IMG/VR virus record: IMGVR_UViG_3300033146_000244
Span: 1-64,000 of that record
DNA: 64,000 nucleotides
Reading direction: 5' to 3' (one strand)
Origin: a virus
Shown: positions 1-64,000 of the stretch, in pieces
Numbering within the stretch: the stretch's first letter is position 1
How the letters are laid out: the number at the start of each line of letters is the position of its first letter
Translations under genes and position numbers: made by a program
The notes under the pieces: model-generated
Told to the model about the DNA's origin: nothing
Seen by the model: only the letters and a program-made list of their open reading frames with translations
The model's database searches: none

Positions 1-1206
1 ACACCTGAAGTACCTGAAACACCTGAAGTAGCTAATGCTGTGGGAGAAGTGCCAGAAGGCAATGGTACAGTAGAGGTATTAGCCAATGGGATGTATAGAG
101 CGACAAATGCTGAGGGAGATACAAAGGTGTTCTCAGAAAAGCAGTTAGATACATACGGTGGTGTAGAAGCAGTTATGAAGACGGGCTTACCGCCAATAGC
201 GTTTAATAACTACAGGGATAGTTCAAGCACGTCGTTAGATACCGCTGATATAGCAGAAACAACGGTAGCAAATCCACAGAAAACAGTTATCACCAGTACT
301 GAAAAGACTGGTACAAGTCAGATAACACCCACAGATGCTAATACAAATCAAACATTACAAGGTGCAGATACAGACAAGAATTACACATCACACCCAGTAA
401 ACCAGAATAAGCGTGATAACGGTATAGTTGAATTAATAGGTGATAACATACGTAATTTTGCTAATAGTTATACTAATAAAGATGGCGGTATTAAAACTAC
501 TACATCAAGTAGTGGTAACGATGAACCCTCAGTAGGTGGTGGTGATAACGGTGAACCCCGAGTAGGCGGTAGCGGTAAGCGTAAGTTCGGTACTGCGTTA
601 GGAATAGGGCGGAATGCTGGTGGTCTAGTGCAAGGGGCTATAAATGGTGCAGGAGATATATATGATATATACAGAGGCATGCAAGGTGGAGAATCTGAAT
701 ACTACGACAGGGTGCAGGCAGCTAAAATGCAACAACTAGACCCTAGTAGGAGCATACAAGCACAACAAGAAGTAGGTAATCAACTAGGTACTAGAATAAG
801 ACAGTCGGGTGGACAAGGATTAGGGCAGTATATGAATAATATGACACAGGCAGCAACCGCTACACAGAAAGGTATAGCTAATACAATAGGACAGTACGAC
901 AGTCGGAACACTGGGATAGCTAATCAAGAAGCTATGAACAGACAGTCTGTACAAGGACAGAATATTAATTTAGATATGAGACAGGGTGATATAAATGCTA
1001 GGGAGAGAGACTCCGCTAGTAATGATATACAAAGTGGTCTTACTGGGTTGGGCATGCAGATAGGGCAGTCTATTAATGACAACAAGTCAAGGCGTATGGA
1101 ACAGAGCTTATTAAAGAGCGGTGTCTTTAGTCCTGAAGACTACGAGATAACGGTAGGGGCTAATGGTAAGATACAGTACACACGTAAGCTACAAGGAGGT
1201 AAGTAG
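1..1206 (+). CDS. Virion-associated (putative cargo) protein, 5'-truncated by the window edge
   Basis: Frame is open from base 1 (TPEVPETPEVANAVGEVP), upstream of the called start at 40. Gly/Gln-rich C-terminal half. Lies just upstream of the large cargo/vRNAP genes. Confidence 0.6.
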   Translation, partial: TPEVPETPEVANAVGEVPEGNGTVEVLANGMYRATNAEGDTKVFSEKQLDTYGGVEAVMKTGLPPIAFNNYRDSSSTSLDTADIAETTVANPQKTVITSTEKTGTSQITPTDANTNQTLQGADTDKNYTSHPVNQNKRDNGIVELIGDNIRNFANSYTNKDGGIKTTTSSSGNDEPSVGGGDNGEPRVGGSGKRKFGTALGIGRNAGGLVQGAINGAGDIYDIYRGMQGGESEYYDRVQAAKMQQLDPSRSIQAQQEVGNQLGTRIRQSGGQGLGQYMNNMTQAATATQKGIANTIGQYDSRNTGIANQEAMNRQSVQGQNINLDMRQGDINARERDSASNDIQSGLTGLGMQIGQSINDNKSRRMEQSLLKSGVFSPEDYEITVGANGKIQYTRKLQGGK

Positions 1207-1275
1207 AGTTGAAGGAGATTGATATAAAAGGAGTATTACAAGTATAGATGATTTATGTGGTTTTATCGTTTTATA

Positions 1276-1307
1276 TTTGTTTTATTCCTTTTTTTATTAT
1301 ATATTTG
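1276..1307 (+). promoter_or_regulatory. Bacteroidota housekeeping-sigma promoter
   Basis: TTTG (1276-1279), 20-nt spacer, TATATTTG (1300-1307) then CA; ATG at 1344. Confidence 0.75.
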
Positions 1308-1343
1308 CAACAGAGTTAAAGATAACACATAATATACAATACA

Positions 1344-4142
1344 ATGGCAAGATACGATAAGAGTAGGTTAGGGAGACCTATTAGTAATTATCACCCACTC
1401 CCACTGAACTTAATAGCACAAGGTGCGCAGAAGAAGCAGAATGAGTTAGATAACGCTAGGAACTTGATGAGCGGTAACTTCACAGGTAAATATATAGCTG
1501 GAAGTACAGATGCTACAAAGCGTGAGAAAGATAAAGCAGACTACGCTGCTGAGATGGAACAAGTCAATGCTATGTTACAACCAGGTGTAGATGATGTAGA
1601 AGGTGCTACTAGAAAAGCAATGGCAATAAGAGCTAAGTACGGACTATCTAGTAGTGGTAATATATCTTTTAATAATGGGTCGGTTGGAGGTACTAGTAAA
1701 AAGAGAAGTAGTAATGGTAGCAGTACTGGTAATAACTACATGAGTAGTGATGCAGGTTCTGATGAGATGTATGGCACGTCTCGGTGGATTGCTAATGACG
1801 CTTGGGATAAGGAACAAACATTTATAAAGGATATGAATAAGCCTAACAGCGGTATGAATGAGTATGACAAAATAACACAACAACACAAAGCACTTACCCA
1901 GTATGAGGCTAACGGGGCTAGTACTAATGTTGATAATCGCATACAGTACACTAACGTACAATCAACTGACATATATAAAGAGCTAGATGCGCTAACAGCA
2001 GACCATGCAGCTGATAGAAATACATACTTAGGTGATGATGGTGTTTACAGAAGTACTAGTACTGATGAGTTTATAACCGCAGAAGAGGTATATACTAATA
2101 GTATGGGTATAATGGCTGGTAACTCAGATTGGCAAAACCAGATGGGTAGAGAGTTCTATGCAAGAGTACTAGCTGGTGATGCTAATAGTGGTGTACAACT
2201 AGCAGATGCTATTGATTCGGAAGAGTTTACTAGATTGGCATTAGAAGATGTGACTAGAGATTTTAGAGCTAAGAAAGATGCAGAGGTAGATGCTAAGATA
2301 GCTAATGGTGATAAACGTAGTAGAGATGTTATTGCACAAGAAGTATACAAAAATGCTTACACAAGAACAGCAGCAGATGTAAGTAACAGTGAGTATGATG
2401 AGTTTATAGACGAGGCTATGGGGAATAAGGATAGTGAAGGATACGCCGATGCTATGTATAGCAGGGCAGAGAAGGAGTTTAAGCAACAAAAGATGGAAGG
2501 TTACGCAAATACACAAACTGTAGAACGTAGCTTTAGTAAAAAAGGGTACTCAGAGAAAGAGAGTGCTTCCTACAAAGAGAGGGCTGCTAGAGCATTGTTA
2601 GACTATGAAGCAAGCCTACAGAAGGAGCAAGTATCAACATACGACGATGTATTAGTAGGTAATGGCGAAGAAGCAGTAGAGGCTTATGGTATTTTAGAAG
2701 ACGATGTAGCTAACGGACAAGATAATATTAACAAGACTGCAATGACAGCAGCTGCTGCAAATAAGGCTCTGTATGCTGTATTTGGCGACCCTAATAAGAA
2801 TAAGCCTTTTGATTTATCTAACCTGATAGGTGATGTGTTTAAAGTTGTAGAGACAGACAACGAAGCACTATTTGGTAATGCTTTTAACAGAGACCCTAAA
2901 ACTGGAGAAATACTAGGAGTAGGAGATGACTTTTTGACTATATATAATAAGAACAATAAGGATAATCAAATAGAAGAGGGTAGTGCAGAGTATTATGCAC
3001 TGGTAGCTAACACTAATGAGTTAATAGTTAAACAACAAAAGGCTACTGTAGCAAGTAACCATGCTGTAGCTATGCACGCTAATAATGTTAGTGAGCTTAC
3101 TGCTATAAGAAATGATGCAATAGAAGCAAACGAAGAAGAGTTCAGAGCACTCTATGATAGGATACACCCTTTGTGGATATGGTCTGCCACCAGAGATGGT
3201 AGTGGCAAAGGTACAAATAGTAAGGGTCTTTACAGTGACGGAAACATTAATGAAGACAGACCTACTTTTGAGGAATGGCTCGCTAACCCTGAGAAATATA
3301 AACAACAAGAAGTAAGGTCTATAGCATCGCTGAGTGGGAGTCGGAGATTTGACAAACTGGTAGCAAACTCATTAGAAGAGAATGTCGGCTCATCAGCAGG
3401 CGTATCTATTGCTTATAAAGTAGGAAGTAAGAATAACGAGTATGGTAGATTTTTCATGCAGACAGATGGTACGTTTGCAAAAGAAGGATTCGTCAATGGT
3501 GTTACTGTAGGTACAAGTAAGATAACTATAGCAGAACATCTGGACAAGGAGGGCGGCTTTGATATGACTAAACCATACACAGTGGATAAGAGTCTAGTAC
3601 CTGGAGGTGATAAGAATGGTGCTTACACTATAATTACATATAAACAAGGTACTGGTAATAAGGCTAAGACGTCAGTAGTGAGAATATATGATAGAAACGT
3701 AAGTGATGCGTATGGTAATTATGCTGCTGCAAAAACTGATGCTAGACTAGGTCAAATAACCATAAATGAAAGAGCTGCTGGTAATACAAAACAATATACG
3801 GGTAGTGGTGACATATATGATGGTAACTTTACAGATATGTCAATAAGCCTATTGCAGATAGAGGGTAGCGAGAGGATAGCTAACCAACGTAGTAGTATAG
3901 TTGGCATGCAACAAGGAGATGAAATTACACTTAGTAATGGGGATATAGTAGTAAAAACAAAGCAAGATAACTATAGACTAGTTGTTACTGATATAAATGG
4001 TGATAAAAGATATGTAGGAAATCCGTCACCGGATGTAGATGGTTTATCTGTTACAGTTGGAATAACTGAGTATAGTAGGAATACAACGGGTAACATGAAG
4101 AAATCAGTAGTTGTAGATAATGCAGACCCTTATTCGGATTAG
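1344..4142 (+). CDS. Putative ejection/cargo protein
   Basis: 932-aa ORF, first of three very large co-oriented genes around the vRNAP, as in crAss-like phages. Function inferred from position. Confidence 0.55.
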   Translation: MARYDKSRLGRPISNYHPLPLNLIAQGAQKKQNELDNARNLMSGNFTGKYIAGSTDATKREKDKADYAAEMEQVNAMLQPGVDDVEGATRKAMAIRAKYGLSSSGNISFNNGSVGGTSKKRSSNGSSTGNNYMSSDAGSDEMYGTSRWIANDAWDKEQTFIKDMNKPNSGMNEYDKITQQHKALTQYEANGASTNVDNRIQYTNVQSTDIYKELDALTADHAADRNTYLGDDGVYRSTSTDEFITAEEVYTNSMGIMAGNSDWQNQMGREFYARVLAGDANSGVQLADAIDSEEFTRLALEDVTRDFRAKKDAEVDAKIANGDKRSRDVIAQEVYKNAYTRTAADVSNSEYDEFIDEAMGNKDSEGYADAMYSRAEKEFKQQKMEGYANTQTVERSFSKKGYSEKESASYKERAARALLDYEASLQKEQVSTYDDVLVGNGEEAVEAYGILEDDVANGQDNINKTAMTAAAANKALYAVFGDPNKNKPFDLSNLIGDVFKVVETDNEALFGNAFNRDPKTGEILGVGDDFLTIYNKNNKDNQIEEGSAEYYALVANTNELIVKQQKATVASNHAVAMHANNVSELTAIRNDAIEANEEEFRALYDRIHPLWIWSATRDGSGKGTNSKGLYSDGNINEDRPTFEEWLANPEKYKQQEVRSIASLSGSRRFDKLVANSLEENVGSSAGVSIAYKVGSKNNEYGRFFMQTDGTFAKEGFVNGVTVGTSKITIAEHLDKEGGFDMTKPYTVDKSLVPGGDKNGAYTIITYKQGTGNKAKTSVVRIYDRNVSDAYGNYAAAKTDARLGQITINERAAGNTKQYTGSGDIYDGNFTDMSISLLQIEGSERIANQRSSIVGMQQGDEITLSNGDIVVKTKQDNYRLVVTDINGDKRYVGNPSPDVDGLSVTVGITEYSRNTTGNMKKSVVVDNADPYSD

Positions 4143-4169
4143 TAGTAGTAACTTTAAAATAGTATAACA

Positions 4170-7100
4170 ATGCCAGAGGATACAAAGAAACCAATACCAG
4201 TAAAAACAGACGGTAAGAAAGAAGTAGCAGGTTACAAGCCTATGAGCTTCAAAGAGTATAAAGAAGACAGTGACAAACAAGCTAGACGTAGGGGTGCGCT
4301 TACTACCGCAAGACAGACGGTAGGTAATACATTACATAGGGATATAAATATAGATGAGTACGCTAAATACATGCCTATAAAAGGCGTAGTAGGAGACTTA
4401 GAAAAAAGTCAGTTAAACGATATGCGGGCTAGAGGTCAGAGTACTTTGGAACAAGTAGGTAGAACTCTTAACCCTGTTAATAGAGGGAAGAGTATTGGAT
4501 TAGGATTGATTAAAGACTTAGGTTACATAATGGAACTACCTGAGATTATATCAGGTAAAAGTGACTTTACTAATGGGTTAATAGAGTGGGCAGAGAAGAC
4601 TAAAGATAAGACAGTCGGTAAAGTGTACATGGAGAACAATGGCAAAGTATTTGACATGGCTAATCCAGCTTGGTACTTAACACATGGTGCTGATTTATAT
4701 GATAGTATGTCAGAGTTCTTATTACTGGGAGCAGGGATAGGAAGTACCGTTGCTAAAGGAACTAGCCTTACAATCAAAGGACTTAATTTAGTTGGTAATG
4801 CTGCTAAGATAGCAAAGTTTAGTGGTAATGTGCTATCCTCTGCTGCATTAACATACTTTGATGCAGCTAATACAGCAACAAGTGCTTACAAACAGACATA
4901 TAGTAGATTGACATCTGAGATTAACCCTAGAACAGGCAAGTTATTCACAGCTGAAGAAGCTGGTCAATATGCAGGAGATGCCGCTTATAGTGGTTTTGGA
5001 ACACAACTTGTGGTAGGTACAATACTTAATGCGCCATCAATAGCACCATTCTTTAAAACAGCTAGCAGTATAAAGAATAAGACAGCAGCAGAGATGCTTA
5101 AAGCAGTAAAAGGTGAGACAAGGGCAGCCAGAATTGCAAGACTTAAGGAGCTTACATTAGAAAATGAAGCAGTTAAGAAAGGGTTACAGAAGAATGCCCG
5201 TGATGGCTTGGCGCATAAGTTACCACATGAGATGGCACAGGAGTACTTTGAGGAGATAGGTGCTACATGGTCAGAGGAATCTGGAGTAGACTTAGGAATG
5301 TATAACGCAATGGGAGGTAATAAGAAGTGGTATGCAGGATTTGCAGCTATTGACAGATTAGGTAAAGTATTCTTTAGTGCTGAAGGTCAGTTATCAGGTA
5401 TGCTTGGTATAGCGGGAGGAGCAGGACAGACTATAGGTATGCACTATTTAACACCAGGTAGCTTAGGTTATAAGAGAGATAAAACGGGAGCAATAGTGTA
5501 TGATGATAATGACAAACCTATTAGTGTAGAAAAGAATACAGCTAGTTACAGGAGGTCGTGGGGATTTAACGGTAGTAAGCAGCGACTATTTACTGAGTAT
5601 GATGCGTTCAATGCACAACGTATAAATGTAATAAAGGACTTAGAATATATAAATGCTACCACTGAGCAGATAGAGAGATTAAGTGGTAAAACAGATAAAG
5701 CTAATTTAGCACAAGCAGAGGTGTTACAGGATAAGTTGTTTTCGTTGTCCACTGCTGAAAGTTTATTTAATAATAGAGGAGAGAACTTAATAGAGCTATA
5801 TGAGCAGATAGGTGCTTTAGATAATAAGAAGTTGGATGAGGACGGTGATACAGAAGCAATGCGTGCAGGAGTTACAGTTCAACCAGACACAAAGTTATAT
5901 ACATCAGACCACACAAGTAGAGCTAGTAAGTTAATAAGCGATATAAAAGAACTTAATGATGAGCACAGTAGAGTATTAGAACGTTACGATACAGAGGAAA
6001 ACAACTTATATGGTGTGCAGAAGCTGCTAACTCAAATAGCAGTAGCATCTAAGAGGTCAGAACAAACGTATAATGAAGCACGTAGTAAAACAGCTAAAGC
6101 ATATAAAGGTGCTTCTAGTAAATTGTCACTGCAAGCTAAATATGAAGCATTAAAGGAACATATAGCGGAACTTAAAAAAGAGAGTACCTTAGACAAGCAG
6201 ATAGCGGATAATGTGCAACCTGAAGACCTTAAACTAGTAGCAAAAGACTATATAACACTTGAAAAACAAAGACATACTACAGATGATATAATAAATGAAA
6301 GGTTAGAAAGCTATGATGCCTATATAAAGGTTAAGGAAGCTGAGTTAGCAAAACTTAATAAACAGTTAGTAGAAACTACTAAGGAATCTACTGAGGGTGC
6401 TACAGAGATACTAGGATTAGAAGAAACAGCTCCTATGGTTGAGGCATCTATCTCAGAGTATATGCATGATATGAATAGGCAGTTAAATAAAAAGACATTA
6501 CAATATGCTACTAAAAGAAGCACTGTTAAGAAGATACGAGATAATGGACAACGCATACACGATAAAGCTGAGAGGTCTCGTAGAGCACGTAAGAAAAAAG
6601 AGGATATAGTTAAGAACAGGGCTAAGACTACTGAAGCTAACAAAGACACTAAGAGTACAAACGATAACATAAGTGCTAAAGAGAGAGCGTTTAAAGAGGC
6701 TGAAGCTGATAAGAAGGCTATAGAGTTGGCAGAAAGGGAGCAAAGAGAAGCTGAGGAAGCTATAAGAGAAGAACAAGAGGGTGCAGTGATTAAAAATCCT
6801 GAGGGGGTAAAGACTCCCCCCAGTGTAAATGTTAATGTGGAGGCTGCGGTTTCCGATGAGAGTAGAACAGACGTTGTGAATATTGTGTCGGAAGAAGCAG
6901 AAGCTATATTCAAAGAGGTATCAGCTGACAAAGGTAAGTATAAAAAGAACTACAATACTATTAAGAAGGTTATAGCTGCGTTGTTAGCAAAGAAAGCACC
7001 TTTAAAGAGTCTGTTAGGGAATGCAGTAAACGCAGACAACTATGATAAAATATCGGTATTGGATATACCAGCAGATAGTCCAGAAGGGGACTACAAAGCT

Positions 7101-10100
7101 AAGTACATAGATTACCTTAAATGGAAGACAGCTGTAGAAGTTAATAATGCTAAGGAAGCTAGTAAGAAAGCTAACGAAGAGGGAGAAAGTATTGAAGAAT
7201 TACAGAATAGGCTTGTAGAGGTTATTAACGATGCAATAGGTACTAATAAACAAAAGTTGTTAGCTGTGGATATGCTAGCTAACATAGGTAAGTTCGTAGA
7301 GTTGGTGCAGATAGCTAGTAAGCTACATGCCAAGACAGTAGGTATAGAACTAAATGTATATACTAAAGAGGACTTAGCAATAATATATAACATGGCTGTA
7401 AGACTAGCTAAGTTAGAAGGTAGCGCTAAAGTAAGATTTCATGCACAGTACACTAAGGCTGTAGCATCTATGGCTACCTTTGAACCAGTAGAATCTAATA
7501 TCAACGCTAAAGCAGTAGAAGCATTAACTGATAATCTAGGATTAGATGGTAAGTACAAATCAATAAGCACTGGAGAAACAACACTAAAACCTTATAATGA
7601 CGAAGCTATATCTACAAGTGAGGAAGTAGCGGCAGAGGTTATAGCAGATAATAGTACAGAGACCAAGCTATGGGCTAAGGTATATAATGTGTTTGCAAGT
7701 ATAGCCTACAAAATACAAGCTAGTAAGGAGATGGTAAACAGAGAAAGAGGTAATACATACCATGTAAATACCGAAACTGTTAAGAATCTCGCCGCAATAG
7801 ATACATTATACACAGGGGACTCAGTGTCAATAAACATAGATACCGAGTATGATGGGGATGTTATGATGCCAGACGGTACTATGAGGTCTTGGTCTATAGT
7901 AAAAGATGAGTTAAGTATAGTAGCTATTGTTAAAGCAGATGATACTAGTTATATAGGGAATATACCGCTAGTAATAACAAACAGTGACGGTAAGGTAGTA
8001 GGGCATATAAGAACAACTGCTTGGTTAGATAAAAGACGTGGTAACTTACAGGAAGGTATAGATGCAGATAAAGAGATAGAAAAATTAATATCGCTAAGAC
8101 GTGGTATATTAGCAAAAGGTGGTGCTAAAACTACTATAACTAAGATAGGTACAGGCGTTATAAATAGACAACACGAAGGTAAACGTACCACTGTAACAAA
8201 AGCAATAACCAATAAGGCTATAAAGATAATAGTAGGTAGTAATAAAAATTTTGTACATAAGAAAGGTAGTACAGTAAGTATAACTAATTCAAGGTGGTTT
8301 AGTAAATTTGGATTCAACGGTGGTACTGCTTTACATATACCTATGGCTAATGGAGAGTACCATGCAATACCGGTAGCTAATCAGACGTTAGGTACATCGG
8401 GACATAATAGTACCATTGTAGCACTAATACAATTATATGTAAGTGGTGATAAGAAGGCTATATCTGAGTACAGTAAGAAGATACAAGTAGATATAGCAAA
8501 GAAAGGCACGTTAGAGAAGCTGATAAAGATGTTTATATATACAGAGTCTTTTAATAGTGATACAATGGAAGCAGAGAATGCTAAGAATGGTAAAGACCGT
8601 AGAACACAGAGTATGTTTGGTATAACTAAAGAAGGTAATATAAGATTTGCTAACATAAGAGATGTAGTAGGTGGTAAGAATAGTCTGTATGAAATAACTA
8701 GAAATGGTAATGTGCTTGTTGATGGGAGACCTAGTAAAGAAGTATCACTAGATAAGGCTTTAAATATTTTAGAAGGCTATCTAATCAATAGAAGAATGAA
8801 CACTAGTTTAGAGCACTTAGGTAAAGATAGTGCTATTGCTATACCTGTTATAGAAGATGGTAAGTTGTCAAGTAAGAAGTACACTAGCTATAGTGAGTTC
8901 TTAAAAAACCATCTGGAAACAGATATGGTAGAAAGAATAGGAGAAGATAAAGATGGTAATGTAAAATTTAGTTATACGATACAACAGACTACTGAGTTCA
9001 GTACTGAGTTAGAGGGAATAGGTGAAGAAACAGATTTAGAGGGAGATGATGATACTATATGGAATAACTTTGTAGATACTGGTAAACTACCCAGAACTAA
9101 AATAGAGGAGATAGCTAATAAGATTATAAACGGTAGTACTCTTAGTGAAAAAGAGTTATCCATGAGGACTACTTATGCTAAAGATATAGAGATTATACTT
9201 GAACAAACCAAGAGTAATGAAGAGGTAGATAAGGTTGTGTCAGCAGCAGAAACCGGTAAAGTAGATAAGACCACTAAGGAAGTAGTAATAGATAGTAAAC
9301 AATTACGAGAAGATGTTACTAATGCTATCAAAAGACAACAAGCTAGAAAATTACAAAATGGTGATATAGCTATATTACGGGCTAACAAAGATTTAGTAGC
9401 TACTATTAAGAAAGAACTAGGTGTAGGCAGTAAGAGGACTAAGAGAGCCAGTAGAGTTAAGAAAGCAATGGCAGTAGCATCTTATGAAAAAATTACTGAT
9501 ACTATCAAGGTAGCAGTAGATTCTTTAACTATAAAAGGATTGACTCCTATTCAACAAGCTAGTATGGTAGATGCTTTAATTGCTACAATGACTAGACACA
9601 TAGAGGGTGATTGGAATAGAGAGTCTGTGTCCATAGAATTAGAAGAGTTGTACAAAGATTATGTAGGTAACGCGAATGTGTTAAACGCACTATTAGAAGA
9701 ACGTAATGAAGATACACTGTTTGAAGAAAGTGAATTGGATGTAATATGGGACATGGATGCGCAACAGATAAGTGAGTTTTATGCTAGGAGGTCTGCTAGT
9801 ACTAAGACATTAAAAACATGGCAAGCGCATTACAATCTGTTATCACAAGAAGATGTGTTTAAAGATGTGATGACTAAAGTATTTGAAGGGTTAGCAGCAC
9901 GTAAGATAAAAATAGTTATGACAGAGAGTTCTCAAGTAGAAGATGCTGAAGATGGTGGAAACGATATGACAGACGAAGAGAAGATAGTTAATAAGTGGGA
10001 AATTCAGAGTGCTTCAGTAGATACATTACTACGTACCTCCGCTAAGTTTAAATCATTACTAGCAAGTGTTCCTAATTATAAGTATGTAATGGAAGACGGT

Positions 10101-13100
10101 AAAGTAAAACTAGTAGATGGTGACCCAGTGTTTGAAGAGACGTTAAACTTCATGGGTGAGATATTACCTAAAGATGACGTAGAGCTTAAGAAGATACTTA
10201 CAGAGTTCTTACATAAGCACGCTACCGATAAGCCTGGTGAGAAGTTTGATAACATGATAAGGTCAATGAAATCTACCGATAATCCTGCTTACGTCTATCA
10301 CTTTGCTCAAATGCTGGAAAATGCAGAAGATGCAGACAAATCAGCACTAGTTGGTATAATGAGTGTACAAAAGACTAATGCAAGCATACTGGTATGGAAG
10401 AAAAATAAAGTTACATATGACTATGCTAATAAGAGAAAACTACCGGAAAATGAGCAGTACTACGAATTTGGGATGTATTTAAGAGATAGTAGTAAACCAC
10501 AAGAGTACGATACCCTGAAAAATAACTGGTTGAACGGTCAAGGTACAGCCATGTTAGATAACAAGTTGATTGTAGCAGATGAGACAGGTGCATTGATAGT
10601 TAAAGGTAGTAGAGTTGTATGGTGGAGTAAATTGTATAACGAAGGTGTGAAAACTTATAAGACAAGATACCCAGATAGTAAAGAAGACTACGCCATGAGT
10701 GCAGAGGACTTTAGAATGTTACTTAATGAGATAGGTATTAACTATTCTAAAGTGGATTTAGAGAATCTTATGAATATAGAACACGATGCTGTATTATTAC
10801 AGCAATTTAATGCGAGCTTATCTGAATCACAGCGTATAGAGAAGTACTCAGATATGTTCAAGAGGGGTGGTATGGTAGACTATATGATACGACAGATGAG
10901 TAGCCATGAGAAGTCAATGTACTTAGAAGAAAGTAACCCAATAGGGAATATAACCAGTGGTACAATAACAGCACTAGCTACTGCACAGATAAATTCAATA
11001 GGTGGGTTTGGTACTTCTACATATGTGAATGGGGAAGGTAATACAGAACAATCTTATTCTATGAACACTATGCTAGGACATAGAGTAGCAGTACTATCTA
11101 AAACAGAGAAAGGTGCTGATGGGAGTGTAATTATATCAGAAGAGTTAGAGAGCTTATTAGACCCTTCAATGGATATGACTGGTACTTACGTGGAAGATGG
11201 TATAGAGAAACACAAGTCTTACTGGGGAAAGTTGATGAAAGAGGGTTTAGGTAGTAAATTCAGTACAGGTAAGTCAGACAGTGTTAAGAAAGGTGGTGCT
11301 GGTAATAAAGGTGTTAGTAGAACTAAGGCTACGATGTTTGAGCTTATTATAGACCAGATAGCAAGATTTACTAAGAATGGGCATGACACAGCAGAATTTA
11401 TGCCACTAGCATTTTCTGATAAAGCAACACAGCCTACTATAACAGCTCCTAAAATATCAGGTATTGTGGACAATGCTTTCTTAATGAGTGATAATAAGAA
11501 TGTGCCTGTACTAACAGATGAGTATAGAGAGCATGTATGGAACTATATGATTAAACCTGAGATAGATAGAATAAACAATCATGCAAATAGAGTACACAAA
11601 GGAAGTATTACTGAGTACAGCGTAGGAGGGCAATACTTTACTGGTGGGTTCTTATTTCAATTCTCCCCATACCTGAACAATGCGAGTGTAATGAAAGGTG
11701 TTGATGGTATAAGGACAGAGATTGGTGGTATAGACATGTCTAACCCTGCTACAAAGGAAGTATTAACAGATATAGTATCTAAGGTGATAGAGAAAGCAGC
11801 TTTAGATAAAGCTACTAAGATGAGAGAAGCTGGAATGCTTGTAAAAGAGAAGACTTATAGCACGCTACCACTACTTAACAAAGATGGTAAGCATGTTAGG
11901 GGTAAGACGATAAGACAAGAGACTGGTACTAAGTGGGTATTAAGATTTGTAGATAAGTCTTATTTGAAGAATATGCCAGAGGAATACACTAACCCGCAGA
12001 AACTGGCTGCTCTTGCGCTAGACTTTGAATTTAATAACACTATGGCTACTGTAGAGTACGTTAAGAACATAGGAGGTGATGCTGCTAATGTATATGCTAC
12101 AAAAGGTTTAGAGATTAAAGTAGATGGTAAGAAAGAAAGATTTGTAGCTACTGACTATGTAGGAGAAGGCAAAGATAACTTTAGAATGGTACTTGATAAA
12201 TACGGACACTTGCTTGAGACACAGTTGAAAAAACAGTGGGGTAGTTACGTTAAAAGACTTGCTAGTAACATAGCGCCTGGTACAGACTTAATGTGGAGAG
12301 ATAGCTTCGGTAGAAAGTTTGATAAGTCATTACAAGCGTATATAAAAGACCCTAAATTAGCAAGATACAATAAATTATACAAAGAGATTTTTAACTTAGA
12401 TGGTTACGATAGTACCGAAGGTGGTGATGCCCTTAATTACTCAACATTGCGAGAATCTATTATAGTACAACATGGTAGTACTAAGATAACAGATGCTTCT
12501 TACATAGCTACTATGGATGAGTACGATAGAGTAGATGATATAAACTTAGCTTTAGTAGCTAAGCATACTGACAATGGTAAGATAGATGTAGAGACTGTAC
12601 TAGAAGCTATACTAGAAGAGTGGACTAGTATAAACCTTAAAGATAAGGTATTTACCGAACTTAAAGATGCTGTAAGAGTAGCACCTCTTAAACCAGTAAT
12701 AGTAAATCACGAAGTACGTAAAGATGAGGGTAGAACAGCTACTAAGTATGTTAAGATAGCTACACTTCCACTAGTAGAGGGTCTTACTAAGAATACTAGA
12801 TTAGACTATCTTAGAAAGATGATGGAGTTAAGAGAGCTGTTATCTAAGGATAAAGAGACTGGCTCTATAAAAGCTGTAAACGTTACATACACATCTGGGG
12901 TCAAGTTCGGTGCTCAGAGGGTAGGTAGTATATTTCAAGAACATACAGAGGATAGTATAGCAAAACTGAGTAAGAACTTGAAGAAGGGTAGTGATGTAGT
13001 AGATGAGCATGGTAATATAGTGAAGGTGGGTAGTCCAGTAGTAGATGAAAATGGTAACCCAATAGAAGATATACAAGGAATTAATGCTCTACATTTTGAA

Positions 13101-16100
13101 GAGATAGGAAGAGATGGCTACAGAATACAGCAAGAGGAGCCAGCTACAATACACACACAGACAGTAACTGTTACACAAGCTAATAAGTTAGTAACAAGCG
13201 GACTTATGACTATGTTTGGTGATATGAGCCATTGGACTGGTGGTAACTTACGTGGGTTTAAATATAAAGGATTAGACAATCCCACTATAGCAGATTTAGA
13301 TAAGTTAAAACAGGATATAAAAAGTACATTATCCACAAGTGGTACTGTAGATTTAGCAGATAGACTCGGTATGGATATTATATATGATGAAGACGGTGGC
13401 ATAGTTAGTATGCAAATTAAGGATATGTCTAAGTTAGTAGAATTAGTTAAAAAAGAGATGGCAGATGGCTACCCATTATCAGATATAGAAGCAATGAAAC
13501 TAACAGATGATGGTAAAGATATAGTGCTACCAATAGCATTTCAAGGAAACGGTCAAAGGATAGAAGCACTTATAAATTCTGTTATTACTAGTGAAGTAGT
13601 TAAAACTAAAATGCCAGGTAGGTCGTATGTACAAGCAGGTGCTAATGGTGTAACTACTATAGCAGATATGAGTGCAGGTGCATTGAATGATGTTGTAACA
13701 ACTAGTGTATATGACGGTACAGGATTAGCATATGTGAAACCAGGTGAATTTAATAAAGCAACTGGAGAAGTATCTAGTGATACAACTTATGCACAATGCT
13801 TTGTACCTTTTAATATAAAAGCACCAGATGGAACACTCTATAAGATAGAGGACTTTGTAGATGAGGTAGATGGTAAGAAAGTACTTAACAGAGATAGATT
13901 ACCTGATGAACTGCTTAAGCTAATAGGATTACGTATTCCTAATCAAGGACATAGTAGTATGTTAATACTAGAGATAGCTGGGTTCTTACCAAGTTACATG
14001 CACGACAGTATTATAGTACCACCAGAGATTACAGCGCAGCAGGGTTCAGATTTTGACTTTGACCACTTGTACGCATATAGTTATAATACTACTAACAAGC
14101 TAGTAGATATAGCTAGCGTTAGAAATGAATGGAGGAGGCTTGTTGAAAATGAGGAGCATCTTGATATGCTCACTGATGATGAATATAACGAATATATAGA
14201 CAAAGTAGAAAGATTAGAAGAACTGGAAGATAAGGTTAAGAGGTTACGTACTTCAATAGAAGTACTATATAACAATACCGCAGAGTATAAACAATACGTA
14301 GAAGATGTAGATAACTTTTACAATAAGTACTCAGATGGTAATATAGCTATGCTGTTAAGTGAAGAGGTTAATGCTTTCACAGAAGAGGGTAAAAAACTGT
14401 TATCAGAGCTGATAAGTAATAAAGAGTTATATGCCTTTGACAAACTTACGTTAGACGAAGTAGAAGCTGCATACGGTAAAGAGTACGTTATAGTACGTGA
14501 TGTTTTAAAAGACTACTCAACTGAATGGAGAAAATTACATAACGATAAAGCAGAAGAAACTAGATTATCTGCATACAAAGAACTATTATCAAAAGAAAAG
14601 CAAGCTAACTACGATGCTATAAAAGAAGAGCTAGATGAACAGATAAGTTCTCTTAGCGATGTAATTGAATATAGAGATAATATAGAAAGTAAGTTACGTG
14701 GGCAGTATATGGCAGGTACTTATTCAAATGGCAAGAACGTCAAATTAGCTAAGGTAGAACACGATGTAACAGACTTAAAGAATCAGACGAAAGAACAACT
14801 GCAGAATGCTTACGTAGATGTGTTTCATAGCATACTAAGTCACCCTTACGTAGCAGAGAAGATGCTAATGCAGCTAGACTTACCGTATCTAAAGAGAGAA
14901 GCAGATAAGATGCAAGAAGTACTACATAGTAAGTTAGCAGGTAAAGACTCTTTTAATCCTATGGGTAGTGCATTTGCATTAGATATGTATAGAGCAAACC
15001 AAGCAGGTAAAATGGGTGTAGCGATAGAGAGTGTTGCATCTACATTCTTTGCTATGGTAGAGAATTATACGTTACCAATACATGATACCATAAAGGGTGG
15101 CAAAACGTCAATCAGGTTTGGTACAGACAGTAACTTGAAATCACTGGATAGGATAGGTTTAGGGTACTATGTTAATGATAAAGGTATTCGTATAACTAAT
15201 GCAGATGTAATAGCGATGTTACAAAATGAAGCAGTGGATAATGCTAATAACTTAAATTTAGCACCTATAAACTACACTAGCGATACAGCAGCTATGTACA
15301 ACATGTTAGCAATGCTTACTAATGATACTGGACAATGTTTATCAATAGAGTATCTTGTGAGGTTTATGAACCAAGAGATAGTAAGAGAGTATATAGAAGC
15401 ACTATCAGAGAAGAAGAGTACGGTAGCTGAGTTTGAAGAAGGTGGTGCAGAAGCAGTTGTTGAAAGATTGCGAGATAAGTATCGTAAGCGTGGTAAGATA
15501 GAAAAGGATGCTGTTATAGATACTATAGACTATGATGAAGCTAGTATGTTATCAATGTTAGAACAGTATGCAGATGGTTCAAATAGTAAGAGTTACATAG
15601 AAGCGCAACTCCAGATACTAGATGACTTTGTAGAACTAACAGAAAACTATGTTAATCCAGCTAACCTAGTAATATCTGCTCTAAATGGTATAGATACTAA
15701 AGGACTAGGTAAAGATATGTTTGAGGTAATAGCAAAAGATGCTAAGATAAAAGAGTATGTACTTAAGAGTAAAGTATTGCCAGGTATAGCTAAGGTGCTA
15801 AACAGTGATACAGAGATGGGAACACTATATAAAAATAGTATAACGTTAGCTAGTAAGCTGTACAATCAAGCATTTGACAAAGCCCCTATATTACCATACA
15901 ATACTCTTGTAGTTAAAAATGTGTTTGAGGAAGTTGGAATGGCTGTAGATAAGGAAATGCTATCAGCTGATGACTTAAGAGATACGTGGCGTAACTTAAA
16001 AAGTTTTATCATAAGTAAGAACTACGCAGAGAGTTTTGTAGGTTATGATATAGAAGCAGAGAGAAAACGGTTACTTATAGGTGATGCTAAGAATCCTTCA

Positions 16101-18305
16101 TTTGCAGAACAGGTTAGAAACTTAAGAGGGTATGAGTGGTTTAAAGGTAATAGATTTTTAGTAGATGGTGTAAATGAATTACACGCTAACGATAAAGGGG
16201 GTAAAGACAGGGAGATGTACCCTATAATAAGTAATGGTAAAAAGAAACTTATAAAAGAGACTGTACAATATAAATCAAATCATGTTAATCCAATAGGAGT
16301 TGAGTATTATGTAGGTAGTAAAGCTAGAAATGATGACTATAAGAATACAGCTGCAATACTAACGTTAATACAAGAAGCAACAGCAGAAAAAGCTATGCTA
16401 GCTGAGTCGTATGATAGCGAAGGGGTAACTACCTATAGTCTTAGAGATATACGTGATATAAATAACAAGTATAGATTTGTACAAGATTTAGTATCGTATG
16501 CTATCCTCACTAATGGCATACAAGGTGCACGTAACTGGGTTAAGTACATACCAGTACCTTATTTAGAAGCACTTGGGTATAACAGGTCTATAAGGAATAT
16601 CAACTTTAATAATATACAAAATTTCAACGATAAGTATAATACAGACACTTTCGTTAGACAGTACTATCAACATAACCCTAAGAAAGCTAAAACATTTAAA
16701 GAAGTAGTAACTAATGATAAAAACAGTAAGTATAGGACAGTAGTAACATTAGCTATACCAGGCAGTGAAAATAATATAAATGACAACTTAGTAACAGGTA
16801 ACGAACAAAAGGGATTTAAGTACCCTAAATATATAAAGAGATATAATCTTAGTGCTAATAGCTATGAGCTATATGAACGTAAGGGTGCAGACAGGTTTAT
16901 TAGAATAGATGTACTTGAGATAGAAAATAATGCAGGTATAAAACAGTATAATCCAGATGTAGCGGTAGTAAGTAGCTTAGCTCATAAGGATAGGGTATCA
17001 AAAAGTCAATTCACTGATGCGCTATCTGAAAATAGATTTACACGTAAAGCAGAAGAAGCTAGATTAAATAAGGTATCAAGGCTATATAATGAAAGACCTT
17101 TCATTACTGGGCAAGGTAACAAGATGCAGTTGAAAGAATATATAGATATAAGAGCTAAGAGCGATATGGCTTATAATGGTGTAGCTAAAATGATAAGTAA
17201 ACTATGGGACACGCTAGGAGATTTTGAACTTACAATAGGTAAAGAACAAGCTATAGGTATGACAACATTTCTAGATAATGGTAGGTTAAAAAGTTTAGAT
17301 ATAAACCTAGCACAGTTTAATACAGTTAAGCAAAAGAAAGCAGCTGGTAAACAAGTAAAAGAAGCAGATGAAGTATTACACCATGAGTTACTACATGGGA
17401 TACTCTATAAGCATATTAGGCAGTATGAGAACGGTGTATTAAAAGAAGGTAAGATATTTGATACTATAGATGGCATTAAGAAGTTGATGGATACATTAAG
17501 AGAAGAGAAAGGACAAGAGTACCTAGACTTTGAATCTAAAGCATTTGCTAATACTGTAAAGAAATCATCTGATGTAGATGCTATGGGAGGTTTACTGGAT
17601 ATACATGAGTTCTATAGCTATGGACTCACTAACAGAGTATTCCAAGAATATCTAAACTCAGTTAAAAGAACTGATGGCAAGAAGGGTACTATGCTGGAGC
17701 AGTTTATTGATATGGTAGTAGAACTAACTAGAGATATAGCAACTTCATTAGGAATACGCATTAAAGAAGATAGTGCTTTACGACAGTTGATAGAAAGTAG
17801 TATTGAATTGACTAGTTACATAGAAGGTGCGGAAGATGCGGAAGATGTTACAGAGAATAACAATGCAGTAGATACTGATATAGTCAAAGGAAAGGTGCTT
17901 ACTGATAAGTTTGCTGATACAGCAGTATCACAAGCGAAGTCGCTAGCTGAGTTACTTAATGACCCAGACAGAACACAACAACGTAGTGATACAGACTACA
18001 TAGGTGGTAAACAGCGTGCCTTATCTACTAAAACAGCTACAGACATACTGCAAGAAAACAATATGCTATATGAAGATGGTACTATAAGACGTATGACTTT
18101 AAAGGATAGTAACTACAGGAAGCTATCAGATATAGCTAATAAAATAAACAGTGGTACAGATACCAGTGTAGCAAATGTAGTAAAGACAAAAAAAGGTAAG
18201 TATTATAGATACACTGTAGAGATTACAGATAACAGTATAGATGCCGATATACTATTGAATACAGCTATGCTTGACAAAAGTAGTATAGCTGATAGTGACT
18301 GTTAG
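4170..18305 (+). CDS. Virion RNA polymerase polyprotein (crAss-type) with C-terminal zincin-like domain
   Basis: 4711 aa. RIPNQGHSS followed by GSDFDFD (DFDFD at 14049-14063). HELLH at 17382-17396 with downstream HEFYSYGLTN. Gly/Ala-rich hydrophobic helices near the N-terminus. Confidence 0.9.
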   Translation: MPEDTKKPIPVKTDGKKEVAGYKPMSFKEYKEDSDKQARRRGALTTARQTVGNTLHRDINIDEYAKYMPIKGVVGDLEKSQLNDMRARGQSTLEQVGRTLNPVNRGKSIGLGLIKDLGYIMELPEIISGKSDFTNGLIEWAEKTKDKTVGKVYMENNGKVFDMANPAWYLTHGADLYDSMSEFLLLGAGIGSTVAKGTSLTIKGLNLVGNAAKIAKFSGNVLSSAALTYFDAANTATSAYKQTYSRLTSEINPRTGKLFTAEEAGQYAGDAAYSGFGTQLVVGTILNAPSIAPFFKTASSIKNKTAAEMLKAVKGETRAARIARLKELTLENEAVKKGLQKNARDGLAHKLPHEMAQEYFEEIGATWSEESGVDLGMYNAMGGNKKWYAGFAAIDRLGKVFFSAEGQLSGMLGIAGGAGQTIGMHYLTPGSLGYKRDKTGAIVYDDNDKPISVEKNTASYRRSWGFNGSKQRLFTEYDAFNAQRINVIKDLEYINATTEQIERLSGKTDKANLAQAEVLQDKLFSLSTAESLFNNRGENLIELYEQIGALDNKKLDEDGDTEAMRAGVTVQPDTKLYTSDHTSRASKLISDIKELNDEHSRVLERYDTEENNLYGVQKLLTQIAVASKRSEQTYNEARSKTAKAYKGASSKLSLQAKYEALKEHIAELKKESTLDKQIADNVQPEDLKLVAKDYITLEKQRHTTDDIINERLESYDAYIKVKEAELAKLNKQLVETTKESTEGATEILGLEETAPMVEASISEYMHDMNRQLNKKTLQYATKRSTVKKIRDNGQRIHDKAERSRRARKKKEDIVKNRAKTTEANKDTKSTNDNISAKERAFKEAEADKKAIELAEREQREAEEAIREEQEGAVIKNPEGVKTPPSVNVNVEAAVSDESRTDVVNIVSEEAEAIFKEVSADKGKYKKNYNTIKKVIAALLAKKAPLKSLLGNAVNADNYDKISVLDIPADSPEGDYKAKYIDYLKWKTAVEVNNAKEASKKANEEGESIEELQNRLVEVINDAIGTNKQKLLAVDMLANIGKFVELVQIASKLHAKTVGIELNVYTKEDLAIIYNMAVRLAKLEGSAKVRFHAQYTKAVASMATFEPVESNINAKAVEALTDNLGLDGKYKSISTGETTLKPYNDEAISTSEEVAAEVIADNSTETKLWAKVYNVFASIAYKIQASKEMVNRERGNTYHVNTETVKNLAAIDTLYTGDSVSINIDTEYDGDVMMPDGTMRSWSIVKDELSIVAIVKADDTSYIGNIPLVITNSDGKVVGHIRTTAWLDKRRGNLQEGIDADKEIEKLISLRRGILAKGGAKTTITKIGTGVINRQHEGKRTTVTKAITNKAIKIIVGSNKNFVHKKGSTVSITNSRWFSKFGFNGGTALHIPMANGEYHAIPVANQTLGTSGHNSTIVALIQLYVSGDKKAISEYSKKIQVDIAKKGTLEKLIKMFIYTESFNSDTMEAENAKNGKDRRTQSMFGITKEGNIRFANIRDVVGGKNSLYEITRNGNVLVDGRPSKEVSLDKALNILEGYLINRRMNTSLEHLGKDSAIAIPVIEDGKLSSKKYTSYSEFLKNHLETDMVERIGEDKDGNVKFSYTIQQTTEFSTELEGIGEETDLEGDDDTIWNNFVDTGKLPRTKIEEIANKIINGSTLSEKELSMRTTYAKDIEIILEQTKSNEEVDKVVSAAETGKVDKTTKEVVIDSKQLREDVTNAIKRQQARKLQNGDIAILRANKDLVATIKKELGVGSKRTKRASRVKKAMAVASYEKITDTIKVAVDSLTIKGLTPIQQASMVDALIATMTRHIEGDWNRESVSIELEELYKDYVGNANVLNALLEERNEDTLFEESELDVIWDMDAQQISEFYARRSASTKTLKTWQAHYNLLSQEDVFKDVMTKVFEGLAARKIKIVMTESSQVEDAEDGGNDMTDEEKIVNKWEIQSASVDTLLRTSAKFKSLLASVPNYKYVMEDGKVKLVDGDPVFEETLNFMGEILPKDDVELKKILTEFLHKHATDKPGEKFDNMIRSMKSTDNPAYVYHFAQMLENAEDADKSALVGIMSVQKTNASILVWKKNKVTYDYANKRKLPENEQYYEFGMYLRDSSKPQEYDTLKNNWLNGQGTAMLDNKLIVADETGALIVKGSRVVWWSKLYNEGVKTYKTRYPDSKEDYAMSAEDFRMLLNEIGINYSKVDLENLMNIEHDAVLLQQFNASLSESQRIEKYSDMFKRGGMVDYMIRQMSSHEKSMYLEESNPIGNITSGTITALATAQINSIGGFGTSTYVNGEGNTEQSYSMNTMLGHRVAVLSKTEKGADGSVIISEELESLLDPSMDMTGTYVEDGIEKHKSYWGKLMKEGLGSKFSTGKSDSVKKGGAGNKGVSRTKATMFELIIDQIARFTKNGHDTAEFMPLAFSDKATQPTITAPKISGIVDNAFLMSDNKNVPVLTDEYREHVWNYMIKPEIDRINNHANRVHKGSITEYSVGGQYFTGGFLFQFSPYLNNASVMKGVDGIRTEIGGIDMSNPATKEVLTDIVSKVIEKAALDKATKMREAGMLVKEKTYSTLPLLNKDGKHVRGKTIRQETGTKWVLRFVDKSYLKNMPEEYTNPQKLAALALDFEFNNTMATVEYVKNIGGDAANVYATKGLEIKVDGKKERFVATDYVGEGKDNFRMVLDKYGHLLETQLKKQWGSYVKRLASNIAPGTDLMWRDSFGRKFDKSLQAYIKDPKLARYNKLYKEIFNLDGYDSTEGGDALNYSTLRESIIVQHGSTKITDASYIATMDEYDRVDDINLALVAKHTDNGKIDVETVLEAILEEWTSINLKDKVFTELKDAVRVAPLKPVIVNHEVRKDEGRTATKYVKIATLPLVEGLTKNTRLDYLRKMMELRELLSKDKETGSIKAVNVTYTSGVKFGAQRVGSIFQEHTEDSIAKLSKNLKKGSDVVDEHGNIVKVGSPVVDENGNPIEDIQGINALHFEEIGRDGYRIQQEEPATIHTQTVTVTQANKLVTSGLMTMFGDMSHWTGGNLRGFKYKGLDNPTIADLDKLKQDIKSTLSTSGTVDLADRLGMDIIYDEDGGIVSMQIKDMSKLVELVKKEMADGYPLSDIEAMKLTDDGKDIVLPIAFQGNGQRIEALINSVITSEVVKTKMPGRSYVQAGANGVTTIADMSAGALNDVVTTSVYDGTGLAYVKPGEFNKATGEVSSDTTYAQCFVPFNIKAPDGTLYKIEDFVDEVDGKKVLNRDRLPDELLKLIGLRIPNQGHSSMLILEIAGFLPSYMHDSIIVPPEITAQQGSDFDFDHLYAYSYNTTNKLVDIASVRNEWRRLVENEEHLDMLTDDEYNEYIDKVERLEELEDKVKRLRTSIEVLYNNTAEYKQYVEDVDNFYNKYSDGNIAMLLSEEVNAFTEEGKKLLSELISNKELYAFDKLTLDEVEAAYGKEYVIVRDVLKDYSTEWRKLHNDKAEETRLSAYKELLSKEKQANYDAIKEELDEQISSLSDVIEYRDNIESKLRGQYMAGTYSNGKNVKLAKVEHDVTDLKNQTKEQLQNAYVDVFHSILSHPYVAEKMLMQLDLPYLKREADKMQEVLHSKLAGKDSFNPMGSAFALDMYRANQAGKMGVAIESVASTFFAMVENYTLPIHDTIKGGKTSIRFGTDSNLKSLDRIGLGYYVNDKGIRITNADVIAMLQNEAVDNANNLNLAPINYTSDTAAMYNMLAMLTNDTGQCLSIEYLVRFMNQEIVREYIEALSEKKSTVAEFEEGGAEAVVERLRDKYRKRGKIEKDAVIDTIDYDEASMLSMLEQYADGSNSKSYIEAQLQILDDFVELTENYVNPANLVISALNGIDTKGLGKDMFEVIAKDAKIKEYVLKSKVLPGIAKVLNSDTEMGTLYKNSITLASKLYNQAFDKAPILPYNTLVVKNVFEEVGMAVDKEMLSADDLRDTWRNLKSFIISKNYAESFVGYDIEAERKRLLIGDAKNPSFAEQVRNLRGYEWFKGNRFLVDGVNELHANDKGGKDREMYPIISNGKKKLIKETVQYKSNHVNPIGVEYYVGSKARNDDYKNTAAILTLIQEATAEKAMLAESYDSEGVTTYSLRDIRDINNKYRFVQDLVSYAILTNGIQGARNWVKYIPVPYLEALGYNRSIRNINFNNIQNFNDKYNTDTFVRQYYQHNPKKAKTFKEVVTNDKNSKYRTVVTLAIPGSENNINDNLVTGNEQKGFKYPKYIKRYNLSANSYELYERKGADRFIRIDVLEIENNAGIKQYNPDVAVVSSLAHKDRVSKSQFTDALSENRFTRKAEEARLNKVSRLYNERPFITGQGNKMQLKEYIDIRAKSDMAYNGVAKMISKLWDTLGDFELTIGKEQAIGMTTFLDNGRLKSLDINLAQFNTVKQKKAAGKQVKEADEVLHHELLHGILYKHIRQYENGVLKEGKIFDTIDGIKKLMDTLREEKGQEYLDFESKAFANTVKKSSDVDAMGGLLDIHEFYSYGLTNRVFQEYLNSVKRTDGKKGTMLEQFIDMVVELTRDIATSLGIRIKEDSALRQLIESSIELTSYIEGAEDAEDVTENNNAVDTDIVKGKVLTDKFADTAVSQAKSLAELLNDPDRTQQRSDTDYIGGKQRALSTKTATDILQENNMLYEDGTIRRMTLKDSNYRKLSDIANKINSGTDTSVANVVKTKKGKYYRYTVEITDNSIDADILLNTAMLDKSSIADSDC
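6816..6854 (+). repeat. Dispersed motif copy 1
   Basis: CCCCCCAGTGTAAAT (6816-6830), 13 nt, then CTGCGGTTTCC. In the vRNAP gene, encoding TPPSVN. Confidence 0.85.
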
Positions 18306-18314
18306 TTAATAAAC

Positions 18315-18337
18315 AACCCTGTCTATAAGGCAGGGTT
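18315..18337 (+). terminator. Intergenic hairpin (weak terminator or processing stem)
   Basis: AACCCTGTC-TATAA-GGCAGGGTT; poor U-tract. Confidence 0.5.
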
Positions 18338-18353
18338 ATTAAAATAATATAAT

Positions 18354-21300
18354 ATGGGTTGCCCAAACAAACAACACCCTTTGTGGAAGAACATGGTACT
18401 TAAATTAGGAGAAGAATTAGCTTATAAAGTATATAAAGCTAATAGTGAGAAGTTACTATCAGTTAAGGAAGCAGAAGCAGTAGTAAAGAGAAGAGAAGAG
18501 CGTAGTATCAGTGATGAACAACTAGCCCCCAGTGTAAATGAGATTCCATTGACTGCGATTTCACACCCAGAAACTTACCACAGATACAACCTTACAAATA
18601 TAAAGAACGTTCAAAGACGTTTTAAAACAAATAGTGATTTAATAGCTACAATGCTAAACAATCTAAATAGGCTTAGTGGTCTAAAATTCACTAAAAGAGA
18701 AGTAAGTGAAACAGAGTCAGTCATAGATATTAGTAAAATAGAAGTAGCACAACAAGTCAATGTTGAGTATGCACTAGTTACAGAACCTATATTAGAAGAG
18801 GAAGAAGAGGAAGAAGAGGAGACAGAGAAGATAGTAGATACTAGTAAGGAGGCATTTGAGAAACTCGCTTTTACTACACAGCTGGCAATAAAAAAGGTAA
18901 GAGAAGTGAAAGCTGACTTAATAGCAAGGTCTAACAGAGATAATACATCTAAATCAGATATAAGAGATAGGTTAGATAAATTAGGTAGAGATGAAGCTGA
19001 CTTATTTCAGAATGATACGTTTATTACTGCTTTAGGTATAGCATCCGAAGCTATGGACAGATTAGAGATGGAACTTAGTAAGAACGTACAACTATCGGAT
19101 ACAGAGGTATCCTTAATGGGTAGAGAGCTCAGTACTTGGAAAACATTGTTAGATTGGATACAAGATGCAAAAAACAGTGACTATAGTGCTTTACACACTA
19201 AAGCAGTACAAGACAGTACTGAAGTATTACAAGGAAGGTACACTCGCATACACGCTGATATAATGAAGGTAACTGTAGAGAATACAAAGGCAGGGTACAA
19301 ACGAAAGATGCGTAAAGCCCCTAGTAAAGATTTTAGTACAGTTAGCGTAGAGATAAATAAAGCAAAAAGGTTTGCAGCTGATTTATCAAGAAGTGCTGAT
19401 AAGCTAGCACAATATATAGATACACTGCTTAAATCTAAGGATAGAAATACTGGTAATGTTATAGCTAAAATATTCAGTGTTATCAATGCTAAGATGACGG
19501 AAATGACCGATGCAGAAATAGACATAACAAGTAAGGAGTTTCAACGTAAGTACACAAATAGTGCGGGAGATGGGTTGGTAGATGAGTACAGCGAGCACTA
19601 TAGAGAACAGGTTAAAGCTCACGAGCACACTAGAATACGGATTAATAATTTAAAGTATGGTAAACAGCGTACTAAGCAGACAAAGAAGTTTAAAGAGTGG
19701 GAAAAGAATAATCTAATAACAGTAAACGCTTCTAAGGTGACAGGCTATAAAGCAGAAGTAACTGCCGAAGAGAGAGCTACACTAGAGAAGGAGGAACTAG
19801 ATAGACTAACTAGTATGTATGGCGCAGAGAAAGCCAGCCAGATGATAAAAAAAAGTAAAGAGCTGTATAAAGAATACTTAAAAGATAAGAAGATTAAGAT
19901 AGCTAGAATAGAAGAAGATGCTGAGGTTCATACAGAAGAAGGTAAACTACTAGAGGGTGATGCCAAGAAACAGTACATATATAATAGAACAAATTATTTT
20001 ATACGTGCTAATAACCCCTTATACTTAAATGAGTATCTCAGTGATAAGAAAAGTAACAGCTTTGTACATACAGGAGTATATAGCGTACAAGAGCCTATGC
20101 ACTATGAGAGTAATGACATACACTACGATAAGAGATTTAAGGAACTACAAAGTGATGAAGCAGCTATGGAGTTCTTAGATTGGTATAAAGCCACACTAGA
20201 TGCTTTAATTAGTAAGTTACCACAGAATATAGTAGATAAACTTGATAGTGCTTTCTTACCAGATGTGACTAAGAAGTTATCAGAAAAGTTGGTAGAAAAA
20301 GGGTTTAACGCTAAAGGTATATCAGATAGGATTATAGATTTGTTAAAGAGTGGAGAGTTTACTGAATTAGCTTTAGAGAGCATCACTGCTGATGGAGACC
20401 AATCATCATTCTTTGACAGTGCTAATAGGAAACAAAGACGTGTATTAGTGGCTAACCATAGAAACAAAGCTAAAGAGATTGGTATAGAGATAACCAAGTT
20501 AGAAGATGCTATAGAATTAAACACAGCTAAAGCAGCAGCTAAAACTAGAGAACTTGACAAATATATCAAATATGGCTTTGAGAATGACCCTGATGCCCTT
20601 GTGGCACGTGCAGAGTTAAATGTAATAAATAAGAAGATAGCGGAGGATACTGCTAAAATAGAGCCTTTAAAAGTAAAGAAAGATAAAGTAAAAGAAAATA
20701 AAAGTACTGACTTGTTTGGTATATTAAAAGCATTTGCTGTTATGGCTATATCGTATGAACAGAGTGCTGAAGTAGAAGATAGTGTATTACTAGCTAAGAG
20801 GGTAATGGACAATATAACACAGTATAAAGACCATAAAGGAGATTTGATAGAAGATGCTGACGGAGCAAAGAATATAAAAGCATTAGCTGAGTATACTATC
20901 AATAGTAGCTTATATGGCGAAACAAGGGTAGATAGAAAGACTACTAATATAGATGTAGTACTTAGCAAAGACGATAGAGTAGTTGCTAAAGCTGTAAAGA
21001 AGATAAAAATACAAGCATACGAAGATGAGGCTAATGGTATAATAACATCAAAGGAACGTCATAAAATAGTAGTAGAGCAGGACGCTAGGTACGAAGCACT
21101 TAATAAAGCTAAGTTAAGTTGGAGTAAAGTACTAGATTGGGTGTTAGCTTACACACAGTTAAAAGGATTAGGTTATAATCCCATATCGTCTTCTGTGAAC
21201 CTAGTATATGGGTTAATAATGAATCAGATGTATGCAGCATCACAGACAGATACGACACATAAGGATATGATGTGGGCATTTAAGATAATGTGGGGTGCAG

Positions 21301-22415
21301 CATTCGGTCAAGCTACCGGAAAGAAGATAGGAGAAGCTAAAAAGATAGATAATCTTATAAATAAGACAAACATATTATTTGAGGTGAATGAAGCTGCTTA
21401 TGGAACTAAGAACAGTATAAGTGATAAGCTAAAAAAGTTAGGCTTCTTAATACCATTTGAAATGCAGAAACGTGGTGAGTATATCATACAAGGAATGATG
21501 ATGGTAGCATTAATGCGTACTAAAAAAGTTACTATAGGTATTAGTGAAGTATCACTATATGACTGTTATACAGAAGAAGGTGTATGGGATACGGAGAAGT
21601 ATGGAGCAGAGCCCTCAGAGTGGTCTGATGATATAAGTGCTAAGGATAGTAATGAATATACAAGGTTTAGAGATATGATGATTCAAACTATCAAGAGAGT
21701 GCACGGTAACTACGACCCGACGTCATTCTTAGAGGGTAAATCTACATCTATCGGTAGAATGGCATTTCAATATAAGAGTTGGGTACCAGAGGGTGTATTA
21801 ACTAGATTTGAGGATGCGCATGATGAAGAACAAATGGGTAGAGTAGTGAAGGGTAGATATGTTACTTATAAGGATATAAAACTAAAGAATGCCTTTAGTA
21901 TAATGCTTAATCCTATGTACCTCTTAGGATTAAAGAAGGTTGAACTTAATGGGTTCGGTAATATAAAGAGTGAGGTAGATTTGCAGAACATGAGATATAA
22001 CATAGCAGAAGCTCGTTGGATAATGGTAGCAATAACTGTTAATTTACTAGCAGCATTAGCATACGCAGTTGGAGATGATGACGATGATGAAGTACGTGGT
22101 ATAAAATCAATGATTAACACAATGGGTAGATTACAGAGTGACCTTACATTTTATATGAACCCACTAACTATAGTAGATATAGCTAAAAATCCTTTTCCTG
22201 TGCTACAAACGTTTAGTGATGTACATAAAGCTATAGTAACCATCCGTAAAACAGCTTTTAGTGATAGTGACTATTATAGCACATCGCACTTGCTTAAAAG
22301 TATAGCTAAGCCACTGCCACTCGTTGGCAACATTGCATCTGTGCTTAATTCAGATAGTAGAATATATGCAAATGAACCAGTTAAGATATTTAAGGGCATG
22401 CTAGAAGAGGAGTAA
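18354..22415 (+). CDS. Large ejection/cargo protein
   Basis: 1353 aa, helical/coiled-coil, hydrophobic C-terminal helices. The N-terminus (MGCPN...W...LGE..AY) resembles large virion proteins of crAss-like phages as I recall them. Confidence 0.6.
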   Translation: MGCPNKQHPLWKNMVLKLGEELAYKVYKANSEKLLSVKEAEAVVKRREERSISDEQLAPSVNEIPLTAISHPETYHRYNLTNIKNVQRRFKTNSDLIATMLNNLNRLSGLKFTKREVSETESVIDISKIEVAQQVNVEYALVTEPILEEEEEEEEETEKIVDTSKEAFEKLAFTTQLAIKKVREVKADLIARSNRDNTSKSDIRDRLDKLGRDEADLFQNDTFITALGIASEAMDRLEMELSKNVQLSDTEVSLMGRELSTWKTLLDWIQDAKNSDYSALHTKAVQDSTEVLQGRYTRIHADIMKVTVENTKAGYKRKMRKAPSKDFSTVSVEINKAKRFAADLSRSADKLAQYIDTLLKSKDRNTGNVIAKIFSVINAKMTEMTDAEIDITSKEFQRKYTNSAGDGLVDEYSEHYREQVKAHEHTRIRINNLKYGKQRTKQTKKFKEWEKNNLITVNASKVTGYKAEVTAEERATLEKEELDRLTSMYGAEKASQMIKKSKELYKEYLKDKKIKIARIEEDAEVHTEEGKLLEGDAKKQYIYNRTNYFIRANNPLYLNEYLSDKKSNSFVHTGVYSVQEPMHYESNDIHYDKRFKELQSDEAAMEFLDWYKATLDALISKLPQNIVDKLDSAFLPDVTKKLSEKLVEKGFNAKGISDRIIDLLKSGEFTELALESITADGDQSSFFDSANRKQRRVLVANHRNKAKEIGIEITKLEDAIELNTAKAAAKTRELDKYIKYGFENDPDALVARAELNVINKKIAEDTAKIEPLKVKKDKVKENKSTDLFGILKAFAVMAISYEQSAEVEDSVLLAKRVMDNITQYKDHKGDLIEDADGAKNIKALAEYTINSSLYGETRVDRKTTNIDVVLSKDDRVVAKAVKKIKIQAYEDEANGIITSKERHKIVVEQDARYEALNKAKLSWSKVLDWVLAYTQLKGLGYNPISSSVNLVYGLIMNQMYAASQTDTTHKDMMWAFKIMWGAAFGQATGKKIGEAKKIDNLINKTNILFEVNEAAYGTKNSISDKLKKLGFLIPFEMQKRGEYIIQGMMMVALMRTKKVTIGISEVSLYDCYTEEGVWDTEKYGAEPSEWSDDISAKDSNEYTRFRDMMIQTIKRVHGNYDPTSFLEGKSTSIGRMAFQYKSWVPEGVLTRFEDAHDEEQMGRVVKGRYVTYKDIKLKNAFSIMLNPMYLLGLKKVELNGFGNIKSEVDLQNMRYNIAEARWIMVAITVNLLAALAYAVGDDDDDEVRGIKSMINTMGRLQSDLTFYMNPLTIVDIAKNPFPVLQTFSDVHKAIVTIRKTAFSDSDYYSTSHLLKSIAKPLPLVGNIASVLNSDSRIYANEPVKIFKGMLEEE
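18526..18562 (+). repeat. Dispersed motif copy 2
   Basis: CCCCCAGTGTAAAT (18526-18539), 13 nt, then CTGCGATTTC. Encodes APSVN. Confidence 0.85.
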
Positions 22416-22446
22416 TATGTTACTACACAGCCTAGCGTAAATTTTT

Positions 22447-22480
22447 AAAAGAGAGCCTCATAGAAGACTCTCTTTTTTTT
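22447..22480. terminator. Bidirectional intrinsic terminator between convergent modules
   Basis: AAAAGAGAG...CTCTCTTTTTTTT between the stop codons at 22415 (+) and 22483 (-). Confidence 0.75.
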
Positions 22481-22482
22481 GT

Positions 22483-22734
22483 TTATATAGTAGAGTTTAA
22501 GAAGGCTAGTTGCTCCTCTGTGTAGCTACTATTGGTATACTTTATACCCCTATATTTCTTTTTGCTATACTGTCTATAGTCATACGGTAACATAACTACT
22601 GTGTATTCGTTTATATCTTTATAGACATCTACAACATTGCCCATTATATCAGCACCTATATCATCTTTATTTCTTTTTCTATAATGTGCTGTGAATGCAC
22701 CTGTCGGATTACCTAAGTCTTTACTCTTCTTCAT
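22483..22734 (-). CDS. Hypothetical protein
   Basis: 83-aa ORF, last gene of the minus-strand block, tightly packed. Confidence 0.6.
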   Translation of the reverse strand: MKKSKDLGNPTGAFTAHYRKRNKDDIGADIMGNVVDVYKDINEYTVVMLPYDYRQYSKKKYRGIKYTNSSYTEEQLAFLNSTI

Positions 22735-22891
22735 CTTTTTTCTTAGGTGGTACGACTACCTCTACCCGTTCTCCGTCTTTATAGAACTCTGGATTACCAG
22801 AGTACTCTTCCTTATCAGCTTCTATAAATTTTTTATCTCTTCCTTTTGGTGCTTCTTTAAACATGCTACTAAGTTTTCTAAATATTTTCAT
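22721..22891 (-). CDS. Small charged protein (56 aa; not in the ORF track)
   Basis: ATG 22891 to TAA 22721, MKIFRKLSSMFKEAPKGRD...KKKDEEE. Fills the gap after dUTPase. Confidence 0.55.
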   Translation of the reverse strand: MKIFRKLSSMFKEAPKGRDKKFIEADKEEYSGNPEFYKDGERVEVVVPPKKKDEEE

Positions 22892-22917
22892 CGTGTTTAT
22901 GTTATTGGTTTACTCTA

Positions 22918-23454
22918 CTATCTACCTGAACTACCGTGACCGTTGTCTCCTCTTGCAGTTTCTTCTAATTTGTCTACTTCTACCAACATTATATTTTCTA
23001 CTTTCTTTATAGCGAATTGTGCTATCTTATCACCTATATTATATGAACCTATCACTATCTTACCAGCTATCAACTTCTGTAACTTAATATGCTCCATTGG
23101 CTTTAATAGTGCCATTGTAATAGACCATTCTCCAGTATAGCCGCTATCTATTGTTCCTGGTGCGTTAGTCATCAGCATATCATACTTACGTATACTACTA
23201 CGTGGTCTTACTACTGCTTCGTATCCTGTAGGTATCTGTGTTCTTATACCACAGTAGTAAACTATTCTTAGTTCTTTCGTATGCGTATAATATTTATCTA
23301 TACTTCTGACGTATAAGTCGTAACAAGCATCATCCTCGTGTGCTTTTGTCGGTAGTTTACCCCCATCTAGTACGTTTATACTTATACCTAGTTGTGTACT
23401 TGTGGTTACTTCTTTTGCTACTTCTACTGATTTTATTGCTTTCTCTTTAGCCAT
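22918..23454 (-). CDS. dut: Trimeric dUTPase
   Basis: All five motifs: ACYDL, RPRSS, GTIDSGYTGE, GDKIAQF, RGDNGHGSSG. Likely start MAKEK at 23454. Confidence 0.93.
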   Translation of the reverse strand: MAKEKAIKSVEVAKEVTTSTQLGISINVLDGGKLPTKAHEDDACYDLYVRSIDKYYTHTKELRIVYYCGIRTQIPTGYEAVVRPRSSIRKYDMLMTNAPGTIDSGYTGEWSITMALLKPMEHIKLQKLIAGKIVIGSYNIGDKIAQFAIKKVENIMLVEVDKLEETARGDNGHGSSGR

Positions 23455-23464
23455 GTTATGATTT

Positions 23465-23968
23465 TTATGGTAAGTACTCATTATTTGTATATACAATATC
23501 TTCTATAGCATTAAGCTCTTTTATAACATCGTATAGCACTAATTGTTCTTGTTCATCGTTATCTATTGTCAGTTCTTTTGCCAGCTGTTTCATTGACGTA
23601 TCACTAGCTGTCAGTACTTGTTCTATTCTGTTTACATCGTCCTTATCTGCAAAAGATATTATTAGCTTCTTAGCCATAAGTGACATAGCAGAGTAAGACC
23701 CTAATACAAACTTGTCGTAGTCCGCCTTGAATCTATCTCTTACTTTAAAACATGCGTAGCTTTTACCGTCTATCGCAGTAGTTACTCCTATAAAACCTTC
23801 TACGCTATACAAGTTATCTGATGTATTAGTAACGTATACTAAGTAATGCGTTTGTTTATTGTCATCCTCTAGTGCTTCTCTACTAGGTAGTACCGCTACC
23901 ATATCTTCTGTTTTTAACGACAGTGGTACTACTAAGGGTAATACGTAAGCCGTTGTTCTATTTACCAT
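23465..23968 (-). CDS. Hypothetical protein
   Basis: 167 aa, overlaps the upstream gene, contains DYDKFVLGSYSAMS. Confidence 0.65.
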   Translation of the reverse strand: MVNRTTAYVLPLVVPLSLKTEDMVAVLPSREALEDDNKQTHYLVYVTNTSDNLYSVEGFIGVTTAIDGKSYACFKVRDRFKADYDKFVLGSYSAMSLMAKKLIISFADKDDVNRIEQVLTASDTSMKQLAKELTIDNDEQEQLVLYDVIKELNAIEDIVYTNNEYLP

Positions 23969-24647
23969 AATGGAAATTTATCTGTTTGTACTGTATTTCT
24001 TGTTTAAAGTACATCAACTCTAGTGACCTCTTATAGAACCTCATTAATCCATCAGGTAATCCATATTTAGCTACGTACATTGTTTGAATTTCTATATTGG
24101 CATAACTACTAGTCATGTTTTCTAACGGCATATTCTTAATTACATTATCCGCTAAGTACATATATGTATTCATATTAGCTCTATCACTGTTAATATACTC
24201 TAATTTAGCTTGTGTTATAGTGTTGTTAGAGTAGTGATAGCCTTGTAATATACGTAGTTTATTATCGTTATGTACTACTACAGGTATTGTATTTGTAGTA
24301 GGTCTATTTAATTTAGTGTTGCTTACGGGTATTCTGGATAGTACAGATTTTATAGCAGAAGGTACATCATCTACTAAATACGCACCCCACCTATGCGTTG
24401 AACCGTCTTGTCTTTTGTACCCTCCTTTTAATAGTACTTTTTTTACTGCTTTAGCTTCTACATTATAGTAATTCAGTATCTCCTTATTGCTTACAAATAT
24501 ATAATATCCATCTGTAACTAGTAAGTTTTTTAAGAGCTTCAGTAGTTGTTCTTTAACAACTACTGCAATACTCTTATCTTTTTCTGTACTAGCTTGTAAT
24601 AGACTGTAATACTGTATAAGCATATCCCCGTCTATTATAGGTATCAC
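23958..24647 (-). CDS. Degenerate 5'-3' exonuclease/RNase H (PIN/FEN fold)-like protein
   Basis: N-terminal IIDGD and later DNKLRILQGYHY match the fold; the central EADD motif is not recognisable. Confidence 0.45.
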   Translation of the reverse strand: MIPIIDGDMLIQYYSLLQASTEKDKSIAVVVKEQLLKLLKNLLVTDGYYIFVSNKEILNYYNVEAKAVKKVLLKGGYKRQDGSTHRWGAYLVDDVPSAIKSVLSRIPVSNTKLNRPTTNTIPVVVHNDNKLRILQGYHYSNNTITQAKLEYINSDRANMNTYMYLADNVIKNMPLENMTSSYANIEIQTMYVAKYGLPDGLMRFYKRSLELMYFKQEIQYKQINFHYGK

Positions 24648-25039
24648 TATAGGGTATTGTAATATGTTACTGTACTATCATAGCCTATACGAGTTATACT
24701 TTTTATAGTGTTAAGATTAACTTGTATCATACCGTCTGTTCCGTTGGCTTCTGCTTTATCTAAGTCAGTAGCTTGTAGATGTGTTGTCACACCTAAACCA
24801 TCTAGTGTCCCTATAAAAGTACGCATACTACCATCTGCTTTCACGAACTCACACCCAATTATCTCACCAGTTGCTATAACGTCTCTTCGTAGTTTACTAA
24901 ACTCTTTTTTATTCAACGACCTATTAGTGTACGCTGTATCTACTTTATTATGCAATGTTTTAAAAGGTATCCTCCGCATATCCTTACTCACTACTCTTAC
25001 TACCTCGCCTCCTACTAATTTTGTATTTAATGTGTACAT
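24647..25039 (-). CDS. SH3/Sm-like (WYL_2/DUF2693-like) protein
   Basis: FVKADGSMRTFIGTL matches the F.K.DG..R...GT signature. Confidence 0.55.
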   Translation of the reverse strand: MYTLNTKLVGGEVVRVVSKDMRRIPFKTLHNKVDTAYTNRSLNKKEFSKLRRDVIATGEIIGCEFVKADGSMRTFIGTLDGLGVTTHLQATDLDKAEANGTDGMIQVNLNTIKSITRIGYDSTVTYYNTL

Positions 25040-25072
25040 AATATTGTTATTTAATGTTTATTATCTATTCTA

Positions 25073-27856
25073 CTAACCACAACTACTATCTCCGCATGTA
25101 TCACATATAGAGCAACCACCTTCGTATCTTATAGTACCACCGCATATAAGACAGTCTCCTTTTACGGTATCATCTGCTATATAGTTGCTTAATACTCTCT
25201 TTACAGCTGTTGCAAATACACCTATAGGCAATTCTACCTTATCTATATCTCTTACTGCTTGTAGTACTGTTCCACCCATTCTAAACACTCTGCTAAGTAG
25301 CCTAGTCAGTACCTCCTCTTCACCATTCATATAGTGAGATGCTAAGTCTTCTAGCACCACGTAGTCAGTCTTTAAATCATATACCGTCTTTGTATCTTTA
25401 CTTACATGTTTTACTATTTCTCCTTTGTTTACTAATAAATGAGTCTTTACATCTTTGAATGCAAATATTTCATACACCTTATCTTTATGTAAACCAATTA
25501 CTATCGTCCACAAGTTACTATTAATCCGCACACTATGTACATCGCAATTAAGTGTTTCTGGTCGTGCAGTCTCTACATTTACACTGGGGAGCGTAGCGTG
25601 TTTATGAACAACACCCATTCTGCAACCATCTCTGTACACAGTAAGTCCTTTCAAATTTGCTTTGTGTGCAGCTTTGTATATCTTTCCTATAGTCTTCTCT
25701 GTAGTATCATTCGGTAAGTTTATTGTACTGCTTATAGCACTATTTATATAACGCTGCATTGTCTTTTGTACTGCTATTCTATCTTGCCAGAGTATATCAT
25801 GTGCTGTCTGTTTATACCAAGAGGATGACTTTATAATCTCTCCTATGTTTGTTATACCATTACCCAGTCCAGTAGCATTCAACCAGTCTACAAATGGTGG
25901 GTGCATTGTAGGCAGTGTCTGCCATTTATCCCCTACCTCATCTATGAAGTCATATTCTGCATCATCAAGTACCTTCACATTTCTAAAACCTTGTACACTA
26001 TATAATGGTTCTGCTGCATTGCTTACACCTAATATAATACTACCAGTACCTACTGGTGCTATTGTACTTGTTTGTATGTTTCTTAATGCTTTCTCCGTAG
26101 ATACATTGTTATCTATTCTGTAGTCCTTACTAAACATACTCTCTCCTCTTGTATTAGCTAAAGCATAGTTAGTCCTCTCTTCTGTTTTAGCCTTTATATC
26201 CATTATACTACTTATATAGCTCATATCACTGTACTTTAATCCTAAAGCAGCTTGTGTATCAGCTAGTCCTGTAATACCTATTCCAACTCTTCTCGTTTTT
26301 ATTAGCTTTCTGCGTATATTAGTCCACAAATCAACTTCGTCCCTATCTATAGGTAGTAGTTTATTAAGTATTCTATCTATATGTTCTATCTCTACGTCCA
26401 CAAGGGTATCAGCTATCTTATGATATATTTCACAGTCCTTTGTATATTCTACCGTGTCAAACTCAGCGTTTCTTGTAAATTTGTCTATCACGTAAGCATA
26501 CAAGTTATGGTGCATCAATCCACAAGACTCATCTGGTGGTAAGGGTTGTTCTCCGCATTGCCCAGTTACTATACCGTTAAAAGTGCCTTTATGTTTTAAA
26601 GGTTCTGTAAAACAAAATGTATCTTCATTGTCTACTTCTATTACAGTTATTTTTTTTACAACTGTCTGTATCACCTTATCAAGATTATCTAGGTAGTAAG
26701 GTTCTATAGTATCTCCTACCACTATATCTTTTGCTTGTACTTTTATATTACCAGCTAGATACCAGTTATGTGCAGGGGTGCATTCTAACGAATAGCTGCG
26801 TGTAGGTACCGTTACTGATGGTGCTACATCTTCTGTGTCTATGCGTAACCACTTATTTGTTTTTCCAGTCCTCTCTATTTTAACAGTAGCCCATTGACTA
26901 CCATTCCAAACGTCATGCCAGTTACCTACTTCATTTTCTATAAATAGGTCACCTACATGTGTAGTTATACGTGTATTACCTCTTACGCATGGATTAGTAC
27001 TCACCTCCTCATACTCCTTACCGTATTTACCAGTACCGCCTCTAAGTATTGTATCCCAGAATAGTACACCTGGTTCTGCACTTAACCAGTTATTGTGCAC
27101 CAGCTTGTCCCATAGTTCTACAGCACGTATTACTTTAATATACATACCGTCTATTAAGCATAGTCCTTCTGTATACTTAGCTTCCCAACCTGCTGGTAAT
27201 TTAGCATCTATAGGGAATGTTTGCACATACTGTGAGTCTGTTTCTACCGCTTCCATGAAATCATCACTCACTTTTACTGATATATTTGCTCCAGTAATCT
27301 TAGTTGTGTCCTTTTTAGCATCTATGAAGTCTCCTGCATCAGGATGCCTAACGTCTATACTCAACATCAACGCACCTCGTCTGCCGTCTTGTGCGACTCT
27401 GCGTGTGTCTTCACTATACTGTTCCATGAATGGTACTATGCCTGTAGATGTATTAGCTGCATTATTAACTACAGCTCCTTTTGGTCTAATGTGCGATAAG
27501 TCGTGTCCTACACCACCTCTACGCTTCATAAGATTTACAGCATCTAAAGCTGTTCTGTATATACCATTATAAGAGTCTGGTGTATTACCTATTACAAAGC
27601 AGTTACGTGTACTTACTAGCTTATCAGTACCAACACTTGCCATATAGCTACCACCTAGTATGAATTTACCTTCATTAAATAGTCGTAGTATTGTTATCTT
27701 GTCTATACCGTCTGTGTAATTTTTCTCTTTATCCTTTTTTACAATAGCGTTTGCTATCCTTTCAAATGAGTCTTGTATTGTGACTTCTGCTCCTTGTAAC
27801 CATTTCTGATTAAAGATGCTTCTACCAAACTCGTTATTTTTAAAGTATTCTCCCAT
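25073..27856 (-). CDS. nrdJ: Class II (B12-dependent) ribonucleotide reductase with mini-intein
   Basis: NCFV, GGVG, VAQDGRRGALM, TNPC[intein]CGEQPL, TIAPVGT, ISSTINLP, KGLTVYRDG and a C-terminal Cys-rich tail. No small-subunit gene nearby. Confidence 0.92.
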   Translation of the reverse strand: MGEYFKNNEFGRSIFNQKWLQGAEVTIQDSFERIANAIVKKDKEKNYTDGIDKITILRLFNEGKFILGGSYMASVGTDKLVSTRNCFVIGNTPDSYNGIYRTALDAVNLMKRRGGVGHDLSHIRPKGAVVNNAANTSTGIVPFMEQYSEDTRRVAQDGRRGALMLSIDVRHPDAGDFIDAKKDTTKITGANISVKVSDDFMEAVETDSQYVQTFPIDAKLPAGWEAKYTEGLCLIDGMYIKVIRAVELWDKLVHNNWLSAEPGVLFWDTILRGGTGKYGKEYEEVSTNPCVRGNTRITTHVGDLFIENEVGNWHDVWNGSQWATVKIERTGKTNKWLRIDTEDVAPSVTVPTRSYSLECTPAHNWYLAGNIKVQAKDIVVGDTIEPYYLDNLDKVIQTVVKKITVIEVDNEDTFCFTEPLKHKGTFNGIVTGQCGEQPLPPDESCGLMHHNLYAYVIDKFTRNAEFDTVEYTKDCEIYHKIADTLVDVEIEHIDRILNKLLPIDRDEVDLWTNIRRKLIKTRRVGIGITGLADTQAALGLKYSDMSYISSIMDIKAKTEERTNYALANTRGESMFSKDYRIDNNVSTEKALRNIQTSTIAPVGTGSIILGVSNAAEPLYSVQGFRNVKVLDDAEYDFIDEVGDKWQTLPTMHPPFVDWLNATGLGNGITNIGEIIKSSSWYKQTAHDILWQDRIAVQKTMQRYINSAISSTINLPNDTTEKTIGKIYKAAHKANLKGLTVYRDGCRMGVVHKHATLPSVNVETARPETLNCDVHSVRINSNLWTIVIGLHKDKVYEIFAFKDVKTHLLVNKGEIVKHVSKDTKTVYDLKTDYVVLEDLASHYMNGEEEVLTRLLSRVFRMGGTVLQAVRDIDKVELPIGVFATAVKRVLSNYIADDTVKGDCLICGGTIRYEGGCSICDTCGDSSCG
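25575..25589 (-). repeat. Dispersed motif copy 3
   Basis: Minus strand CCCCAGTGTAAATGT, encoding LPSVNV in the linker after the NrdJ catalytic domain. Confidence 0.85.
26558..26989 (-). mobile_element. Mini-intein (144 aa, no homing endonuclease) in the NrdJ active-site loop
   Basis: Splits TNP|CGEQ. Starts CVRGNT, has block-B CTPAH, ends GIVTGQ before the +1 Cys. Confidence 0.9.
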
Positions 27857-27880
27857 GTATATATGTTTTTAGTGTAACGG

Positions 27881-27906
27881 TAGTAGCTAGTTTTATCTAG
27901 CTACTA
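27881..27906. terminator. Perfect 10-bp intergenic hairpin
   Basis: TAGTAGCTAG-TTTTAT-CTAGCTACTA between groES and nrdJ; no clear U-tract. Confidence 0.45.
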
Positions 27907-27918
27907 TATATATCAATA

Positions 27919-28221
27919 CTATTTAGTTAGTAAGTCTTTCTCGTTTTCTACTATACCTGGAATATGTAATTGGTCTACTATAAGGCACTCTATACCGTTT
28001 ATACTGATAGGCGGTGCTATAGCTACCATATGCCATACCAAAGCACCAACTACAATACCTGATTCAGTTACCTTGTTTCCTACTGCTAGTACCTTGCTAG
28101 TACGCATACTACTACTATCTGAAACAGTACTAAGTATAATACCTGACTTAGATGTTGTCGTCTTACTAGCTTCTAGTACTACATTACTACCCGTTGGAAT
28201 GAAATTTAATTTTTTTGACAT
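27919..28221 (-). CDS. groES: Co-chaperonin GroES-like protein
   Basis: 100 aa; PTGSNVVL, mobile loop TTSKSGIIL, KVLAVG. Confidence 0.8.
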   Translation of the reverse strand: MSKKLNFIPTGSNVVLEASKTTTSKSGIILSTVSDSSSMRTSKVLAVGNKVTESGIVVGALVWHMVAIAPPISINGIECLIVDQLHIPGIVENEKDLLTK

Positions 28222-28222
28222 C

Positions 28223-28747
28223 TTATATAGTGTTTAAATTGTGAAATGTATAACTTATTATGCTATTTATATTAACTGGTCTGACGTTAGATGTATCAAA
28301 TTCTCTCATCTGTAATTGCCCGTGTTTTTTAATATAGTCGCCATTAGCATTAACTACTAGCGTACCTATCATAGAACGTCTATCTCCATGTGCTATTGCT
28401 TCTGCAAATGAAGTTTGATTATACTCTCCTGCCTTCATTTTAATAAATACTGCTTTACTATCAGGCTTTTTAAAGAATACTATCTGTACTAGCTTGTTTC
28501 TCATTGCTGGTAGCTCCATAGTAAACTGTTCTAATAATTTAGTCCTTGTACCAAACTGTGTAGCTTTACCACGTATTTTATCTGATAAGTTATCACCATC
28601 TCTTTCTACAAGTCCTTTAGACATTTTAACTTCTGCTCCTCCTTCTCTTTTTGTAATAAACCGCTCTTTACCATTTACTACTTCAGTACCTACTATTTTA
28701 GTTACTTGCAATACTGTAATGTAATCACCTATTTTTATTTTATTCAC
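28223..28747 (-). CDS. Hypothetical protein, possibly SH3/Sm-like
   Basis: IVFFKKPD...RRSMIGTL...RPVNINSIIS parallels 24647-25039 (CEFVKAD...RTFIGTL...IQVNLNTIKS). Confidence 0.5.
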   Translation of the reverse strand: MNKIKIGDYITVLQVTKIVGTEVVNGKERFITKREGGAEVKMSKGLVERDGDNLSDKIRGKATQFGTRTKLLEQFTMELPAMRNKLVQIVFFKKPDSKAVFIKMKAGEYNQTSFAEAIAHGDRRSMIGTLVVNANGDYIKKHGQLQMREFDTSNVRPVNINSIISYTFHNLNTI

Positions 28748-28799
28748 TGTGTCACTGTTTTATAATTTATACCGTATTCTAAGTGTTGCTATTTATATA

Positions 28800-29765
28800 C
28801 TATATACCCATAAAGAACTCATCTGGTAAGTCCTCTCCTTTTGATGCTTGTTCTTCTCTTCTTGTTATACTGCCTATGACTTTATCAAATATAGATTCTA
28901 TACCTGTATTAGTTAATGAGAACTCTACCATGTTTCCTTCTTTAATGCCAGCCAGTACTGTGTATGGTGTTGTTCCATCGTCGCCAGTCCACATAGTAGC
29001 ATTTAGGCTGGGTGCTAGATACACTACATTTACATCACCCTCTTCTATCATCTTTTTTACATCTTTTGGTTTATAGTCAGTAAACTGACTTTCTTGCCCA
29101 TCTGTAAAGCATATAACAGTTTTATTGTAGTCTGTAAGTTTTCTTAATTCTAAAGCACTCTCCATTATACCAGTACTTAGCGGTGTCCAGTATCCAATTT
29201 TATGCTTGTAACTACCGAGATTCTTTACTTCTACCATATCTTGTACTAAGGTTGTTTCATCTACTGGATACCCATATGTTACTATACCTATTAAGGCATC
29301 TGGATTGGCTTCTCTTAAGCTATGTATGGTCTTATTAACTGCTCTTTCTATAGCCAGTCTTATACCACCAGTAGATTGTGATTGGTCTATTGCTAGAATA
29401 TACGCAGTCTTTGTAACACTTGTTGTAGCAGCAGTTACTGTATCAACAAATTCTTTATACGAAGTACGCATAGTCGGTGTTGGTTTTTTTATACCTATAT
29501 TAGTAAAGAAGAGTTCTTCTGCCGCACCCATCTTATTAACAGTTGTTTTCACTTCTTCTGTTGCTTGTCTATTTTCTGCCAGTGCCCAAGTACCGTTAGT
29601 GCAAGCATACCCGTTATGTTTAATAAATTTTATCATCTCATTTGTTTGGTGCTTACTTATTTTACCACCTTTTGTTAAGTATCCCCAATGTCTAGCTACC
29701 TTACCCATATATGCGTACCGATTTAACCCATCTACTATCCGTATTGCTCTTTGTTTGTCAGTCAT
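28800..29765 (-). CDS. vWA-domain protein
   Basis: MIDAS motif AIDQSQS, then WTPL and ICFTDGQE. Confidence 0.8.
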   Translation of the reverse strand: MTDKQRAIRIVDGLNRYAYMGKVARHWGYLTKGGKISKHQTNEMIKFIKHNGYACTNGTWALAENRQATEEVKTTVNKMGAAEELFFTNIGIKKPTPTMRTSYKEFVDTVTAATTSVTKTAYILAIDQSQSTGGIRLAIERAVNKTIHSLREANPDALIGIVTYGYPVDETTLVQDMVEVKNLGSYKHKIGYWTPLSTGIMESALELRKLTDYNKTVICFTDGQESQFTDYKPKDVKKMIEEGDVNVVYLAPSLNATMWTGDDGTTPYTVLAGIKEGNMVEFSLTNTGIESIFDKVIGSITRREEQASKGEDLPDEFFMGI

Positions 29766-29781
29766 GTTATTTTAATTTTTT

Positions 29782-30516
29782 TTAGTGTATTCTAATGTTT
29801 ATTACTTTATTTTTACTATACTTACATAGATTACATACTCTGCAATCACCTCCACAGTACGAAGTTCCTATGGCATCCTCTGGTTCTACTACAAGATTAA
29901 AGTTATTATTTAGCATAAAATTACTACCATTTATAGTAAGTCCCTTTGTTTTCATAGCAGTAGTCCAATTCAAGTCTTTGCGGGCTGTATATATATACAT
30001 TTGCACAGTACCGCTACTATCATCCAGTGTTTTTGTTAATAGCTTGCGTATTCTTACAAGTTTACTAACGTCTTTTTGACTCTTTGCATCACCACTCTCG
30101 TTAAAGCGTATGAACTTTATAGACCCTTTGTATTTATTCAATATTGGTACTAAGTCATCTACAAACTCCTTTGCTGTATGGTTATCCCAATATAGCATCT
30201 GCTGTTCTCTATATCCAGGTACACACGACCAATACTGTACTTCTGCTTTCTTAGCATAGCATTTGTCAGCTACTACACATAGTCCCAGTTTTTCACTAGG
30301 GCATTTACTAGCTGGTGTCATGTTAAATATTAGCGTATCGTTACCTATTTTTCTGTTACCATTACTCAGTAATTCAGACAATGGTCTTTGCACACCTTGT
30401 ATATCTCTTAATATAGAAGCAGCTCTACTAAGAGCTACATCGTATCTATCAGTACCTTTACTTGGTAATAAGTTTTTTAGTTCCCCCCTTATTGAATAAT
30501 ATCTGCTTTTCTCCAT
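29782..30516 (-). CDS. Gp88-like Cys-rich (radical-SAM-like) protein
   Basis: GNRKIG, CPSEKLGLC...CYA, IRFNESGD, YIYTA and C-terminal CGGDCRVCNLC. Confidence 0.7.
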   Translation of the reverse strand: MEKSRYYSIRGELKNLLPSKGTDRYDVALSRAASILRDIQGVQRPLSELLSNGNRKIGNDTLIFNMTPASKCPSEKLGLCVVADKCYAKKAEVQYWSCVPGYREQQMLYWDNHTAKEFVDDLVPILNKYKGSIKFIRFNESGDAKSQKDVSKLVRIRKLLTKTLDDSSGTVQMYIYTARKDLNWTTAMKTKGLTINGSNFMLNNNFNLVVEPEDAIGTSYCGGDCRVCNLCKYSKNKVINIRIH

Positions 30517-31348
30517 ATATTGTAATTATAAATTCATTTAATAATGCGTAATACTTTAATTTATTTTTGTGGTCTCCTATCTTAATTGCCTCAGTAAACC
30601 AGTTATATAAGTCCCACACTGTTGCAAAACCTTCCTCATCTATAGGAAATAGGTTATCATCACTGTCTCTATACTTTATAGCCGCTATTACTACCCCCTG
30701 TGGTAATACTTCTAACATATTACCAAAGAAAGCATTTTGTATGTATCGTGGCAGTTCAATACCCCTCATGTCTTCTATAAACGCATCTAATTTAGTATCA
30801 TCTGATGCTATGAATGTTTTTATTTCTTCAAGCATTGTATGCAAAGAGTTTTCTATATCGCCTGTATGCCTCTTCTTTATATCTACGTCACTGTTAATTA
30901 TCATACCGTTACTACATATAGACATATTGTAGCCAAGTCCTATACGCAATGCAATACTTTTGTTTGTACTGTTTAGTACATATATAGTTTTACAGTATTC
31001 TTTATCCTCTTCTTTATTCATTCTTATCTCTGCAAACATAGTTGTAACTAGTCGCATCATTTGTATCGTTGGTAGGTTATAACCACTTTCTAAGTAAGTA
31101 ACTATATCTTTCTCTACTTTACGCATATAGGGTGTTGAACGATTATTCTTAGACAGCCCTATTGTTACGATGACTTCCTTAACGGTAGATATGTTATCTT
31201 CATTAGCTTTCATCATTACTGTATTTAGTACATCATATAAAGGAAGCGGTTTCCATGTATTAGTTCGGTTTGGTGTAGATATTAGTTCTAATATGGTTGC
31301 TACTCTTACGTCTATTTCATAGTCTGTCATTAAATTTAATGTTATCAT
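30458..31348 (-). CDS. DUF932/DUF945-like protein
   Basis: LNSTNKS...GYNMSICSNGMI...KRHTG and TVWDLYNWFTE signatures. Confidence 0.65.
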   Translation of the reverse strand: MITLNLMTDYEIDVRVATILELISTPNRTNTWKPLPLYDVLNTVMMKANEDNISTVKEVIVTIGLSKNNRSTPYMRKVEKDIVTYLESGYNLPTIQMMRLVTTMFAEIRMNKEEDKEYCKTIYVLNSTNKSIALRIGLGYNMSICSNGMIINSDVDIKKRHTGDIENSLHTMLEEIKTFIASDDTKLDAFIEDMRGIELPRYIQNAFFGNMLEVLPQGVVIAAIKYRDSDDNLFPIDEEGFATVWDLYNWFTEAIKIGDHKNKLKYYALLNEFIITIYGEKQILFNKGGTKKLITK

Positions 31349-32315
31349 CTAGTAGTTGTTTTAGTTTATTTGTGTTGTTATAATGTTTTACCATGTCACT
31401 GGCATCAGTAACTTTGGTTATATCAGGTAGCACTATGTTTACAAAATTAGGGTACTTTCTAAGTATCTCTTTTGCGTATAGCTGTCCTCTATTCATTCTT
31501 TTTTCCCAGTCATTGTCATACAGTATATAGATATTAGGGAATATATCTATTAACTTATTTAGTAGCGGTTGTTCCAGATACAAGCCTTCGGCTTGTGTTC
31601 CAATTACGTTTGGGTATCCAGCTTTCTTTATAACTATAACATCTTTTACACTTTTCGTTATAATTAAGTAACCTAATTTTCTATCTAGCTTATTTAAGTT
31701 ATGTATTATTTTACCACTAACACCTCTCATGTTGTTTAACCATTTGTACTTCTTATTTAGTGGTTGGTATATCTTCTTATACACTTTATTTTTATAGTAC
31801 CACGTATAGCATATTACTATATTATTACCTGCGTAGATAGTTTTATCACCTACTTTAAAAGACATTAATGAAGATATATTACCTTCATCTGCAAGGTCTT
31901 GTTTTGTTATAGTGTAATCATTCCAGTATTGTAGTGTCGCTTTTGGGTGTTTCCTGTACGCAGTTGTTTCTATAGGGTTGTATGCAGCCCCCTGTGTATA
32001 ATGTAATCGTTGCTGCGTTTTTGCATCTGCTATGCCACCCTCTACTTCACTTCTGATTTTATCCATCGCTTCTCCATACGATATATTATTTAACTTCATT
32101 ACTAAGTCTATACCATCTCCTGTGTCACCAGTAGCCAAGTCTTTATATTTAACCTTACCGCTTCTTGTGCTGAATACTGCGAAGGACTCCACTTTATCAT
32201 CTCTGAATGGTGACTGTATTGTTATTGGTATTTTCCTAATACCTAAGTAGTGTTGTAATATTTGCCTACTGTCCATATACAAGAATACCCAACAGCTACT
32301 AGAGCCATTGGGCAT
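31317..32315 (-). CDS. dnaG: DnaG-type DNA primase
   Basis: SPFRDD..SF...YKD.ATG..GD N-terminal domain; TOPRIM IITKSVKDV, YDND, TDASD. Likely start at 32276. Confidence 0.85.
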   Translation of the reverse strand: MPNGSSSCWVFLYMDSRQILQHYLGIRKIPITIQSPFRDDKVESFAVFSTRSGKVKYKDLATGDTGDGIDLVMKLNNISYGEAMDKIRSEVEGGIADAKTQQRLHYTQGAAYNPIETTAYRKHPKATLQYWNDYTITKQDLADEGNISSLMSFKVGDKTIYAGNNIVICYTWYYKNKVYKKIYQPLNKKYKWLNNMRGVSGKIIHNLNKLDRKLGYLIITKSVKDVIVIKKAGYPNVIGTQAEGLYLEQPLLNKLIDIFPNIYILYDNDWEKRMNRGQLYAKEILRKYPNFVNIVLPDITKVTDASDMVKHYNNTNKLKQLLDDNIKFNDRL

Positions 32316-32333
32316 TATTTATATCTGTTCTAT

Positions 32334-33296
32334 TTAGAACGGTAGGTCATCTTCTTTTTCATCATATTCTTCGCTATGTGTGCTATGTGTTTCGGGTTGT
32401 AGGAAGTCTCCTATTACTACCTCCTTAGTGTTCATGCGACTATTAGCAGTTTCTATGTCTTCACCGCTTTCATCTACATCACACATTACGAGGTCATCTA
32501 TATGGTACTTGCTGCTTTTACCAAACCAATTGTTAAGTAACTTTCTAATATTGTTTTTACCAGTCACTGGCATATACATCTGTCTCAAATATAGTATAGT
32601 CTTACCTTCATCGTTTTTGAAGTCTTTAACTTTAACGTACCCCATAAGAGTCTTAACTCCTTTAGATAGCTCTATATACTCTTTTAGTTCACTGAAGTCA
32701 CCACCAAATATAGCATCCCAGTTCCAGTCAGCTACTCCTAGTGGTAATTGTTTAGGTATCAAGCTAGCCATAAATTCAATAAATCTGTCCTCTCCGTCAA
32801 GCCCTCGTCTAATATCAAAGCCTTTACCCGTTGTTTTATTAGTAAGCGTCATGTAGTTAGATGGTTCTATTCTATCTATTGCTTTACCCCAAGTCTTTTG
32901 TAACTGACCATTTGTGTACAAGTAAGACCCTTTGCTGCTTACAGCTCTCTCTGTATTTTTAACCCATACCGGTATATCAATTATTGTACCAGCCATTTCT
33001 TTCTGTACAACAGTCTTATCATTGACTACTGTAGGTGTAATAACTTTAAATATAAATAGTAGCTTAACTTGTTCAAAGTCCTCTATATTACCATCTTTAT
33101 CTTTTGCAGGTGTTACGTATTCCTCATCTACCTTATCACCATTTCTATCTGTATATTCTCTCATCCCTAACTCTAAGCGCTCCTCATTAGTAGGGTTCAC
33201 TCCTACTAGTTCCGCATTAATAAGACCCGTAAATTTGATTGTTTTAATGTCTTTTTTCTCTTCTGCGTTTTTGAAAGCATCTTGTAGTAATCCCAT
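32334..33296 (-). CDS. Putative single-stranded DNA-binding protein
   Basis: Acidic C-terminal tail ending EDDLPF; adjacent to the primase. Confidence 0.7.
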   Translation of the reverse strand: MGLLQDAFKNAEEKKDIKTIKFTGLINAELVGVNPTNEERLELGMREYTDRNGDKVDEEYVTPAKDKDGNIEDFEQVKLLFIFKVITPTVVNDKTVVQKEMAGTIIDIPVWVKNTERAVSSKGSYLYTNGQLQKTWGKAIDRIEPSNYMTLTNKTTGKGFDIRRGLDGEDRFIEFMASLIPKQLPLGVADWNWDAIFGGDFSELKEYIELSKGVKTLMGYVKVKDFKNDEGKTILYLRQMYMPVTGKNNIRKLLNNWFGKSSKYHIDDLVMCDVDESGEDIETANSRMNTKEVVIGDFLQPETHSTHSEEYDEKEDDLPF

Positions 33297-33405
33297 ATTG
33301 TTTTGTTGTTTTTATGTGTGTGTTATACTCTATTACTATACTTAAAAGACGTGCAACCTTTCAGCTACACGTCTATATTGTATTTATTATTTTGTATCTA
33401 TTCTA

Positions 33406-34182
33406 CTATGCAAATATGTCTTCATCTGCTTCTACTACTACTTCTACTTTTTCTTTATTTTCTTCTACTTCTTCTGTTTCGTCTATTTCGCTTACTTCTT
33501 CTTTTGTTACTACCCCATCTACTTTTGTTTGATTAGCTACAATACCTGTTATAGTGGTATCTACGTCACGCTTTTCCACGTAAGCATTGTATAGTTCGTT
33601 AGCTTCTAACAAGTTCTCTTTATACGTAAGTTCGTATCCTTTCACTGTTGAAAACTCATTATCGTCTCCTACGAATGTAAATTCTTCCTCTGTTGTGTTG
33701 ATGTCAAATAAGAACTCATTGACCTTAGATAAGTCAAATTCTCTATTGTATTGATTGATAAACTTTGAGTACTTATGGAACTCAGGTACTTTAGCTCGTG
33801 TAGTACTAATCTGAGTAACTAGTCCAGCTTCATCAACTACTAAGTATAATTTGTCAGTATTGAAGTCTCTCAATAAGATTACTGCTTTACCATGACCGTT
33901 ATCGCTATCATCTCGTAATAGGTTTAGCGTATAAGGGTTGTGGATTATTAGTTTCTTTTTAGATGCTCTTTCTTCAGTGTCGTCTGTAAGGATAGCTAAT
34001 ACTAGTGTATCCTCTTGGTTACTGCCTACTGCAACTTCTCTGCTTTTAGATGATTTGTATCCTTTAATGTAGGATGCTCTTGGTTTAAGTACTCTTGCGC
34101 CATTAGAAGTTGCTTTTACTCCTATTACCGCATTTGACGTTAGTGTACTTCCTTTGATACCTGTTACTGATAATTTTGACAT
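33406..34182 (-). CDS. Hypothetical protein with basic N-terminus and very acidic tail
   Basis: Start MSKLSV at 34182, downstream of its own promoter. Confidence 0.7.
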   Translation of the reverse strand: MSKLSVTGIKGSTLTSNAVIGVKATSNGARVLKPRASYIKGYKSSKSREVAVGSNQEDTLVLAILTDDTEERASKKKLIIHNPYTLNLLRDDSDNGHGKAVILLRDFNTDKLYLVVDEAGLVTQISTTRAKVPEFHKYSKFINQYNREFDLSKVNEFLFDINTTEEEFTFVGDDNEFSTVKGYELTYKENLLEANELYNAYVEKRDVDTTITGIVANQTKVDGVVTKEEVSEIDETEEVEENKEKVEVVVEADEDIFA

Positions 34183-34248
34183 GTTTGTTTTGTTTTGTGG
34201 TTTACTCCTCTTTGGCGTTATTGCTAGCACCCGTTCTTAATTAGAATG

Positions 34249-34280
34249 CAAAGATACAACAATTATTTAGTTATTGCAAC
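34249..34280 (-). promoter_or_regulatory. Bacteroidota sigma promoter
   Basis: Minus strand GTTG, 20-nt spacer, TATCTTTG then CA. Confidence 0.65.
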
Positions 34281-35324
34281 TTTTTCACTTATTTTTTTGT
34301 AATCTACGACACTCTCTTTACCAATATATCCAAAGTAACCTATTTCACCGAAAAAGAAAGTCGGCGTAAGTATGTTAATATCCCCATCTCTGTTTTTCAT
34401 TATGTTTATCACTCTAAACCTACCTTTGAGACCATCTGAATCTGCAGCACTTCTCGGTATTATCTTATAACCCCCATATAACGCTATTCCTTCCCTATAA
34501 GGACTACCAATACCAATCATTATATCAGCATCCTCGTAAGTGGACTTTGAATCACGGAGGTCGGTATGTCCTGGTAGTACCCTTTGTTCAGGTGTATAAT
34601 CCTTAGTTGGCGTTATCTGTTGAACTACAATGGCTATCAGCTTAGTCGGATTCCTAACAGTGAATAGAAACTTACTAATATCATCTATTGTTTGTTTCTT
34701 ATTTGCTCCACCGATAGATGATGCAATACCTATATGGTCTATTGCTACCATATATACATCTTTCTGGTTATGCGGTTCATACTTTACTATCTGCCTATCC
34801 TCTATTGTTAATTTACCGTTGGTCTTTAAATAATTAAAGGTATTCCTCTTTAAGTTACTTATTGTAATGTACGTGTAGAATGATATTCTGTTTACAAGCG
34901 CAGTAGTGTAATCTACGCATTCTTTAGACATAATCAACTCCTCTATATGACTAGGTATCGTCAGAGCTCCTTCGCTCATCAGTAACTTCGGTGTAGTGAG
35001 TATCCCTTTCCTAGTAAATAACCAATAACACATAGCTTTTACTATTATCACAGCAGGGCTAATTTCTGGTGTATAGATGTCTATATGTACATTGAAGTTA
35101 CCAGTAGTAGCTTTATCGTGCATATTAAATAAGAACTGGTCGTATAGGAAAGATGACTTTCCTACGTTACTAAGTGCTCCTATTAAATAATACTTACCTG
35201 GTACTATGGATAAATGTTTACTGAGGTCTCCACCCAACCTGAATGGAAACCCCGTATTCAATCCTAATTTACCGTCTTCTATCCTTTTAAGTGATTGTTC
35301 GTACCAATCTATGCTTATACCCAT
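34263..35324 (-). CDS. dnaB: DnaB-like (SF4) replicative helicase
   Basis: Walker A GALSNVGKS, Walker B VAIDH, VVQQ, DLRDSKSTYEDAD, IMKNRDG. Confidence 0.85.
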   Translation of the reverse strand: MGISIDWYEQSLKRIEDGKLGLNTGFPFRLGGDLSKHLSIVPGKYYLIGALSNVGKSSFLYDQFLFNMHDKATTGNFNVHIDIYTPEISPAVIIVKAMCYWLFTRKGILTTPKLLMSEGALTIPSHIEELIMSKECVDYTTALVNRISFYTYITISNLKRNTFNYLKTNGKLTIEDRQIVKYEPHNQKDVYMVAIDHIGIASSIGGANKKQTIDDISKFLFTVRNPTKLIAIVVQQITPTKDYTPEQRVLPGHTDLRDSKSTYEDADIMIGIGSPYREGIALYGGYKIIPRSAADSDGLKGRFRVINIMKNRDGDINILTPTFFFGEIGYFGYIGKESVVDYKKISEKVAITK

Positions 35325-35938
35325 TCGTGTGTACCTCCTCCCACTGTAGAGTTATCTTTTTCAAAGTTCATACCCTCTAACTCTTGTAGTAATCTACTAT
35401 TTATTAGTAATTCCTTTGTTACTTTATCCTCTCGTGTATTGTTAATAAAGTTTTCCGCCTTCAGTAAGTACTTATACCCACTACTTCTCTGTGAGTCTAT
35501 ATAATTTTTAGTGGCATCTAGTATCTGCTTATCTGTATAGTCGTGTTTGGATAGGAAGTACGATAACCTGCTACTACAAGCAGTCTTACTTCCCATTCTT
35601 GACCTGAAAGCATCTTTAAATAACTTACGGTACTCTGTAAGTAGGTAAACTCCGCAACTATTAGATAAAGGCGACATCACATTTACACTGGGGGTAGTGC
35701 TTTTAACAATATTGTTACCCTCACCAAAAGCATCTATCGTCTTATTAGTAAATACTAACGGCACTATTGGGACTATGTAGCCCTTATCAGTTAGTGTACT
35801 AACTAACTTCGTACTGTCGTAACCGTTATACCCACTTATTAACTCATCTGCATACTTTATCTTACCTATATACAAATAGTATAAACATAAACTCTCCTTG
35901 TTTGTAAGGTCTTTTCTTTTTATCTCTTCATGTATCAT
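35315..35938 (-). CDS. Putative replication initiator / helicase loader
   Basis: Directly upstream of the helicase; C-terminal QILDATKNYI...KYLLKAENFI resembles phage replisome organizers. Confidence 0.5.
   Translation of the reverse strand: MIHEEIKRKDLTNKESLCLYYLYIGKIKYADELISGYNGYDSTKLVSTLTDKGYIVPIVPLVFTNKTIDAFGEGNNIVKSTTPSVNVMSPLSNSCGVYLLTEYRKLFKDAFRSRMGSKTACSSRLSYFLSKHDYTDKQILDATKNYIDSQRSSGYKYLLKAENFINNTREDKVTKELLINSRLLQELEGMNFEKDNSTVGGGTHEWV
35679..35694 (-). repeat. Dispersed motif copy 4
   Basis: Minus strand CCCCCAGTGTAAATGT, encoding TPSVNV in a linker-like segment. Confidence 0.85.
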
Positions 35939-35943
35939 TTGTA

Positions 35944-36318
35944 TTAATTAGTTGTATTCTCATATTCTTTTATTCTTATTACTAGCTCCTTTATCCTACT
36001 CTTTGCTTCTACTAGTGCATTATAATACATCAATAATCTTCTCTTATCTCCTACTAAGTTCCCCAATTCCCACTGAGCTGTCATCTTATGTATCTCACCA
36101 TCTGTGAGCTTATCTCCATCTTGTAGTATAAACTTACTCGTCTTCTCCTTCTCTGTAATTGACATACTAGTTACTACCCCATAGAAGTATCCGCAACTGT
36201 TATTTTTAAATGGTGCTTCTGTAAACTTGTTCTGGTGTGTAAAAGATTCCTCATCTATGTATCTTAAGCAGTCTTCTCGTAATGTACAGTCATTACCATC
36301 ACACATTATTATGTCCAT
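35944..36318 (-). CDS. Hypothetical protein with N-terminal Cys cluster
   Basis: MDIIMCDGNDC...CLRY...CGYF. Confidence 0.6.
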   Translation of the reverse strand: MDIIMCDGNDCTLREDCLRYIDEESFTHQNKFTEAPFKNNSCGYFYGVVTSMSITEKEKTSKFILQDGDKLTDGEIHKMTAQWELGNLVGDKRRLLMYYNALVEAKSRIKELVIRIKEYENTTN

Positions 36319-36439
36319 TGTATATTAACTGTTTAATTTTATCTACTATTGTATTTGTTATATTCTGTGTTTCTGTTTCTCCTATCTCGTACTGCAAATA
36401 AGCTATCCCATGAAGTAATGTTTTGTTTCCATGTTACAG

Positions 36440-36730
36440 CTAAGCTACTATAGTTCTATCACCATTCCACTTCTTACCATTTAGATACCACTGGTAATCT
36501 ATTTGCTGTATAGCTACTCCTGGTAAAGCATTTAATCTACTTTTGGTTACATTAGACTGGTAGTTACCGTCTTCTATTATCAGTAAACCATCTTTGTATA
36601 ATGTAGCTATTCTCATCTCATGTAGCAGTACAACTGACTTACACTTGTGTACAACTACCTCTGTATTCCTATTGCTAAACTTTTTGTGGTTGTATAGCTT
36701 ACAAACCATTTGCTCCTCTATCTTACGCAT
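36440..36730 (-). CDS. Small phage hypothetical protein
   Basis: NTEV...LH...IA...YQSNVTKSRLNAL...Q..YQWY pattern resembling small phage proteins. Confidence 0.65.
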   Translation of the reverse strand: MRKIEEQMVCKLYNHKKFSNRNTEVVVHKCKSVVLLHEMRIATLYKDGLLIIEDGNYQSNVTKSRLNALPGVAIQQIDYQWYLNGKKWNGDRTIVA

Positions 36731-37027
36731 TAGCTTAGTTACAATTATTTAACTCTTTTTCTATTACATCAATCATATCTACTCTTGTTATAAACATCAC
36801 GACTGTATGTATTTAATGTATACACCGTTCCCACCCTAGCTATAAGCTCTGTAAATCCTATTATAGTACCTATATGTACGTACCGACGTAACCCCTCTGC
36901 ATACATTACTACTACGTTATCACCTACTTTAAGTTTATTTTAGTAAGTCTCCCGTTTGTTATTATTTTGTTTATATAACTACTTCTACATGTGCTAATTT
37001 TCTAGTCATCTATTGGTATATTAATAG

Positions 37028-38194
37028 TTAATAATTTCCCCAAATCTTATTAACTACTGACTTCTCTACTACACTTGCCCAACTACCATCTACATACAAC
37101 CACTGGTTACCTGTAGATATGCCTTGTTTTATCTGACTAGTGTAATCTCTGTCTATACCATGTATGCGTATATCTTCCACAATACCGCTATATGCACTAT
37201 ATACGCTACCAGAGTAAGCACTATTAAACCTATCACCCTTACTGTACCGTGCACTTACTTCTTTATTCAACGCAGCCTCTACTTCTTTTGTACTAGCTAT
37301 ACTCCAATCTTCTGGTCTTCCTTTAATGGTGGTAGTAGCTTTAGCTATCCATGTACCATCAGTACCCCAACCATATCCCGTAAAGTGCTCGGTACTTGTA
37401 ATATAAATTAAACTACCATTTACACTCTTATACCACGTATTTACTTTCAATCTTACCGTGTCTCCTATCTTAAACTTTAACTTACCTTTCCATTTTAATT
37501 CATTATAGTAAGTTTTAGCGTTTGTTTCGTTTGAGAAATGTTTAGTATTCACTTTACTACCTTTTACAAAACAACCATACTTTATTACTGGTATGCCCTC
37601 CTTATCGTACCCAACAATCCAACTCTCCTCGTTTTGATAGATAGCTCTTCCTTTTAATGTGCCTTGCCAGTTTTCTGCCCTACCGTCCAAGCCCTTATGA
37701 CACTTCGTAGTAGTACACATATCACTGTTCATAGGTGCTTTATTACAATTAATACAGCTCTTCTTAGGAAACGTACCATCTGTAAAGTCCTCTGTGTAGA
37801 ACATAGGTTTTATACCTGACTCTATTAGTTCTTTTTTAGTTAAGACTTCTCCAAGTGTATAAGGTGTATCACCTACCCATACACACGCTAAACCTCCCAC
37901 TGACAAAGCATAGTCAGTCACTACTCCTAAGTACTTATTTGTGTACTTACTATATATACCTGTACCTCCCAATCCTTGATTTACGTTGAACACATTATTG
38001 CTAATATCGTTATCGCTTCCTACGTCAGCTCCCCCTGTGTTATTGTTATCTTGCTGCTGCATTTTTTGACCGTCATCTCCCTCATTTACTTCAAATTGCA
38101 GTACCTCCATAATGTATTTCTTTGCGTACTCATTATCGCGTGTGTAATATGAATTAACAGCATTACATAATCTCTTACATTCGTTTATTGTCAT
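37028..38194 (-). CDS. Hypothetical multi-domain protein
   Basis: 388 aa; Cys cluster (CINC...C....C) and an FKIGD-type strand. Confidence 0.6.
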   Translation of the reverse strand: MTINECKRLCNAVNSYYTRDNEYAKKYIMEVLQFEVNEGDDGQKMQQQDNNNTGGADVGSDNDISNNVFNVNQGLGGTGIYSKYTNKYLGVVTDYALSVGGLACVWVGDTPYTLGEVLTKKELIESGIKPMFYTEDFTDGTFPKKSCINCNKAPMNSDMCTTTKCHKGLDGRAENWQGTLKGRAIYQNEESWIVGYDKEGIPVIKYGCFVKGSKVNTKHFSNETNAKTYYNELKWKGKLKFKIGDTVRLKVNTWYKSVNGSLIYITSTEHFTGYGWGTDGTWIAKATTTIKGRPEDWSIASTKEVEAALNKEVSARYSKGDRFNSAYSGSVYSAYSGIVEDIRIHGIDRDYTSQIKQGISTGNQWLYVDGSWASVVEKSVVNKIWGNY

Positions 38195-38223
38195 ACCTAT
38201 TGTATTTAATTATTATTTAATCA

Positions 38224-39279
38224 TTACTTATCTATTCTAATCCCTACCATCACTGGAAAACGTGGTACTCCAGTATTACTGTATTCAAAGAATCTTAATT
38301 CAGCTACCTTACCTATGTAATCTTCTTTGTTGGTTAGCATCTTCTCTCGTTCTTTATGAGACATTTTAACACCACAGCCGAGTATATTATCTCCGTACCT
38401 ATGTCCTTTTGCTCCTTCCCAATCAAACACAGGAGAGCCAAATTCTTTATGTACGTCCTCTGGTATTATATCTTTTATTTTAATAGCTACATCTAAGAAG
38501 TCCTTATATTTCAGTAAACTGTCACTCCTCTTGTTAGGTTCGTATCCTTTATCGCCATGTCGTATTATAGTACCTTCGTATCCTTGTTTTAAATATACTT
38601 TATGTGCATTAAACAATTCTTCCTCATTTTTTATCATCTGTATTGGTACTAACTCTATACTATCTATACCGTGTACTAAATCATGTAAAGTACTGTATCT
38701 ATCCACAAACGGTTTATCGCTAATCATATCGTAAACGTGATACTTAATATCAGCACTCTCTGGTCTATTCTTTTTAATTAACTTCACATTCTCTTGGAAT
38801 GACTTACCATGTGCATACAATTCTCCGTCTATCACGTCGTCGGTAGCTATATTTACTACAGCTATATGTGGTAGTGTATCAATAACCCTATTCTTTCTTG
38901 ACAACATCACTTTGTTACTCTTTATACACCTTATGCCATCTAACTTCGGTTGTACGTAACAAGGAAACTTTACTTTATGTTTATGGTCTTTATACGAGTA
39001 AGCTAGCATGGGTAATATAACTTTATTATTTTCTGCTTCTTCTATCGTGTATTTATACCCTTCTGCTAATTTCTTTGTTATTAGATTTTCTGCCTCCTTT
39101 GTTGCCTGCTCTCTTCCACTGGTCTCATTAGATTTACCAGTATTCTTAGGAGTGCATTCTTTAATATGCTTTACCATTTTACCACCGACTATCCCCGTAT
39201 AACGTATAAGCATCTCACCAGACGTCTTTATTTCAATAAGGCGTATCTTACCCTTACTATCTTGTTTATATAGGTTCAT
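38224..39279 (-). CDS. lig: ATP-dependent DNA ligase
   Basis: PMLA, VQPKLDGIR, DGELY, YHVYD, EGTIIR, LLKYK, GVPRFP. Confidence 0.93.
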   Translation of the reverse strand: MNLYKQDSKGKIRLIEIKTSGEMLIRYTGIVGGKMVKHIKECTPKNTGKSNETSGREQATKEAENLITKKLAEGYKYTIEEAENNKVILPMLAYSYKDHKHKVKFPCYVQPKLDGIRCIKSNKVMLSRKNRVIDTLPHIAVVNIATDDVIDGELYAHGKSFQENVKLIKKNRPESADIKYHVYDMISDKPFVDRYSTLHDLVHGIDSIELVPIQMIKNEEELFNAHKVYLKQGYEGTIIRHGDKGYEPNKRSDSLLKYKDFLDVAIKIKDIIPEDVHKEFGSPVFDWEGAKGHRYGDNILGCGVKMSHKEREKMLTNKEDYIGKVAELRFFEYSNTGVPRFPVMVGIRIDK

Positions 39280-39286
39280 GTATATT

Positions 39287-39520
39287 TTATTCTTTTATTA
39301 GCATTTTTGTCTTCGCCATGTCGCTTAAAGCGTTATAGCCAGTATGGCATTCTAGGTACTCCAACATAGAGTGCTCTGCATAGCTATCTACCATTTCTTG
39401 GTAAGTGAGCTTTTCAAACCCCTCCTTTGTAAAGTATTTTTTTAACTTCTTCTCTGTAACAGTTATTTGCTTACTGTACGTTACTACTGTTGTTTTGTCT
39501 TTATTCATTATAGTATTCAT
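39287..39520 (-). CDS. Hypothetical protein
   Basis: 77 aa, overlaps the stop of the upstream gene. Confidence 0.55.
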   Translation of the reverse strand: MNTIMNKDKTTVVTYSKQITVTEKKLKKYFTKEGFEKLTYQEMVDSYAEHSMLEYLECHTGYNALSDMAKTKMLIKE

Positions 39521-40184
39521 TTATTCTTTTTATTACCACATCTAAGTCGTTATCTATTTTTAACTCAGCAAACATTCCAGCTGGCGATTTAGCAGGTATT
39601 ATAATCTTATCTAACTTACTTCTGTTAGTTATAAACCCGTATTGTGCTATGTCATCGTCATCAAATTCACAGTAGCTGTATAACACCACATCTACTAATG
39701 CTAATGGGTTATACTTATCCTCTAACATCTGTCCTATTAGCTTAATCTTCTTCTTTACCTTTTTCCTGTCATTAGTATCATCATCATCGTGAAATACTAA
39801 GAAGATGTTATCTATGTATTTAGTGTTATTAGCTACATCTAATATACTTTGCATGTGTTTACCCATCTCACCAAACTTTGTGTACCCAGTCTCCTCAGCT
39901 CTTGCAAAGAACTCTTTTTGCATAATGAATCCAACATCATCTATTATTATCGTATTTACTTTAGTGGCTTTTTTGTCAATAGCCTTTAAATACTTTATTA
40001 ACTGCGCATAATTGTTTGCTACTGCTATGTTCTTACTAGTAGCATTATAAGTTCTCCTACTACCAGTAAACGATAAGTCTTTATCTACCGCCTGTATTAT
40101 TACTGTACTCTCTGGTGATAGGTTTCTAAGTGAATAAGTTTTACCTGTACCTGTATCACCTAGTATAATTCTTAATTTAGCCAT
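39501..40184 (-). CDS. AAA_24 / Sak4-like P-loop ATPase
   Basis: GDTGTGKT, IIIDD, GYTKF, AKSPAGMF, IDNDL. Confidence 0.85.
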   Translation of the reverse strand: MAKLRIILGDTGTGKTYSLRNLSPESTVIIQAVDKDLSFTGSRRTYNATSKNIAVANNYAQLIKYLKAIDKKATKVNTIIIDDVGFIMQKEFFARAEETGYTKFGEMGKHMQSILDVANNTKYIDNIFLVFHDDDDTNDRKKVKKKIKLIGQMLEDKYNPLALVDVVLYSYCEFDDDDIAQYGFITNRSKLDKIIIPAKSPAGMFAELKIDNDLDVVIKRINEYYNE

Positions 40185-40315
40185 ATTTACTTATTATATG
40201 TTTGTTACTACTCTATTCATTGTATCTGTATCAACCGCCATTTTAGCGACTCCTCTATTTTATCCTCTTCTATTACATCTATGTTTCTTGAGTGATATAC
40301 ATACTGTCTCCATGT

Positions 40316-40576
40316 TTAATTACTCTTATACGAGTGTTGTTGTTGCTCTTGCTTCTTTACGTAATCTACCACTTTTAATACACCATTCTTCTTGTGGTAA
40401 GTAGCACTCACTACTCCATTACGTAGCTTATGACACACGTAGCATCTATCATGTCCTTGTCTTTCTACTAACCTTCTCTTTAGTGGCTTCCCACAATCTA
40501 CACATCTCTTATTTGACATATCGTTATAAGCTATCCCTTTTCTTTTCCCAGTACTTACTGTTGATTTTATTGCCAT
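40316..40576 (-). CDS. Small basic zinc-finger protein
   Basis: CVDCGKPL...CYVC. Confidence 0.6.
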   Translation of the reverse strand: MAIKSTVSTGKRKGIAYNDMSNKRCVDCGKPLKRRLVERQGHDRCYVCHKLRNGVVSATYHKKNGVLKVVDYVKKQEQQQHSYKSN

Positions 40577-40680
40577 TCTATACGTCTATATTTACCTTAT
40601 TTATAATACCCCTTTTATTCTTATAATGCGGACAATCTACAAGTGGTTTGTTGGTTGTTTTCATTATACTCTTTATTTAT

Positions 40681-42849
40681 CTAATGTCCCCATGTATCTT
40701 GTATTACGGGTTCTGCTTTCATAGGCACTATCTCACAGAATAAAGCACCCGCATCTTCCATAGCACTTTTTACATCTAATGCCAACCATTCAGCATCTTC
40801 CTCCTTACATGAACTTAATATCTCATCATGTATCTCTGCTAAAAGTTTTACGTCTGTATGTAGTGGTGTGTAACCTTTCGCTATCAATCTCTTCCTCAAT
40901 AACAATATAGCTATCTTAGTCATATCACCAGCAGTACCTTGTGTTGGTGTATTCATTGACAACCTCTTATAGCTGCTATATAATCTTATTAACGCATACA
41001 AAGTTTTTTTATTTCCTTTCCAATACTTTGTATTTAATTGCTTATTCTCTAGTAAGCTCTTTAGTAATCTTGCCATCTTCTCTCTACCTATACTCTCTAT
41101 TACTTTCTTATAGTATTCTAAAAACTTGTCGTAGTTTGGTAGCATTCTCTTTCTATGCGTTACCTCATTTATCAGTATATACCCCTGCTTAATACTATCT
41201 TTCGCTACCTGCGAAAAATAAGCAACCTTCTCAGGAAACACTGCCAGCACACCGTTATATAACTCAGTAGCCTTCTCTTCCGTTATACTAAAAGATGTAG
41301 CTATTGTCTTAATACTCCCACCGTAATCTAGCTTGAAGTTCACTGTTTTAGATAAGTCCCTCTTGTCCTTATCAAATTCTACACTATAACTAGGTGTCTT
41401 CTTACTGATATTTTGAGGTACTCCTTCCAGTATTTCAAATAAGATGTTAGCTACAAAGGAATGCAAGTCACCGTCACCATTAAGGTAAAAGTCTATTAAC
41501 TTACTATCCTTACACTTATTAGCTGTAACTACTGATTCTTGACCACTGTAATCACAGTTTATCATTTTATAACCCTTTGCAACCCTAAAACAGCTTCTTA
41601 CTTCCTCGTCATGTGGTATATTCTGTATATTGGGCTTACTACTACTTGTCCTACCAGTAGTGAGTATCTGCCAATATGAAGCATGCACTCTACCGTTTAC
41701 AACGAACTTGTTTACAAACTTCACCCCATAAGTAGATATAGCTTTTTTATACTCTCTGTATTTAAGTAATATACTAAATATCTCATGTACTGGTATATTC
41801 TGAGTTAGTATTGCTTTACTTGTCCCAATCTTTTTCTTACCGTAGTCTTTTAAGTCGGCTCCGTTTATCCTACTTAACAACTCTATAAGTTGCTTAGGTG
41901 AGTTCCAGTTAGTAGTTGTGTTACCGAACAACCCATATTTGTCAGTACTTACTATCTTTTCTTTTATAGCAATATCATCTAATTTCTGTCTAGTTTTTAG
42001 TATCTTTGTTTTAAAGACACTTCCCAGCTTTAACCAACTTTCTACTACAATAGGCATACCGTTATATTCCATATCACCTAACCCAAATGATACTTCTGCT
42101 TCCATCGTAGGTAAGTCATAATCACAGTCGTCTAGTTTAAATGTATTTCTATAACCATTCTCTCTAAGTAACCGTTCTTGTTTAACTAGTATCCTACTAG
42201 GTGCAACAATGTCCTGTACCGCATATACTATGTGTCTTACAGTAAAAGGTTTTTGACCAATAGTTAAAAATAACATCGTAGTATCCTTATCCAATGACTC
42301 ATCAAAGTATCTGTAATAGCTACCTGCCATTGTGAAGTATCCAAATGTAGTTAGCTCAGTAAAGTCGGTTTTACCCTTATCTCCTGTAGTACCTGCATCT
42401 ATTATCATATCATTAATACTGGTATCCTCTAATATGTTTAGTACTATACCGTACTGTTTTAACATATTATAGTCGTATTTTAAGTTAGTGCCACTCCATC
42501 TAATACTTTCTAGCTCCTTTTTTAATAATCTAATATCGTAGTGTCTTGTATCTATTACTACCTGATGTTCCAGATTTCCAAATTGTAGCATAATCACCTT
42601 ATCCTTTCTAGGGTCTAAACCAGTAGTCTCTGTATCCAATATTGGTTTTGTGTTGTTTAAAGTAGTTGGAACTGCGGACAAAGAGTTTACACTATACACT
42701 GGGGTACTCATGTAACCTCCTATGAGCTCCTTAGCTTTTCTGGTTATACTTTTCTTATCTAGTGTTATAAGCGTAGTGTCTATACCTAATGTATTAACTG
42801 CTATATCAGCTACGTTATAGAGGGATTCTCCCCCGTAATAATATATCAT
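40681..42849 (-). CDS. polA: Family A DNA polymerase with 3'-5' exonuclease
   Basis: Exo I DTETTGLD, NLKYD, TTGRTSS..PNIQNIP, motif A DYSGQE, motif B KTVNFKLDYG, NTPTQGTAGD, motif C HDE. Confidence 0.95.
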   Translation of the reverse strand: MIYYYGGESLYNVADIAVNTLGIDTTLITLDKKSITRKAKELIGGYMSTPVYSVNSLSAVPTTLNNTKPILDTETTGLDPRKDKVIMLQFGNLEHQVVIDTRHYDIRLLKKELESIRWSGTNLKYDYNMLKQYGIVLNILEDTSINDMIIDAGTTGDKGKTDFTELTTFGYFTMAGSYYRYFDESLDKDTTMLFLTIGQKPFTVRHIVYAVQDIVAPSRILVKQERLLRENGYRNTFKLDDCDYDLPTMEAEVSFGLGDMEYNGMPIVVESWLKLGSVFKTKILKTRQKLDDIAIKEKIVSTDKYGLFGNTTTNWNSPKQLIELLSRINGADLKDYGKKKIGTSKAILTQNIPVHEIFSILLKYREYKKAISTYGVKFVNKFVVNGRVHASYWQILTTGRTSSSKPNIQNIPHDEEVRSCFRVAKGYKMINCDYSGQESVVTANKCKDSKLIDFYLNGDGDLHSFVANILFEILEGVPQNISKKTPSYSVEFDKDKRDLSKTVNFKLDYGGSIKTIATSFSITEEKATELYNGVLAVFPEKVAYFSQVAKDSIKQGYILINEVTHRKRMLPNYDKFLEYYKKVIESIGREKMARLLKSLLENKQLNTKYWKGNKKTLYALIRLYSSYKRLSMNTPTQGTAGDMTKIAILLLRKRLIAKGYTPLHTDVKLLAEIHDEILSSCKEEDAEWLALDVKSAMEDAGALFCEIVPMKAEPVIQDTWGH
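42692..42704 (-). repeat. Dispersed motif copy 5 (variant)
   Basis: Minus strand CCCCAGTGTATAG followed by TGTAAAC, in the PolA N-terminal extension (TPVYSVN). Confidence 0.65.
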
Positions 42850-43082
42850 AATCCTAACATGTATTGCTTAGCATCTGATGCGTATTGTTCTTCACTCTTA
42901 GTTAGCAGTATGTTTGAGTGTATTGCGTTTACTACCTCAGCCATCAAAGCATTATCCATAATCATTGTAGGTATTTCAACATCGTAAGATTTTTTATACT
43001 CTTCTACTGTCATTATTTTAAAGTGTAACCCCTCTGACATATTTAGTACAGCTATTCTCTTGTTTGATTTATTTTCTACCAT
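42846..43082 (-). CDS. Hypothetical protein
   Basis: 78 aa, ATGA overlap with polA. Confidence 0.6.
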   Translation of the reverse strand: MVENKSNKRIAVLNMSEGLHFKIMTVEEYKKSYDVEIPTMIMDNALMAEVVNAIHSNILLTKSEEQYASDAKQYMLGL

Positions 43083-43128
43083 TTTATACTATTTAATTAA
43101 TTTGTATCATGCCAACAAGAAGAAAAAA

Positions 43129-43223
43129 CCAAAGAGCTGTATAAACAAGTATAGTAAATTAAACCAACCCTCAATTAGGTAAGTCTGTTATTACTGTATG
43201 CTTGTTATATACAAACCCTTTGG
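43129..43223. ncRNA. Long imperfect intergenic stem-loop (candidate structured RNA)
   Basis: CCAAAG..TGTATA-AACAAGTAT-AGTAA pairs with TTACT..ATGCTTGTT.TATACA....CTTTGG. Confidence 0.45.
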
Positions 43224-43248
43224 CTTGTTAGACTTCTCGTCTATTTTA

Positions 43249-43791
43249 TTACACTTTTCTAAGTGTTTTATTTTTTGTAGAGACTGCTCTACAATGGTAT
43301 GTTTCATGGTCTCCATCTAGTATTGATAATAAAGCCTGTGTAGCTTCTTCATTAGAAGTTACTGGTTCTTTATCGTTATAGACACCAAAAATGTAACCAT
43401 CTTCGGTTACACTGTTTTTAATCTTATAAGCTAGTTTTAATGACTTTGTAATATTAAGCACATCTGCATATACCCCATTGGATAATGCGTGTGTAACTGC
43501 TTTCACAAAGCTAGTTACTTCCTTATGTCCTCTATCCTTAATTATTAACACTTCCTCTACGACTGATAAACTATGAAGAAGGCTCTGTTCTAAGTCCCCA
43601 CTTAACCCAACTATAACGTCAATAATATAATCAGGCTCTGTATGAGCATTTTTTTTACTATTGTATGGTTTTAACAGTTTAAAGTATTTTAATATAACCT
43701 CTATGGCTATATGTTCTTTACCTTCTATTACATTATAGATTAACTCGTTTAATGCTTCACTGTAATCTTTTCTTATTTGTGTTACCTCCAT
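43249..43791 (-). CDS. Hypothetical protein
   Basis: 180-aa ORF in a packed operon. Confidence 0.6.
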   Translation of the reverse strand: MEVTQIRKDYSEALNELIYNVIEGKEHIAIEVILKYFKLLKPYNSKKNAHTEPDYIIDVIVGLSGDLEQSLLHSLSVVEEVLIIKDRGHKEVTSFVKAVTHALSNGVYADVLNITKSLKLAYKIKNSVTEDGYIFGVYNDKEPVTSNEEATQALLSILDGDHETYHCRAVSTKNKTLRKV

Positions 43792-44126
43792 AGTTCTTTT
43801 AGTTTTGTTATAAATGATTTGTTATTTGTTATTCTTTTTGTATCAGCTTCTATTGCTTCTACAACTACTACTATACCGTTTTTTAAATCAGACATGTCCT
43901 CTTTAAGGTTGTCTAATTTTATATGCGTAATATCATGTTTGGTTGATAAAGTGTCTATGTATATGGATACTGCATCAAACCTCTTATTCATTTCCTCTTG
44001 TAAACTTACTATGTCTTTCTTAGTTGCATAGTCTCTATCAATACTACTAAAAATAGTTGTACTTACAATGATAGTAATTATTAGTAATAGTGTAACAGGT
44101 ATAATGTAACTATTCTTTTTACCCAT
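43782..44126 (-). CDS. Membrane-anchored coiled-coil protein
   Basis: N-terminal TM segment (IIPVTLLLIITIIVSTTIF) followed by heptads. Likely start MGKKN at 44126. Confidence 0.6.
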   Translation of the reverse strand: MGKKNSYIIPVTLLLIITIIVSTTIFSSIDRDYATKKDIVSLQEEMNKRFDAVSIYIDTLSTKHDITHIKLDNLKEDMSDLKNGIVVVVEAIEADTKRITNNKSFITKLKELWR

Positions 44127-44280
44127 CCTCTCTTGGTTTATTATCACCTTGTGTATCTAATTCTGTTACTGTCACCAACATAATACTCGGTAATTTTTTA
44201 ATACCGTCTATTATATAATAAATTGTAATAGCACCGGTGGCTAGTGCTATTATAGATACTGCTTGTTTAAGGTATTTCAT
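44119..44280 (-). CDS. Small membrane protein (53 aa; not in the ORF track)
   Basis: MKYLKQAVSIIALATGAITIYYIIDGIKK...; TAATG overlap upstream and overlap with the next start. Confidence 0.55.
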   Translation of the reverse strand: MKYLKQAVSIIALATGAITIYYIIDGIKKLPSIMLVTVTELDTQGDNKPREDG

Positions 44281-45239
44281 TATCGTTTCTTTTTATATGT
44301 ACGCTTTTTAACTGCATAGGCTTCATTAATTACAAAGTTATGCCCTTGAAACCAGTATTTAGCTCTTAGCCCCTCGTAGTATTCACGAACAGTCCCAATA
44401 TCGTTAATTACTTCTCCTTCCGTGAGCATACGTTCTCTTGTGGCTATACGCTTTTTTATTCTACTTAGTTTTTTGTTTAGCACAGCTAAATCAATACCAG
44501 TAGTAACATCTACCCTATTAAGCAATTCCTGTTCTGTAACGAGCAGCTTACCAAGTTCCAGTAAAGTAGCACTCTCACCATCAGCCTTTGCTTCATCATG
44601 CGCTTGTTGCATATAAGAACAATTAGGTATCTCCTCTCTTGTTACTTTAATTAAATCATACGTACTAACTGTCTTTGGCTTTTTTAAAAGCATTCTTTCA
44701 CGAGTGTATTTTTTAGTCTTCTCCTCGTTTATAGTACTTGTGATAACTTTGTAGTCAGTATTAATGTTTACGCTGTTTATACGTCTTATCTGTTCAGATG
44801 TGCGTAGGAGTAGTTGTTTACGTTTTTCAGCGTATCTCTGATACCGTTTTGTTGCAATGACTATTTTACCAACAGTCGCCTCATCTGATACACCTTCTTT
44901 GTTAAGTAGTGCTATTACATCAGCTTCTTGTAGTTTCACAAGTTTTGCAGTAACGGTAAATGAGTTATTCCATTCCCTCCCTGTGTGTCTTCGCACCATT
45001 GCGTTTATCCTGTTATAATTTTCTACAAACAGTTTTGTGGCTCTATTCTGCTCCTCTACGTACTTCTCTTTGAGTTGTTTTTTAAGAAAGCCTACATGTG
45101 GTTTCTTTTTGCTAGCTTTCATTGCTTGCATCCTCAGTTTATTAAGTCCTGCTGCAACTTCTTCTGCTACTGTTTCTGCATTGTAAGTGCAACTATTCCA
45201 CATTTCTTCTAATTCTATTTTATTTACACCTTTTGACAT
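44280..45239 (-). CDS. Basic coiled-coil hypothetical protein
   Basis: 319 aa, K/R/E-rich. Confidence 0.65.
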   Translation of the reverse strand: MSKGVNKIELEEMWNSCTYNAETVAEEVAAGLNKLRMQAMKASKKKPHVGFLKKQLKEKYVEEQNRATKLFVENYNRINAMVRRHTGREWNNSFTVTAKLVKLQEADVIALLNKEGVSDEATVGKIVIATKRYQRYAEKRKQLLLRTSEQIRRINSVNINTDYKVITSTINEEKTKKYTRERMLLKKPKTVSTYDLIKVTREEIPNCSYMQQAHDEAKADGESATLLELGKLLVTEQELLNRVDVTTGIDLAVLNKKLSRIKKRIATRERMLTEGEVINDIGTVREYYEGLRAKYWFQGHNFVINEAYAVKKRTYKKKR

Positions 45240-45260
45240 TGTTGTAATATATTATAAATT

Positions 45261-45286
45261 CCTATTACGCATTATTGCGTAGTAGG
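45261..45286. terminator. Intergenic hairpin
   Basis: CCTATTACGCA-TTAT-TGCGTAGTAGG. Confidence 0.45.
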
Positions 45287-45293
45287 TACTGTA

Positions 45294-46133
45294 CTATCTG
45301 TTGTATGCTTCTTTAATGCTTTTCTTGTATATTCTAGCACCTTTGCTAGGATACTTCGTATCTGTCATATACCCACATAATTGTAAATTTGTAAGTGCTT
45401 CTGACCATGAATAAGCATTGATAACACGACTATAACGTAATGTGCCTATACTATACAGCCAGGTCTCGTTTGGTTTACGAGACCATGCTTTTATAAGTAT
45501 ATTCCCATCGTTACTACTACTTGGTGCATATTTGGTTGTGCCAATTATCTTCAACCAGTTCTCCACTGACTCCTCGTAAGAATCAAATACTGCAAAGTAG
45601 CTTTTAACTACCGTCCTCTTACCGTCTTCTTCTTCCCAAGTTCTGTATTTAGATTTTCTTTGTCCTTTGCGAGCTTTCATGCCAAAGATATTATAATTCT
45701 TTGCTATCGGTGAGTGCATTACATACCAATACCCATCATCGTTTTTACCCGATGATTCTGTTATAGCCAGTATGTTTAGTAATATAGCTAAATCCTCCTT
45801 AGGCATATTATTAAACAGTGTATCCTTAGCAATAATGGGCATTATAAACTCTTTGAAATCCATAGAGAACTCTTCCCTAGTACCTTTCTTAGTTGTATAG
45901 CTTCTTAGAGTACTTTCGCTTGTGCTAGCACCAGTATTAACTTCTATTTTATTATCATCTTTTTTAAATGGTACTCTCGTAGATAGTAACATTACTGTTA
46001 GTATGAATATGCTACTTATGGTACGGTATCTCTCTATTTTATGACCATGCTGTTTAACTAGTTTTATTATTTTAATAAGTATTTTACTTATACCCGTTCT
46101 TTTCCTCTTGTTGAAATCAATTGATATTTTCAT
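45294..46133 (-). CDS. GH73/FlgJ-like peptidoglycan hydrolase with N-terminal TM segment
   Basis: AITESS, NIFGMKA, FAVFDSYEESV, GYMTD..Y. Confidence 0.8.
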   Translation of the reverse strand: MKISIDFNKRKRTGISKILIKIIKLVKQHGHKIERYRTISSIFILTVMLLSTRVPFKKDDNKIEVNTGASTSESTLRSYTTKKGTREEFSMDFKEFIMPIIAKDTLFNNMPKEDLAILLNILAITESSGKNDDGYWYVMHSPIAKNYNIFGMKARKGQRKSKYRTWEEEDGKRTVVKSYFAVFDSYEESVENWLKIIGTTKYAPSSSNDGNILIKAWSRKPNETWLYSIGTLRYSRVINAYSWSEALTNLQLCGYMTDTKYPSKGARIYKKSIKEAYNR

Positions 46134-46396
46134 GGCATTCGCTTATTATTAATTGTTTTTAGTCTGCATATAAGGTTATTCTTTTTTATCAGTGCATCAC
46201 CAATACATTTATCTGGGATACGGTCTAACTTACCTCTTAAAACTGATGCAGCTTTATTAAGAGATACAAATTTTTTCTCACCGTCTATTAGCACGAGAGT
46301 TCTTTTAATAACTACGTGCTTCTTTACAGCTCTCTTGGCTGCCCTCTTCTTATTCTTGATGTATTTCTCTACATCTTTTTGTCTTACACCTGCCAT
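46130..46396 (-). CDS. Small basic hypothetical protein
   Basis: 88 aa, K/R-rich, ATGA overlap. Confidence 0.6.
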   Translation of the reverse strand: MAGVRQKDVEKYIKNKKRAAKRAVKKHVVIKRTLVLIDGEKKFVSLNKAASVLRGKLDRIPDKCIGDALIKKNNLICRLKTINNKRMP

Positions 46397-46398
46397 TA

Positions 46399-46722
46399 TT
46401 ATTGGTTTTTATTTATTAGTACATTCCTTTTATCTCTTCTTGCCTTCTCCCCTACTCGCATAGGTCTTGGGTCAGTTGTATTAACAACTTTACCAGTTCT
46501 TCTGCATATAGCTATTTTAGTAGCATTCCCTCTCTTCTTCTGCGGTTTGTTACGATTACCACCACCAAAGTAGTTTTTATTTGTAGGGTGTCTGTAACTA
46601 ATACTACCATCTTCTTCTATTACTTTTACAGCTGTACCTTCTTTCCAAACAACTTTTTCTTTTACTTTAATTGCTTTTACCTCTTCCCATCGCTTCTGTT
46701 CACTTGTTTTAATTTTGCTCAT
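46399..46722 (-). CDS. Small basic hypothetical protein
   Basis: 107 aa, K/R-rich. Confidence 0.6.
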   Translation of the reverse strand: MSKIKTSEQKRWEEVKAIKVKEKVVWKEGTAVKVIEEDGSISYRHPTNKNYFGGGNRNKPQKKRGNATKIAICRRTGKVVNTTDPRPMRVGEKARRDKRNVLINKNQ

Positions 46723-46871
46723 ATTTATAAGATATTTGATATTCTCCTCTGTATTATTACAGTTTAGAGTTGTAATATCGGTTTAAAACCACTACGCCAC
46801 GTTAAGGCTATTACATGTAATGGATTTTAGCAGGAATATCTACAAGCCTGCTAGGGATTTCAACCAGTGTA

Positions 46872-47912
46872 TTATCTTAAACCAGTGAGCCTATTAAACA
46901 TTGTTTTGTTTATAAGTGCAGCTGGTTTAACTGTTATTCTTTTAGTATAGTAACTTACATTCTTTATCACTTCCACATCATTATTTTGCGTATTGATACC
47001 ATGTAGCACACTCCTATTTTTATAACACTTGTTACTTTGTTCTTTTCGTATATTGTTAGAGTGGTTACTATGTAACCTGTTATGATACATACGTTCTAAC
47101 CTATCATGTTTCTCTATTAACTTAGTCAGTTTATCATCTAAGTAGTCTTGGTAGAACTTAGGTAATGCACGTCTTAATACATTATTAGTTTCTACCCCAG
47201 CACTGCAATCACAGACAAATGTATCGCCTGCATACTTCTTTATCTGTGCTTCTAAATCCTTTATAACCCAATATGCCTTTGTATTACTACTTTTTTTATT
47301 ACCCTTACTAACTAACTCAGATACCTTAGTTGTTATACCATTATTTAGGTAGTATTCATCACGTCGCATATATAAATTTGCTACTTGTAACGCACCACTT
47401 GACGATACATACTCGTTATTCACGTTCTTTCTATTTATACCCCAGTTGGTTATTATGTCTAGTTCTTGTCTGTCTTTAATTACTCTTTTTATTTTATAAA
47501 CCATTTGATTATAGTTTATTTCTTTTTTACTACGTAGCATCTGTCCCATAAATTTGAATGCCTTGTTGAAGTTATTAGTATTACTGTACCATCTATCATA
47601 GCCTACTATCTTTTTGTTCTCCTTATCTACTATTCTATTTAAGTAGTCGTCTTCTCCCGTATGTTCAACTACATACTCATCATCGTATTGCCCAAAGTCT
47701 CCCTCTATTGCAAAAAATTCCTCTGCATTTATTATGTTTCTTTCAATTCTGCTATCGTATTGACAGTCCTTAGTAGAATATATAGGAGTATTACCATAAA
47801 TAGGGTCTAACTCCTGCTCTACTGCTTCTTCAAATCTATCTTCGTAGTTACTTACTACTCTGGTCTCTACTACCCAGTTGTCTTTGTTTATTTTGTTTAT
47901 ATCTATTTTCAT
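46872..47912 (-). CDS. Hypothetical protein
   Basis: Likely start MKIDIN at 47912; the longer call (to 47990) runs through the tRNA-like element. Confidence 0.65.
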   Translation of the reverse strand: MKIDINKINKDNWVVETRVVSNYEDRFEEAVEQELDPIYGNTPIYSTKDCQYDSRIERNIINAEEFFAIEGDFGQYDDEYVVEHTGEDDYLNRIVDKENKKIVGYDRWYSNTNNFNKAFKFMGQMLRSKKEINYNQMVYKIKRVIKDRQELDIITNWGINRKNVNNEYVSSSGALQVANLYMRRDEYYLNNGITTKVSELVSKGNKKSSNTKAYWVIKDLEAQIKKYAGDTFVCDCSAGVETNNVLRRALPKFYQDYLDDKLTKLIEKHDRLERMYHNRLHSNHSNNIRKEQSNKCYKNRSVLHGINTQNNDVEVIKNVSYYTKRITVKPAALINKTMFNRLTGLR

Positions 47913-47944
47913 AATGTTACACCTGTTTAATTGGTTAATAATTG

Positions 47945-48013
47945 CAATACAGGTGGGACTTGAACCCACATAACTACCGTAGTAGTGCACTATCCTATTT
48001 GTGCTACTGTACC
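47945..48013 (-). ncRNA. tRNA-like RNA lacking an anticodon loop (UACG tetraloop instead)
   Basis: GGTACAG-TA-GCAC-AAATAGGATA-GTGC-A-CTAC-TACG-GTAG-TTAT-GTGGG-TTCAAGT-CCCAC-CTGTATT-G. Acceptor, D and T arms are canonical. Confidence 0.8.
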
Positions 48014-48028
48014 ATTGATAATTAGTTA

Positions 48029-48418
48029 TTAATTATCAAGCTCTTTAAGCTGTTTTTCAAGCTCTTCTACTGTTAATCTTTCTCTTGCTTTTTTTCTTGC
48101 ATTATACAACTCTTCTACAAGTTCTGCTCTTCTATCTGCTTTATTTTGTTTTATATCATTCTCCTCTATTAACACCTCTCTGTACTCAACCAGTTCTCTA
48201 ACTACTCCTATTTTAAAGGTAAGTTCTTTTACCTTGCTACTAACTTCTCTTTTTTTAGCAAAGAAGCTACCCGACTCTCCAAAAGTAGCTAACTCTCTTT
48301 CTAAGCCAAGTCCGTAACTTAGTAAGAACCTTGTGGTCATGTTATTTAATTGACTTACATTTAATACTCCTTTTGATGTACTGAATGATACATTCTTTAA
48401 TACTGCTTTCTTAATCAT
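48029..48418 (-). CDS. Coiled-coil hypothetical protein
   Basis: FSTSKGVLNVSQL...LTVEELEKQL; directly downstream of the 722-aa gene. Confidence 0.65.
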   Translation of the reverse strand: MIKKAVLKNVSFSTSKGVLNVSQLNNMTTRFLLSYGLGLERELATFGESGSFFAKKREVSSKVKELTFKIGVVRELVEYREVLIEENDIKQNKADRRAELVEELYNARKKARERLTVEELEKQLKELDN

Positions 48419-48449
48419 TTTTATTTGTTTTTAATGGTTTGTAGTGTTA

Positions 48450-50618
48450 TTAAAATCTAACTCTAAGTAGTCTTGTATGGCTACCTTGTACTTTTATCAC
48501 TACAGAATCTTCTATCGTAGTGTTAAAGCCTATACCTGCTAATGGCTCGTTCACGTCACTTACTGGTATTTGTACCTGTTTTGTAAGTAGTCCTAGTGGT
48601 TTTCTTATTTCCATAAGGTCACTTCTAAGATTCTCTACATGGAAGCCTTTTAATGAGTTCTCTACCTTTACATTGTCTAAAATAAATAAAGCATGTTTGT
48701 TACCTACGCTGTTATCTTCCCAATGATTAGGGGTGTACGATACACATCTAACACCATGAAATTCATTTGTATCTAAATTCCATATTGTTTGTTGCTTGCA
48801 GTCTATAGTACTTTCCAAGTGGTCAATTATTGTAAATTTGTCTCCTTCCTTTATAAATGAAACCACGTCTATTATACTGCCATCACTAACAGCTTTATCG
48901 TATTTATAGTGTCTTATTTCTCCTGATAATTCCAATTCAAATTCAAAACCATTATTGTTATCACGTGTTTTGTAATTATGTACACACATAGTGTACTTAC
49001 CATCATTCATACTATCTACTGTTTTATAAGTAATATTTTCAACGGCTTTATAGTTTACAAAGCTAGGAGTTAGTACATCTACATCTAATAAGCACCCATC
49101 TGATAAAGTAGTACCCTTATGTTCATAACACACCTTCGGTAGATTAGGTCTTACTAAGTGTACATCGTAATCACAGTTGTTCCTACCCTCTCCCCAAGAC
49201 AGAGAACCTCTTATAACTGCTGCAATACTACCACCCAATTCCTTTACTCTTTCCGCTATTGCAGATATGCCAGTAAGGTTGTTTCTAAATGTCCAACTAA
49301 ATTTATTGTCCCAGCTAAACATGTTCTTAGCTGTCGCAACTGTCGGAGCAGTTATTGCCATAAACTTGTTAGCGTGTCTATGTTCTAATAATACTTGCAT
49401 CTGTGTTGTTGTAGGTACTATCTCAGATAGGAAGTCTTCATAACTTATCTCTATAACACCTTTTAAATCTAAGGTCTTACTTACTGCTGTTGGTTTTACC
49501 TTATCAAACAGTGTAATTGTTTTCTTTTTGTTAGATACGTGGTTTATAGCCGATAATGGCAAATCACTCATTGTAGCAATACGTCTTTCTAAGCTATCCA
49601 TTAAACCCTTTTCAGTAATAATCTTCTCAGCTAGCTGTAATTGTTTCTTAGTTACAGGAGCTACTGCATTCATGTAGTTTACAGGGTCTGCTATTTTGTT
49701 GTATTCGCTTACTATATCAGATAACGGGTATTCACCCTCTTCTATCTTCTTTAACGGTACTCCAATACTTTTGTTAGCTAATGTAGCTGTAATAGTATTT
49801 TCTGTAATACCGACTTTCCAACAGTACAGTGTTCTTTGTTCTTTTGTTTTTAATGTATTGTACTGTTTTTTAAGTATTATAAATCTCTCTATGTTTGCTA
49901 TAAACTTATCAGAGTTAATAAGTGACTTTTGATTAATTAAGTCTAGTGCTAACTCTAATGTGTCTATACTAAGCAGTTTAAGTCCTTTCTCAAATACTTG
50001 TACAGTTGATACCTGTACTGAGTTGTATGCAGCCATAGAACCACTTATTATATAAGCGGCGGGTATGTCTAAGTAGAAATGATTATACTCCTTTGTATCA
50101 CCTATCTTAAATAACTTGCTTGTAGGATGTTTCATTATATCCTCCTTCGTATACATTACTATGTTATTTTTTTTACCTACTCTGTAAGCACCTTTAATTT
50201 TCTTATACTGTAGTTCGTTCTTACCTCCTTTCTTTGTTGATGATAGGCTTTTTAGGTAGTCTATATCTTCTACAAACACACCTGATATTGGTAACGTCTT
50301 TATGTACTTATCCATCTTACTTGCTACTTCTCCGTATGTTCCATCTACACCATCTACTTTCCAAATAGTCTCTATTTCGTTATTGCCATTTATGGCTACG
50401 ATGTTACCAAATTGACGTAACGTATGCTTACAAGCCATACAATTATGTTTGGTACTCTCTGGGTCTCTCCAAATTTTATCAGTACCTGTTGGGTATGACC
50501 TTAGATATTTCTTCCATGCCTGTTTTTTATTCATGTCCACTATGTACAAGTTTCCGTACTTAGAGCATAGCTCATTGAATCTTTTATTTACTGCGTCTGC
50601 TAATATTTTAAATTGCAT
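48450..50618 (-). CDS. Large phage protein with HNCxxC motif and YfaP-like C-terminal domain
   Basis: HNCMACK, DPVNY, LSW...DYDVH, LDVD, AVENI, PNHW, GNKH. Confidence 0.6.
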   Translation of the reverse strand: MQFKILADAVNKRFNELCSKYGNLYIVDMNKKQAWKKYLRSYPTGTDKIWRDPESTKHNCMACKHTLRQFGNIVAINGNNEIETIWKVDGVDGTYGEVASKMDKYIKTLPISGVFVEDIDYLKSLSSTKKGGKNELQYKKIKGAYRVGKKNNIVMYTKEDIMKHPTSKLFKIGDTKEYNHFYLDIPAAYIISGSMAAYNSVQVSTVQVFEKGLKLLSIDTLELALDLINQKSLINSDKFIANIERFIILKKQYNTLKTKEQRTLYCWKVGITENTITATLANKSIGVPLKKIEEGEYPLSDIVSEYNKIADPVNYMNAVAPVTKKQLQLAEKIITEKGLMDSLERRIATMSDLPLSAINHVSNKKKTITLFDKVKPTAVSKTLDLKGVIEISYEDFLSEIVPTTTQMQVLLEHRHANKFMAITAPTVATAKNMFSWDNKFSWTFRNNLTGISAIAERVKELGGSIAAVIRGSLSWGEGRNNCDYDVHLVRPNLPKVCYEHKGTTLSDGCLLDVDVLTPSFVNYKAVENITYKTVDSMNDGKYTMCVHNYKTRDNNNGFEFELELSGEIRHYKYDKAVSDGSIIDVVSFIKEGDKFTIIDHLESTIDCKQQTIWNLDTNEFHGVRCVSYTPNHWEDNSVGNKHALFILDNVKVENSLKGFHVENLRSDLMEIRKPLGLLTKQVQIPVSDVNEPLAGIGFNTTIEDSVVIKVQGSHTRLLRVRF

Positions 50619-50891
50619 AGTTGTATTTATTAAATTGTAATACCATTATTAGTATTTAGCGCCATATCTACATGTTATTGTAGGGTTAGGTCATATCTAT
50701 AAGATACGTAACATATCACTATGCTATCTGCTTGACACATGTTTAGGTTGTTGTCTTACTTACCTTGTCAATGGTAACAACCTATTTATAGTTTCCTATA
50801 AATCTTTATACTTGCCGTAAAGGATTCATCAGCCTTACTTACTATTCTTTAATATTCTATTACTACCGTTACACGGTAGCCCCTGTGTAAA

Positions 50892-51251
50892 TTAGATGCT
50901 GCCTAGAAACTCTTTATAATCCCTAAGTGCCGTTTTAACTGTCTTTACTGGCACTTCACAACGTCCTAAGTACCTTTTGAGGTCTTTCTTATTCTGTGCG
51001 TACATTGCACCTTTGATTACATAACTTTCTAAGAGGAGAAAGCGTGTATTAACTACTACCGAATCCTCACTCTTTATAGATGTCATCGGCATTATTATCA
51101 GTTGGTGCTTATCAGCGGACTCCTTGATAACAAGAGCTGGTCGTTTCTTCCCATGATACTCTGCAATTACCACATCGCCTCGTTTAAACTCTGTTATAGC
51201 AATGCTGAGGTCGCTATACTGTTTGTTTTTATTTATTAGTTTTTTAGACAT
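50892..51251 (-). CDS. PemK/MazF-like fold protein
   Basis: KRGDVV......KKRPALVI........IIMPMTS. Confidence 0.6.
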   Translation of the reverse strand: MSKKLINKNKQYSDLSIAITEFKRGDVVIAEYHGKKRPALVIKESADKHQLIIMPMTSIKSEDSVVVNTRFLLLESYVIKGAMYAQNKKDLKRYLGRCEVPVKTVKTALRDYKEFLGSI

Positions 51252-51460
51252 GTTGTTTTTTTTTATTCGTCTGCTATTAGTATTTTATAAAGAATCGTAT
51301 AGTATGTTAGTGCGATTACGTATAGTAGTATTGTATTATTATAATTGTTAGTCCTATCATAGAACTTAATACTGTATGCACTACCTACTGGTACTATTAT
51401 TAGATATTTTATGTCTGTTTGTTGCTATGTTGTTAAACTACCAGTGCAATGTAGTAGGTG

Positions 51461-51496
51461 CAAAACGCAGCAAATGATTTACATTTACACTGGGGG
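51461..51496 (-). repeat. Dispersed motif copy 6 (only intergenic copy)
   Basis: Minus strand CCCCCAGTGTAAAT, 12 nt, then CTGCGTTTTG. Confidence 0.85.
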
Positions 51497-51525
51497 ATTA
51501 GTTGAACTTAAATATGGTTAGTCAC

Positions 51526-51897
51526 TTAGGGTTTATTATAAAATATATAGAACTCTCTAACTCTATCTATTTCAATAAAGTTTACTCCTATGTACACGTA
51601 AACTCTTTCCTTACCGTTCATTATGTATTGGTACTTGTAGGCTTTTCCTATTGGGTAGTCTGGTAAGTATACTCCTTTAACACCCGCCAGTTTATAAGTA
51701 TCTGTACCTTCATTGTATGAGATAATCATATTGTTATAGCTATCTACATCTACAACTACTGGTGTGTTTAATGTATACAAGAATGGGTACTCCTCACTCA
51801 TAGAGTATACATCAATAGCATTGTATGTCTCTACTACCTGTGCTTGTAATGTTATTGTTGTTATAAGCAATCCTAAAATGATTATTAATTTTTCCAT
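51526..51897 (-). CDS. Exported protein
   Basis: Signal peptide MEKLIIILGLLITTITLQA|Q. Confidence 0.65.
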   Translation of the reverse strand: MEKLIIILGLLITTITLQAQVVETYNAIDVYSMSEEYPFLYTLNTPVVVDVDSYNNMIISYNEGTDTYKLAGVKGVYLPDYPIGKAYKYQYIMNGKERVYVYIGVNFIEIDRVREFYIFYNKP

Positions 51898-51919
51898 ACT
51901 ATTTGTTTATTAATTATTA

Positions 51920-52297
51920 TTATTGCATATTTATACCTACTATACGTTTGTATAGCTTGTTTCTATTATATTCTAATTTACATCGTGCTATTGTTCTGAT
52001 AGTTCTATTATATACGTCGTTATAATACAGTGTCTCATTACAAAGTTCGTTATACTGTGTTTCTTCTTCTTCTATCTCCTCTGCTTCATCTACTGCTACT
52101 AGTAGAGTCACTAACTCTGCACGCATACCACGAGTAGCGTGTAAGTAACCTTCTTCACTATGTGAGCACTTGTAATAATTAATAGCTTCTTCTAAGCTGT
52201 TAATTCTATCTACTACATCTTGCATAGTTGTGACTGTTACGTCATTTCTATCTTGGTAGAATGACCTACCGTCTGAATCCATTGCTGATTGTCCCAT
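51920..52297 (-). CDS. Hypothetical protein
   Basis: 125-aa ORF with AT-rich leader. Confidence 0.6.
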   Translation of the reverse strand: MGQSAMDSDGRSFYQDRNDVTVTTMQDVVDRINSLEEAINYYKCSHSEEGYLHATRGMRAELVTLLVAVDEAEEIEEEETQYNELCNETLYYNDVYNRTIRTIARCKLEYNRNKLYKRIVGINMQ

Positions 52298-52398
52298 TTG
52301 TTGTTGTTTTAATTGGTTAATATTTAGTAGCTGCTTTATAGTAGTTCCTTTTTGTGCCAGATACCTATCTAAGAGGTATTTAACTGTGATGTCTTTAT

Positions 52399-53133
52399 TT
52401 ACTTACTATTATACTTGTTAAATACTTCTGTGTCTATCTGCACCATTAATTTATTAAAATGCTTTAAGTGTTTTCCTCTTCTGCTTGTTACCGATGCCAT
52501 GTTTATTACCTTGTTGAAGTATTCTATGAGCATCTCTCTTTCGTTCATTGATAATACAGTACTGTTACCAGCAGCGCACTGTCTAGCTGTGCAGCTTGGA
52601 GGTATTGGTCTATTATACGTATTCATTATACATGTGTCGCAGTTATCACCTGCTTTGTCGCATAGTTTGCACGTACTCCATGATAATTCGTGTGTATATA
52701 GTATGTATTCTCTTCTGGTGGCTACTAAGGCTTTTATCCAACCTTTATTTTTTATAGTATCTAGTAGTTCAAATATATTATACACTTCATTATCTATTTT
52801 GTTTAATGCTATGCCCATAATAGAATTGGGTGTATAGCTTTCTTCTGATTCTATACCATGTGTGTCCACATATTCAATAATGCGAGTGTAGTACTCTATT
52901 ATCCTGTTTGTTGCTTTTGTATCCATTTCTTCGCTAGCACCTCCTACACAATGTCGTACAAGACAACCATTATCGTAGTTGTGTACTTTAAATATACATT
53001 TATCACAAGCACCTCCAACAAGTGCGCACATTTTACAGTAGTCTTTATCAAACATATGTGTTTTCTTTTTATACTCTTTTAAAGTAGCTCTCATTGCTTT
53101 GAGGGTATCTCTGGTTATTTTATTGTGTTTCAT
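52399..53133 (-). CDS. Protein with two tandem Cys-rich domains
   Basis: CKMC...ACDKCI...CLVRHC and CKLC...NCDTCI...CTARQC. Likely start MKHNK at 53133. Confidence 0.7.
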   Translation of the reverse strand: MKHNKITRDTLKAMRATLKEYKKKTHMFDKDYCKMCALVGGACDKCIFKVHNYDNGCLVRHCVGGASEEMDTKATNRIIEYYTRIIEYVDTHGIESEESYTPNSIMGIALNKIDNEVYNIFELLDTIKNKGWIKALVATRREYILYTHELSWSTCKLCDKAGDNCDTCIMNTYNRPIPPSCTARQCAAGNSTVLSMNEREMLIEYFNKVINMASVTSRRGKHLKHFNKLMVQIDTEVFNKYNSK

Positions 53134-53147
53134 AGTGTTGTTTTGTT

Positions 53148-53762
53148 TTATTGTTGTTTGTATATGTGAATAAAAGTGTTGTAGTATTCTGGTGCTGTAT
53201 AATAGCCACACGTCTTCATATCTTTAAAGAATTGTAGAGGTGTCTTTGATTCGTGTAAAATTTTGTATCTATCTCTTTCAAAGAGATTATTAATTATGTA
53301 GCTTATAGCTTCGTGTTGATTATTAAAAGACATGAAGGATAGTTCCATAGGAGTTCTAACCCCATCGTAATACTCTACTGTGCTAATAGGGTCTTTACCT
53401 CCTTGTATTCCAAATGGGTTGTTTCTCTTGTTGTATAGGCTGTTGCTATAAGGGTGTCCTATGCTGTTGCTACTCTCAGAGACTGCAATTACTTGGATGC
53501 ACCTTATTAGTTCTTCATTTGATAGTTTGTAACTCTTACTTGCCTTATTTATTATGTGTGAGAATAAAGGGTAAGTTATTCTCATAACCTCTCCTCTTTG
53601 TCTTCCTGTGTAAGAGTTATTCCTAAGAATAGCATCAACAGCTTTTAAATTAATGACTGTACTACTGCTTTGTATTACAGTTCGGCAAGTTACTTTAACC
53701 TCTTCTTTATTATTGCTACCACCTAACAGTAGTAGCAATGTAATTAATAGTGTGTGTTTCAT
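53148..53762 (-). CDS. Second GH73-like hydrolase with signal sequence
   Basis: AVSESS, NNPFGIQ, FMSFNNQHEAI, GYYTAPEY; hydrophobic N-terminus. Confidence 0.7.
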   Translation of the reverse strand: MKHTLLITLLLLLGGSNNKEEVKVTCRTVIQSSSTVINLKAVDAILRNNSYTGRQRGEVMRITYPLFSHIINKASKSYKLSNEELIRCIQVIAVSESSNSIGHPYSNSLYNKRNNPFGIQGGKDPISTVEYYDGVRTPMELSFMSFNNQHEAISYIINNLFERDRYKILHESKTPLQFFKDMKTCGYYTAPEYYNTFIHIYKQQ

Positions 53763-53796
53763 GTGTGTTGTCTGCTGTTATTAACTTCAAGCTGTT

Positions 53797-54180
53797 CTAG
53801 TTGAATTTCCTATTGTGTTGTGCTACTTTGTCTTTATACTGACTATAGCATGACTGTTGTCTTAGCATCACTATATCTGCTTCGGTTGGTTCAGTATCAC
53901 CTATTACTAACCATGTTTGTCTGTTACCCTCTCTGTAATATTTAGATAGGTCTTCATAGTTGTCTGCTTCATCATCTATTATAAGATGTTCTCCTCCTCC
54001 TGGTTGTAATTCTTCTACATAACCTATAATGAACTTGGTTTGTTTTTCTCCTTTGTCTTTTATCACTTCTTCTGTAAGCAGTGGTAGTCTGTATGTATCA
54101 CCTGTTAGGGTAGATGCTACTACATTTCCTTCTACAAGGTAGTTATAACCACCTTTTATTTTTTGTATTGTTCCTATCAT
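53797..54180 (-). CDS. Hypothetical protein
   Basis: 127-aa ORF. Confidence 0.6.
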   Translation of the reverse strand: MIGTIQKIKGGYNYLVEGNVVASTLTGDTYRLPLLTEEVIKDKGEKQTKFIIGYVEELQPGGGEHLIIDDEADNYEDLSKYYREGNRQTWLVIGDTEPTEADIVMLRQQSCYSQYKDKVAQHNRKFN

Positions 54181-54209
54181 GGTTGTTTAGTTTTGTTTGT
54201 TTTTGTTAG

Positions 54210-54267
54210 TATTTGCGGGCTATACTATGTTATATTAGGTAGGTAGTTATTTGCGGGCTATACTATG
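54210..54267. repeat. 20-bp perfect direct repeat, two copies
   Basis: TATTTGCGGGCTATACTATG at 54210-54229 and 54248-54267. Confidence 0.9.
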
Positions 54268-54281
54268 GGACATAATTAAAA

Positions 54282-54334
54282 GACGTTACGGAGAGTGGTC
54301 AAGGTTTTACCCCATGCCGTCCCTCCGTATCGTC
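54282..54334 (-). terminator. Long hairpin followed by a U-tract on the minus strand
   Basis: Minus strand GACGATACGGAG...CTCCGTAACGTC then TTTT. Confidence 0.5.
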
Positions 54335-54348
54335 CCTATTCATTGTCC

Positions 54349-54747
54349 CTATTCATTAGCAGGTGCTAACAGCAAGGCGTAAGAGAACTTGCTCTTAGTA
54401 TCTTTACTGTGTGCTGTTAAGTGTAACAGCATGTCCTCTGATGGTGTTATAGACATCTCTGTGAGATTTCCTTCAAGAGCTACACCATTGCATGTAAAGC
54501 GAACATTGTTTTTAGCAGAGTCACTGAATCTAACTATGTAGGTATTACCACTGGTTAGTGGTAAAGATATAGACCAGTTGTTTTTAATGAGGTTTTGCTT
54601 AACATCGTCCCCTGCTAGGAAAATGTTGTTAGCATCAGTTGCTAATGTAAACTGATTGGACATACCTTGTCCATACGTGTTTGAAATACTAAGTAGTCCT
54701 GCTAGAACTATTAAAGCGATTGTTAATAACTGTGTATTGTTTTTCAT
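54349..54747 (-). CDS. Exported protein
   Basis: Signal peptide ...LIVLAGLLSISNTYG|Q; beta-rich mature part. Confidence 0.65.
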   Translation of the reverse strand: MKNNTQLLTIALIVLAGLLSISNTYGQGMSNQFTLATDANNIFLAGDDVKQNLIKNNWSISLPLTSGNTYIVRFSDSAKNNVRFTCNGVALEGNLTEMSITPSEDMLLHLTAHSKDTKSKFSYALLLAPANE

Positions 54748-55067
54748 CGTATTTGGAAATTAAAAGGTTACAGTATTAAGGATTAACTGTTAGCTCCTGT
54801 TTGTATTACGATAGGTTACATAGTGTAGTTTCTATCGTTCTTCTCGTCGTTCAGCGTATCTACGTCGGTGAACTGTTTTTCTTCTATCGTTAAGGAGTCG
54901 TGTTTTACGCTAGTTAATTGTGTCATAGTATTGTTTTATGAGTGGTTTGTATTAGTAGTTAATTACTACCAGCTTAGTAGTAAGCTGAACAATGCTTAGG
55001 TATTGCTGGTAGTTGTATTGTAGTAATTACCCGATTTTTGATAGCTCGGGTAAGGCTATTGTTTGAT

Positions 55068-55919
55068 TTACATGGTAAATGCTTCGTTAGAGCTGCTTGT
55101 GAAGGATGCGAATGTTCTAACTTCACCGTGTTCTGCTCTTAACGCTTTTCTAGCATCAGTAAGCTCATCTTGTAAGATTTCAAGCATTATGGTTTCGGTG
55201 TCTTCGTCGTAATCACCTTCTTTAAGGCTTGCAACTTCTAACGCATGCTCTCTAAGCAATTCAGCGTTAGTAGTGCTTTTAGCTCGTATCTTTGACAAGT
55301 CAAAGTTTAACACGATTTGAGAGTGTTCTCTAACATTGTCAGTTCCACTAATAGCATCTCCTTTGAGTCCTGCTTCAAACGCTAGTGTTATTACCTGTCC
55401 CTCTTTAAGGTTCATTTTACGTACAATGCTTGCAGGTAGAGTAATTTTAACTGTCCTTTTACCCGTTACTGCATTACTGATAGCACCGTAGTTTAGTTCG
55501 GTAACACCTCTGTTGATATACGTAGCTTTCTCCATTCTTTCAAATGTTACAGCATCGTGAGGTAGAATACTATCGCAGAACTCTACCCAGTCAATACTTT
55601 GACCGATAAGGGTAATGTTATAAAAGGCACGATACATATCTTCCACAGCATCCTGCTTATACATCTTTGCGACTTTGACAACTACTGTCTTAGGTTTACG
55701 ACTACTTTGTGGATTACTCAAACTTTCGTAATACTCCGCAATCTGCAATGTTGTATAACCAGCGTTAGTAAGTGCACTGTCAAACACAGGACGTTCTTGT
55801 GCGTTAGGCATAGCTCCGTCGGCTAAGTTGAACTCTTCACGTAATTCTTTCATATTCTTTACTGGTACGGCTACATCAGAATATCCTTGTATTAATACTG
55901 CTCTGTTAAAATCTTGCAT
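55068..55919 (-). CDS. Hypothetical protein, first gene of the leftward arm
   Basis: 283-aa ORF adjacent to the non-coding region. Confidence 0.75.
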   Translation of the reverse strand: MQDFNRAVLIQGYSDVAVPVKNMKELREEFNLADGAMPNAQERPVFDSALTNAGYTTLQIAEYYESLSNPQSSRKPKTVVVKVAKMYKQDAVEDMYRAFYNITLIGQSIDWVEFCDSILPHDAVTFERMEKATYINRGVTELNYGAISNAVTGKRTVKITLPASIVRKMNLKEGQVITLAFEAGLKGDAISGTDNVREHSQIVLNFDLSKIRAKSTTNAELLREHALEVASLKEGDYDEDTETIMLEILQDELTDARKALRAEHGEVRTFASFTSSSNEAFTM

Positions 55920-57091
55920 AATATATAATTATTAAAAGTTTATACTCCGCTTAATACACATTCAGTTTTACGATGCTATGTAAATTGTATATGTATTTGC
56001 ATTCCCTATCAGATTTAATAGGGGGGTAGTGTAATGCAATATTCCGAAAAGGTCGCAAGCTAAGGGTAGGTAACCCACACATCTCCTCTCAACAAACAAT
56101 CCAAACCCAACTACTTAATAAAAAATTTTTTAAAAAAATTCTAAACCCCTAACACACCAACCTTAGTAACAACCACTCCTAAACAACTATATTTCCCTAA
56201 ACCTTCATAACTAATCTACCAACCACTTTATCACCAATTACCAAACAACATTACACTACCCTATAAAAACTCTAAGCACAACTACCCTGCACTTAATAAA
56301 TTCAAACAGCCTTACACTACGACACTACATTTTTACTCAATGTTATAGTGTAGTTGTTTTTAATTGCTTATTACCACCGCCTATTATAGAAAAAACACAA
56401 CACCACATCTGTTACAATACTCTTGTTACCACACGCTTTAAACATGTTTATACCTTATATTTTTATATAACGTACCTTCCTTAACGTATTTTTTATACTT
56501 ACTTATTTAAGCAGACATTACCAATTATGAAGATAGCTGTACTACATCATTATTTTAATACAGTCACTATATAACGATTGTAACTAACTACTACTTCTAA
56601 TACACATACTGTATCATCAAGTTTATTCACTTTTACACTTTTAAGAGGTACACCTAATACAATTACACAAATAATATGTTAAAAATTGTTAAAGATTGTT
56701 AAAATACTCTGATATATTTGGAAATGTTAAAAATAAACGGTAACTTTGCTAAAATAAACAACTAAAGAAAATATTAATATAAATACGGAGTAAATAACTA
56801 ATACTACTACACTACGATATTAATAATTACATACTTAAATAAAACTTACTTAATATATAACACTATTATAATAAGTAATACTTAGATAATACTTAAATAG
56901 AATACTAGTTTATATATAACAGTATTATAATAAATAGTACTTATATAAAGTATTAGTTTATATATTAAGGTAGATATTTTTAACTACCTATTATGTATCT
57001 TCGTATATAACACACGTGTTATAATTACTAGCTACTTTAACGTATATCTGTAATTAACGTGTACGTCAAGTAATAATTAATAACACATTCA
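55920..57091. other. Non-coding divergence region (candidate origin or genome terminus)
   Basis: No ORF of 60 aa or more; coding strand switches here. G-poor tract around 56070-56330, very AT-rich tract around 56760-57000. Confidence 0.6.
56717..56748 (+). promoter_or_regulatory. Bacteroidota sigma promoter for the packaging/head arm
   Basis: TTTG (56717-56720), 20-nt spacer, TAACTTTG (56741-56748). Confidence 0.75.
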
Positions 57092-57841
57092 ATGACTAAG
57101 AAAAAATTACATAGGAGTAATAAGTTAGTTTTTAATCAAGCTCTGCACAAGTACTACTTTGAGGGAAAAGAGCTTCTATCGGTAACTAATTTTATTAAGA
57201 CCTTTGATAAGGAGTTTAATCCGTTGTTCGCATCTATAGGTGTTGCCAAATCAAATACTAAGAAAAAGAAAGGAATAACAGATGCAAGGGGTATTAGAAA
57301 GTTGTGGAGACTACATGGTGAGCGTAAGAGATGTATAGGAACTGCCGCACATGCTTTTGCTGAGATGCGTATAATGGATAGGACAGTAGAACCCATAACT
57401 GGCTATGATAAAGCTGTTATAAAGGCATTAGAAGCGCTAAGTAAAAATTGGGATATAGTAGGAGCAGAGCAGAGAGTATATTCTACTACTAGCTACCTAG
57501 CTGGGACGTATGACCTTAAGTTGAAGCATAAAACTACTGGAGTGTTTGCTATGGTAGATTGGAAAGTAACTGAGGATATGTTTAAAGGATATAACAAGTT
57601 GAAGGGGGTCTTTAAAGATTTAAAGGCTACTGCACTTGTTAAATATTTTATACAACTTAACATATATGCTTTATTAGATAAAGATATTATAAATGAGGAT
57701 AAACTATTTGTAATACAACTTAAAAATGATGGTACGTTTAATGCTTATACTATAAAGGATATAGCTAGAAGTGTAAGAGATGATGTAGTTAAAGTAATTA
57801 AGAGTAGGGTTGTAGATAATCACCCTCTACTTAACATGTAA
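57092..57841 (+). CDS. PD-(D/E)xK family nuclease
   Basis: HKY...SVT, GTAAH..AE, AEQRV, AGTYD, MVDWK, QLNIY. Confidence 0.85.
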   Translation: MTKKKLHRSNKLVFNQALHKYYFEGKELLSVTNFIKTFDKEFNPLFASIGVAKSNTKKKKGITDARGIRKLWRLHGERKRCIGTAAHAFAEMRIMDRTVEPITGYDKAVIKALEALSKNWDIVGAEQRVYSTTSYLAGTYDLKLKHKTTGVFAMVDWKVTEDMFKGYNKLKGVFKDLKATALVKYFIQLNIYALLDKDIINEDKLFVIQLKNDGTFNAYTIKDIARSVRDDVVKVIKSRVVDNHPLLNM

Positions 57842-57852
57842 TTAATATAGAT

Positions 57853-58056
57853 ATGGTAATAATAGATTTTAAAGAGGTGTGTACTGAAGCTGATAGGTTA
57901 GCAAGTAAGTACAATAAGAAGATAGCTGTAGTTCGTGAACTGCTTGGGTATAGCATAGTAGCTTTACAGTTTGCAATGGATAACAGTCCTAGATTAAAAG
58001 TAGTATATTTAACCGACGGTAATGAAAAGCAACCAAGTACAGAAGGAGCTAATTAA
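57853..58056 (+). CDS. Hypothetical protein
   Basis: 67 aa, in operon. Confidence 0.55.
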   Translation: MVIIDFKEVCTEADRLASKYNKKIAVVRELLGYSIVALQFAMDNSPRLKVVYLTDGNEKQPSTEGAN

Positions 58057-58273
58057 GATAGCTGATAGACATGGTGTAGATATTAAAATTGTACGGAGCA
58101 TACTAGATAACGAGCTTGAGGAGTTAGCTAAGTTCTTAAAAGTACCTATTGACTTAGAAGCACCTCGTAAAATTATGATGACTGGTTTCGGTACTGTATT
58201 CTTAAATGATGCTACCAAGAAGAAGTTACATAAAAAAGAATTTAATAAGAAGGAAGATGGAAAACCTATTTGA
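58022..58273 (+). CDS. HU/IHF-like DNA-binding protein
   Basis: ELIKIADRHGV.....R.I and IMMTGFGTV; upstream of the terminase, as in crAss-like phages. Confidence 0.65.
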   Translation: MKSNQVQKELIKIADRHGVDIKIVRSILDNELEELAKFLKVPIDLEAPRKIMMTGFGTVFLNDATKKKLHKKEFNKKEDGKPI

Positions 58274-58844
58274 GTTAAATAAGAATAACGTAATTGTACC
58301 CAATCCTATGGTATTGTTAATGATTCCATTTGAGAAGATATGGGTTAGAGATAAAACAGTAAAGAAGAATGTAGCTTTAAAGGAATTAACTTTTGTATGG
58401 GCTTCTTGTTCTAAGTCAGATGATAATATATGGAAAGAGATACCAGAGGGTACTGAAAGATGGGGAATACTTAAGGAGGACTTGTTTGGTAAAAATACTA
58501 AATGGAAGCCCTCTAAACTACTTGTGGAAGCTATTGACTACTATAAGGCAAGGATACCAAAGACTGCGGCAGATAGGTTGCTAGAAAGTACTGAAATTGC
58601 AATGGATAAGATAGGGGACTATATTAGGAATGTGGACTTGTTAGAAACCAATGCTAATACTGGTACTTTATTACATGATGTTAAAAAGATACACAGTATG
58701 TCTAGTACTATGGGTAAGATGTATAGTGACTACGTGGCTTTAAGAGCTTCTATTGAAGCAGGTAAAAGAGAAGAATCTACTGTAAGGGGTGGTGGTGTAG
58801 AAGGTATGTTTGAAGATGGTAATAGTTTAGCTGGGTTATTTTAG
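58257..58844 (+). CDS. Putative terminase small subunit
   Basis: Abuts terL; helical, with C-terminal STVRGGG..GMFED. Likely start MENLF. Call is positional. Confidence 0.5.
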   Translation: MENLFELNKNNVIVPNPMVLLMIPFEKIWVRDKTVKKNVALKELTFVWASCSKSDDNIWKEIPEGTERWGILKEDLFGKNTKWKPSKLLVEAIDYYKARIPKTAADRLLESTEIAMDKIGDYIRNVDLLETNANTGTLLHDVKKIHSMSSTMGKMYSDYVALRASIEAGKREESTVRGGGVEGMFEDGNSLAGLF

Positions 58845-61049
58845 ATGACTACTCGCATGACAAAGCTAAGTAAGCTCTATAGAATAGACAGTAGTATAAT
58901 AGAGGATGTATATAAGCTAGCTAAGAAACATGACATACATATATACGATGCTTACACTGCATACCTACGGTACGACGCCCCCAGTGTAATAGATAAGCAC
59001 TGTGCCGATTTTTCCTTTAATCAGAAGATAGTTAGTTGGTACAAGAGTGATAGATACTTAGTTAATACAGAGAAGTACAGAGAAGCAGCAGAAACATTCC
59101 GAACTACTGGTAGTTACACGAACTTAAAACCAAATAAGCACCCTAATAGTGAGTACATGAAGTTCTGGGTAGAAGAGGCTCGTAGGAGTATATATGGGTT
59201 TCATATAGGTAATGACTGGATATCTGGTTATTACTATTTTTATTTGAATTATTCTCCTATAGATTTGGCGGTAGTATTGGACGATACATCTAGTAACGGT
59301 GCTATAAGGGGAGACCGTATAACTGACTTTGCTTCTATGTGGGACGGTGATTACTACTACTTTCACTATTTAGAAGAATGTGAACGTACTGGTAAACAAG
59401 CAGCAGTACTTAAGGCACGTGGTAGAGGATTTAGTTGGAAACACGCTTCTATGCTAGATAGAAACTTCTTCTTGATACCTAAGAGTAAGTCAATGGTGTA
59501 TGCTAGTAGTAAAGAATACTTGACTGGTAATGACGGTATATTAACTAAGGCTTGGTCTATAATGAGCCACTTAGATTTGAATACGGCTTGGGCTAAGAGA
59601 AGACAGGTTAAGAACACGCAGGACAGTAAGAGAGCATCGTTAGAACGGGTGAAAAACGGCGTAAAGACTGAAACTGGGTTCATGTCAGAAATATCTGGAA
59701 TTACACTGGGGGATAGTGTGCATAAGCTAAGAGGAAAGCGTAGTAAACTGATAATATTTGAAGAGTCTGGTAGTTTTAAGGACTTGGAGACTGCGTGGAT
59801 AGTTTCAGACCCAAGTGTTAAGCAAGGTAATATAGTGTTTGGTCTTAAGGTGGCATTTGGTACAGGAGGTGAAGAGGGTAGTCAGTTTGAAGGGTTGAAG
59901 AACTTATTTTATAAACCAGACGCTTTTAACGTGTTGTCTTTACCTAATGTATGGTCAGGTAATGCAGAACATAACAAGGTGGGGTGGTTTGCTCCTTCCT
60001 ACATTAACTTGGAAGGGCACTATGATAAAGATGGTAATAGTAATATAGAGGTTGGTAAGAAAGCAATAGAACAAGAAAGAGAAGATGCGTTAGTAAGTGG
60101 TGTAGCACCTAGTACATTCCAGAAGATGAAAGCAGAGAACCCCTTAGTGCCTGAAGATGCTATATTGAGGAGTACGCTGAGCCCTTTTCCGGTACAGATG
60201 CTATCAGAACATTTGGTCTTGCTGGAGACAGATACTGCTTATAGAGGTAAGGTTAGTAAGGGTACTTTATCCTTGACTATGGAAAATGAGGTTGTATGGC
60301 AAGAGGACTTGTTGAATAAAGTACATGTCATAGGCACTGATGATGTAAATAGCTTGAACGTAGATGGTGGTATAGAAGTTTATCAGCACCCACCAAGTAT
60401 GAAGGTTTCAAGAAATACGTTTATTATAGGGGTAGACCCGATAGACTTTGATAGGAATGAAGTTGGTAAGAACTTCTCTTTAGGTAGTATGTTTGTTATG
60501 AATACACTTACTGAGCAGATAGTAGCTGAGTATACTGGAAGACCTGCTAATGCTAATGATTTTTATGAGAACGTGAGGAGGTTATCTATGTATTATAATG
60601 CTAAGGTGATGTATGAGAATAACTTGAAAGGGTTGTATGTATATTTTACTAACAAGTTTAGTGAGCACATGTTATCTTTAAAGCCTACTATACTGCAGGA
60701 TACTAATGAGCAAATGAAGGTAGGTAATAGGAAGTATGGATTCACTGCTGCTGGTAATCAATCTTCAAGCATACTTAAGTATGGGAGACAACTTATAAAG
60801 GAGTGGTTAGAAAAGAGACTATCAGGCACAGACGATACTAGGTTACTATATACTATTAGAAGTGCTGGTCTGGTGCGAGAGTTGATAGATTGGCACGCAG
60901 ACGGTAACTATGATAGGGTAAGTGCGTTGATAGCTGTTATGATACATCTTGCTGATACTGATAGGACTAGGACTAGAAATGGTAGTAAATCTACTGAGGT
61001 AGATGTAGAGGCTCGTAATTTCTATAATAGGCCTTTTCTTGGGTGGTAG
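58845..61049 (+). CDS. terL: Terminase large subunit
   Basis: Walker A LKARGRGFSW, Walker B IIFEESG, FGTGG, nuclease IGVDP, YENN, GNYDRVSA. Confidence 0.93.
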   Translation: MTTRMTKLSKLYRIDSSIIEDVYKLAKKHDIHIYDAYTAYLRYDAPSVIDKHCADFSFNQKIVSWYKSDRYLVNTEKYREAAETFRTTGSYTNLKPNKHPNSEYMKFWVEEARRSIYGFHIGNDWISGYYYFYLNYSPIDLAVVLDDTSSNGAIRGDRITDFASMWDGDYYYFHYLEECERTGKQAAVLKARGRGFSWKHASMLDRNFFLIPKSKSMVYASSKEYLTGNDGILTKAWSIMSHLDLNTAWAKRRQVKNTQDSKRASLERVKNGVKTETGFMSEISGITLGDSVHKLRGKRSKLIIFEESGSFKDLETAWIVSDPSVKQGNIVFGLKVAFGTGGEEGSQFEGLKNLFYKPDAFNVLSLPNVWSGNAEHNKVGWFAPSYINLEGHYDKDGNSNIEVGKKAIEQEREDALVSGVAPSTFQKMKAENPLVPEDAILRSTLSPFPVQMLSEHLVLLETDTAYRGKVSKGTLSLTMENEVVWQEDLLNKVHVIGTDDVNSLNVDGGIEVYQHPPSMKVSRNTFIIGVDPIDFDRNEVGKNFSLGSMFVMNTLTEQIVAEYTGRPANANDFYENVRRLSMYYNAKVMYENNLKGLYVYFTNKFSEHMLSLKPTILQDTNEQMKVGNRKYGFTAAGNQSSSILKYGRQLIKEWLEKRLSGTDDTRLLYTIRSAGLVRELIDWHADGNYDRVSALIAVMIHLADTDRTRTRNGSKSTEVDVEARNFYNRPFLGW
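58978..58990 (+). repeat. Dispersed motif copy 7
   Basis: CCCCCAGTGTAAT in the TerL N-terminal extension (APSVI). Confidence 0.8.
59700..59712 (-). repeat. Dispersed motif copy 8 (antisense to terL)
   Basis: Minus strand CCCCCAGTGTAAT; the sense strand encodes GITLG. Confidence 0.75.
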
Positions 61050-61114
61050 CACATACTACGGGTAGGTGTAATAGCTAAATCTATAGGGTTGTTTATTTTA
61101 TAGCAACAAATATG

Positions 61115-61122
61115 TAATTTTG
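61115..61122 (+). promoter_or_regulatory. Possible -7 promoter element just before the portal ATG
   Basis: TAATTTTG then CA, 4 nt before the ATG at 61127; the -33 element is weak. Confidence 0.5.
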
Positions 61123-61126
61123 CAAA

Positions 61127-63442
61127 ATGGGTAATGAATTTAAGCACACTACACTAAGTAGTATAAAAAGTAAGAAGGCTCTTAAGGAGTTCATAACGAG
61201 ATTAAAGAAAGGTAGTACACCAGAAGATTCTATAAGGAAGTCAATAGAGGAGAAAAATGAGAATTACGATTTACTGGTGGGGTTACTTAGGAAGAGTTCT
61301 TTAGAGAAGGCTTTTAATCCTATGAAACTAAAGGGTGAGGCAATAGAGATTCCATCAGAAGATGAAGTGATTACTATTATTAAACCATCTGTGAATGCGT
61401 TAATAGGAGAAGAGTTGGAGAGGAACTTTGAGTATAGAGCTTACTTGACTAACCCGTCTGATATATCGCAGAAGGAGGTTACTATGAAGGAGGAGTTTGC
61501 AAATAGGCTCAATTCGTTAGTAATGGATACTGAGTTGAAAGGTGATATGTTAAAGTTAGAGTTAGAGAAACTGAACCACTGGAAATCCTATTCTGCACAA
61601 GATGTAAGGGAAAGAGCAGCTAACCACATTATAACTGATTATAAGGAAAGATTAGAACTTAAGACAGCCTTTAAGGAGATGTGGAAAGATGTAATCGCTG
61701 TTAATGAGGAAGCGTGTCATGTAGGTCTTTATAACGGTAATGTTGTAGTAGATAGGATAGATACAAGAGATTTGGAGGTGTACCATCTAGGTAACTCTGC
61801 TAAGTTAGAAGAAGCAGGTGTAATAATATGGAGTAGGTACATGCAGCCTGGTATGATAATAGAACGTTACTATGATGTATTATCTAAGGCTGATGTAGCG
61901 TATGTAATGGGAGATACTGAGTCAAGACAACCAGAGATGAATAGTAGTACTAGCATACCGAGTATGACTGGTAGTGATAACTCATTGAGAGATGAAGGTG
62001 TATTAGTAATAGATACAGAGACTAATAGAGCTTCATCAATATATAGTAAGGCTGGTAAAGTAGATGGTGTACTTAATGTGACTACTACTTATGTCAGGAC
62101 GGTCAGACCAGTGTTAAATGTAACTGGTATCAATGACGAGGGTGAAGAGTGGACTAGGCTGGAGGATAAGAGTTATGAGTTAGACAGTGGTGAGACTAGC
62201 GTATTGAGATATGTTAATGAGTGGTATGAAGCTACAGAGATAGGTAACAATGTTTGGGTAGATATAAGACCATGTCCAGTACAAGTTACTGATATGAATA
62301 ATCTCAGTTTGAATAAACCACCTATTGTAGGATTTGTGCATAAGTATAGTAGTGTACGGGGACAATCTATTGTAGATGTGTTAAAACCTATTCAGTATGA
62401 ATGGGCTATATTCAGCAAGAAGATGTCGCATTTGTGGGCTAGAAATCTAGGTAAGTTAGTTAGAATAGATGTTAGTAAGATACCAACAGATATGAGCCGT
62501 GATGCGTTCTTCAATTGGATTAAATCGTTTGGTGTGATTTTAGAGAATCCCTTTGAGGAGAGTAATATGAATGGTGTTATGTCAGGGCAGTTCGGAAGTA
62601 GTGTTAGTGCTGTGGACGTAGATTTGAGTTCTTCTATACAAGGTGTGCTACAGCACATGATGTATTTACAACAGCTGGCTGACGATACAGTCGGTGTTAA
62701 TAGACAGAGGAGAGGAGAGTTAATGACTAGCGATGGTAAGGGTGTAACTCAGGAAGCTATAGGGCGTAGCAATAAGATGACAGAGGAGTTTTTCTATGAG
62801 CATGATAACGTAAAGAAAAGAGTGTTTGCGCTGGTATTGGAGTATGTTAAGTTGTCTGTGAAGAACGGTACGAATGTTAAAGCACAGTACATCTTGGGAG
62901 ATATGGCTAATGTAATATACGATACAGAAGGGAGTGGTTTTGAAGAGGCTTCTTTCGGTATTATGATTACAAATGGTAGAAAGCGACAAGAGCTAGAACA
63001 GATTTTCCAGCAACTCGCTCACGCTGCGATGCAGAGTGGTACTATTACTATTAGTCAAATTATGGAACTATACAACACTGATAGTATGAGTGAGAAAATA
63101 AACACATTGAAAACTAGAGAGGAGGAAAACAGAATAAGACGGGAGGAACAGCAGAAACAAGATAGAGAACTACAACAACAGTTACAACAAGCTATGTTAC
63201 AAGATAAGGAAGCAGATAGGAAGCATGAGATAGATATAGCTAATATAAAAGCACAGGCATCTATAGAGGTTGCTTTAATTAACGCAGACAAGCACGATAC
63301 AGCTACAGAGAGAGATGTGGAGAGAGATGCCAGTAATAATGCACATAAAGAAGCTACACTAGCACAGAGGAAACAAGAGAATCTGGATAGGCTTGGAATG
63401 GAGAGAGAGCGACTTAATGCTAGTAGGAGTAACAAAAAATAA
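61127..63442 (+). CDS. Portal protein
   Basis: 771 aa after terL; IIKPSVNALIGEE, GVNRQRRG and a Gln-rich coiled-coil tail typical of crAss-type portals. Confidence 0.88.
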   Translation: MGNEFKHTTLSSIKSKKALKEFITRLKKGSTPEDSIRKSIEEKNENYDLLVGLLRKSSLEKAFNPMKLKGEAIEIPSEDEVITIIKPSVNALIGEELERNFEYRAYLTNPSDISQKEVTMKEEFANRLNSLVMDTELKGDMLKLELEKLNHWKSYSAQDVRERAANHIITDYKERLELKTAFKEMWKDVIAVNEEACHVGLYNGNVVVDRIDTRDLEVYHLGNSAKLEEAGVIIWSRYMQPGMIIERYYDVLSKADVAYVMGDTESRQPEMNSSTSIPSMTGSDNSLRDEGVLVIDTETNRASSIYSKAGKVDGVLNVTTTYVRTVRPVLNVTGINDEGEEWTRLEDKSYELDSGETSVLRYVNEWYEATEIGNNVWVDIRPCPVQVTDMNNLSLNKPPIVGFVHKYSSVRGQSIVDVLKPIQYEWAIFSKKMSHLWARNLGKLVRIDVSKIPTDMSRDAFFNWIKSFGVILENPFEESNMNGVMSGQFGSSVSAVDVDLSSSIQGVLQHMMYLQQLADDTVGVNRQRRGELMTSDGKGVTQEAIGRSNKMTEEFFYEHDNVKKRVFALVLEYVKLSVKNGTNVKAQYILGDMANVIYDTEGSGFEEASFGIMITNGRKRQELEQIFQQLAHAAMQSGTITISQIMELYNTDSMSEKINTLKTREEENRIRREEQQKQDRELQQQLQQAMLQDKEADRKHEIDIANIKAQASIEVALINADKHDTATERDVERDASNNAHKEATLAQRKQENLDRLGMERERLNASRSNKK

Positions 63443-63457
63443 TAAAGATATAATCGT

Positions 63458-64000
63458 ATGGATGTTAATGCACCAATCACAATAGATTTAGGTGAAGGTA
63501 ATGGAATAGATAACCCTGTGGACTTAGGGGCAACTAGTGCGGAAACGGGGGCTAATATTGGTATTACACTGGGAGAGCCACAGAGTGGCGATAAATTAGA
63601 GATAGGGAATAATGATGCACCTATAGAAGATGGTGTAAATAAGGAAGAAGTTGAGGTATCTAGTGGTGAAGAAGAGGGTACTAATGGAGAAGATAGATAT
63701 GATGAATCAAGTGTTGATGCGGGTGAGTTATCAAGATACTTACAAGATGAGGGTATATTACCAAAGGGTGATATAGGAGATGATTACAGTATGGACGACT
63801 TCCATGATGCTATGGAAGATAGGATAACTAGTGGTATAAAGAGTGGTGTAGAGAGTATATTAGCTGGAGCACCCAAAGAAGCAGTTGATTATTTTAATCA
63901 TCTTAAGAACGGTGGTAGCTTACAGGACTATCAAAGAGCAACGTCTTCTGACTATGGAAGTGTTGCAGCTGGTGCTTTAAAAGATAATGTAGGTTTACAA
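63458..64000 (+). CDS. Acidic scaffold-like head protein, 3'-truncated
   Basis: ATG at 63458, frame open to the window end (MDVNAPITIDLGEG...HLKNGGSLQDY). Very acidic; follows the portal. Confidence 0.65.
   Translation, partial: MDVNAPITIDLGEGNGIDNPVDLGATSAETGANIGITLGEPQSGDKLEIGNNDAPIEDGVNKEEVEVSSGEEEGTNGEDRYDESSVDAGELSRYLQDEGILPKGDIGDDYSMDDFHDAMEDRITSGIKSGVESILAGAPKEAVDYFNHLKNGGSLQDYQRATSSDYGSVAAGALKDNVGLQ
63563..63573 (-). repeat. Dispersed motif copy 9 (shorter C-run, antisense)
   Basis: Minus strand CCCAGTGTAAT; the sense strand encodes GITLG. Confidence 0.6.

Follow-up and report, generated by a model that had tools for sequence, protein, structure and literature searches.

The window analyzed, a stretch of 64,000 nucleotides corresponding to positions 1 to 64,000 of IMG/VR record IMGVR_UViG_3300033146_000244 (84,568 bp), belongs to a crAss-like phage from a hydrothermal vent, whose terminase is only about 40% identical to those of gut crAss-like phages. 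It contains a giant ORF of 4,711 aa with a DFDxD-type motif (DFDFD at residue 3294) like that of crAss-like virion RNA polymerases, a ribonucleotide reductase large subunit, a DnaG-like primase, a DnaB-like helicase, a family A DNA polymerase, a PemK/MazF-like gene, a gene with an AbrB-like motif, the large terminase, and the portal gene. The phage also codes for an ATP-dependent ligase, an exonuclease, and an AAA_24 protein, and the last two may form a recombination module. A 12-base DNA word is written through many of these genes (Table 1), and we found no published description of it.

Distribution of the word in the genome

The original prediction listed nine copies of a dispersed motif, and this observation was confirmed, as all nine are present within 1 to 2 nt of the positions given, with the reading frames, gene locations, and gaps that had been described. 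Within the window, seven copies match CCCCAGTGTAA exactly, against 0 in 100 dinucleotide shuffles, and ten match with up to one mismatch, against 0.66 expected. In the whole record, the 12-mer CCCCCAGTGTAA occurs 8 times (0.005 expected) and is the most overrepresented 9- to 12-mer by observed/expected ratio. An enrichment over codon-aware nulls had been set beforehand as a test, and it was found. The core CCCAGTGTA occurs 11 times in coding DNA, against 0.56 in a synonymous shuffle that keeps the proteins and 0.43 in a codon-order shuffle, while the 11-mer occurs 8 times, against 0.04 and 0.02, respectively.

Seven further sites had been missed, three of them beyond the window and four with a T at position 6. 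With this variant (CCCCCWGTGTAW), there are 16 sites in the genome, 13 of them in the window, with eight on each strand and about 10 kb apart on each. Spacing is even on both the plus strand (coefficient of variation [CV], 0.26; P = 0.0014) and the minus strand (CV, 0.42; P = 0.022), and the strands alternate at 14 of 15 steps (P = 0.0012), with the four variant sites completing the alternation (P = 0.0007). Plus-then-minus gaps (0.6 to 7.1 kb) are shorter than minus-then-plus gaps (2.3 to 10.7 kb; P = 0.007). However, the pairing and alternation statistics lean on the four variant sites, which are not individually significant on the word alone, and without the weakest site (7819) the pairing test falls to P = 0.08. 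A weaker second box, CTGCG(N)TTT, usually lies 8 to 15 nt downstream of the word and is enriched there (for example, 6 of 12 sites against a 1.6% background; P of about 1e-8, in a test chosen after seeing the data).

Table 1 Copies of the word, related sequences, and candidate reader genes (positions of the record)
Position	Strand	Sequence	Context	Remarks
6817..6854	+	Word CCCCCAGTGTAA (6817-6828), box CTGCGGTTTCC (6844-6854)	Sense, 4,711-aa giant ORF	Read as PPSVN
7784..7819	-	Variant word TCCCCTGTGTAT (7808-7819), weak box TTGCGGCGAGATTC	Antisense, giant ORF	LYTGD; weakest member, not above the control on the word alone
18526..18563	+	Word CCCCCAGTGTAA, box CTGCGATTTCA	Sense, residue 58 of the 1,353-aa ORF	APSVN
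25560..25590	-	Word TCCCCAGTGTAA, weak box CTGCACGACC	Sense, ribonucleotide reductase large subunit, residue 756	LPSVN
31317..32315			DnaG-like primase gene	Candidate reader
31988..32024	+	Variant word CCCCCTGTGTAT, strong box CTGCGTTTTTGC	Antisense, DnaG-like primase gene	YTQGA
35644..35694	-	Word CCCCCAGTGTAA, box TTGCGGAGTTTACC	Sense, 207-aa ORF upstream of the DnaB-like helicase	TPSVN; box after a 25-nt gap
38031..38068	+	Variant word CCCCCTGTGTTA, box CTGCATTTTTTG	Antisense, 388-aa ORF	NNTGG; ORF has no homologue in the closest relative
42668..42705	-	Word ACCCCAGTGTAT, box TCCGCAGTTCC	Sense, DNA polymerase A, residue 49	TPVY; TAA replaced by TAT in the frame where TAA would be a stop
50879..50910	+	Variant word GCCCCTGTGTAA	Intergenic, abutting the stop codon of the PemK/MazF-like gene	Faces the copy at 51496; in the minus-strand block
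51460..51496	-	Word CCCCCAGTGTAA, box CTGCGTTTTGC	Intergenic, about 230 nt upstream of the PemK/MazF-like gene	
55068..55919			AbrB-motif protein	Candidate reader
56021..56036	+	Related word GGGGGGTAGTGTAATG	Noncoding, about 100 bp upstream of the gene with the AbrB-like motif	Left arm of a 13-bp perfect inverted repeat
56249..56261	-	GGGTAGTGTAATG	Noncoding	Right arm of the inverted repeat, facing the left arm across 212 nt; third GTAGTGTAA copy at about 56310-56320 (minus strand)
58978..59015	+	Word CCCCCAGTGTAA, box GTGCCGATTTTTCC	Sense, large terminase, residue 45	APSVI; variable loop of a conserved N-terminal domain
59651..59712	-	Word CCCCCAGTGTAA, possible distant box ACGCCGTTTTTC	Antisense, large terminase, residues 286-290	ITLGD, overwriting the conserved peptide G(V/I)TLGD with the rare codons CTG and GGG; box after a 38-nt gap
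63541..63575	-	Word CTCCCAGTGTAA, box CCCCCGTTTCC	Antisense, 370-aa ORF after the portal gene	ITLGE
73604	+			Beyond the window
74850	-			Beyond the window
83907	+			Beyond the window

The original prediction also claimed that the sites follow the direction of transcription, pointing from the 56-kb region to a junction at 22.46 kb, and this was not supported. Although the 12 A-type copies are mostly sense (9 of 12), with the variants the count is 9 sense to 7 antisense. All four T variants are antisense, which is explained by coding, as a T at position 6 would give a Cys codon or a stop in every sense frame. This weakens the idea of re-initiation sites for the virion RNA polymerase, the leading idea of the original prediction, and any reading at the RNA level. 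Transcription signals more generally (promoters, re-initiation, pause or antitermination sites, or terminators for the virion or the host polymerase) appear very unlikely, as 14 of the 16 sites lie inside genes of all modules, and scans for RNA families, tRNAs, promoters, and terminators gave nothing at the sites, with no terminator-like or conserved RNA structure. In phi14:2, the early transcripts made by the virion polymerase share no upstream motif, and the middle and late promoters are sigma-70-like and intergenic (10.1101/2020.03.07.982082). In favor of this reading are the DFDFD motif of the giant ORF and the resemblance of the word, read on the G-run strand, to T7-group promoters that end in ...CACTATAGGG.

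Constraint at the DNA level

The word is kept at the level of the DNA. It is built with rare codons, as CCC represents 8% of the Pro codons and, in the antisense copies, CTG and GGG represent 7% of the Leu and 11% of the Gly codons, respectively. The codon preceding CCC is always xCC while its amino acid varies (A/P/L/T/S), and five other PSV tripeptides use other codons, so that a protein motif (PSVN or ITLG) was rejected. In addition, the word occurs in several reading frames, in both orientations, and in noncoding DNA, and the change of TAA to TAT at 42705 avoids an in-frame stop.

The closest relative of the terminase has 67% identity (P0002), while the closest accessible relative for genome comparison, G001, is syntenic and has 61% terminase identity. 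G001 lacks the word and has no common word at the orthologous positions. De novo word searches in G001 and in a second relative, G002, exact and with one mismatch, found only protein repeats and codon patterns, and C5/G5 runs in other crAss-like terminase genes map to other positions (97, 199, 296, and 517). In the terminase gene, the VTLGD peptide of the relative (GTT ACT TTA GGA GAC) is ITLGD here (ATT ACA CTG GGG GAT), with no indel, and elsewhere only indels of 0 to 6 aa separate the two phages at the sites.

These alignments bear on the possibility that the words are relics or ends of a small mobile element, like an in-frame mini-insert or the terminal inverted repeats of a cassette, or alternatively words specified by the host, like an uptake sequence. 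Facing copies do bracket the 0.6-kb PemK-like cassette like terminal inverted repeats. However, inserts of 13 to 20 aa are not seen, the copies share only the 12- to 15-nt word plus a short box with unrelated spacers between them, and other facing pairs enclose essential coding sequence. Scans of IMG/VR (15-mer), metagenome contigs (15-mer), and 185,579 species-representative genomes (14-mer) gave only single, chance-level matches, although the last two scans were partial. We consider these possibilities the most remote. Regarding uptake sequences (USS of Pasteurellaceae and DUS of Neisseriaceae), these are words of 9 to 12 nt on both strands, more evenly spaced than chance and written through genes in tolerant frames and weakly conserved segments, features also found here, and USS has a core plus phased AT-rich tracts, which resembles the core-plus-T-run layout of this phage. 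They differ in being words of a bacterial chromosome, about one per kb, read by the competence machinery, while here the word belongs to a phage and occurs once per 5 kb, and the partial 14-mer scan found no prokaryote genome with repeated copies.

Possible functions of the word

Taken together, the interpretation of the original prediction is partly supported, as the constraint is on the nucleic acid and the sites form a genome-wide cis-acting system with regular spacing. We can state with high confidence, from the enrichment, codon use, spacing, and alignments, that the word and its downstream box are a selected, strand-specific DNA recognition signal that evolved in place, kept about every 10 kb on each strand even inside essential genes, and not a protein motif, a chance pattern, or a mobile insert. 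What follows is inferred from sequence alone or by analogy, including any priming, nicking, or binding at the sites, for which there is no physical evidence, as assembled contigs do not show DNA ends.

Our tentative explanation is that the word is read on single-stranded or unwound DNA by a phage-encoded replication factor as a preferred start or loading site for strand synthesis. In this view, the C5 tract would template a G-rich, stable 3' end of a primer of the form 5'-..ACACUGGGGG, and the copies that face each other, including the inverted pair in the 56-kb noncoding region, which has the same relative orientation, would mark places from which synthesis leaves in both directions. Candidate readers are the DnaG-like primase and a lineage-specific DNA-binding protein, like the AbrB-motif protein beside the noncoding copies. 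The phage codes for the primase, helicase, ligase, and family A polymerase, and the equal use of both strands, regardless of transcription, suits a process that reads each strand in turn. T7 primase selects about 14 to 26 strong sites, defined by a short core plus a 10-nt flank, that consolidate to about 14 sites 1 to 6 kb apart (PMC12839067), and plasmid primases use specific single-strand initiation sites on both strands, as with the two specific 40-nt sites of RepB' (RSF1010 ssiA and ssiB) (PMC8567376). However, G001 has an orthologous primase (43% identity), helicase, ligase, and polymerase, and an essential replication signal should not be absent there, unless its version is too degenerate to detect. 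Normal lagging-strand priming also needs far more than one site per 10 kb, and the sites are sparser than these preferred priming sites, at about 10 kb per strand. Folding of all 16 sites as DNA showed no shared hairpin (z-scores from -1.7 to +1.3) of the kind used by single-strand initiation sites, primosome assembly sites, or N4 promoters.

Less likely, the words could be double-stranded binding sites for a lineage-specific protein that would organize, condense, or regulate the genome, for example, by looping between facing sites. One candidate is the AbrB/MazE-motif protein (with the typical AbrB-type motif KRTVKITLPASIVRKMNLKEGQVITL), perhaps acting with the PemK/MazF-like protein, whose gene lies between the facing copies 50879+ and 51496-. 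The shared core AGTGTAA recurs in the noncoding inverted repeat and its third copy, and sequences upstream of the C run tend to complement AGTGT, if only weakly, giving partial dyad symmetry (mean stem, 3.6 against 2.9; P = 0.002). The gaps between word and box fall roughly into classes about one helical turn apart (8 to 15, 21 to 25, and 38 nt), and the word and the AbrB-motif and PemK-like genes are all absent from the closest relative. On the other hand, both Pfam matches are below the curated cutoffs (21.5 against 24.7 bits and 21.2 against 23.1 bits), the strongest conservation is in the asymmetric C5 tract rather than in a dyad, even spacing on each strand separately is not needed for a factor that binds duplex DNA, and AbrB-type proteins usually have loose specificity.

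Programmed single-strand nicks made by a phage nickase, as in T5, phiKMV-like, and tf/LUZ24-like phages, are doubtful but remain possible. The tf word TACTRTGMC and the Rembedalsseter word WACTRTGAC are likewise short and lineage specific, with about 10 to 14 copies per genome, inside and outside genes without regard to gene function, and are thought to coevolve with a phage enzyme, their function being still unknown (PMC3517423, PMC11780129). The ligase of this phage would be consistent with such a system. However, in every described case all sites lie on one strand (PMC3517423, PMC11780129), the Rembedalsseter-group sites are not evenly spread, and the nick words are conserved at similar positions among relatives, while here the sites are eight per strand, evenly spaced, bipartite, and absent from the closest relative. 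No HNH or other nickase domain was found among the proteins scanned.

Translocation or recombination signals, also proposed originally, remain possible. Chi-like signals would tame a helicase-nuclease (host AddAB/RecBCD or a phage enzyme) that travels along one strand from any DNA end, protecting the genome or directing recombination. Like the word described here, Chi sites are strand-specific, orientation-dependent words spread over a genome. A strand-specific word in both orientations with even spacing on each strand is, by inference, the best layout for limiting degradation from a break anywhere, and the exonuclease and AAA_24 protein might take part. We consider this unlikely, as Chi sites are single blocks of 5 to 8 nt specified by the host enzyme and biased with replication direction, while this signal is 12 nt plus a second box, with no orientation bias (8:8 by strand and 9:7 relative to the gene blocks), the phase relation between strands is not expected for Chi, and no prokaryote genome in the partial 14-mer scan carried more than one copy.

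A more speculative and unlikely possibility that the data still allow is that the facing pairs, including the noncoding one, are dispersed bidirectional initiation zones, where a lineage-specific factor would read the C-rich strand and start, or load the machinery for, outward synthesis at about eight places in the genome. This would be a replication layout not described for any phage, and it may be shared, in different sequence versions, by other crAss-like phages. crAss-like phages are among the most abundant viruses known, yet how they replicate, package, and protect their DNA is largely unknown. A word that the phage pays for with rare codons and amino acid changes inside its terminase, polymerase, primase, and ribonucleotide reductase genes must serve a step important enough to outweigh those costs, and, being short and defined, it gives a direct experimental handle at 16 known positions. 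Its equal use of both strands, even spacing, and facing pairs set it apart from the one-strand nick words of other phages, and if related words in other crAss-like phages prove to be the same system, it would be a family-wide feature of their genome biology.

Searches for a reader and other enriched words

Pfam and PHROGs searches over most ORFs found no nickase, and searches of PDB sequences and of a protein atlas were uninformative for four lineage-specific proteins. The AbrB-motif protein has no homologues. Among sequencing runs, no RNA run with the phage was found, and in the contigs of three DNA runs from one hydrothermal-vent study, about 116 variable positions were found over 20 kb, with none of 40 of these falling in a word, a comparison without power, as about 0.4 hits were expected.

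On the opposite strand the word reads TTACACWGGGGG, of a pyrimidine/TAC/G-run type. AGTGTAA alone (39 copies) is largely made of the commonest Ser and Val codons and was not used as evidence outside noncoding DNA. A second enriched word, TACCGTCT (20 copies), is antisense in 18 of the 19 copies inside genes, with one more intergenic, and is the complement of GAC GGT (Asp-Gly), so it is a coding effect and not a signal.

Enrichment of the word and its maintenance at the DNA level

The analyzed sequence is an IMG/VR phage record of 84,568 bp, of which the window is the first 64 kb, and which is present in runs from a hydrothermal-vent metagenome study. Its gene content identifies it as a divergent crAss-like phage, with a large terminase about 40% identical to those of gut crAss-like phages, a portal and a major head protein, and a replication block coding for a DnaG-like primase at 31317-32315, a DnaB-like helicase at 34263-35324, an ATP-dependent ligase, a family A polymerase, a ribonucleotide reductase, and a dUTPase. 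A single ORF of 4711 aa carries the motif DFDFD at residue 3294, which is the DFDxD signature of crAss-like virion RNA polymerases, although neither PHROGs nor Pfam recognizes this protein. Rfam also reports a tRNA (43.6 bits) that ARAGORN does not call and that overlaps the start of an ORF.

The observation made in the original prediction holds, as all nine copies that it reported are present. The 12-mer CCCCCAGTGTAA occurs 8 times in the genome against 0.005 expected, and it is the most overrepresented 9- to 12-mer by observed/expected ratio. Codon-aware nulls had been proposed beforehand as a test, and against them the core CCCAGTGTA occurs 11 times in coding DNA, while a synonymous shuffle that keeps every protein gives 0.56 and a codon-order shuffle gives 0.43. 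Not every enriched word in this genome is a signal, as TACCGTCT occurs 20 times against 1.7 expected, but 18 of its 19 copies inside genes are antisense and it is the complement of the Asp-Gly codons GAC GGT, so it is a coding effect.

The signal is in the DNA and not in the protein. Sense copies read x-P-S-V-x, always as xCC CCC AGT GTA, where CCC is the rarest Pro codon (8%). The preceding codon always ends in CC (GCC, ACC, TCC, CTC, or CCC, each 3 to 8% of its family), while its amino acid varies, and five other PSV tripeptides in the proteome use other codons. Antisense copies use ATT ACA CTG GGG, with CTG at 7% and GGG at 11% of their families. At 42705, where TAA would be an in-frame stop, the word reads TAT instead, and two copies lie in noncoding DNA. 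The clearest case is the terminase gene, in which the peptide G-V-T-L-G-D, conserved in an alignment of the family, is encoded in the closest relative compared as GTT ACT TTA GGA GAC. In this phage it is ATT ACA CTG GGG GAT, which spells the word on the opposite strand without any insertion. At the other sites that can be aligned, the two phages differ by 0 to 6 residues, and the sites lie in poorly conserved loops. The word was therefore written in place by substitutions and small indels and is not a mobile insert. Mobile elements leave a discrete insert, and an origin of the words from a mobile element, or from the host, is the least likely of the explanations considered.

Structure and layout of the sites

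The first box is CCCCCWGTGTAW, with the strongest conservation in the C-run, G7, and G9. Downstream come an A/T-rich stretch and then a GC-rich box followed by a T-run, CTGCG(N)TTT(Y)C, with a gap of 8 to 15 nt in eleven sites and of 21 to 25 or 38 nt in the rest. Simple versions of this second box are far more frequent downstream of the word than at random positions (P about 1e-8, in a test chosen after seeing the data). No hairpin is shared among the sites, but sequences just upstream of the C-run tend to complement AGTGT (P=0.002), which gives partial dyad symmetry.

Allowing two mismatches, and using a weight matrix, we added four copies with T at position 6, for a census of 16 sites. On the word alone these four are not above Markov controls, although three of them carry a recognizable second box. 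All four fall in gaps between two same-strand neighbors and lie on the opposite strand, and four random extra sites would complete the alternation this well with P=0.0007. A T at position 6 would force a Cys codon or a stop in every sense frame, which explains why the T variants are all antisense.

Positions of the word and of associated features in the record
Feature	Position	Strand	Details
Word	6817	plus	
Word	7819	minus	T at position 6
Word	18526	plus	
Word	25590	minus	
Word	31988	plus	T at position 6
Word	35694	minus	
Word	38031	plus	T at position 6
Word	42705	minus	
Word	50879	plus	T at position 6
Word	51496	minus	
Word	58978	plus	
Word	59712	minus	
Word	63575	minus	
Word	73604	plus	
Word	74850	minus	
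Word	83907	plus	
ORF with DFDFD motif	4170-18305	plus	4711 aa
Accessory arm	42.8-56 kb		
ORF overlapped at its start by the tRNA	46872-47990		
Rfam tRNA	47945-48013	minus	
PemK/MazF-like gene	50892-51251	minus	
Weak match of the arm to the relative	54349-54747		
AbrB-motif gene	55068-55919	minus	283 aa; motif at residues 153-182
Noncoding region between divergent gene blocks	55920-57091		
Inverted repeat, first arm	56024-56036		GGGTAGTGTAATG
Tract almost free of G	roughly 56076-56330	plus	about 250 nt
Inverted repeat, second arm	56249-56261		complement of GGGTAGTGTAATG
Third copy	near 56312		GTAGTGTAA, GTAGTAGTAA-like

Spacing is more even than chance on the plus strand (CV 0.26, P=0.0014) and on the minus strand (CV 0.42, P=0.022), and strands alternate at 14 of 15 steps (P=0.0012). 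A plus-strand site is followed closely by a minus-strand site (0.6 to 7.1 kb), while the reverse gaps are longer (2.3 to 10.7 kb; P=0.007, or 0.08 without the weakest site), so the words tend to face each other in pairs. Relative to transcription, the count is 9 sense to 7 antisense. The interpretation in the original prediction is thus only partly supported: the constraint does act on the nucleic acid, as it proposed, but its rule that the sites follow the direction of transcription came from counting only the A-type copies.

The noncoding region near 56 kb holds three copies of GTAGTGTAA, two of which form a perfect 13-bp inverted repeat and face each other across 212 nt, as the pairs of words do. 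The G-poor tract begins between the arms and runs on past the right arm, and this is a plausible origin or control region. The protein with the AbrB/MazE DNA-binding motif, an orphan with an acidic tail after a typical motif, is encoded beside these copies. Four kb away, and bracketed by two words, is the gene of a PemK/MazF-like protein that has a typical N-terminal signature (but only 21.2 bits in Pfam, below the cutoff) and no adjacent antitoxin. The two may form a split toxin-antitoxin-like pair. They make a suggestive but weakly supported case that the words are binding sites for a lineage-specific DNA-binding protein, a possibility that we consider doubtful, although it ranks second among the readings.

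Distribution in related genomes

The closest terminase in 5.8 billion proteins is 67% identical, and the genome comparison was made with the next closest (61%), which lies on a 76,983-bp IMG/VR genome with terminal repeats. The two genomes are collinear apart from the accessory arm, which includes DUF8224, the PemK-like gene, and the AbrB-motif gene and has almost no counterpart in the relative, with one weak match. Only about 2265 residues of the 4711-aa ORF align with the relative, at 35% identity. The two ends of the record map about 0.7 kb apart inside one gene of the relative, so the genome is nearly complete despite the 85% estimate.

This relative lacks the word, has no comparable dispersed exact word, and has nothing in common at the orthologous positions. 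A more distant relative was also negative, and scans of three public collections for the 14- or 15-mer listed only scattered single matches. On these comparisons, the word is therefore specific to this lineage. It shares the spacing and coding-placement properties of bacterial uptake sequences, but no genome with many copies was found among the matches listed in these scans.

Possible functions and comparison with other signals

The equal use of both strands, the even spacing per strand, and the indifference to gene orientation argue against RNA-level and transcription readings. In the one crAss-like phage studied, early transcripts made by the virion polymerase share no upstream motif, and later promoters are sigma-70-like and intergenic (10.1101/2020.03.07.982082). 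As promoters are intergenic and co-oriented with their genes, we consider transcription signals improbable. The layout suits a process that handles each DNA strand in turn, and our preferred reading, which remains tentative, is a preferred start or loading site for strand synthesis, in which the C5 tract would template a G-rich primer end and facing pairs would act as points from which synthesis leaves in both directions. The nearest precedents are the strong sites selected by T7 primase, which combine a core with a 10-nt flank (PMC12839067), and plasmid single-strand initiation sites (PMC8567376), although initiation signals have a hairpin. The main objection is that a relative with orthologous replication genes has no such word. 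The enrichment, the maintenance of the word at the DNA level, and the arrangement of the sites are what the analysis shows, while priming or loading, protein binding, nicking, and every other function considered are inferred from assembled contigs, without physical evidence.

Two further readings appear less likely. Nick sites placed on both strands are possible, only slightly behind protein binding, but every described nick system uses one strand only (PMC3517423, PMC11780129). Chi-like signals are unlikely, as Chi is a short single block with orientation bias. The signal belongs with dispersed, strand-specific genomic recognition words, from whose described examples it differs in the ways given for each. 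A literature search found no description of such words in crAss-like phages. The word has real potential to reveal an undescribed step in how these phages handle their DNA.

A different kind of strand-biased word, for which we have no explanation, was seen in the whole genome of the crAss-like phage cr55_1 (NC_055869.1). There, the degenerate word CCNNAGTAAK occurs 54 times, against 2 for the reversed control. In coding DNA it occurs 13 times sense and 30 times antisense, against 1.6 and 3.4 in synonymous shuffles, and it lies mostly on the noncoding strand and is not evenly spaced (CV about 1).

What the first reader, a model, noticed from the sequence alone, without database searches (positions are those of the whole stretch)
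47945..48013. tRNA mimic with the anticodon loop replaced by a cUACGg tetraloop
Seen: a 69-nt cloverleaf with a 7-bp acceptor stem (two G-U pairs), U8-A9, a 4-bp D stem with GG in the loop, and a perfect T arm (GTGGG-TTCAAGT-CCCAC). The anticodon arm is only CUAC-UACG-GUAG, and the 3' end reads G-CAA rather than CCA. Established: C-UNCG-G is an extra-stable tetraloop, and the D/T elbow is what RNase P and other tRNA-processing enzymes recognise. Inference: intact stems plus a clean tetraloop suggest selection rather than decay. It could be a processing signal in the polycistronic mRNA, 33 nt upstream of the 47912 start. It could also be a decoy for host tRNA-binding defence or stringent-response proteins that offers no anticodon loop to cleave.
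Basis: partly seen in the sequence, partly recalled or inferred. Interest (0 to 1): 0.8.

Follow-up and report, generated by a model that had tools for sequence, protein, structure and literature searches.

The report
Anticodon-less tRNA relic in phage tRNA slot
An uncultured hydrothermal-vent phage carries a perfectly folded tRNA-shaped gene whose codon-reading loop is replaced by a closed four-base cap. It sits exactly where distantly related phages keep a normal tRNA, so it is a tRNA descendant that can no longer decode, and whether it is kept for another job or is a fresh pseudogene is still open.

Summary
On the minus strand, 48013->47945, lies a 69-nt cloverleaf that scores 43.6 bits on the Rfam tRNA model (cut-off 29). 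It is the only such hit in the 84.6-kb virus record. ARAGORN does not call it, because the anticodon arm is only a 4-5 bp stem with a UACG tetraloop. Independent contigs from three runs (two samples) show the same short loop, so it is not an assembly error.

New here: the element starts 15 nt after the stop codon of a conserved two-gene module. In 21 of 75 distant relatives a tRNA, mostly a normal tRNA-Gln, starts within 50 nt of that same stop. So the element descends from, or replaced, a real tRNA.

Its D-loop (GGAUA, with A20 and U20a), G73 and the loop letters ACG point to a tRNA-Arg ancestor.

No homologue of the element was found anywhere; the phage's best protein relatives are about 36% identical. 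There is therefore no covariation test.

In simulations of random deletions, a c(UNCG)g cap was rare (0.2% of hairpin-forming deletions). This favours a kept structure over fresh decay, but only modestly.

Most likely it is a non-decoding tRNA-like processing element. A recent pseudogene is the main rival. The scan has noted sealed-anticodon tRNA look-alikes before on other phage DNA, in a different gene context.

The parts
47945..48013 (-). 69-nt tRNA-shaped element: acceptor 7 bp (2 G.U), D arm, sealed anticodon arm (A)CUAC-UACG-GUAG(U), T arm, discriminator G
   Evidence: Rfam RF00005 43.6 bits. Own tRNA model R1 43.6 bits. The MFE fold is a cloverleaf. ARAGORN calls nothing.
47974..47985 (-). 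Anticodon-arm remnant CUAC-UACG-GUAG, with a c(UACG)g tetraloop instead of a 7-nt anticodon loop
   Evidence: Read directly from the sequence. No indel in independent contigs. Deletion simulation.
47942..47944 (-). 3' trailer CAA (no encoded CCA)
   Evidence: Sequence.
48014..48028 (-). 15-nt spacer between the stop codon of the upstream ORF and base 1 of the element; U at position -1
   Evidence: Sequence. Relatives have the same tight spacing of 6-43 nt.
48029..48418 (-). 129-aa ORF (phrog_2018 family), second gene of the conserved module; the tRNA slot lies directly behind it
   Evidence: PHROGs E 3.1e-10. Homologous ORF found in 76 of 80 related loci by an HMM.
48450..50618 (-). 722-aa ORF (phrog_1735 / PF26675), first gene of the conserved module
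   Evidence: PHROGs E 3.7e-174. 519 GenBank phage records and 105 IMG/VR stretches hold homologues.
46872..47912 (-). Downstream 346-aa orphan ORF; its ATG lies 32 nt after the element, preceded by AGGUG
   Evidence: ORF list. Only one homologue, at 96% identity, among 5.8 billion proteins. No family match.

Best explanation
The element is a non-decoding descendant of a phage tRNA gene, probably of arginine type. It sits in a conserved 'tRNA slot' directly behind a two-gene module (722-aa PF26675 protein plus a ~125-aa protein). The anticodon loop and one stem pair have been replaced by a closed c(UACG)g tetraloop, while the acceptor stem, D arm, T arm and elbow nucleotides are all intact.

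Inferred mechanism: it is transcribed with its neighbours as part of the long minus-strand message. Host RNase P then cuts at its 5' end (after U-1), and a 3' tRNase cuts after G73. This separates the module's mRNA from the mRNA of the next gene and releases a ~69-nt RNA that cannot read codons. On this reading the tRNA body is kept for that structural or processing role, and the tetraloop keeps the shortened arm folded.

Shown: the structure, the slot, and the absence of any anticodon loop.
Inferred: transcription, cleavage, and that the structure is under selection.
For: (1) Structure. 21 of 21 stem pairs are intact, and U8, A14, G18, G19, A21, G53, U54, U55, C56, A58 and C61 are all present. 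Rfam tRNA scores 43.6 bits despite the missing loop.

(2) Slot.
- 76 of 80 IMG/VR loci that hold a 30-37% identical homologue of the 722-aa gene also hold the small ORF.
- In 21 of 75 of these, a tRNA-model hit starts within 50 nt of that ORF's stop codon, and in 16 within 20 nt. The window element starts 15 nt after the homologous stop.
- The background density of tRNA-model hits in these loci is about 1 per 6 kb.

(3) Not a single-assembly artefact. It is identical in contigs of three runs from two samples, while both flanks vary.

(4) The cap is unusual for a random deletion.
- I simulated 5-nt deletions in the anticodon arms of 494 real tRNAs. 42% give a hairpin of 4 bp plus a 4-nt loop.
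- Only 0.22% of those hairpins are c(UNCG)g, and about 2.7% are any UNCG, GNRA or CUUG tetraloop.

(5) The two unusual acceptor pairs, G1.U72 and G2.U71, still pair (wobble, not mismatch). Both being wobble occurs in only 2 of 494 real tRNAs. This fits relaxed aminoacylation constraint with the helix kept.

(6) Other phages keep tRNA bodies with abnormal anticodon arms. In the same slot: L130:7570, L151:7990, L166:3931. Elsewhere: L133:10547 (69 nt, 6-bp stem plus triloop), L138:5731, L181:1655, L184:2853.

(7) Arg ancestry.
- The D-loop carries GGAUA (A20, U20a). 18 of the 24 unique tRNAs with GGATA in my sample of 511 are tRNA-Arg.
- The only prokaryotic-genome matches to its D-arm and T-arm pattern are tRNA-Arg(GCG).
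- The D-loop of the tRNA-Arg(ACG) in L076 is 9/10 identical.
- G73 fits the Arg identity set in PMC9976931.
Against: - No homologue of the element was found in IMG/VR, JGI metagenomes, GenBank phages or 185,579 prokaryotic genomes with seven patterns and BLAST. There is therefore no covariation and no proof of selection.
- The slot is usually filled by a canonical decoding tRNA (17 of 21). The ancestral role was decoding, and a deletion derivative needs no new function.
- A single 5-nt deletion (positions 31-35) from an Arg(YCU)-type arm would give exactly this tetraloop. 6 of 21 such tRNAs in my sample have U36-A37-C38-G39 = UACG.
- The 'rare tetraloop' argument is post hoc.
- Zero variants in 69 nt has no statistical weight at about 0.65% strain divergence.
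- The sample used for the Arg inference is partly biased, because some loci were fetched with patterns taken from the element.
- There are no expression or cleavage data.
Confidence: 0.5

Rival explanations
1. It is a recently inactivated tRNA pseudogene. A single deletion of about 5 nt removed the anticodon from a working phage tRNA. The rest still looks perfect only because too little time has passed, and the tetraloop is a coincidence of the letters left behind. It has no function, beyond incidental cleavage by RNase P.
For: - Relatives carry canonical decoding tRNAs in the same slot.
- 42% of simulated 5-nt deletions give a clean 4-bp/4-nt hairpin.
- UACG is what remains of U36-A37-C38-G39, which 16 of 494 real tRNAs carry, including 6 of 21 Arg(YCU).
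- Two terminal G.U pairs look like C-to-U drift in an AT-rich genome.
- No homologue or covariation was found.
- The phage has no other tRNA in the 84.6 kb held.
Against: - A c(UNCG)g cap arises in only 0.22% of hairpin-forming simulated deletions, and by my estimate in about 1-2% even for the most favourable parent class.
- There is not one disruptive change in 21 stem pairs or in the conserved tertiary nucleotides.
- Phage genomes are compact, and the 116-nt gap holds little else.
- The form is fixed in all strain variants sampled.
- Similar intact-body, abnormal-arm tRNA look-alikes recur in other phages.
Confidence: 0.35
2. It is a working non-decoding tRNA mimic that acts in trans. Either it is a decoy that occupies a host tRNA-targeting defence protein while offering no anticodon loop to cut. 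Or it is an RNA still charged by the host arginyl-tRNA synthetase (it keeps A20, U20a, C35-G36 and G73) but unable to enter decoding.
For: - It retains the published Arg identity nucleotides A20, C35, G36 and A/G73, plus U20a (sequence; PMC9976931).
- Phage tRNAs are known to counter anticodon nucleases (PMC10264068, PMC11464382, PMC11555353).
- The stable tetraloop, intact elbow and rare cap also fit this reading.
Against: - The known counter-defence tRNAs are normal decoding tRNAs with altered 7-nt loops; they are replacements, not decoys.
- The weak G1.U72/G2.U71 acceptor end with a 5' GG is the kind of end reported to attract CCACCA tagging and decay (PMC4307339, shown in eukaryotic systems). 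That argues against a stable abundant RNA.
- The record holds no ArgRS, PTH2 or other tRNA-related gene.
- The neighbouring proteins show no tRNA-related fold or family.
Confidence: 0.1
3. It is an assembly or sequencing artefact, or a phage attachment site copied from a host tRNA.
For: Read depth is low, at 3-7x. tRNA genes are common integration sites (established knowledge).
Against: - Three independently assembled runs from two samples give the same sequence without an indel.
- No tyrosine or serine recombinase is found in the record.
- Both halves of the cloverleaf are present and pair with each other.
- No prokaryotic genome holds a matching tRNA.
Confidence: 0.03

Closest known systems
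Canonical phage-encoded tRNA (Rfam RF00005), specifically the tRNA kept behind the PF26675/phrog_2018 module in related environmental phages
   Same: Same cloverleaf body. Same orientation and position: it starts 6-43 nt after the stop codon of the small ORF. It passes the Rfam tRNA threshold.
   Different: It has no 7-nt anticodon loop and no usable anticodon. ARAGORN does not call it. It has two terminal G.U pairs in the acceptor stem.
tRNA-Arg (ArgRS identity set A20, C35, U/G36, A/G73; PMC9976931)
   Same: A20-U20a in a GGAUA D-loop, G73, and the letters U-A-C-G where U33-A34-C35-G36 would be.
   Different: The letters sit in a closed tetraloop. Overall sequence identity to any Arg tRNA is only generic (about 55-60%), and charging is untested.
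tRNA-like processing signals: plant mitochondrial t-elements, mitochondrial tRNA punctuation, MALAT1 mascRNA
   Same: A tRNA-shaped fold embedded in a longer transcript whose only required activity is to be recognised and cut by RNase P and a 3' tRNase. mascRNA also has an undersized anticodon arm (from my own knowledge).
   Different: Those are eukaryotic or organellar. For this phage element, cleavage has not been shown.
Phage tRNAs that evade tRNA-targeting defences (T5 tRNAs against PARIS and retron effectors; anticodon-loop variants, PMC10264068, PMC11464382, PMC11555353)
   Same: A phage-encoded tRNA gene whose anticodon region differs from the host's, so that an anticodon nuclease could not cut it.
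   Different: Those tRNAs keep a 7-nt loop and still decode; they replace cleaved host tRNAs. This element cannot decode.
Sealed-anticodon tRNA look-alikes noted earlier in this scan on other phage DNA (unchecked AI notes)
   Same: A tRNA body with the anticodon loop closed into a stable tetraloop (GNRA, UUCG or CUUG there, UACG here).
   Different: Those sit behind a PTH2-like gene or beside a phage synthetase and form conserved families. Here there is no PTH2 or ArgRS in the record, and no family members were found.

Membership tests
tRNA (Rfam RF00005) | Score at or above the family's gathering threshold | tested here: met
   43.6 bits against 29.
tRNA (Rfam RF00005) | Cloverleaf with 7-bp acceptor, D arm with G18 G19, and T arm with GUUCRANYC | tested here: met
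   cmscan alignment and MFE fold.
tRNA (functional decoder) | 7-nt anticodon loop with U33 and a three-base anticodon on a 5-bp stem | tested here: not met
   The loop is 4 nt (UACG); the model's 9 central positions are replaced by 4. ARAGORN finds no tRNA.
tRNA-Arg lineage | A20 in the D-loop and A/G73 (PMC9976931) | tested here: met
   D-loop AAAUAGGAUA and discriminator G. GGATA is enriched in Arg: 18 of 24 tRNAs with it.
tRNA-Arg lineage | C35 with U/G36 presented in an anticodon loop; arginine acceptance | not testable with these tools
   The letters ACG are present but inside a tetraloop. This needs an in vitro charging assay.
tRNA pseudogene | Loss of a feature required for decoding | tested here: met
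   No anticodon loop.
tRNA pseudogene | Signs of neutral decay (broken stems, lost conserved nucleotides, absence of constraint among relatives) | tested here: inconclusive
   No broken pair, but two terminal G.U pairs. No relatives exist to measure constraint.
Viral 3' tRNA-like structure (Tymo_tRNA-like RF00233) | Score at or above the gathering threshold | tested here: not met
   16.8 bits against 40.
tmRNA | tRNA-like domain plus tag reading frame | tested here: not met
   ARAGORN finds no tmRNA, and Rfam at gathering threshold gives only the tRNA hit.
tRNA-like processing signal (t-element / mascRNA type) | Cleavage by RNase P at the 5' end and by a tRNase at the 3' end, within a longer transcript | not testable with these tools
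   The substrate features are intact and it is in sense orientation inside the gene block. No RNA data.
PTH2-linked sealed tRNA mimic cassette (earlier scan notes) | A peptidyl-tRNA-hydrolase-like gene directly upstream | tested here: not met
   PF01981 is absent from the whole record. The upstream ORF belongs to phrog_2018.
Phage attP in a tRNA gene | An integrase in the genome and identity to a host tRNA 3' half | tested here: not met
   No PF00589 or PF00239 match. No matching tRNA in genome contigs. The record is only 85% complete.

The most novel reading that the evidence does not exclude
The element belongs to a wider, undescribed class of phage 'sealed-anticodon' tRNAs that stay recognisable to their synthetase but cannot enter decoding. 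Here it would be arginine-type: A20, U20a, C35-G36 at the tip of a UNCG cap, and G73. Such an RNA would give the phage a charged or chargeable tRNA body for a non-ribosomal purpose, or a nuclease-proof decoy.
Probability: 0.07. Interest if true: 0.85.

Novelty: new variant of a known kind. Interest (0 to 1): 0.45.

Why it matters
Phage tRNA genes are usually explained by codon supply or, more recently, by escape from tRNA-cleaving defences. A tRNA body that is kept after its anticodon is sealed would point to a third use: RNA processing, or a role in trans.

Two things found here can be reused. First, there is a conserved tRNA slot directly behind a widespread two-gene phage module of unknown function. 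Second, that slot and its neighbourhood hold many tRNA look-alikes with abnormal anticodon arms. Together they give a comparative frame in which decay and retention can be told apart once more genomes of this lineage are sampled.

For this single element the evidence does not yet separate a kept structure from a young pseudogene.

Tried and rejected
**Searches for homologues of the element (all negative or unrelated)**
- Exact T-arm plus acceptor 25-mer in viral contigs: none.
- Short-arm pattern: one unrelated tRNA-Asn.
- Family pattern with acceptor bases: none.
- Anticodon-arm plus T-arm pattern: none.
- Arg-type sealed pattern: one normal tRNA-Arg and two chance hits.
- Metagenome contigs, strict pattern: none.
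- Metagenome contigs, relaxed pattern: 120 stretches, all ordinary tRNAs or unrelated short-arm tRNA-likes.
- BLAST against GenBank phages: only generic T-arm matches.
- Genome contigs: two archaeal tRNA-Arg(GCG).

**Searches for close relatives of the phage**
- DNA search around the site in GenBank phages: none.
- Single-protein scans of IMG/VR with both module proteins: none.
- The 346-aa neighbour has one homologue, at 96% identity on a 1.3-kb contig.

**Expression**
- No RNA holder was listed among the sequencing runs, so nothing can be said on expression.

**Promoters**
- A sigma-70-like site lies at 48060-48032, just upstream of the element, but such sites occur at chance frequency here.
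- The Bacteroidota-type TAnnTTTG motif is not enriched (86 found against 74 +/- 8 expected), and none lies near the element.

**Function of the neighbours**
- Pfam, NCBIfam, PHROGs, PDB sequence search and the ESM Atlas gave nothing tRNA-related.
- An AlphaFold model of the 722-aa protein (pLDDT 76.6) matched only a TerD-like beta-sandwich, weakly.

**Parent isotype by overall similarity**
- The best matches are only about 60% identical and of mixed isotype: Ile, Trp, Asn, Lys.
- The slot's usual tRNA-Gln is not the closest. The Arg inference rests on the D-loop signature, not on overall identity.

**Literature**
- Three full-text searches found no description of an anticodon-less phage tRNA look-alike.

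Full report
**What is there**

On the minus strand of the window, from 48013 to 47945, lies a 69-nt sequence that folds as a textbook cloverleaf. Its parts are:
- acceptor stem GGUACAG/CUGUAUU, 7 bp, the first two pairs being G.U;
- U8-A9;
- D stem GCAC/GUGC with the 10-nt loop AAAUAGGAUA;
- an anticodon arm reduced to CUAC-UACG-GUAG, extended by an A-U pair to 5 bp in the minimum-free-energy fold;
- a 3-4 nt variable region;
- T arm GUGGG-UUCAAGU-CCCAC;
- discriminator G, followed by CAA.

The Rfam tRNA model scores it 43.6 bits against a threshold of 29. The alignment shows 4 bases where 9 model positions belong. It is the only tRNA-model hit in the whole 84,568-base IMG/VR virus record. ARAGORN calls no tRNA in the window. 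The spacer to the next start codon (ATG at 47912) is 32 nt.

**Is the short loop real?**

The stretch is held by four runs of one hydrothermal-vent metagenome study. Independently assembled contigs of run X1 (47812-48365) and run X3 (47884-48034, another sample) span the element with no difference and no gap. X2 covers all but its first base. Both flanking genes carry strain variants: 47817, 47835 and 47880 on one side, and 48070, 48079 and 48132 on the other. So the four-base loop is not a slip of one assembly. Depth is low, the runs come from one study, and zero variants in 69 nt is not significant at about 0.65% divergence.

**Context**

The record is a phage. It has a family A DNA polymerase, a ribonucleotide reductase, an endolysin-like gene and a 4711-aa ORF. 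Genes from about 55.9 kb down to 22.9 kb all run on the minus strand, and the element is in sense orientation among them.
- Upstream, ending 15 nt before base 1, is a 129-aa ORF (phrog_2018). It is preceded by a 722-aa ORF (phrog_1735, PF26675).
- Downstream is a 346-aa orphan with a single known homologue.
- The record holds no integrase, resolvase, PTH2 or ArgRS.

**No relatives of the element**

The phage is a lone lineage. The closest homologue of the 722-aa protein among 5.8 billion proteins is 36% identical, and there is no DNA match in GenBank phages. Seven pattern scans of IMG/VR, JGI metagenomes and 185,579 prokaryotic genomes, plus BLAST, found no homologue of the element.

**The new finding: a conserved tRNA slot**

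I aligned 25 homologues of the 722-aa protein and fetched 80 IMG/VR loci that encode one.
- 76 of the 80 also encode the small ORF (HMM built from 17 sequences).
- ARAGORN and a covariance model built here (R1) show that in 21 of 75 loci a tRNA-model hit starts within 50 nt of the small ORF's stop codon, and in 16 within 20 nt.
- The 21 occupants are: 13 canonical tRNA-Gln (12 UUG, 1 CUG), one Met, one Lys, two Gly, one Arg(ACG), three Gln-like genes with a 6-nt loop (two of these, L151 and L187, are the same phage), and one Gln-like body with a broken anticodon arm.
- About a dozen more loci carry a tRNA between the two module genes.
- The background is roughly one tRNA-model hit per 6 kb, so this linkage is far from chance.

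The window element, 15 nt behind the homologous stop codon, occupies this slot. It is therefore a descendant or replacement of a real tRNA gene, not a chance fold or an independent invention. Cultured phages with the module (Cellulophaga phi17:2, Serratia phiMAM1, Alteromonas AD45-P1) have no tRNA there, so the slot is a feature of a subset of environmental phages.

**Which tRNA was it?**

Overall identity to any tRNA in hand is generic, at about 60% or less, and of mixed isotype. Specific marks point to arginine:
- The D-loop carries G18-G19-A20-U20a-A21.
- The only prokaryotic matches to the element's D-stem, 10-nt D-loop and T-arm pattern are tRNA-Arg(GCG) genes.
- A metagenomic tRNA-Arg(ACG) (L076) has the D-loop AGAUAGGAUA, 9 of 10 identical.
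- The discriminator is G. A20, C35, U/G36 and A/G73, with U20a in some systems, are the published Arg identity set (PMC9976931).

The tetraloop UACG can be read in two ways. It may be U33 plus the anticodon ACG, which needs two deletions. Or it may be U36-A37-C38-G39 of an Arg(UCU/CCU)-type arm after one 5-nt deletion; 6 of 21 such tRNAs in my sample have exactly those letters. Part of the tRNA sample was fetched with patterns derived from the element, so I hold Arg ancestry at about two in three.

**Decay or retention?**

For a kept structure:
- I simulated every 5-nt deletion in the anticodon arm of 494 real tRNAs. 42% give a clean hairpin of 4 bp plus a 4-nt loop. Only 0.22% of those are c(UNCG)g, and about 2.7% are any UNCG, GNRA or CUUG tetraloop.
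- All 21 stem pairs and the conserved tertiary nucleotides are intact.
- The two odd acceptor pairs are wobble pairs, not mismatches. That combination is seen in 2 of 494 real tRNAs.
- The form is fixed in the sampled population.
- Intact tRNA bodies with abnormal anticodon arms recur in the same slot and elsewhere in related loci. One example is L133:10547-10615, also 69 nt, with a 6-bp stem and a triloop.

For a young pseudogene:
- The slot normally holds a decoding tRNA.
- One deletion is enough to produce this form.
- The tetraloop argument is post hoc.
- Detection by a tRNA model is itself biased towards intact bodies.
- There is no comparative or expression evidence at all.

**Mechanism I consider most likely (confidence 0.5)**

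The element is transcribed within the minus-strand message. Because acceptor stem, T arm and elbow are intact, RNase P cuts before G1 (a U precedes it) and a 3' tRNase cuts after G73, since no CCA is encoded. This ends the module's mRNA 15 nt after its stop codon. It starts the next gene's mRNA 32 nt before its ATG, just ahead of an AGGUG. The released RNA cannot decode. Its weak G.U-G.U acceptor end with a 5' GG is the kind of end reported, in eukaryotic systems, to attract CCACCA tagging and decay (PMC4307339). That fits a cis processing role better than a stable trans-acting RNA. Only the structure and the position are shown; transcription and cleavage are inferred from established tRNA-processing rules.

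**Rivals**

- A functionless recent pseudogene: 0.35.
- A trans-acting decoy, or a still-chargeable Arg-type mimic: 0.10.
- An artefact or an attachment site: 0.03.

**Comparison with what is known**

- It passes the tRNA family threshold but fails the defining decoder feature, so it should not be filed as a tRNA gene.
- It is not a tymovirus-type tRNA-like structure (16.8 bits against 40), nor a tmRNA.
- It works most like tRNA-shaped processing signals (t-elements, mascRNA), which are eukaryotic or organellar.
- Known counter-defence phage tRNAs keep a 7-nt loop and decode (PMC10264068, PMC11464382, PMC11555353).
- Three literature searches found no described anticodon-less phage tRNA look-alike.
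- Earlier notes of this scan report sealed-anticodon look-alikes on other phage DNA, mostly behind a PTH2-like gene. That context is absent here, and those notes are leads, not evidence.

**Verdict**

This is a real tRNA-derived, non-decoding element in a conserved tRNA slot. As a single instance without relatives it is a new variant of a known kind, and I score its interest at 0.45. The slot, and the abundance of abnormal tRNA look-alikes around it, are the more reusable results.

Noticed in passing
window 48029-50618 (-); loci L124-L203: A two-gene phage module, a 722-aa PF26675/phrog_1735 protein plus a ~125-aa phrog_2018 protein, is found in 519 GenBank phage records. In 21 of 75 environmental relatives a tRNA gene starts within 50 nt of the small ORF's stop codon, mostly tRNA-Gln(UUG) 6-11 nt after it. 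About a dozen more loci have a tRNA between the two genes. The reason for this tight linkage is unknown.
   Followed up: yes
L133:10547-10615 (+): Another 69-nt tRNA-shaped gene (47.6 bits on model R1, not called by ARAGORN) whose anticodon arm is a 6-bp stem with a UAU triloop. It lies in a 129-kb IMG/VR phage that also carries normal tRNAs.
   Followed up: partly
L130:7074 and 7570, L132:5869, L138:5731, L147:7284, L148:7505, L151:7990/8138/8534, L166:3931, L179:4385/4876/8589, L181:1655, L184:1900/2853/3017: About a fifth of the tRNA-model hits in these phage loci have abnormal anticodon loops: 6-nt, 8-nt or 12-18-nt loops, or sealed hairpins, on otherwise good tRNA bodies. Three of them are Gln-like genes in the slot itself.
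   Followed up: partly
window 48450-50618 (-): The AlphaFold model of the 722-aa module protein (mean pLDDT 76.6) has a C-terminal beta-sandwich that weakly resembles TerD tellurite-resistance proteins (Foldseek E about 1e-3). The N-terminal part matched nothing. In Alteromonas phage AD45-P1 the gene follows a MoxR-like ATPase gene.
   Followed up: partly
window 50892-51251 (-): A 119-aa ORF with a weak PemK/MazF-like match (Pfam E 3.6e-4, 21.2 bits, below the 23.1 cut-off). It is flanked by ~270-nt non-coding gaps, about 3 kb upstream of the element.
   Followed up: partly
window 4170-18305 (+): A single open reading frame of 4711 aa, followed by a 1353-aa ORF (18354-22415). Not examined.
   Followed up: no
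window 48032-48060 (-): A sigma-70-like promoter match (TTGAAA-17-GATAAT, 10 of 12) ends about 19 nt before base 1 of the element. Such matches occur at chance frequency in this AT-rich region (19 found, 21 expected).
   Followed up: partly
L076 around 701 (metagenome contig Ga0190286_1000184): A normal tRNA-Arg(ACG) whose 10-nt D-loop AGAUAGGAUA differs from the element's by one base. It is the closest D-loop match seen.
   Followed up: no
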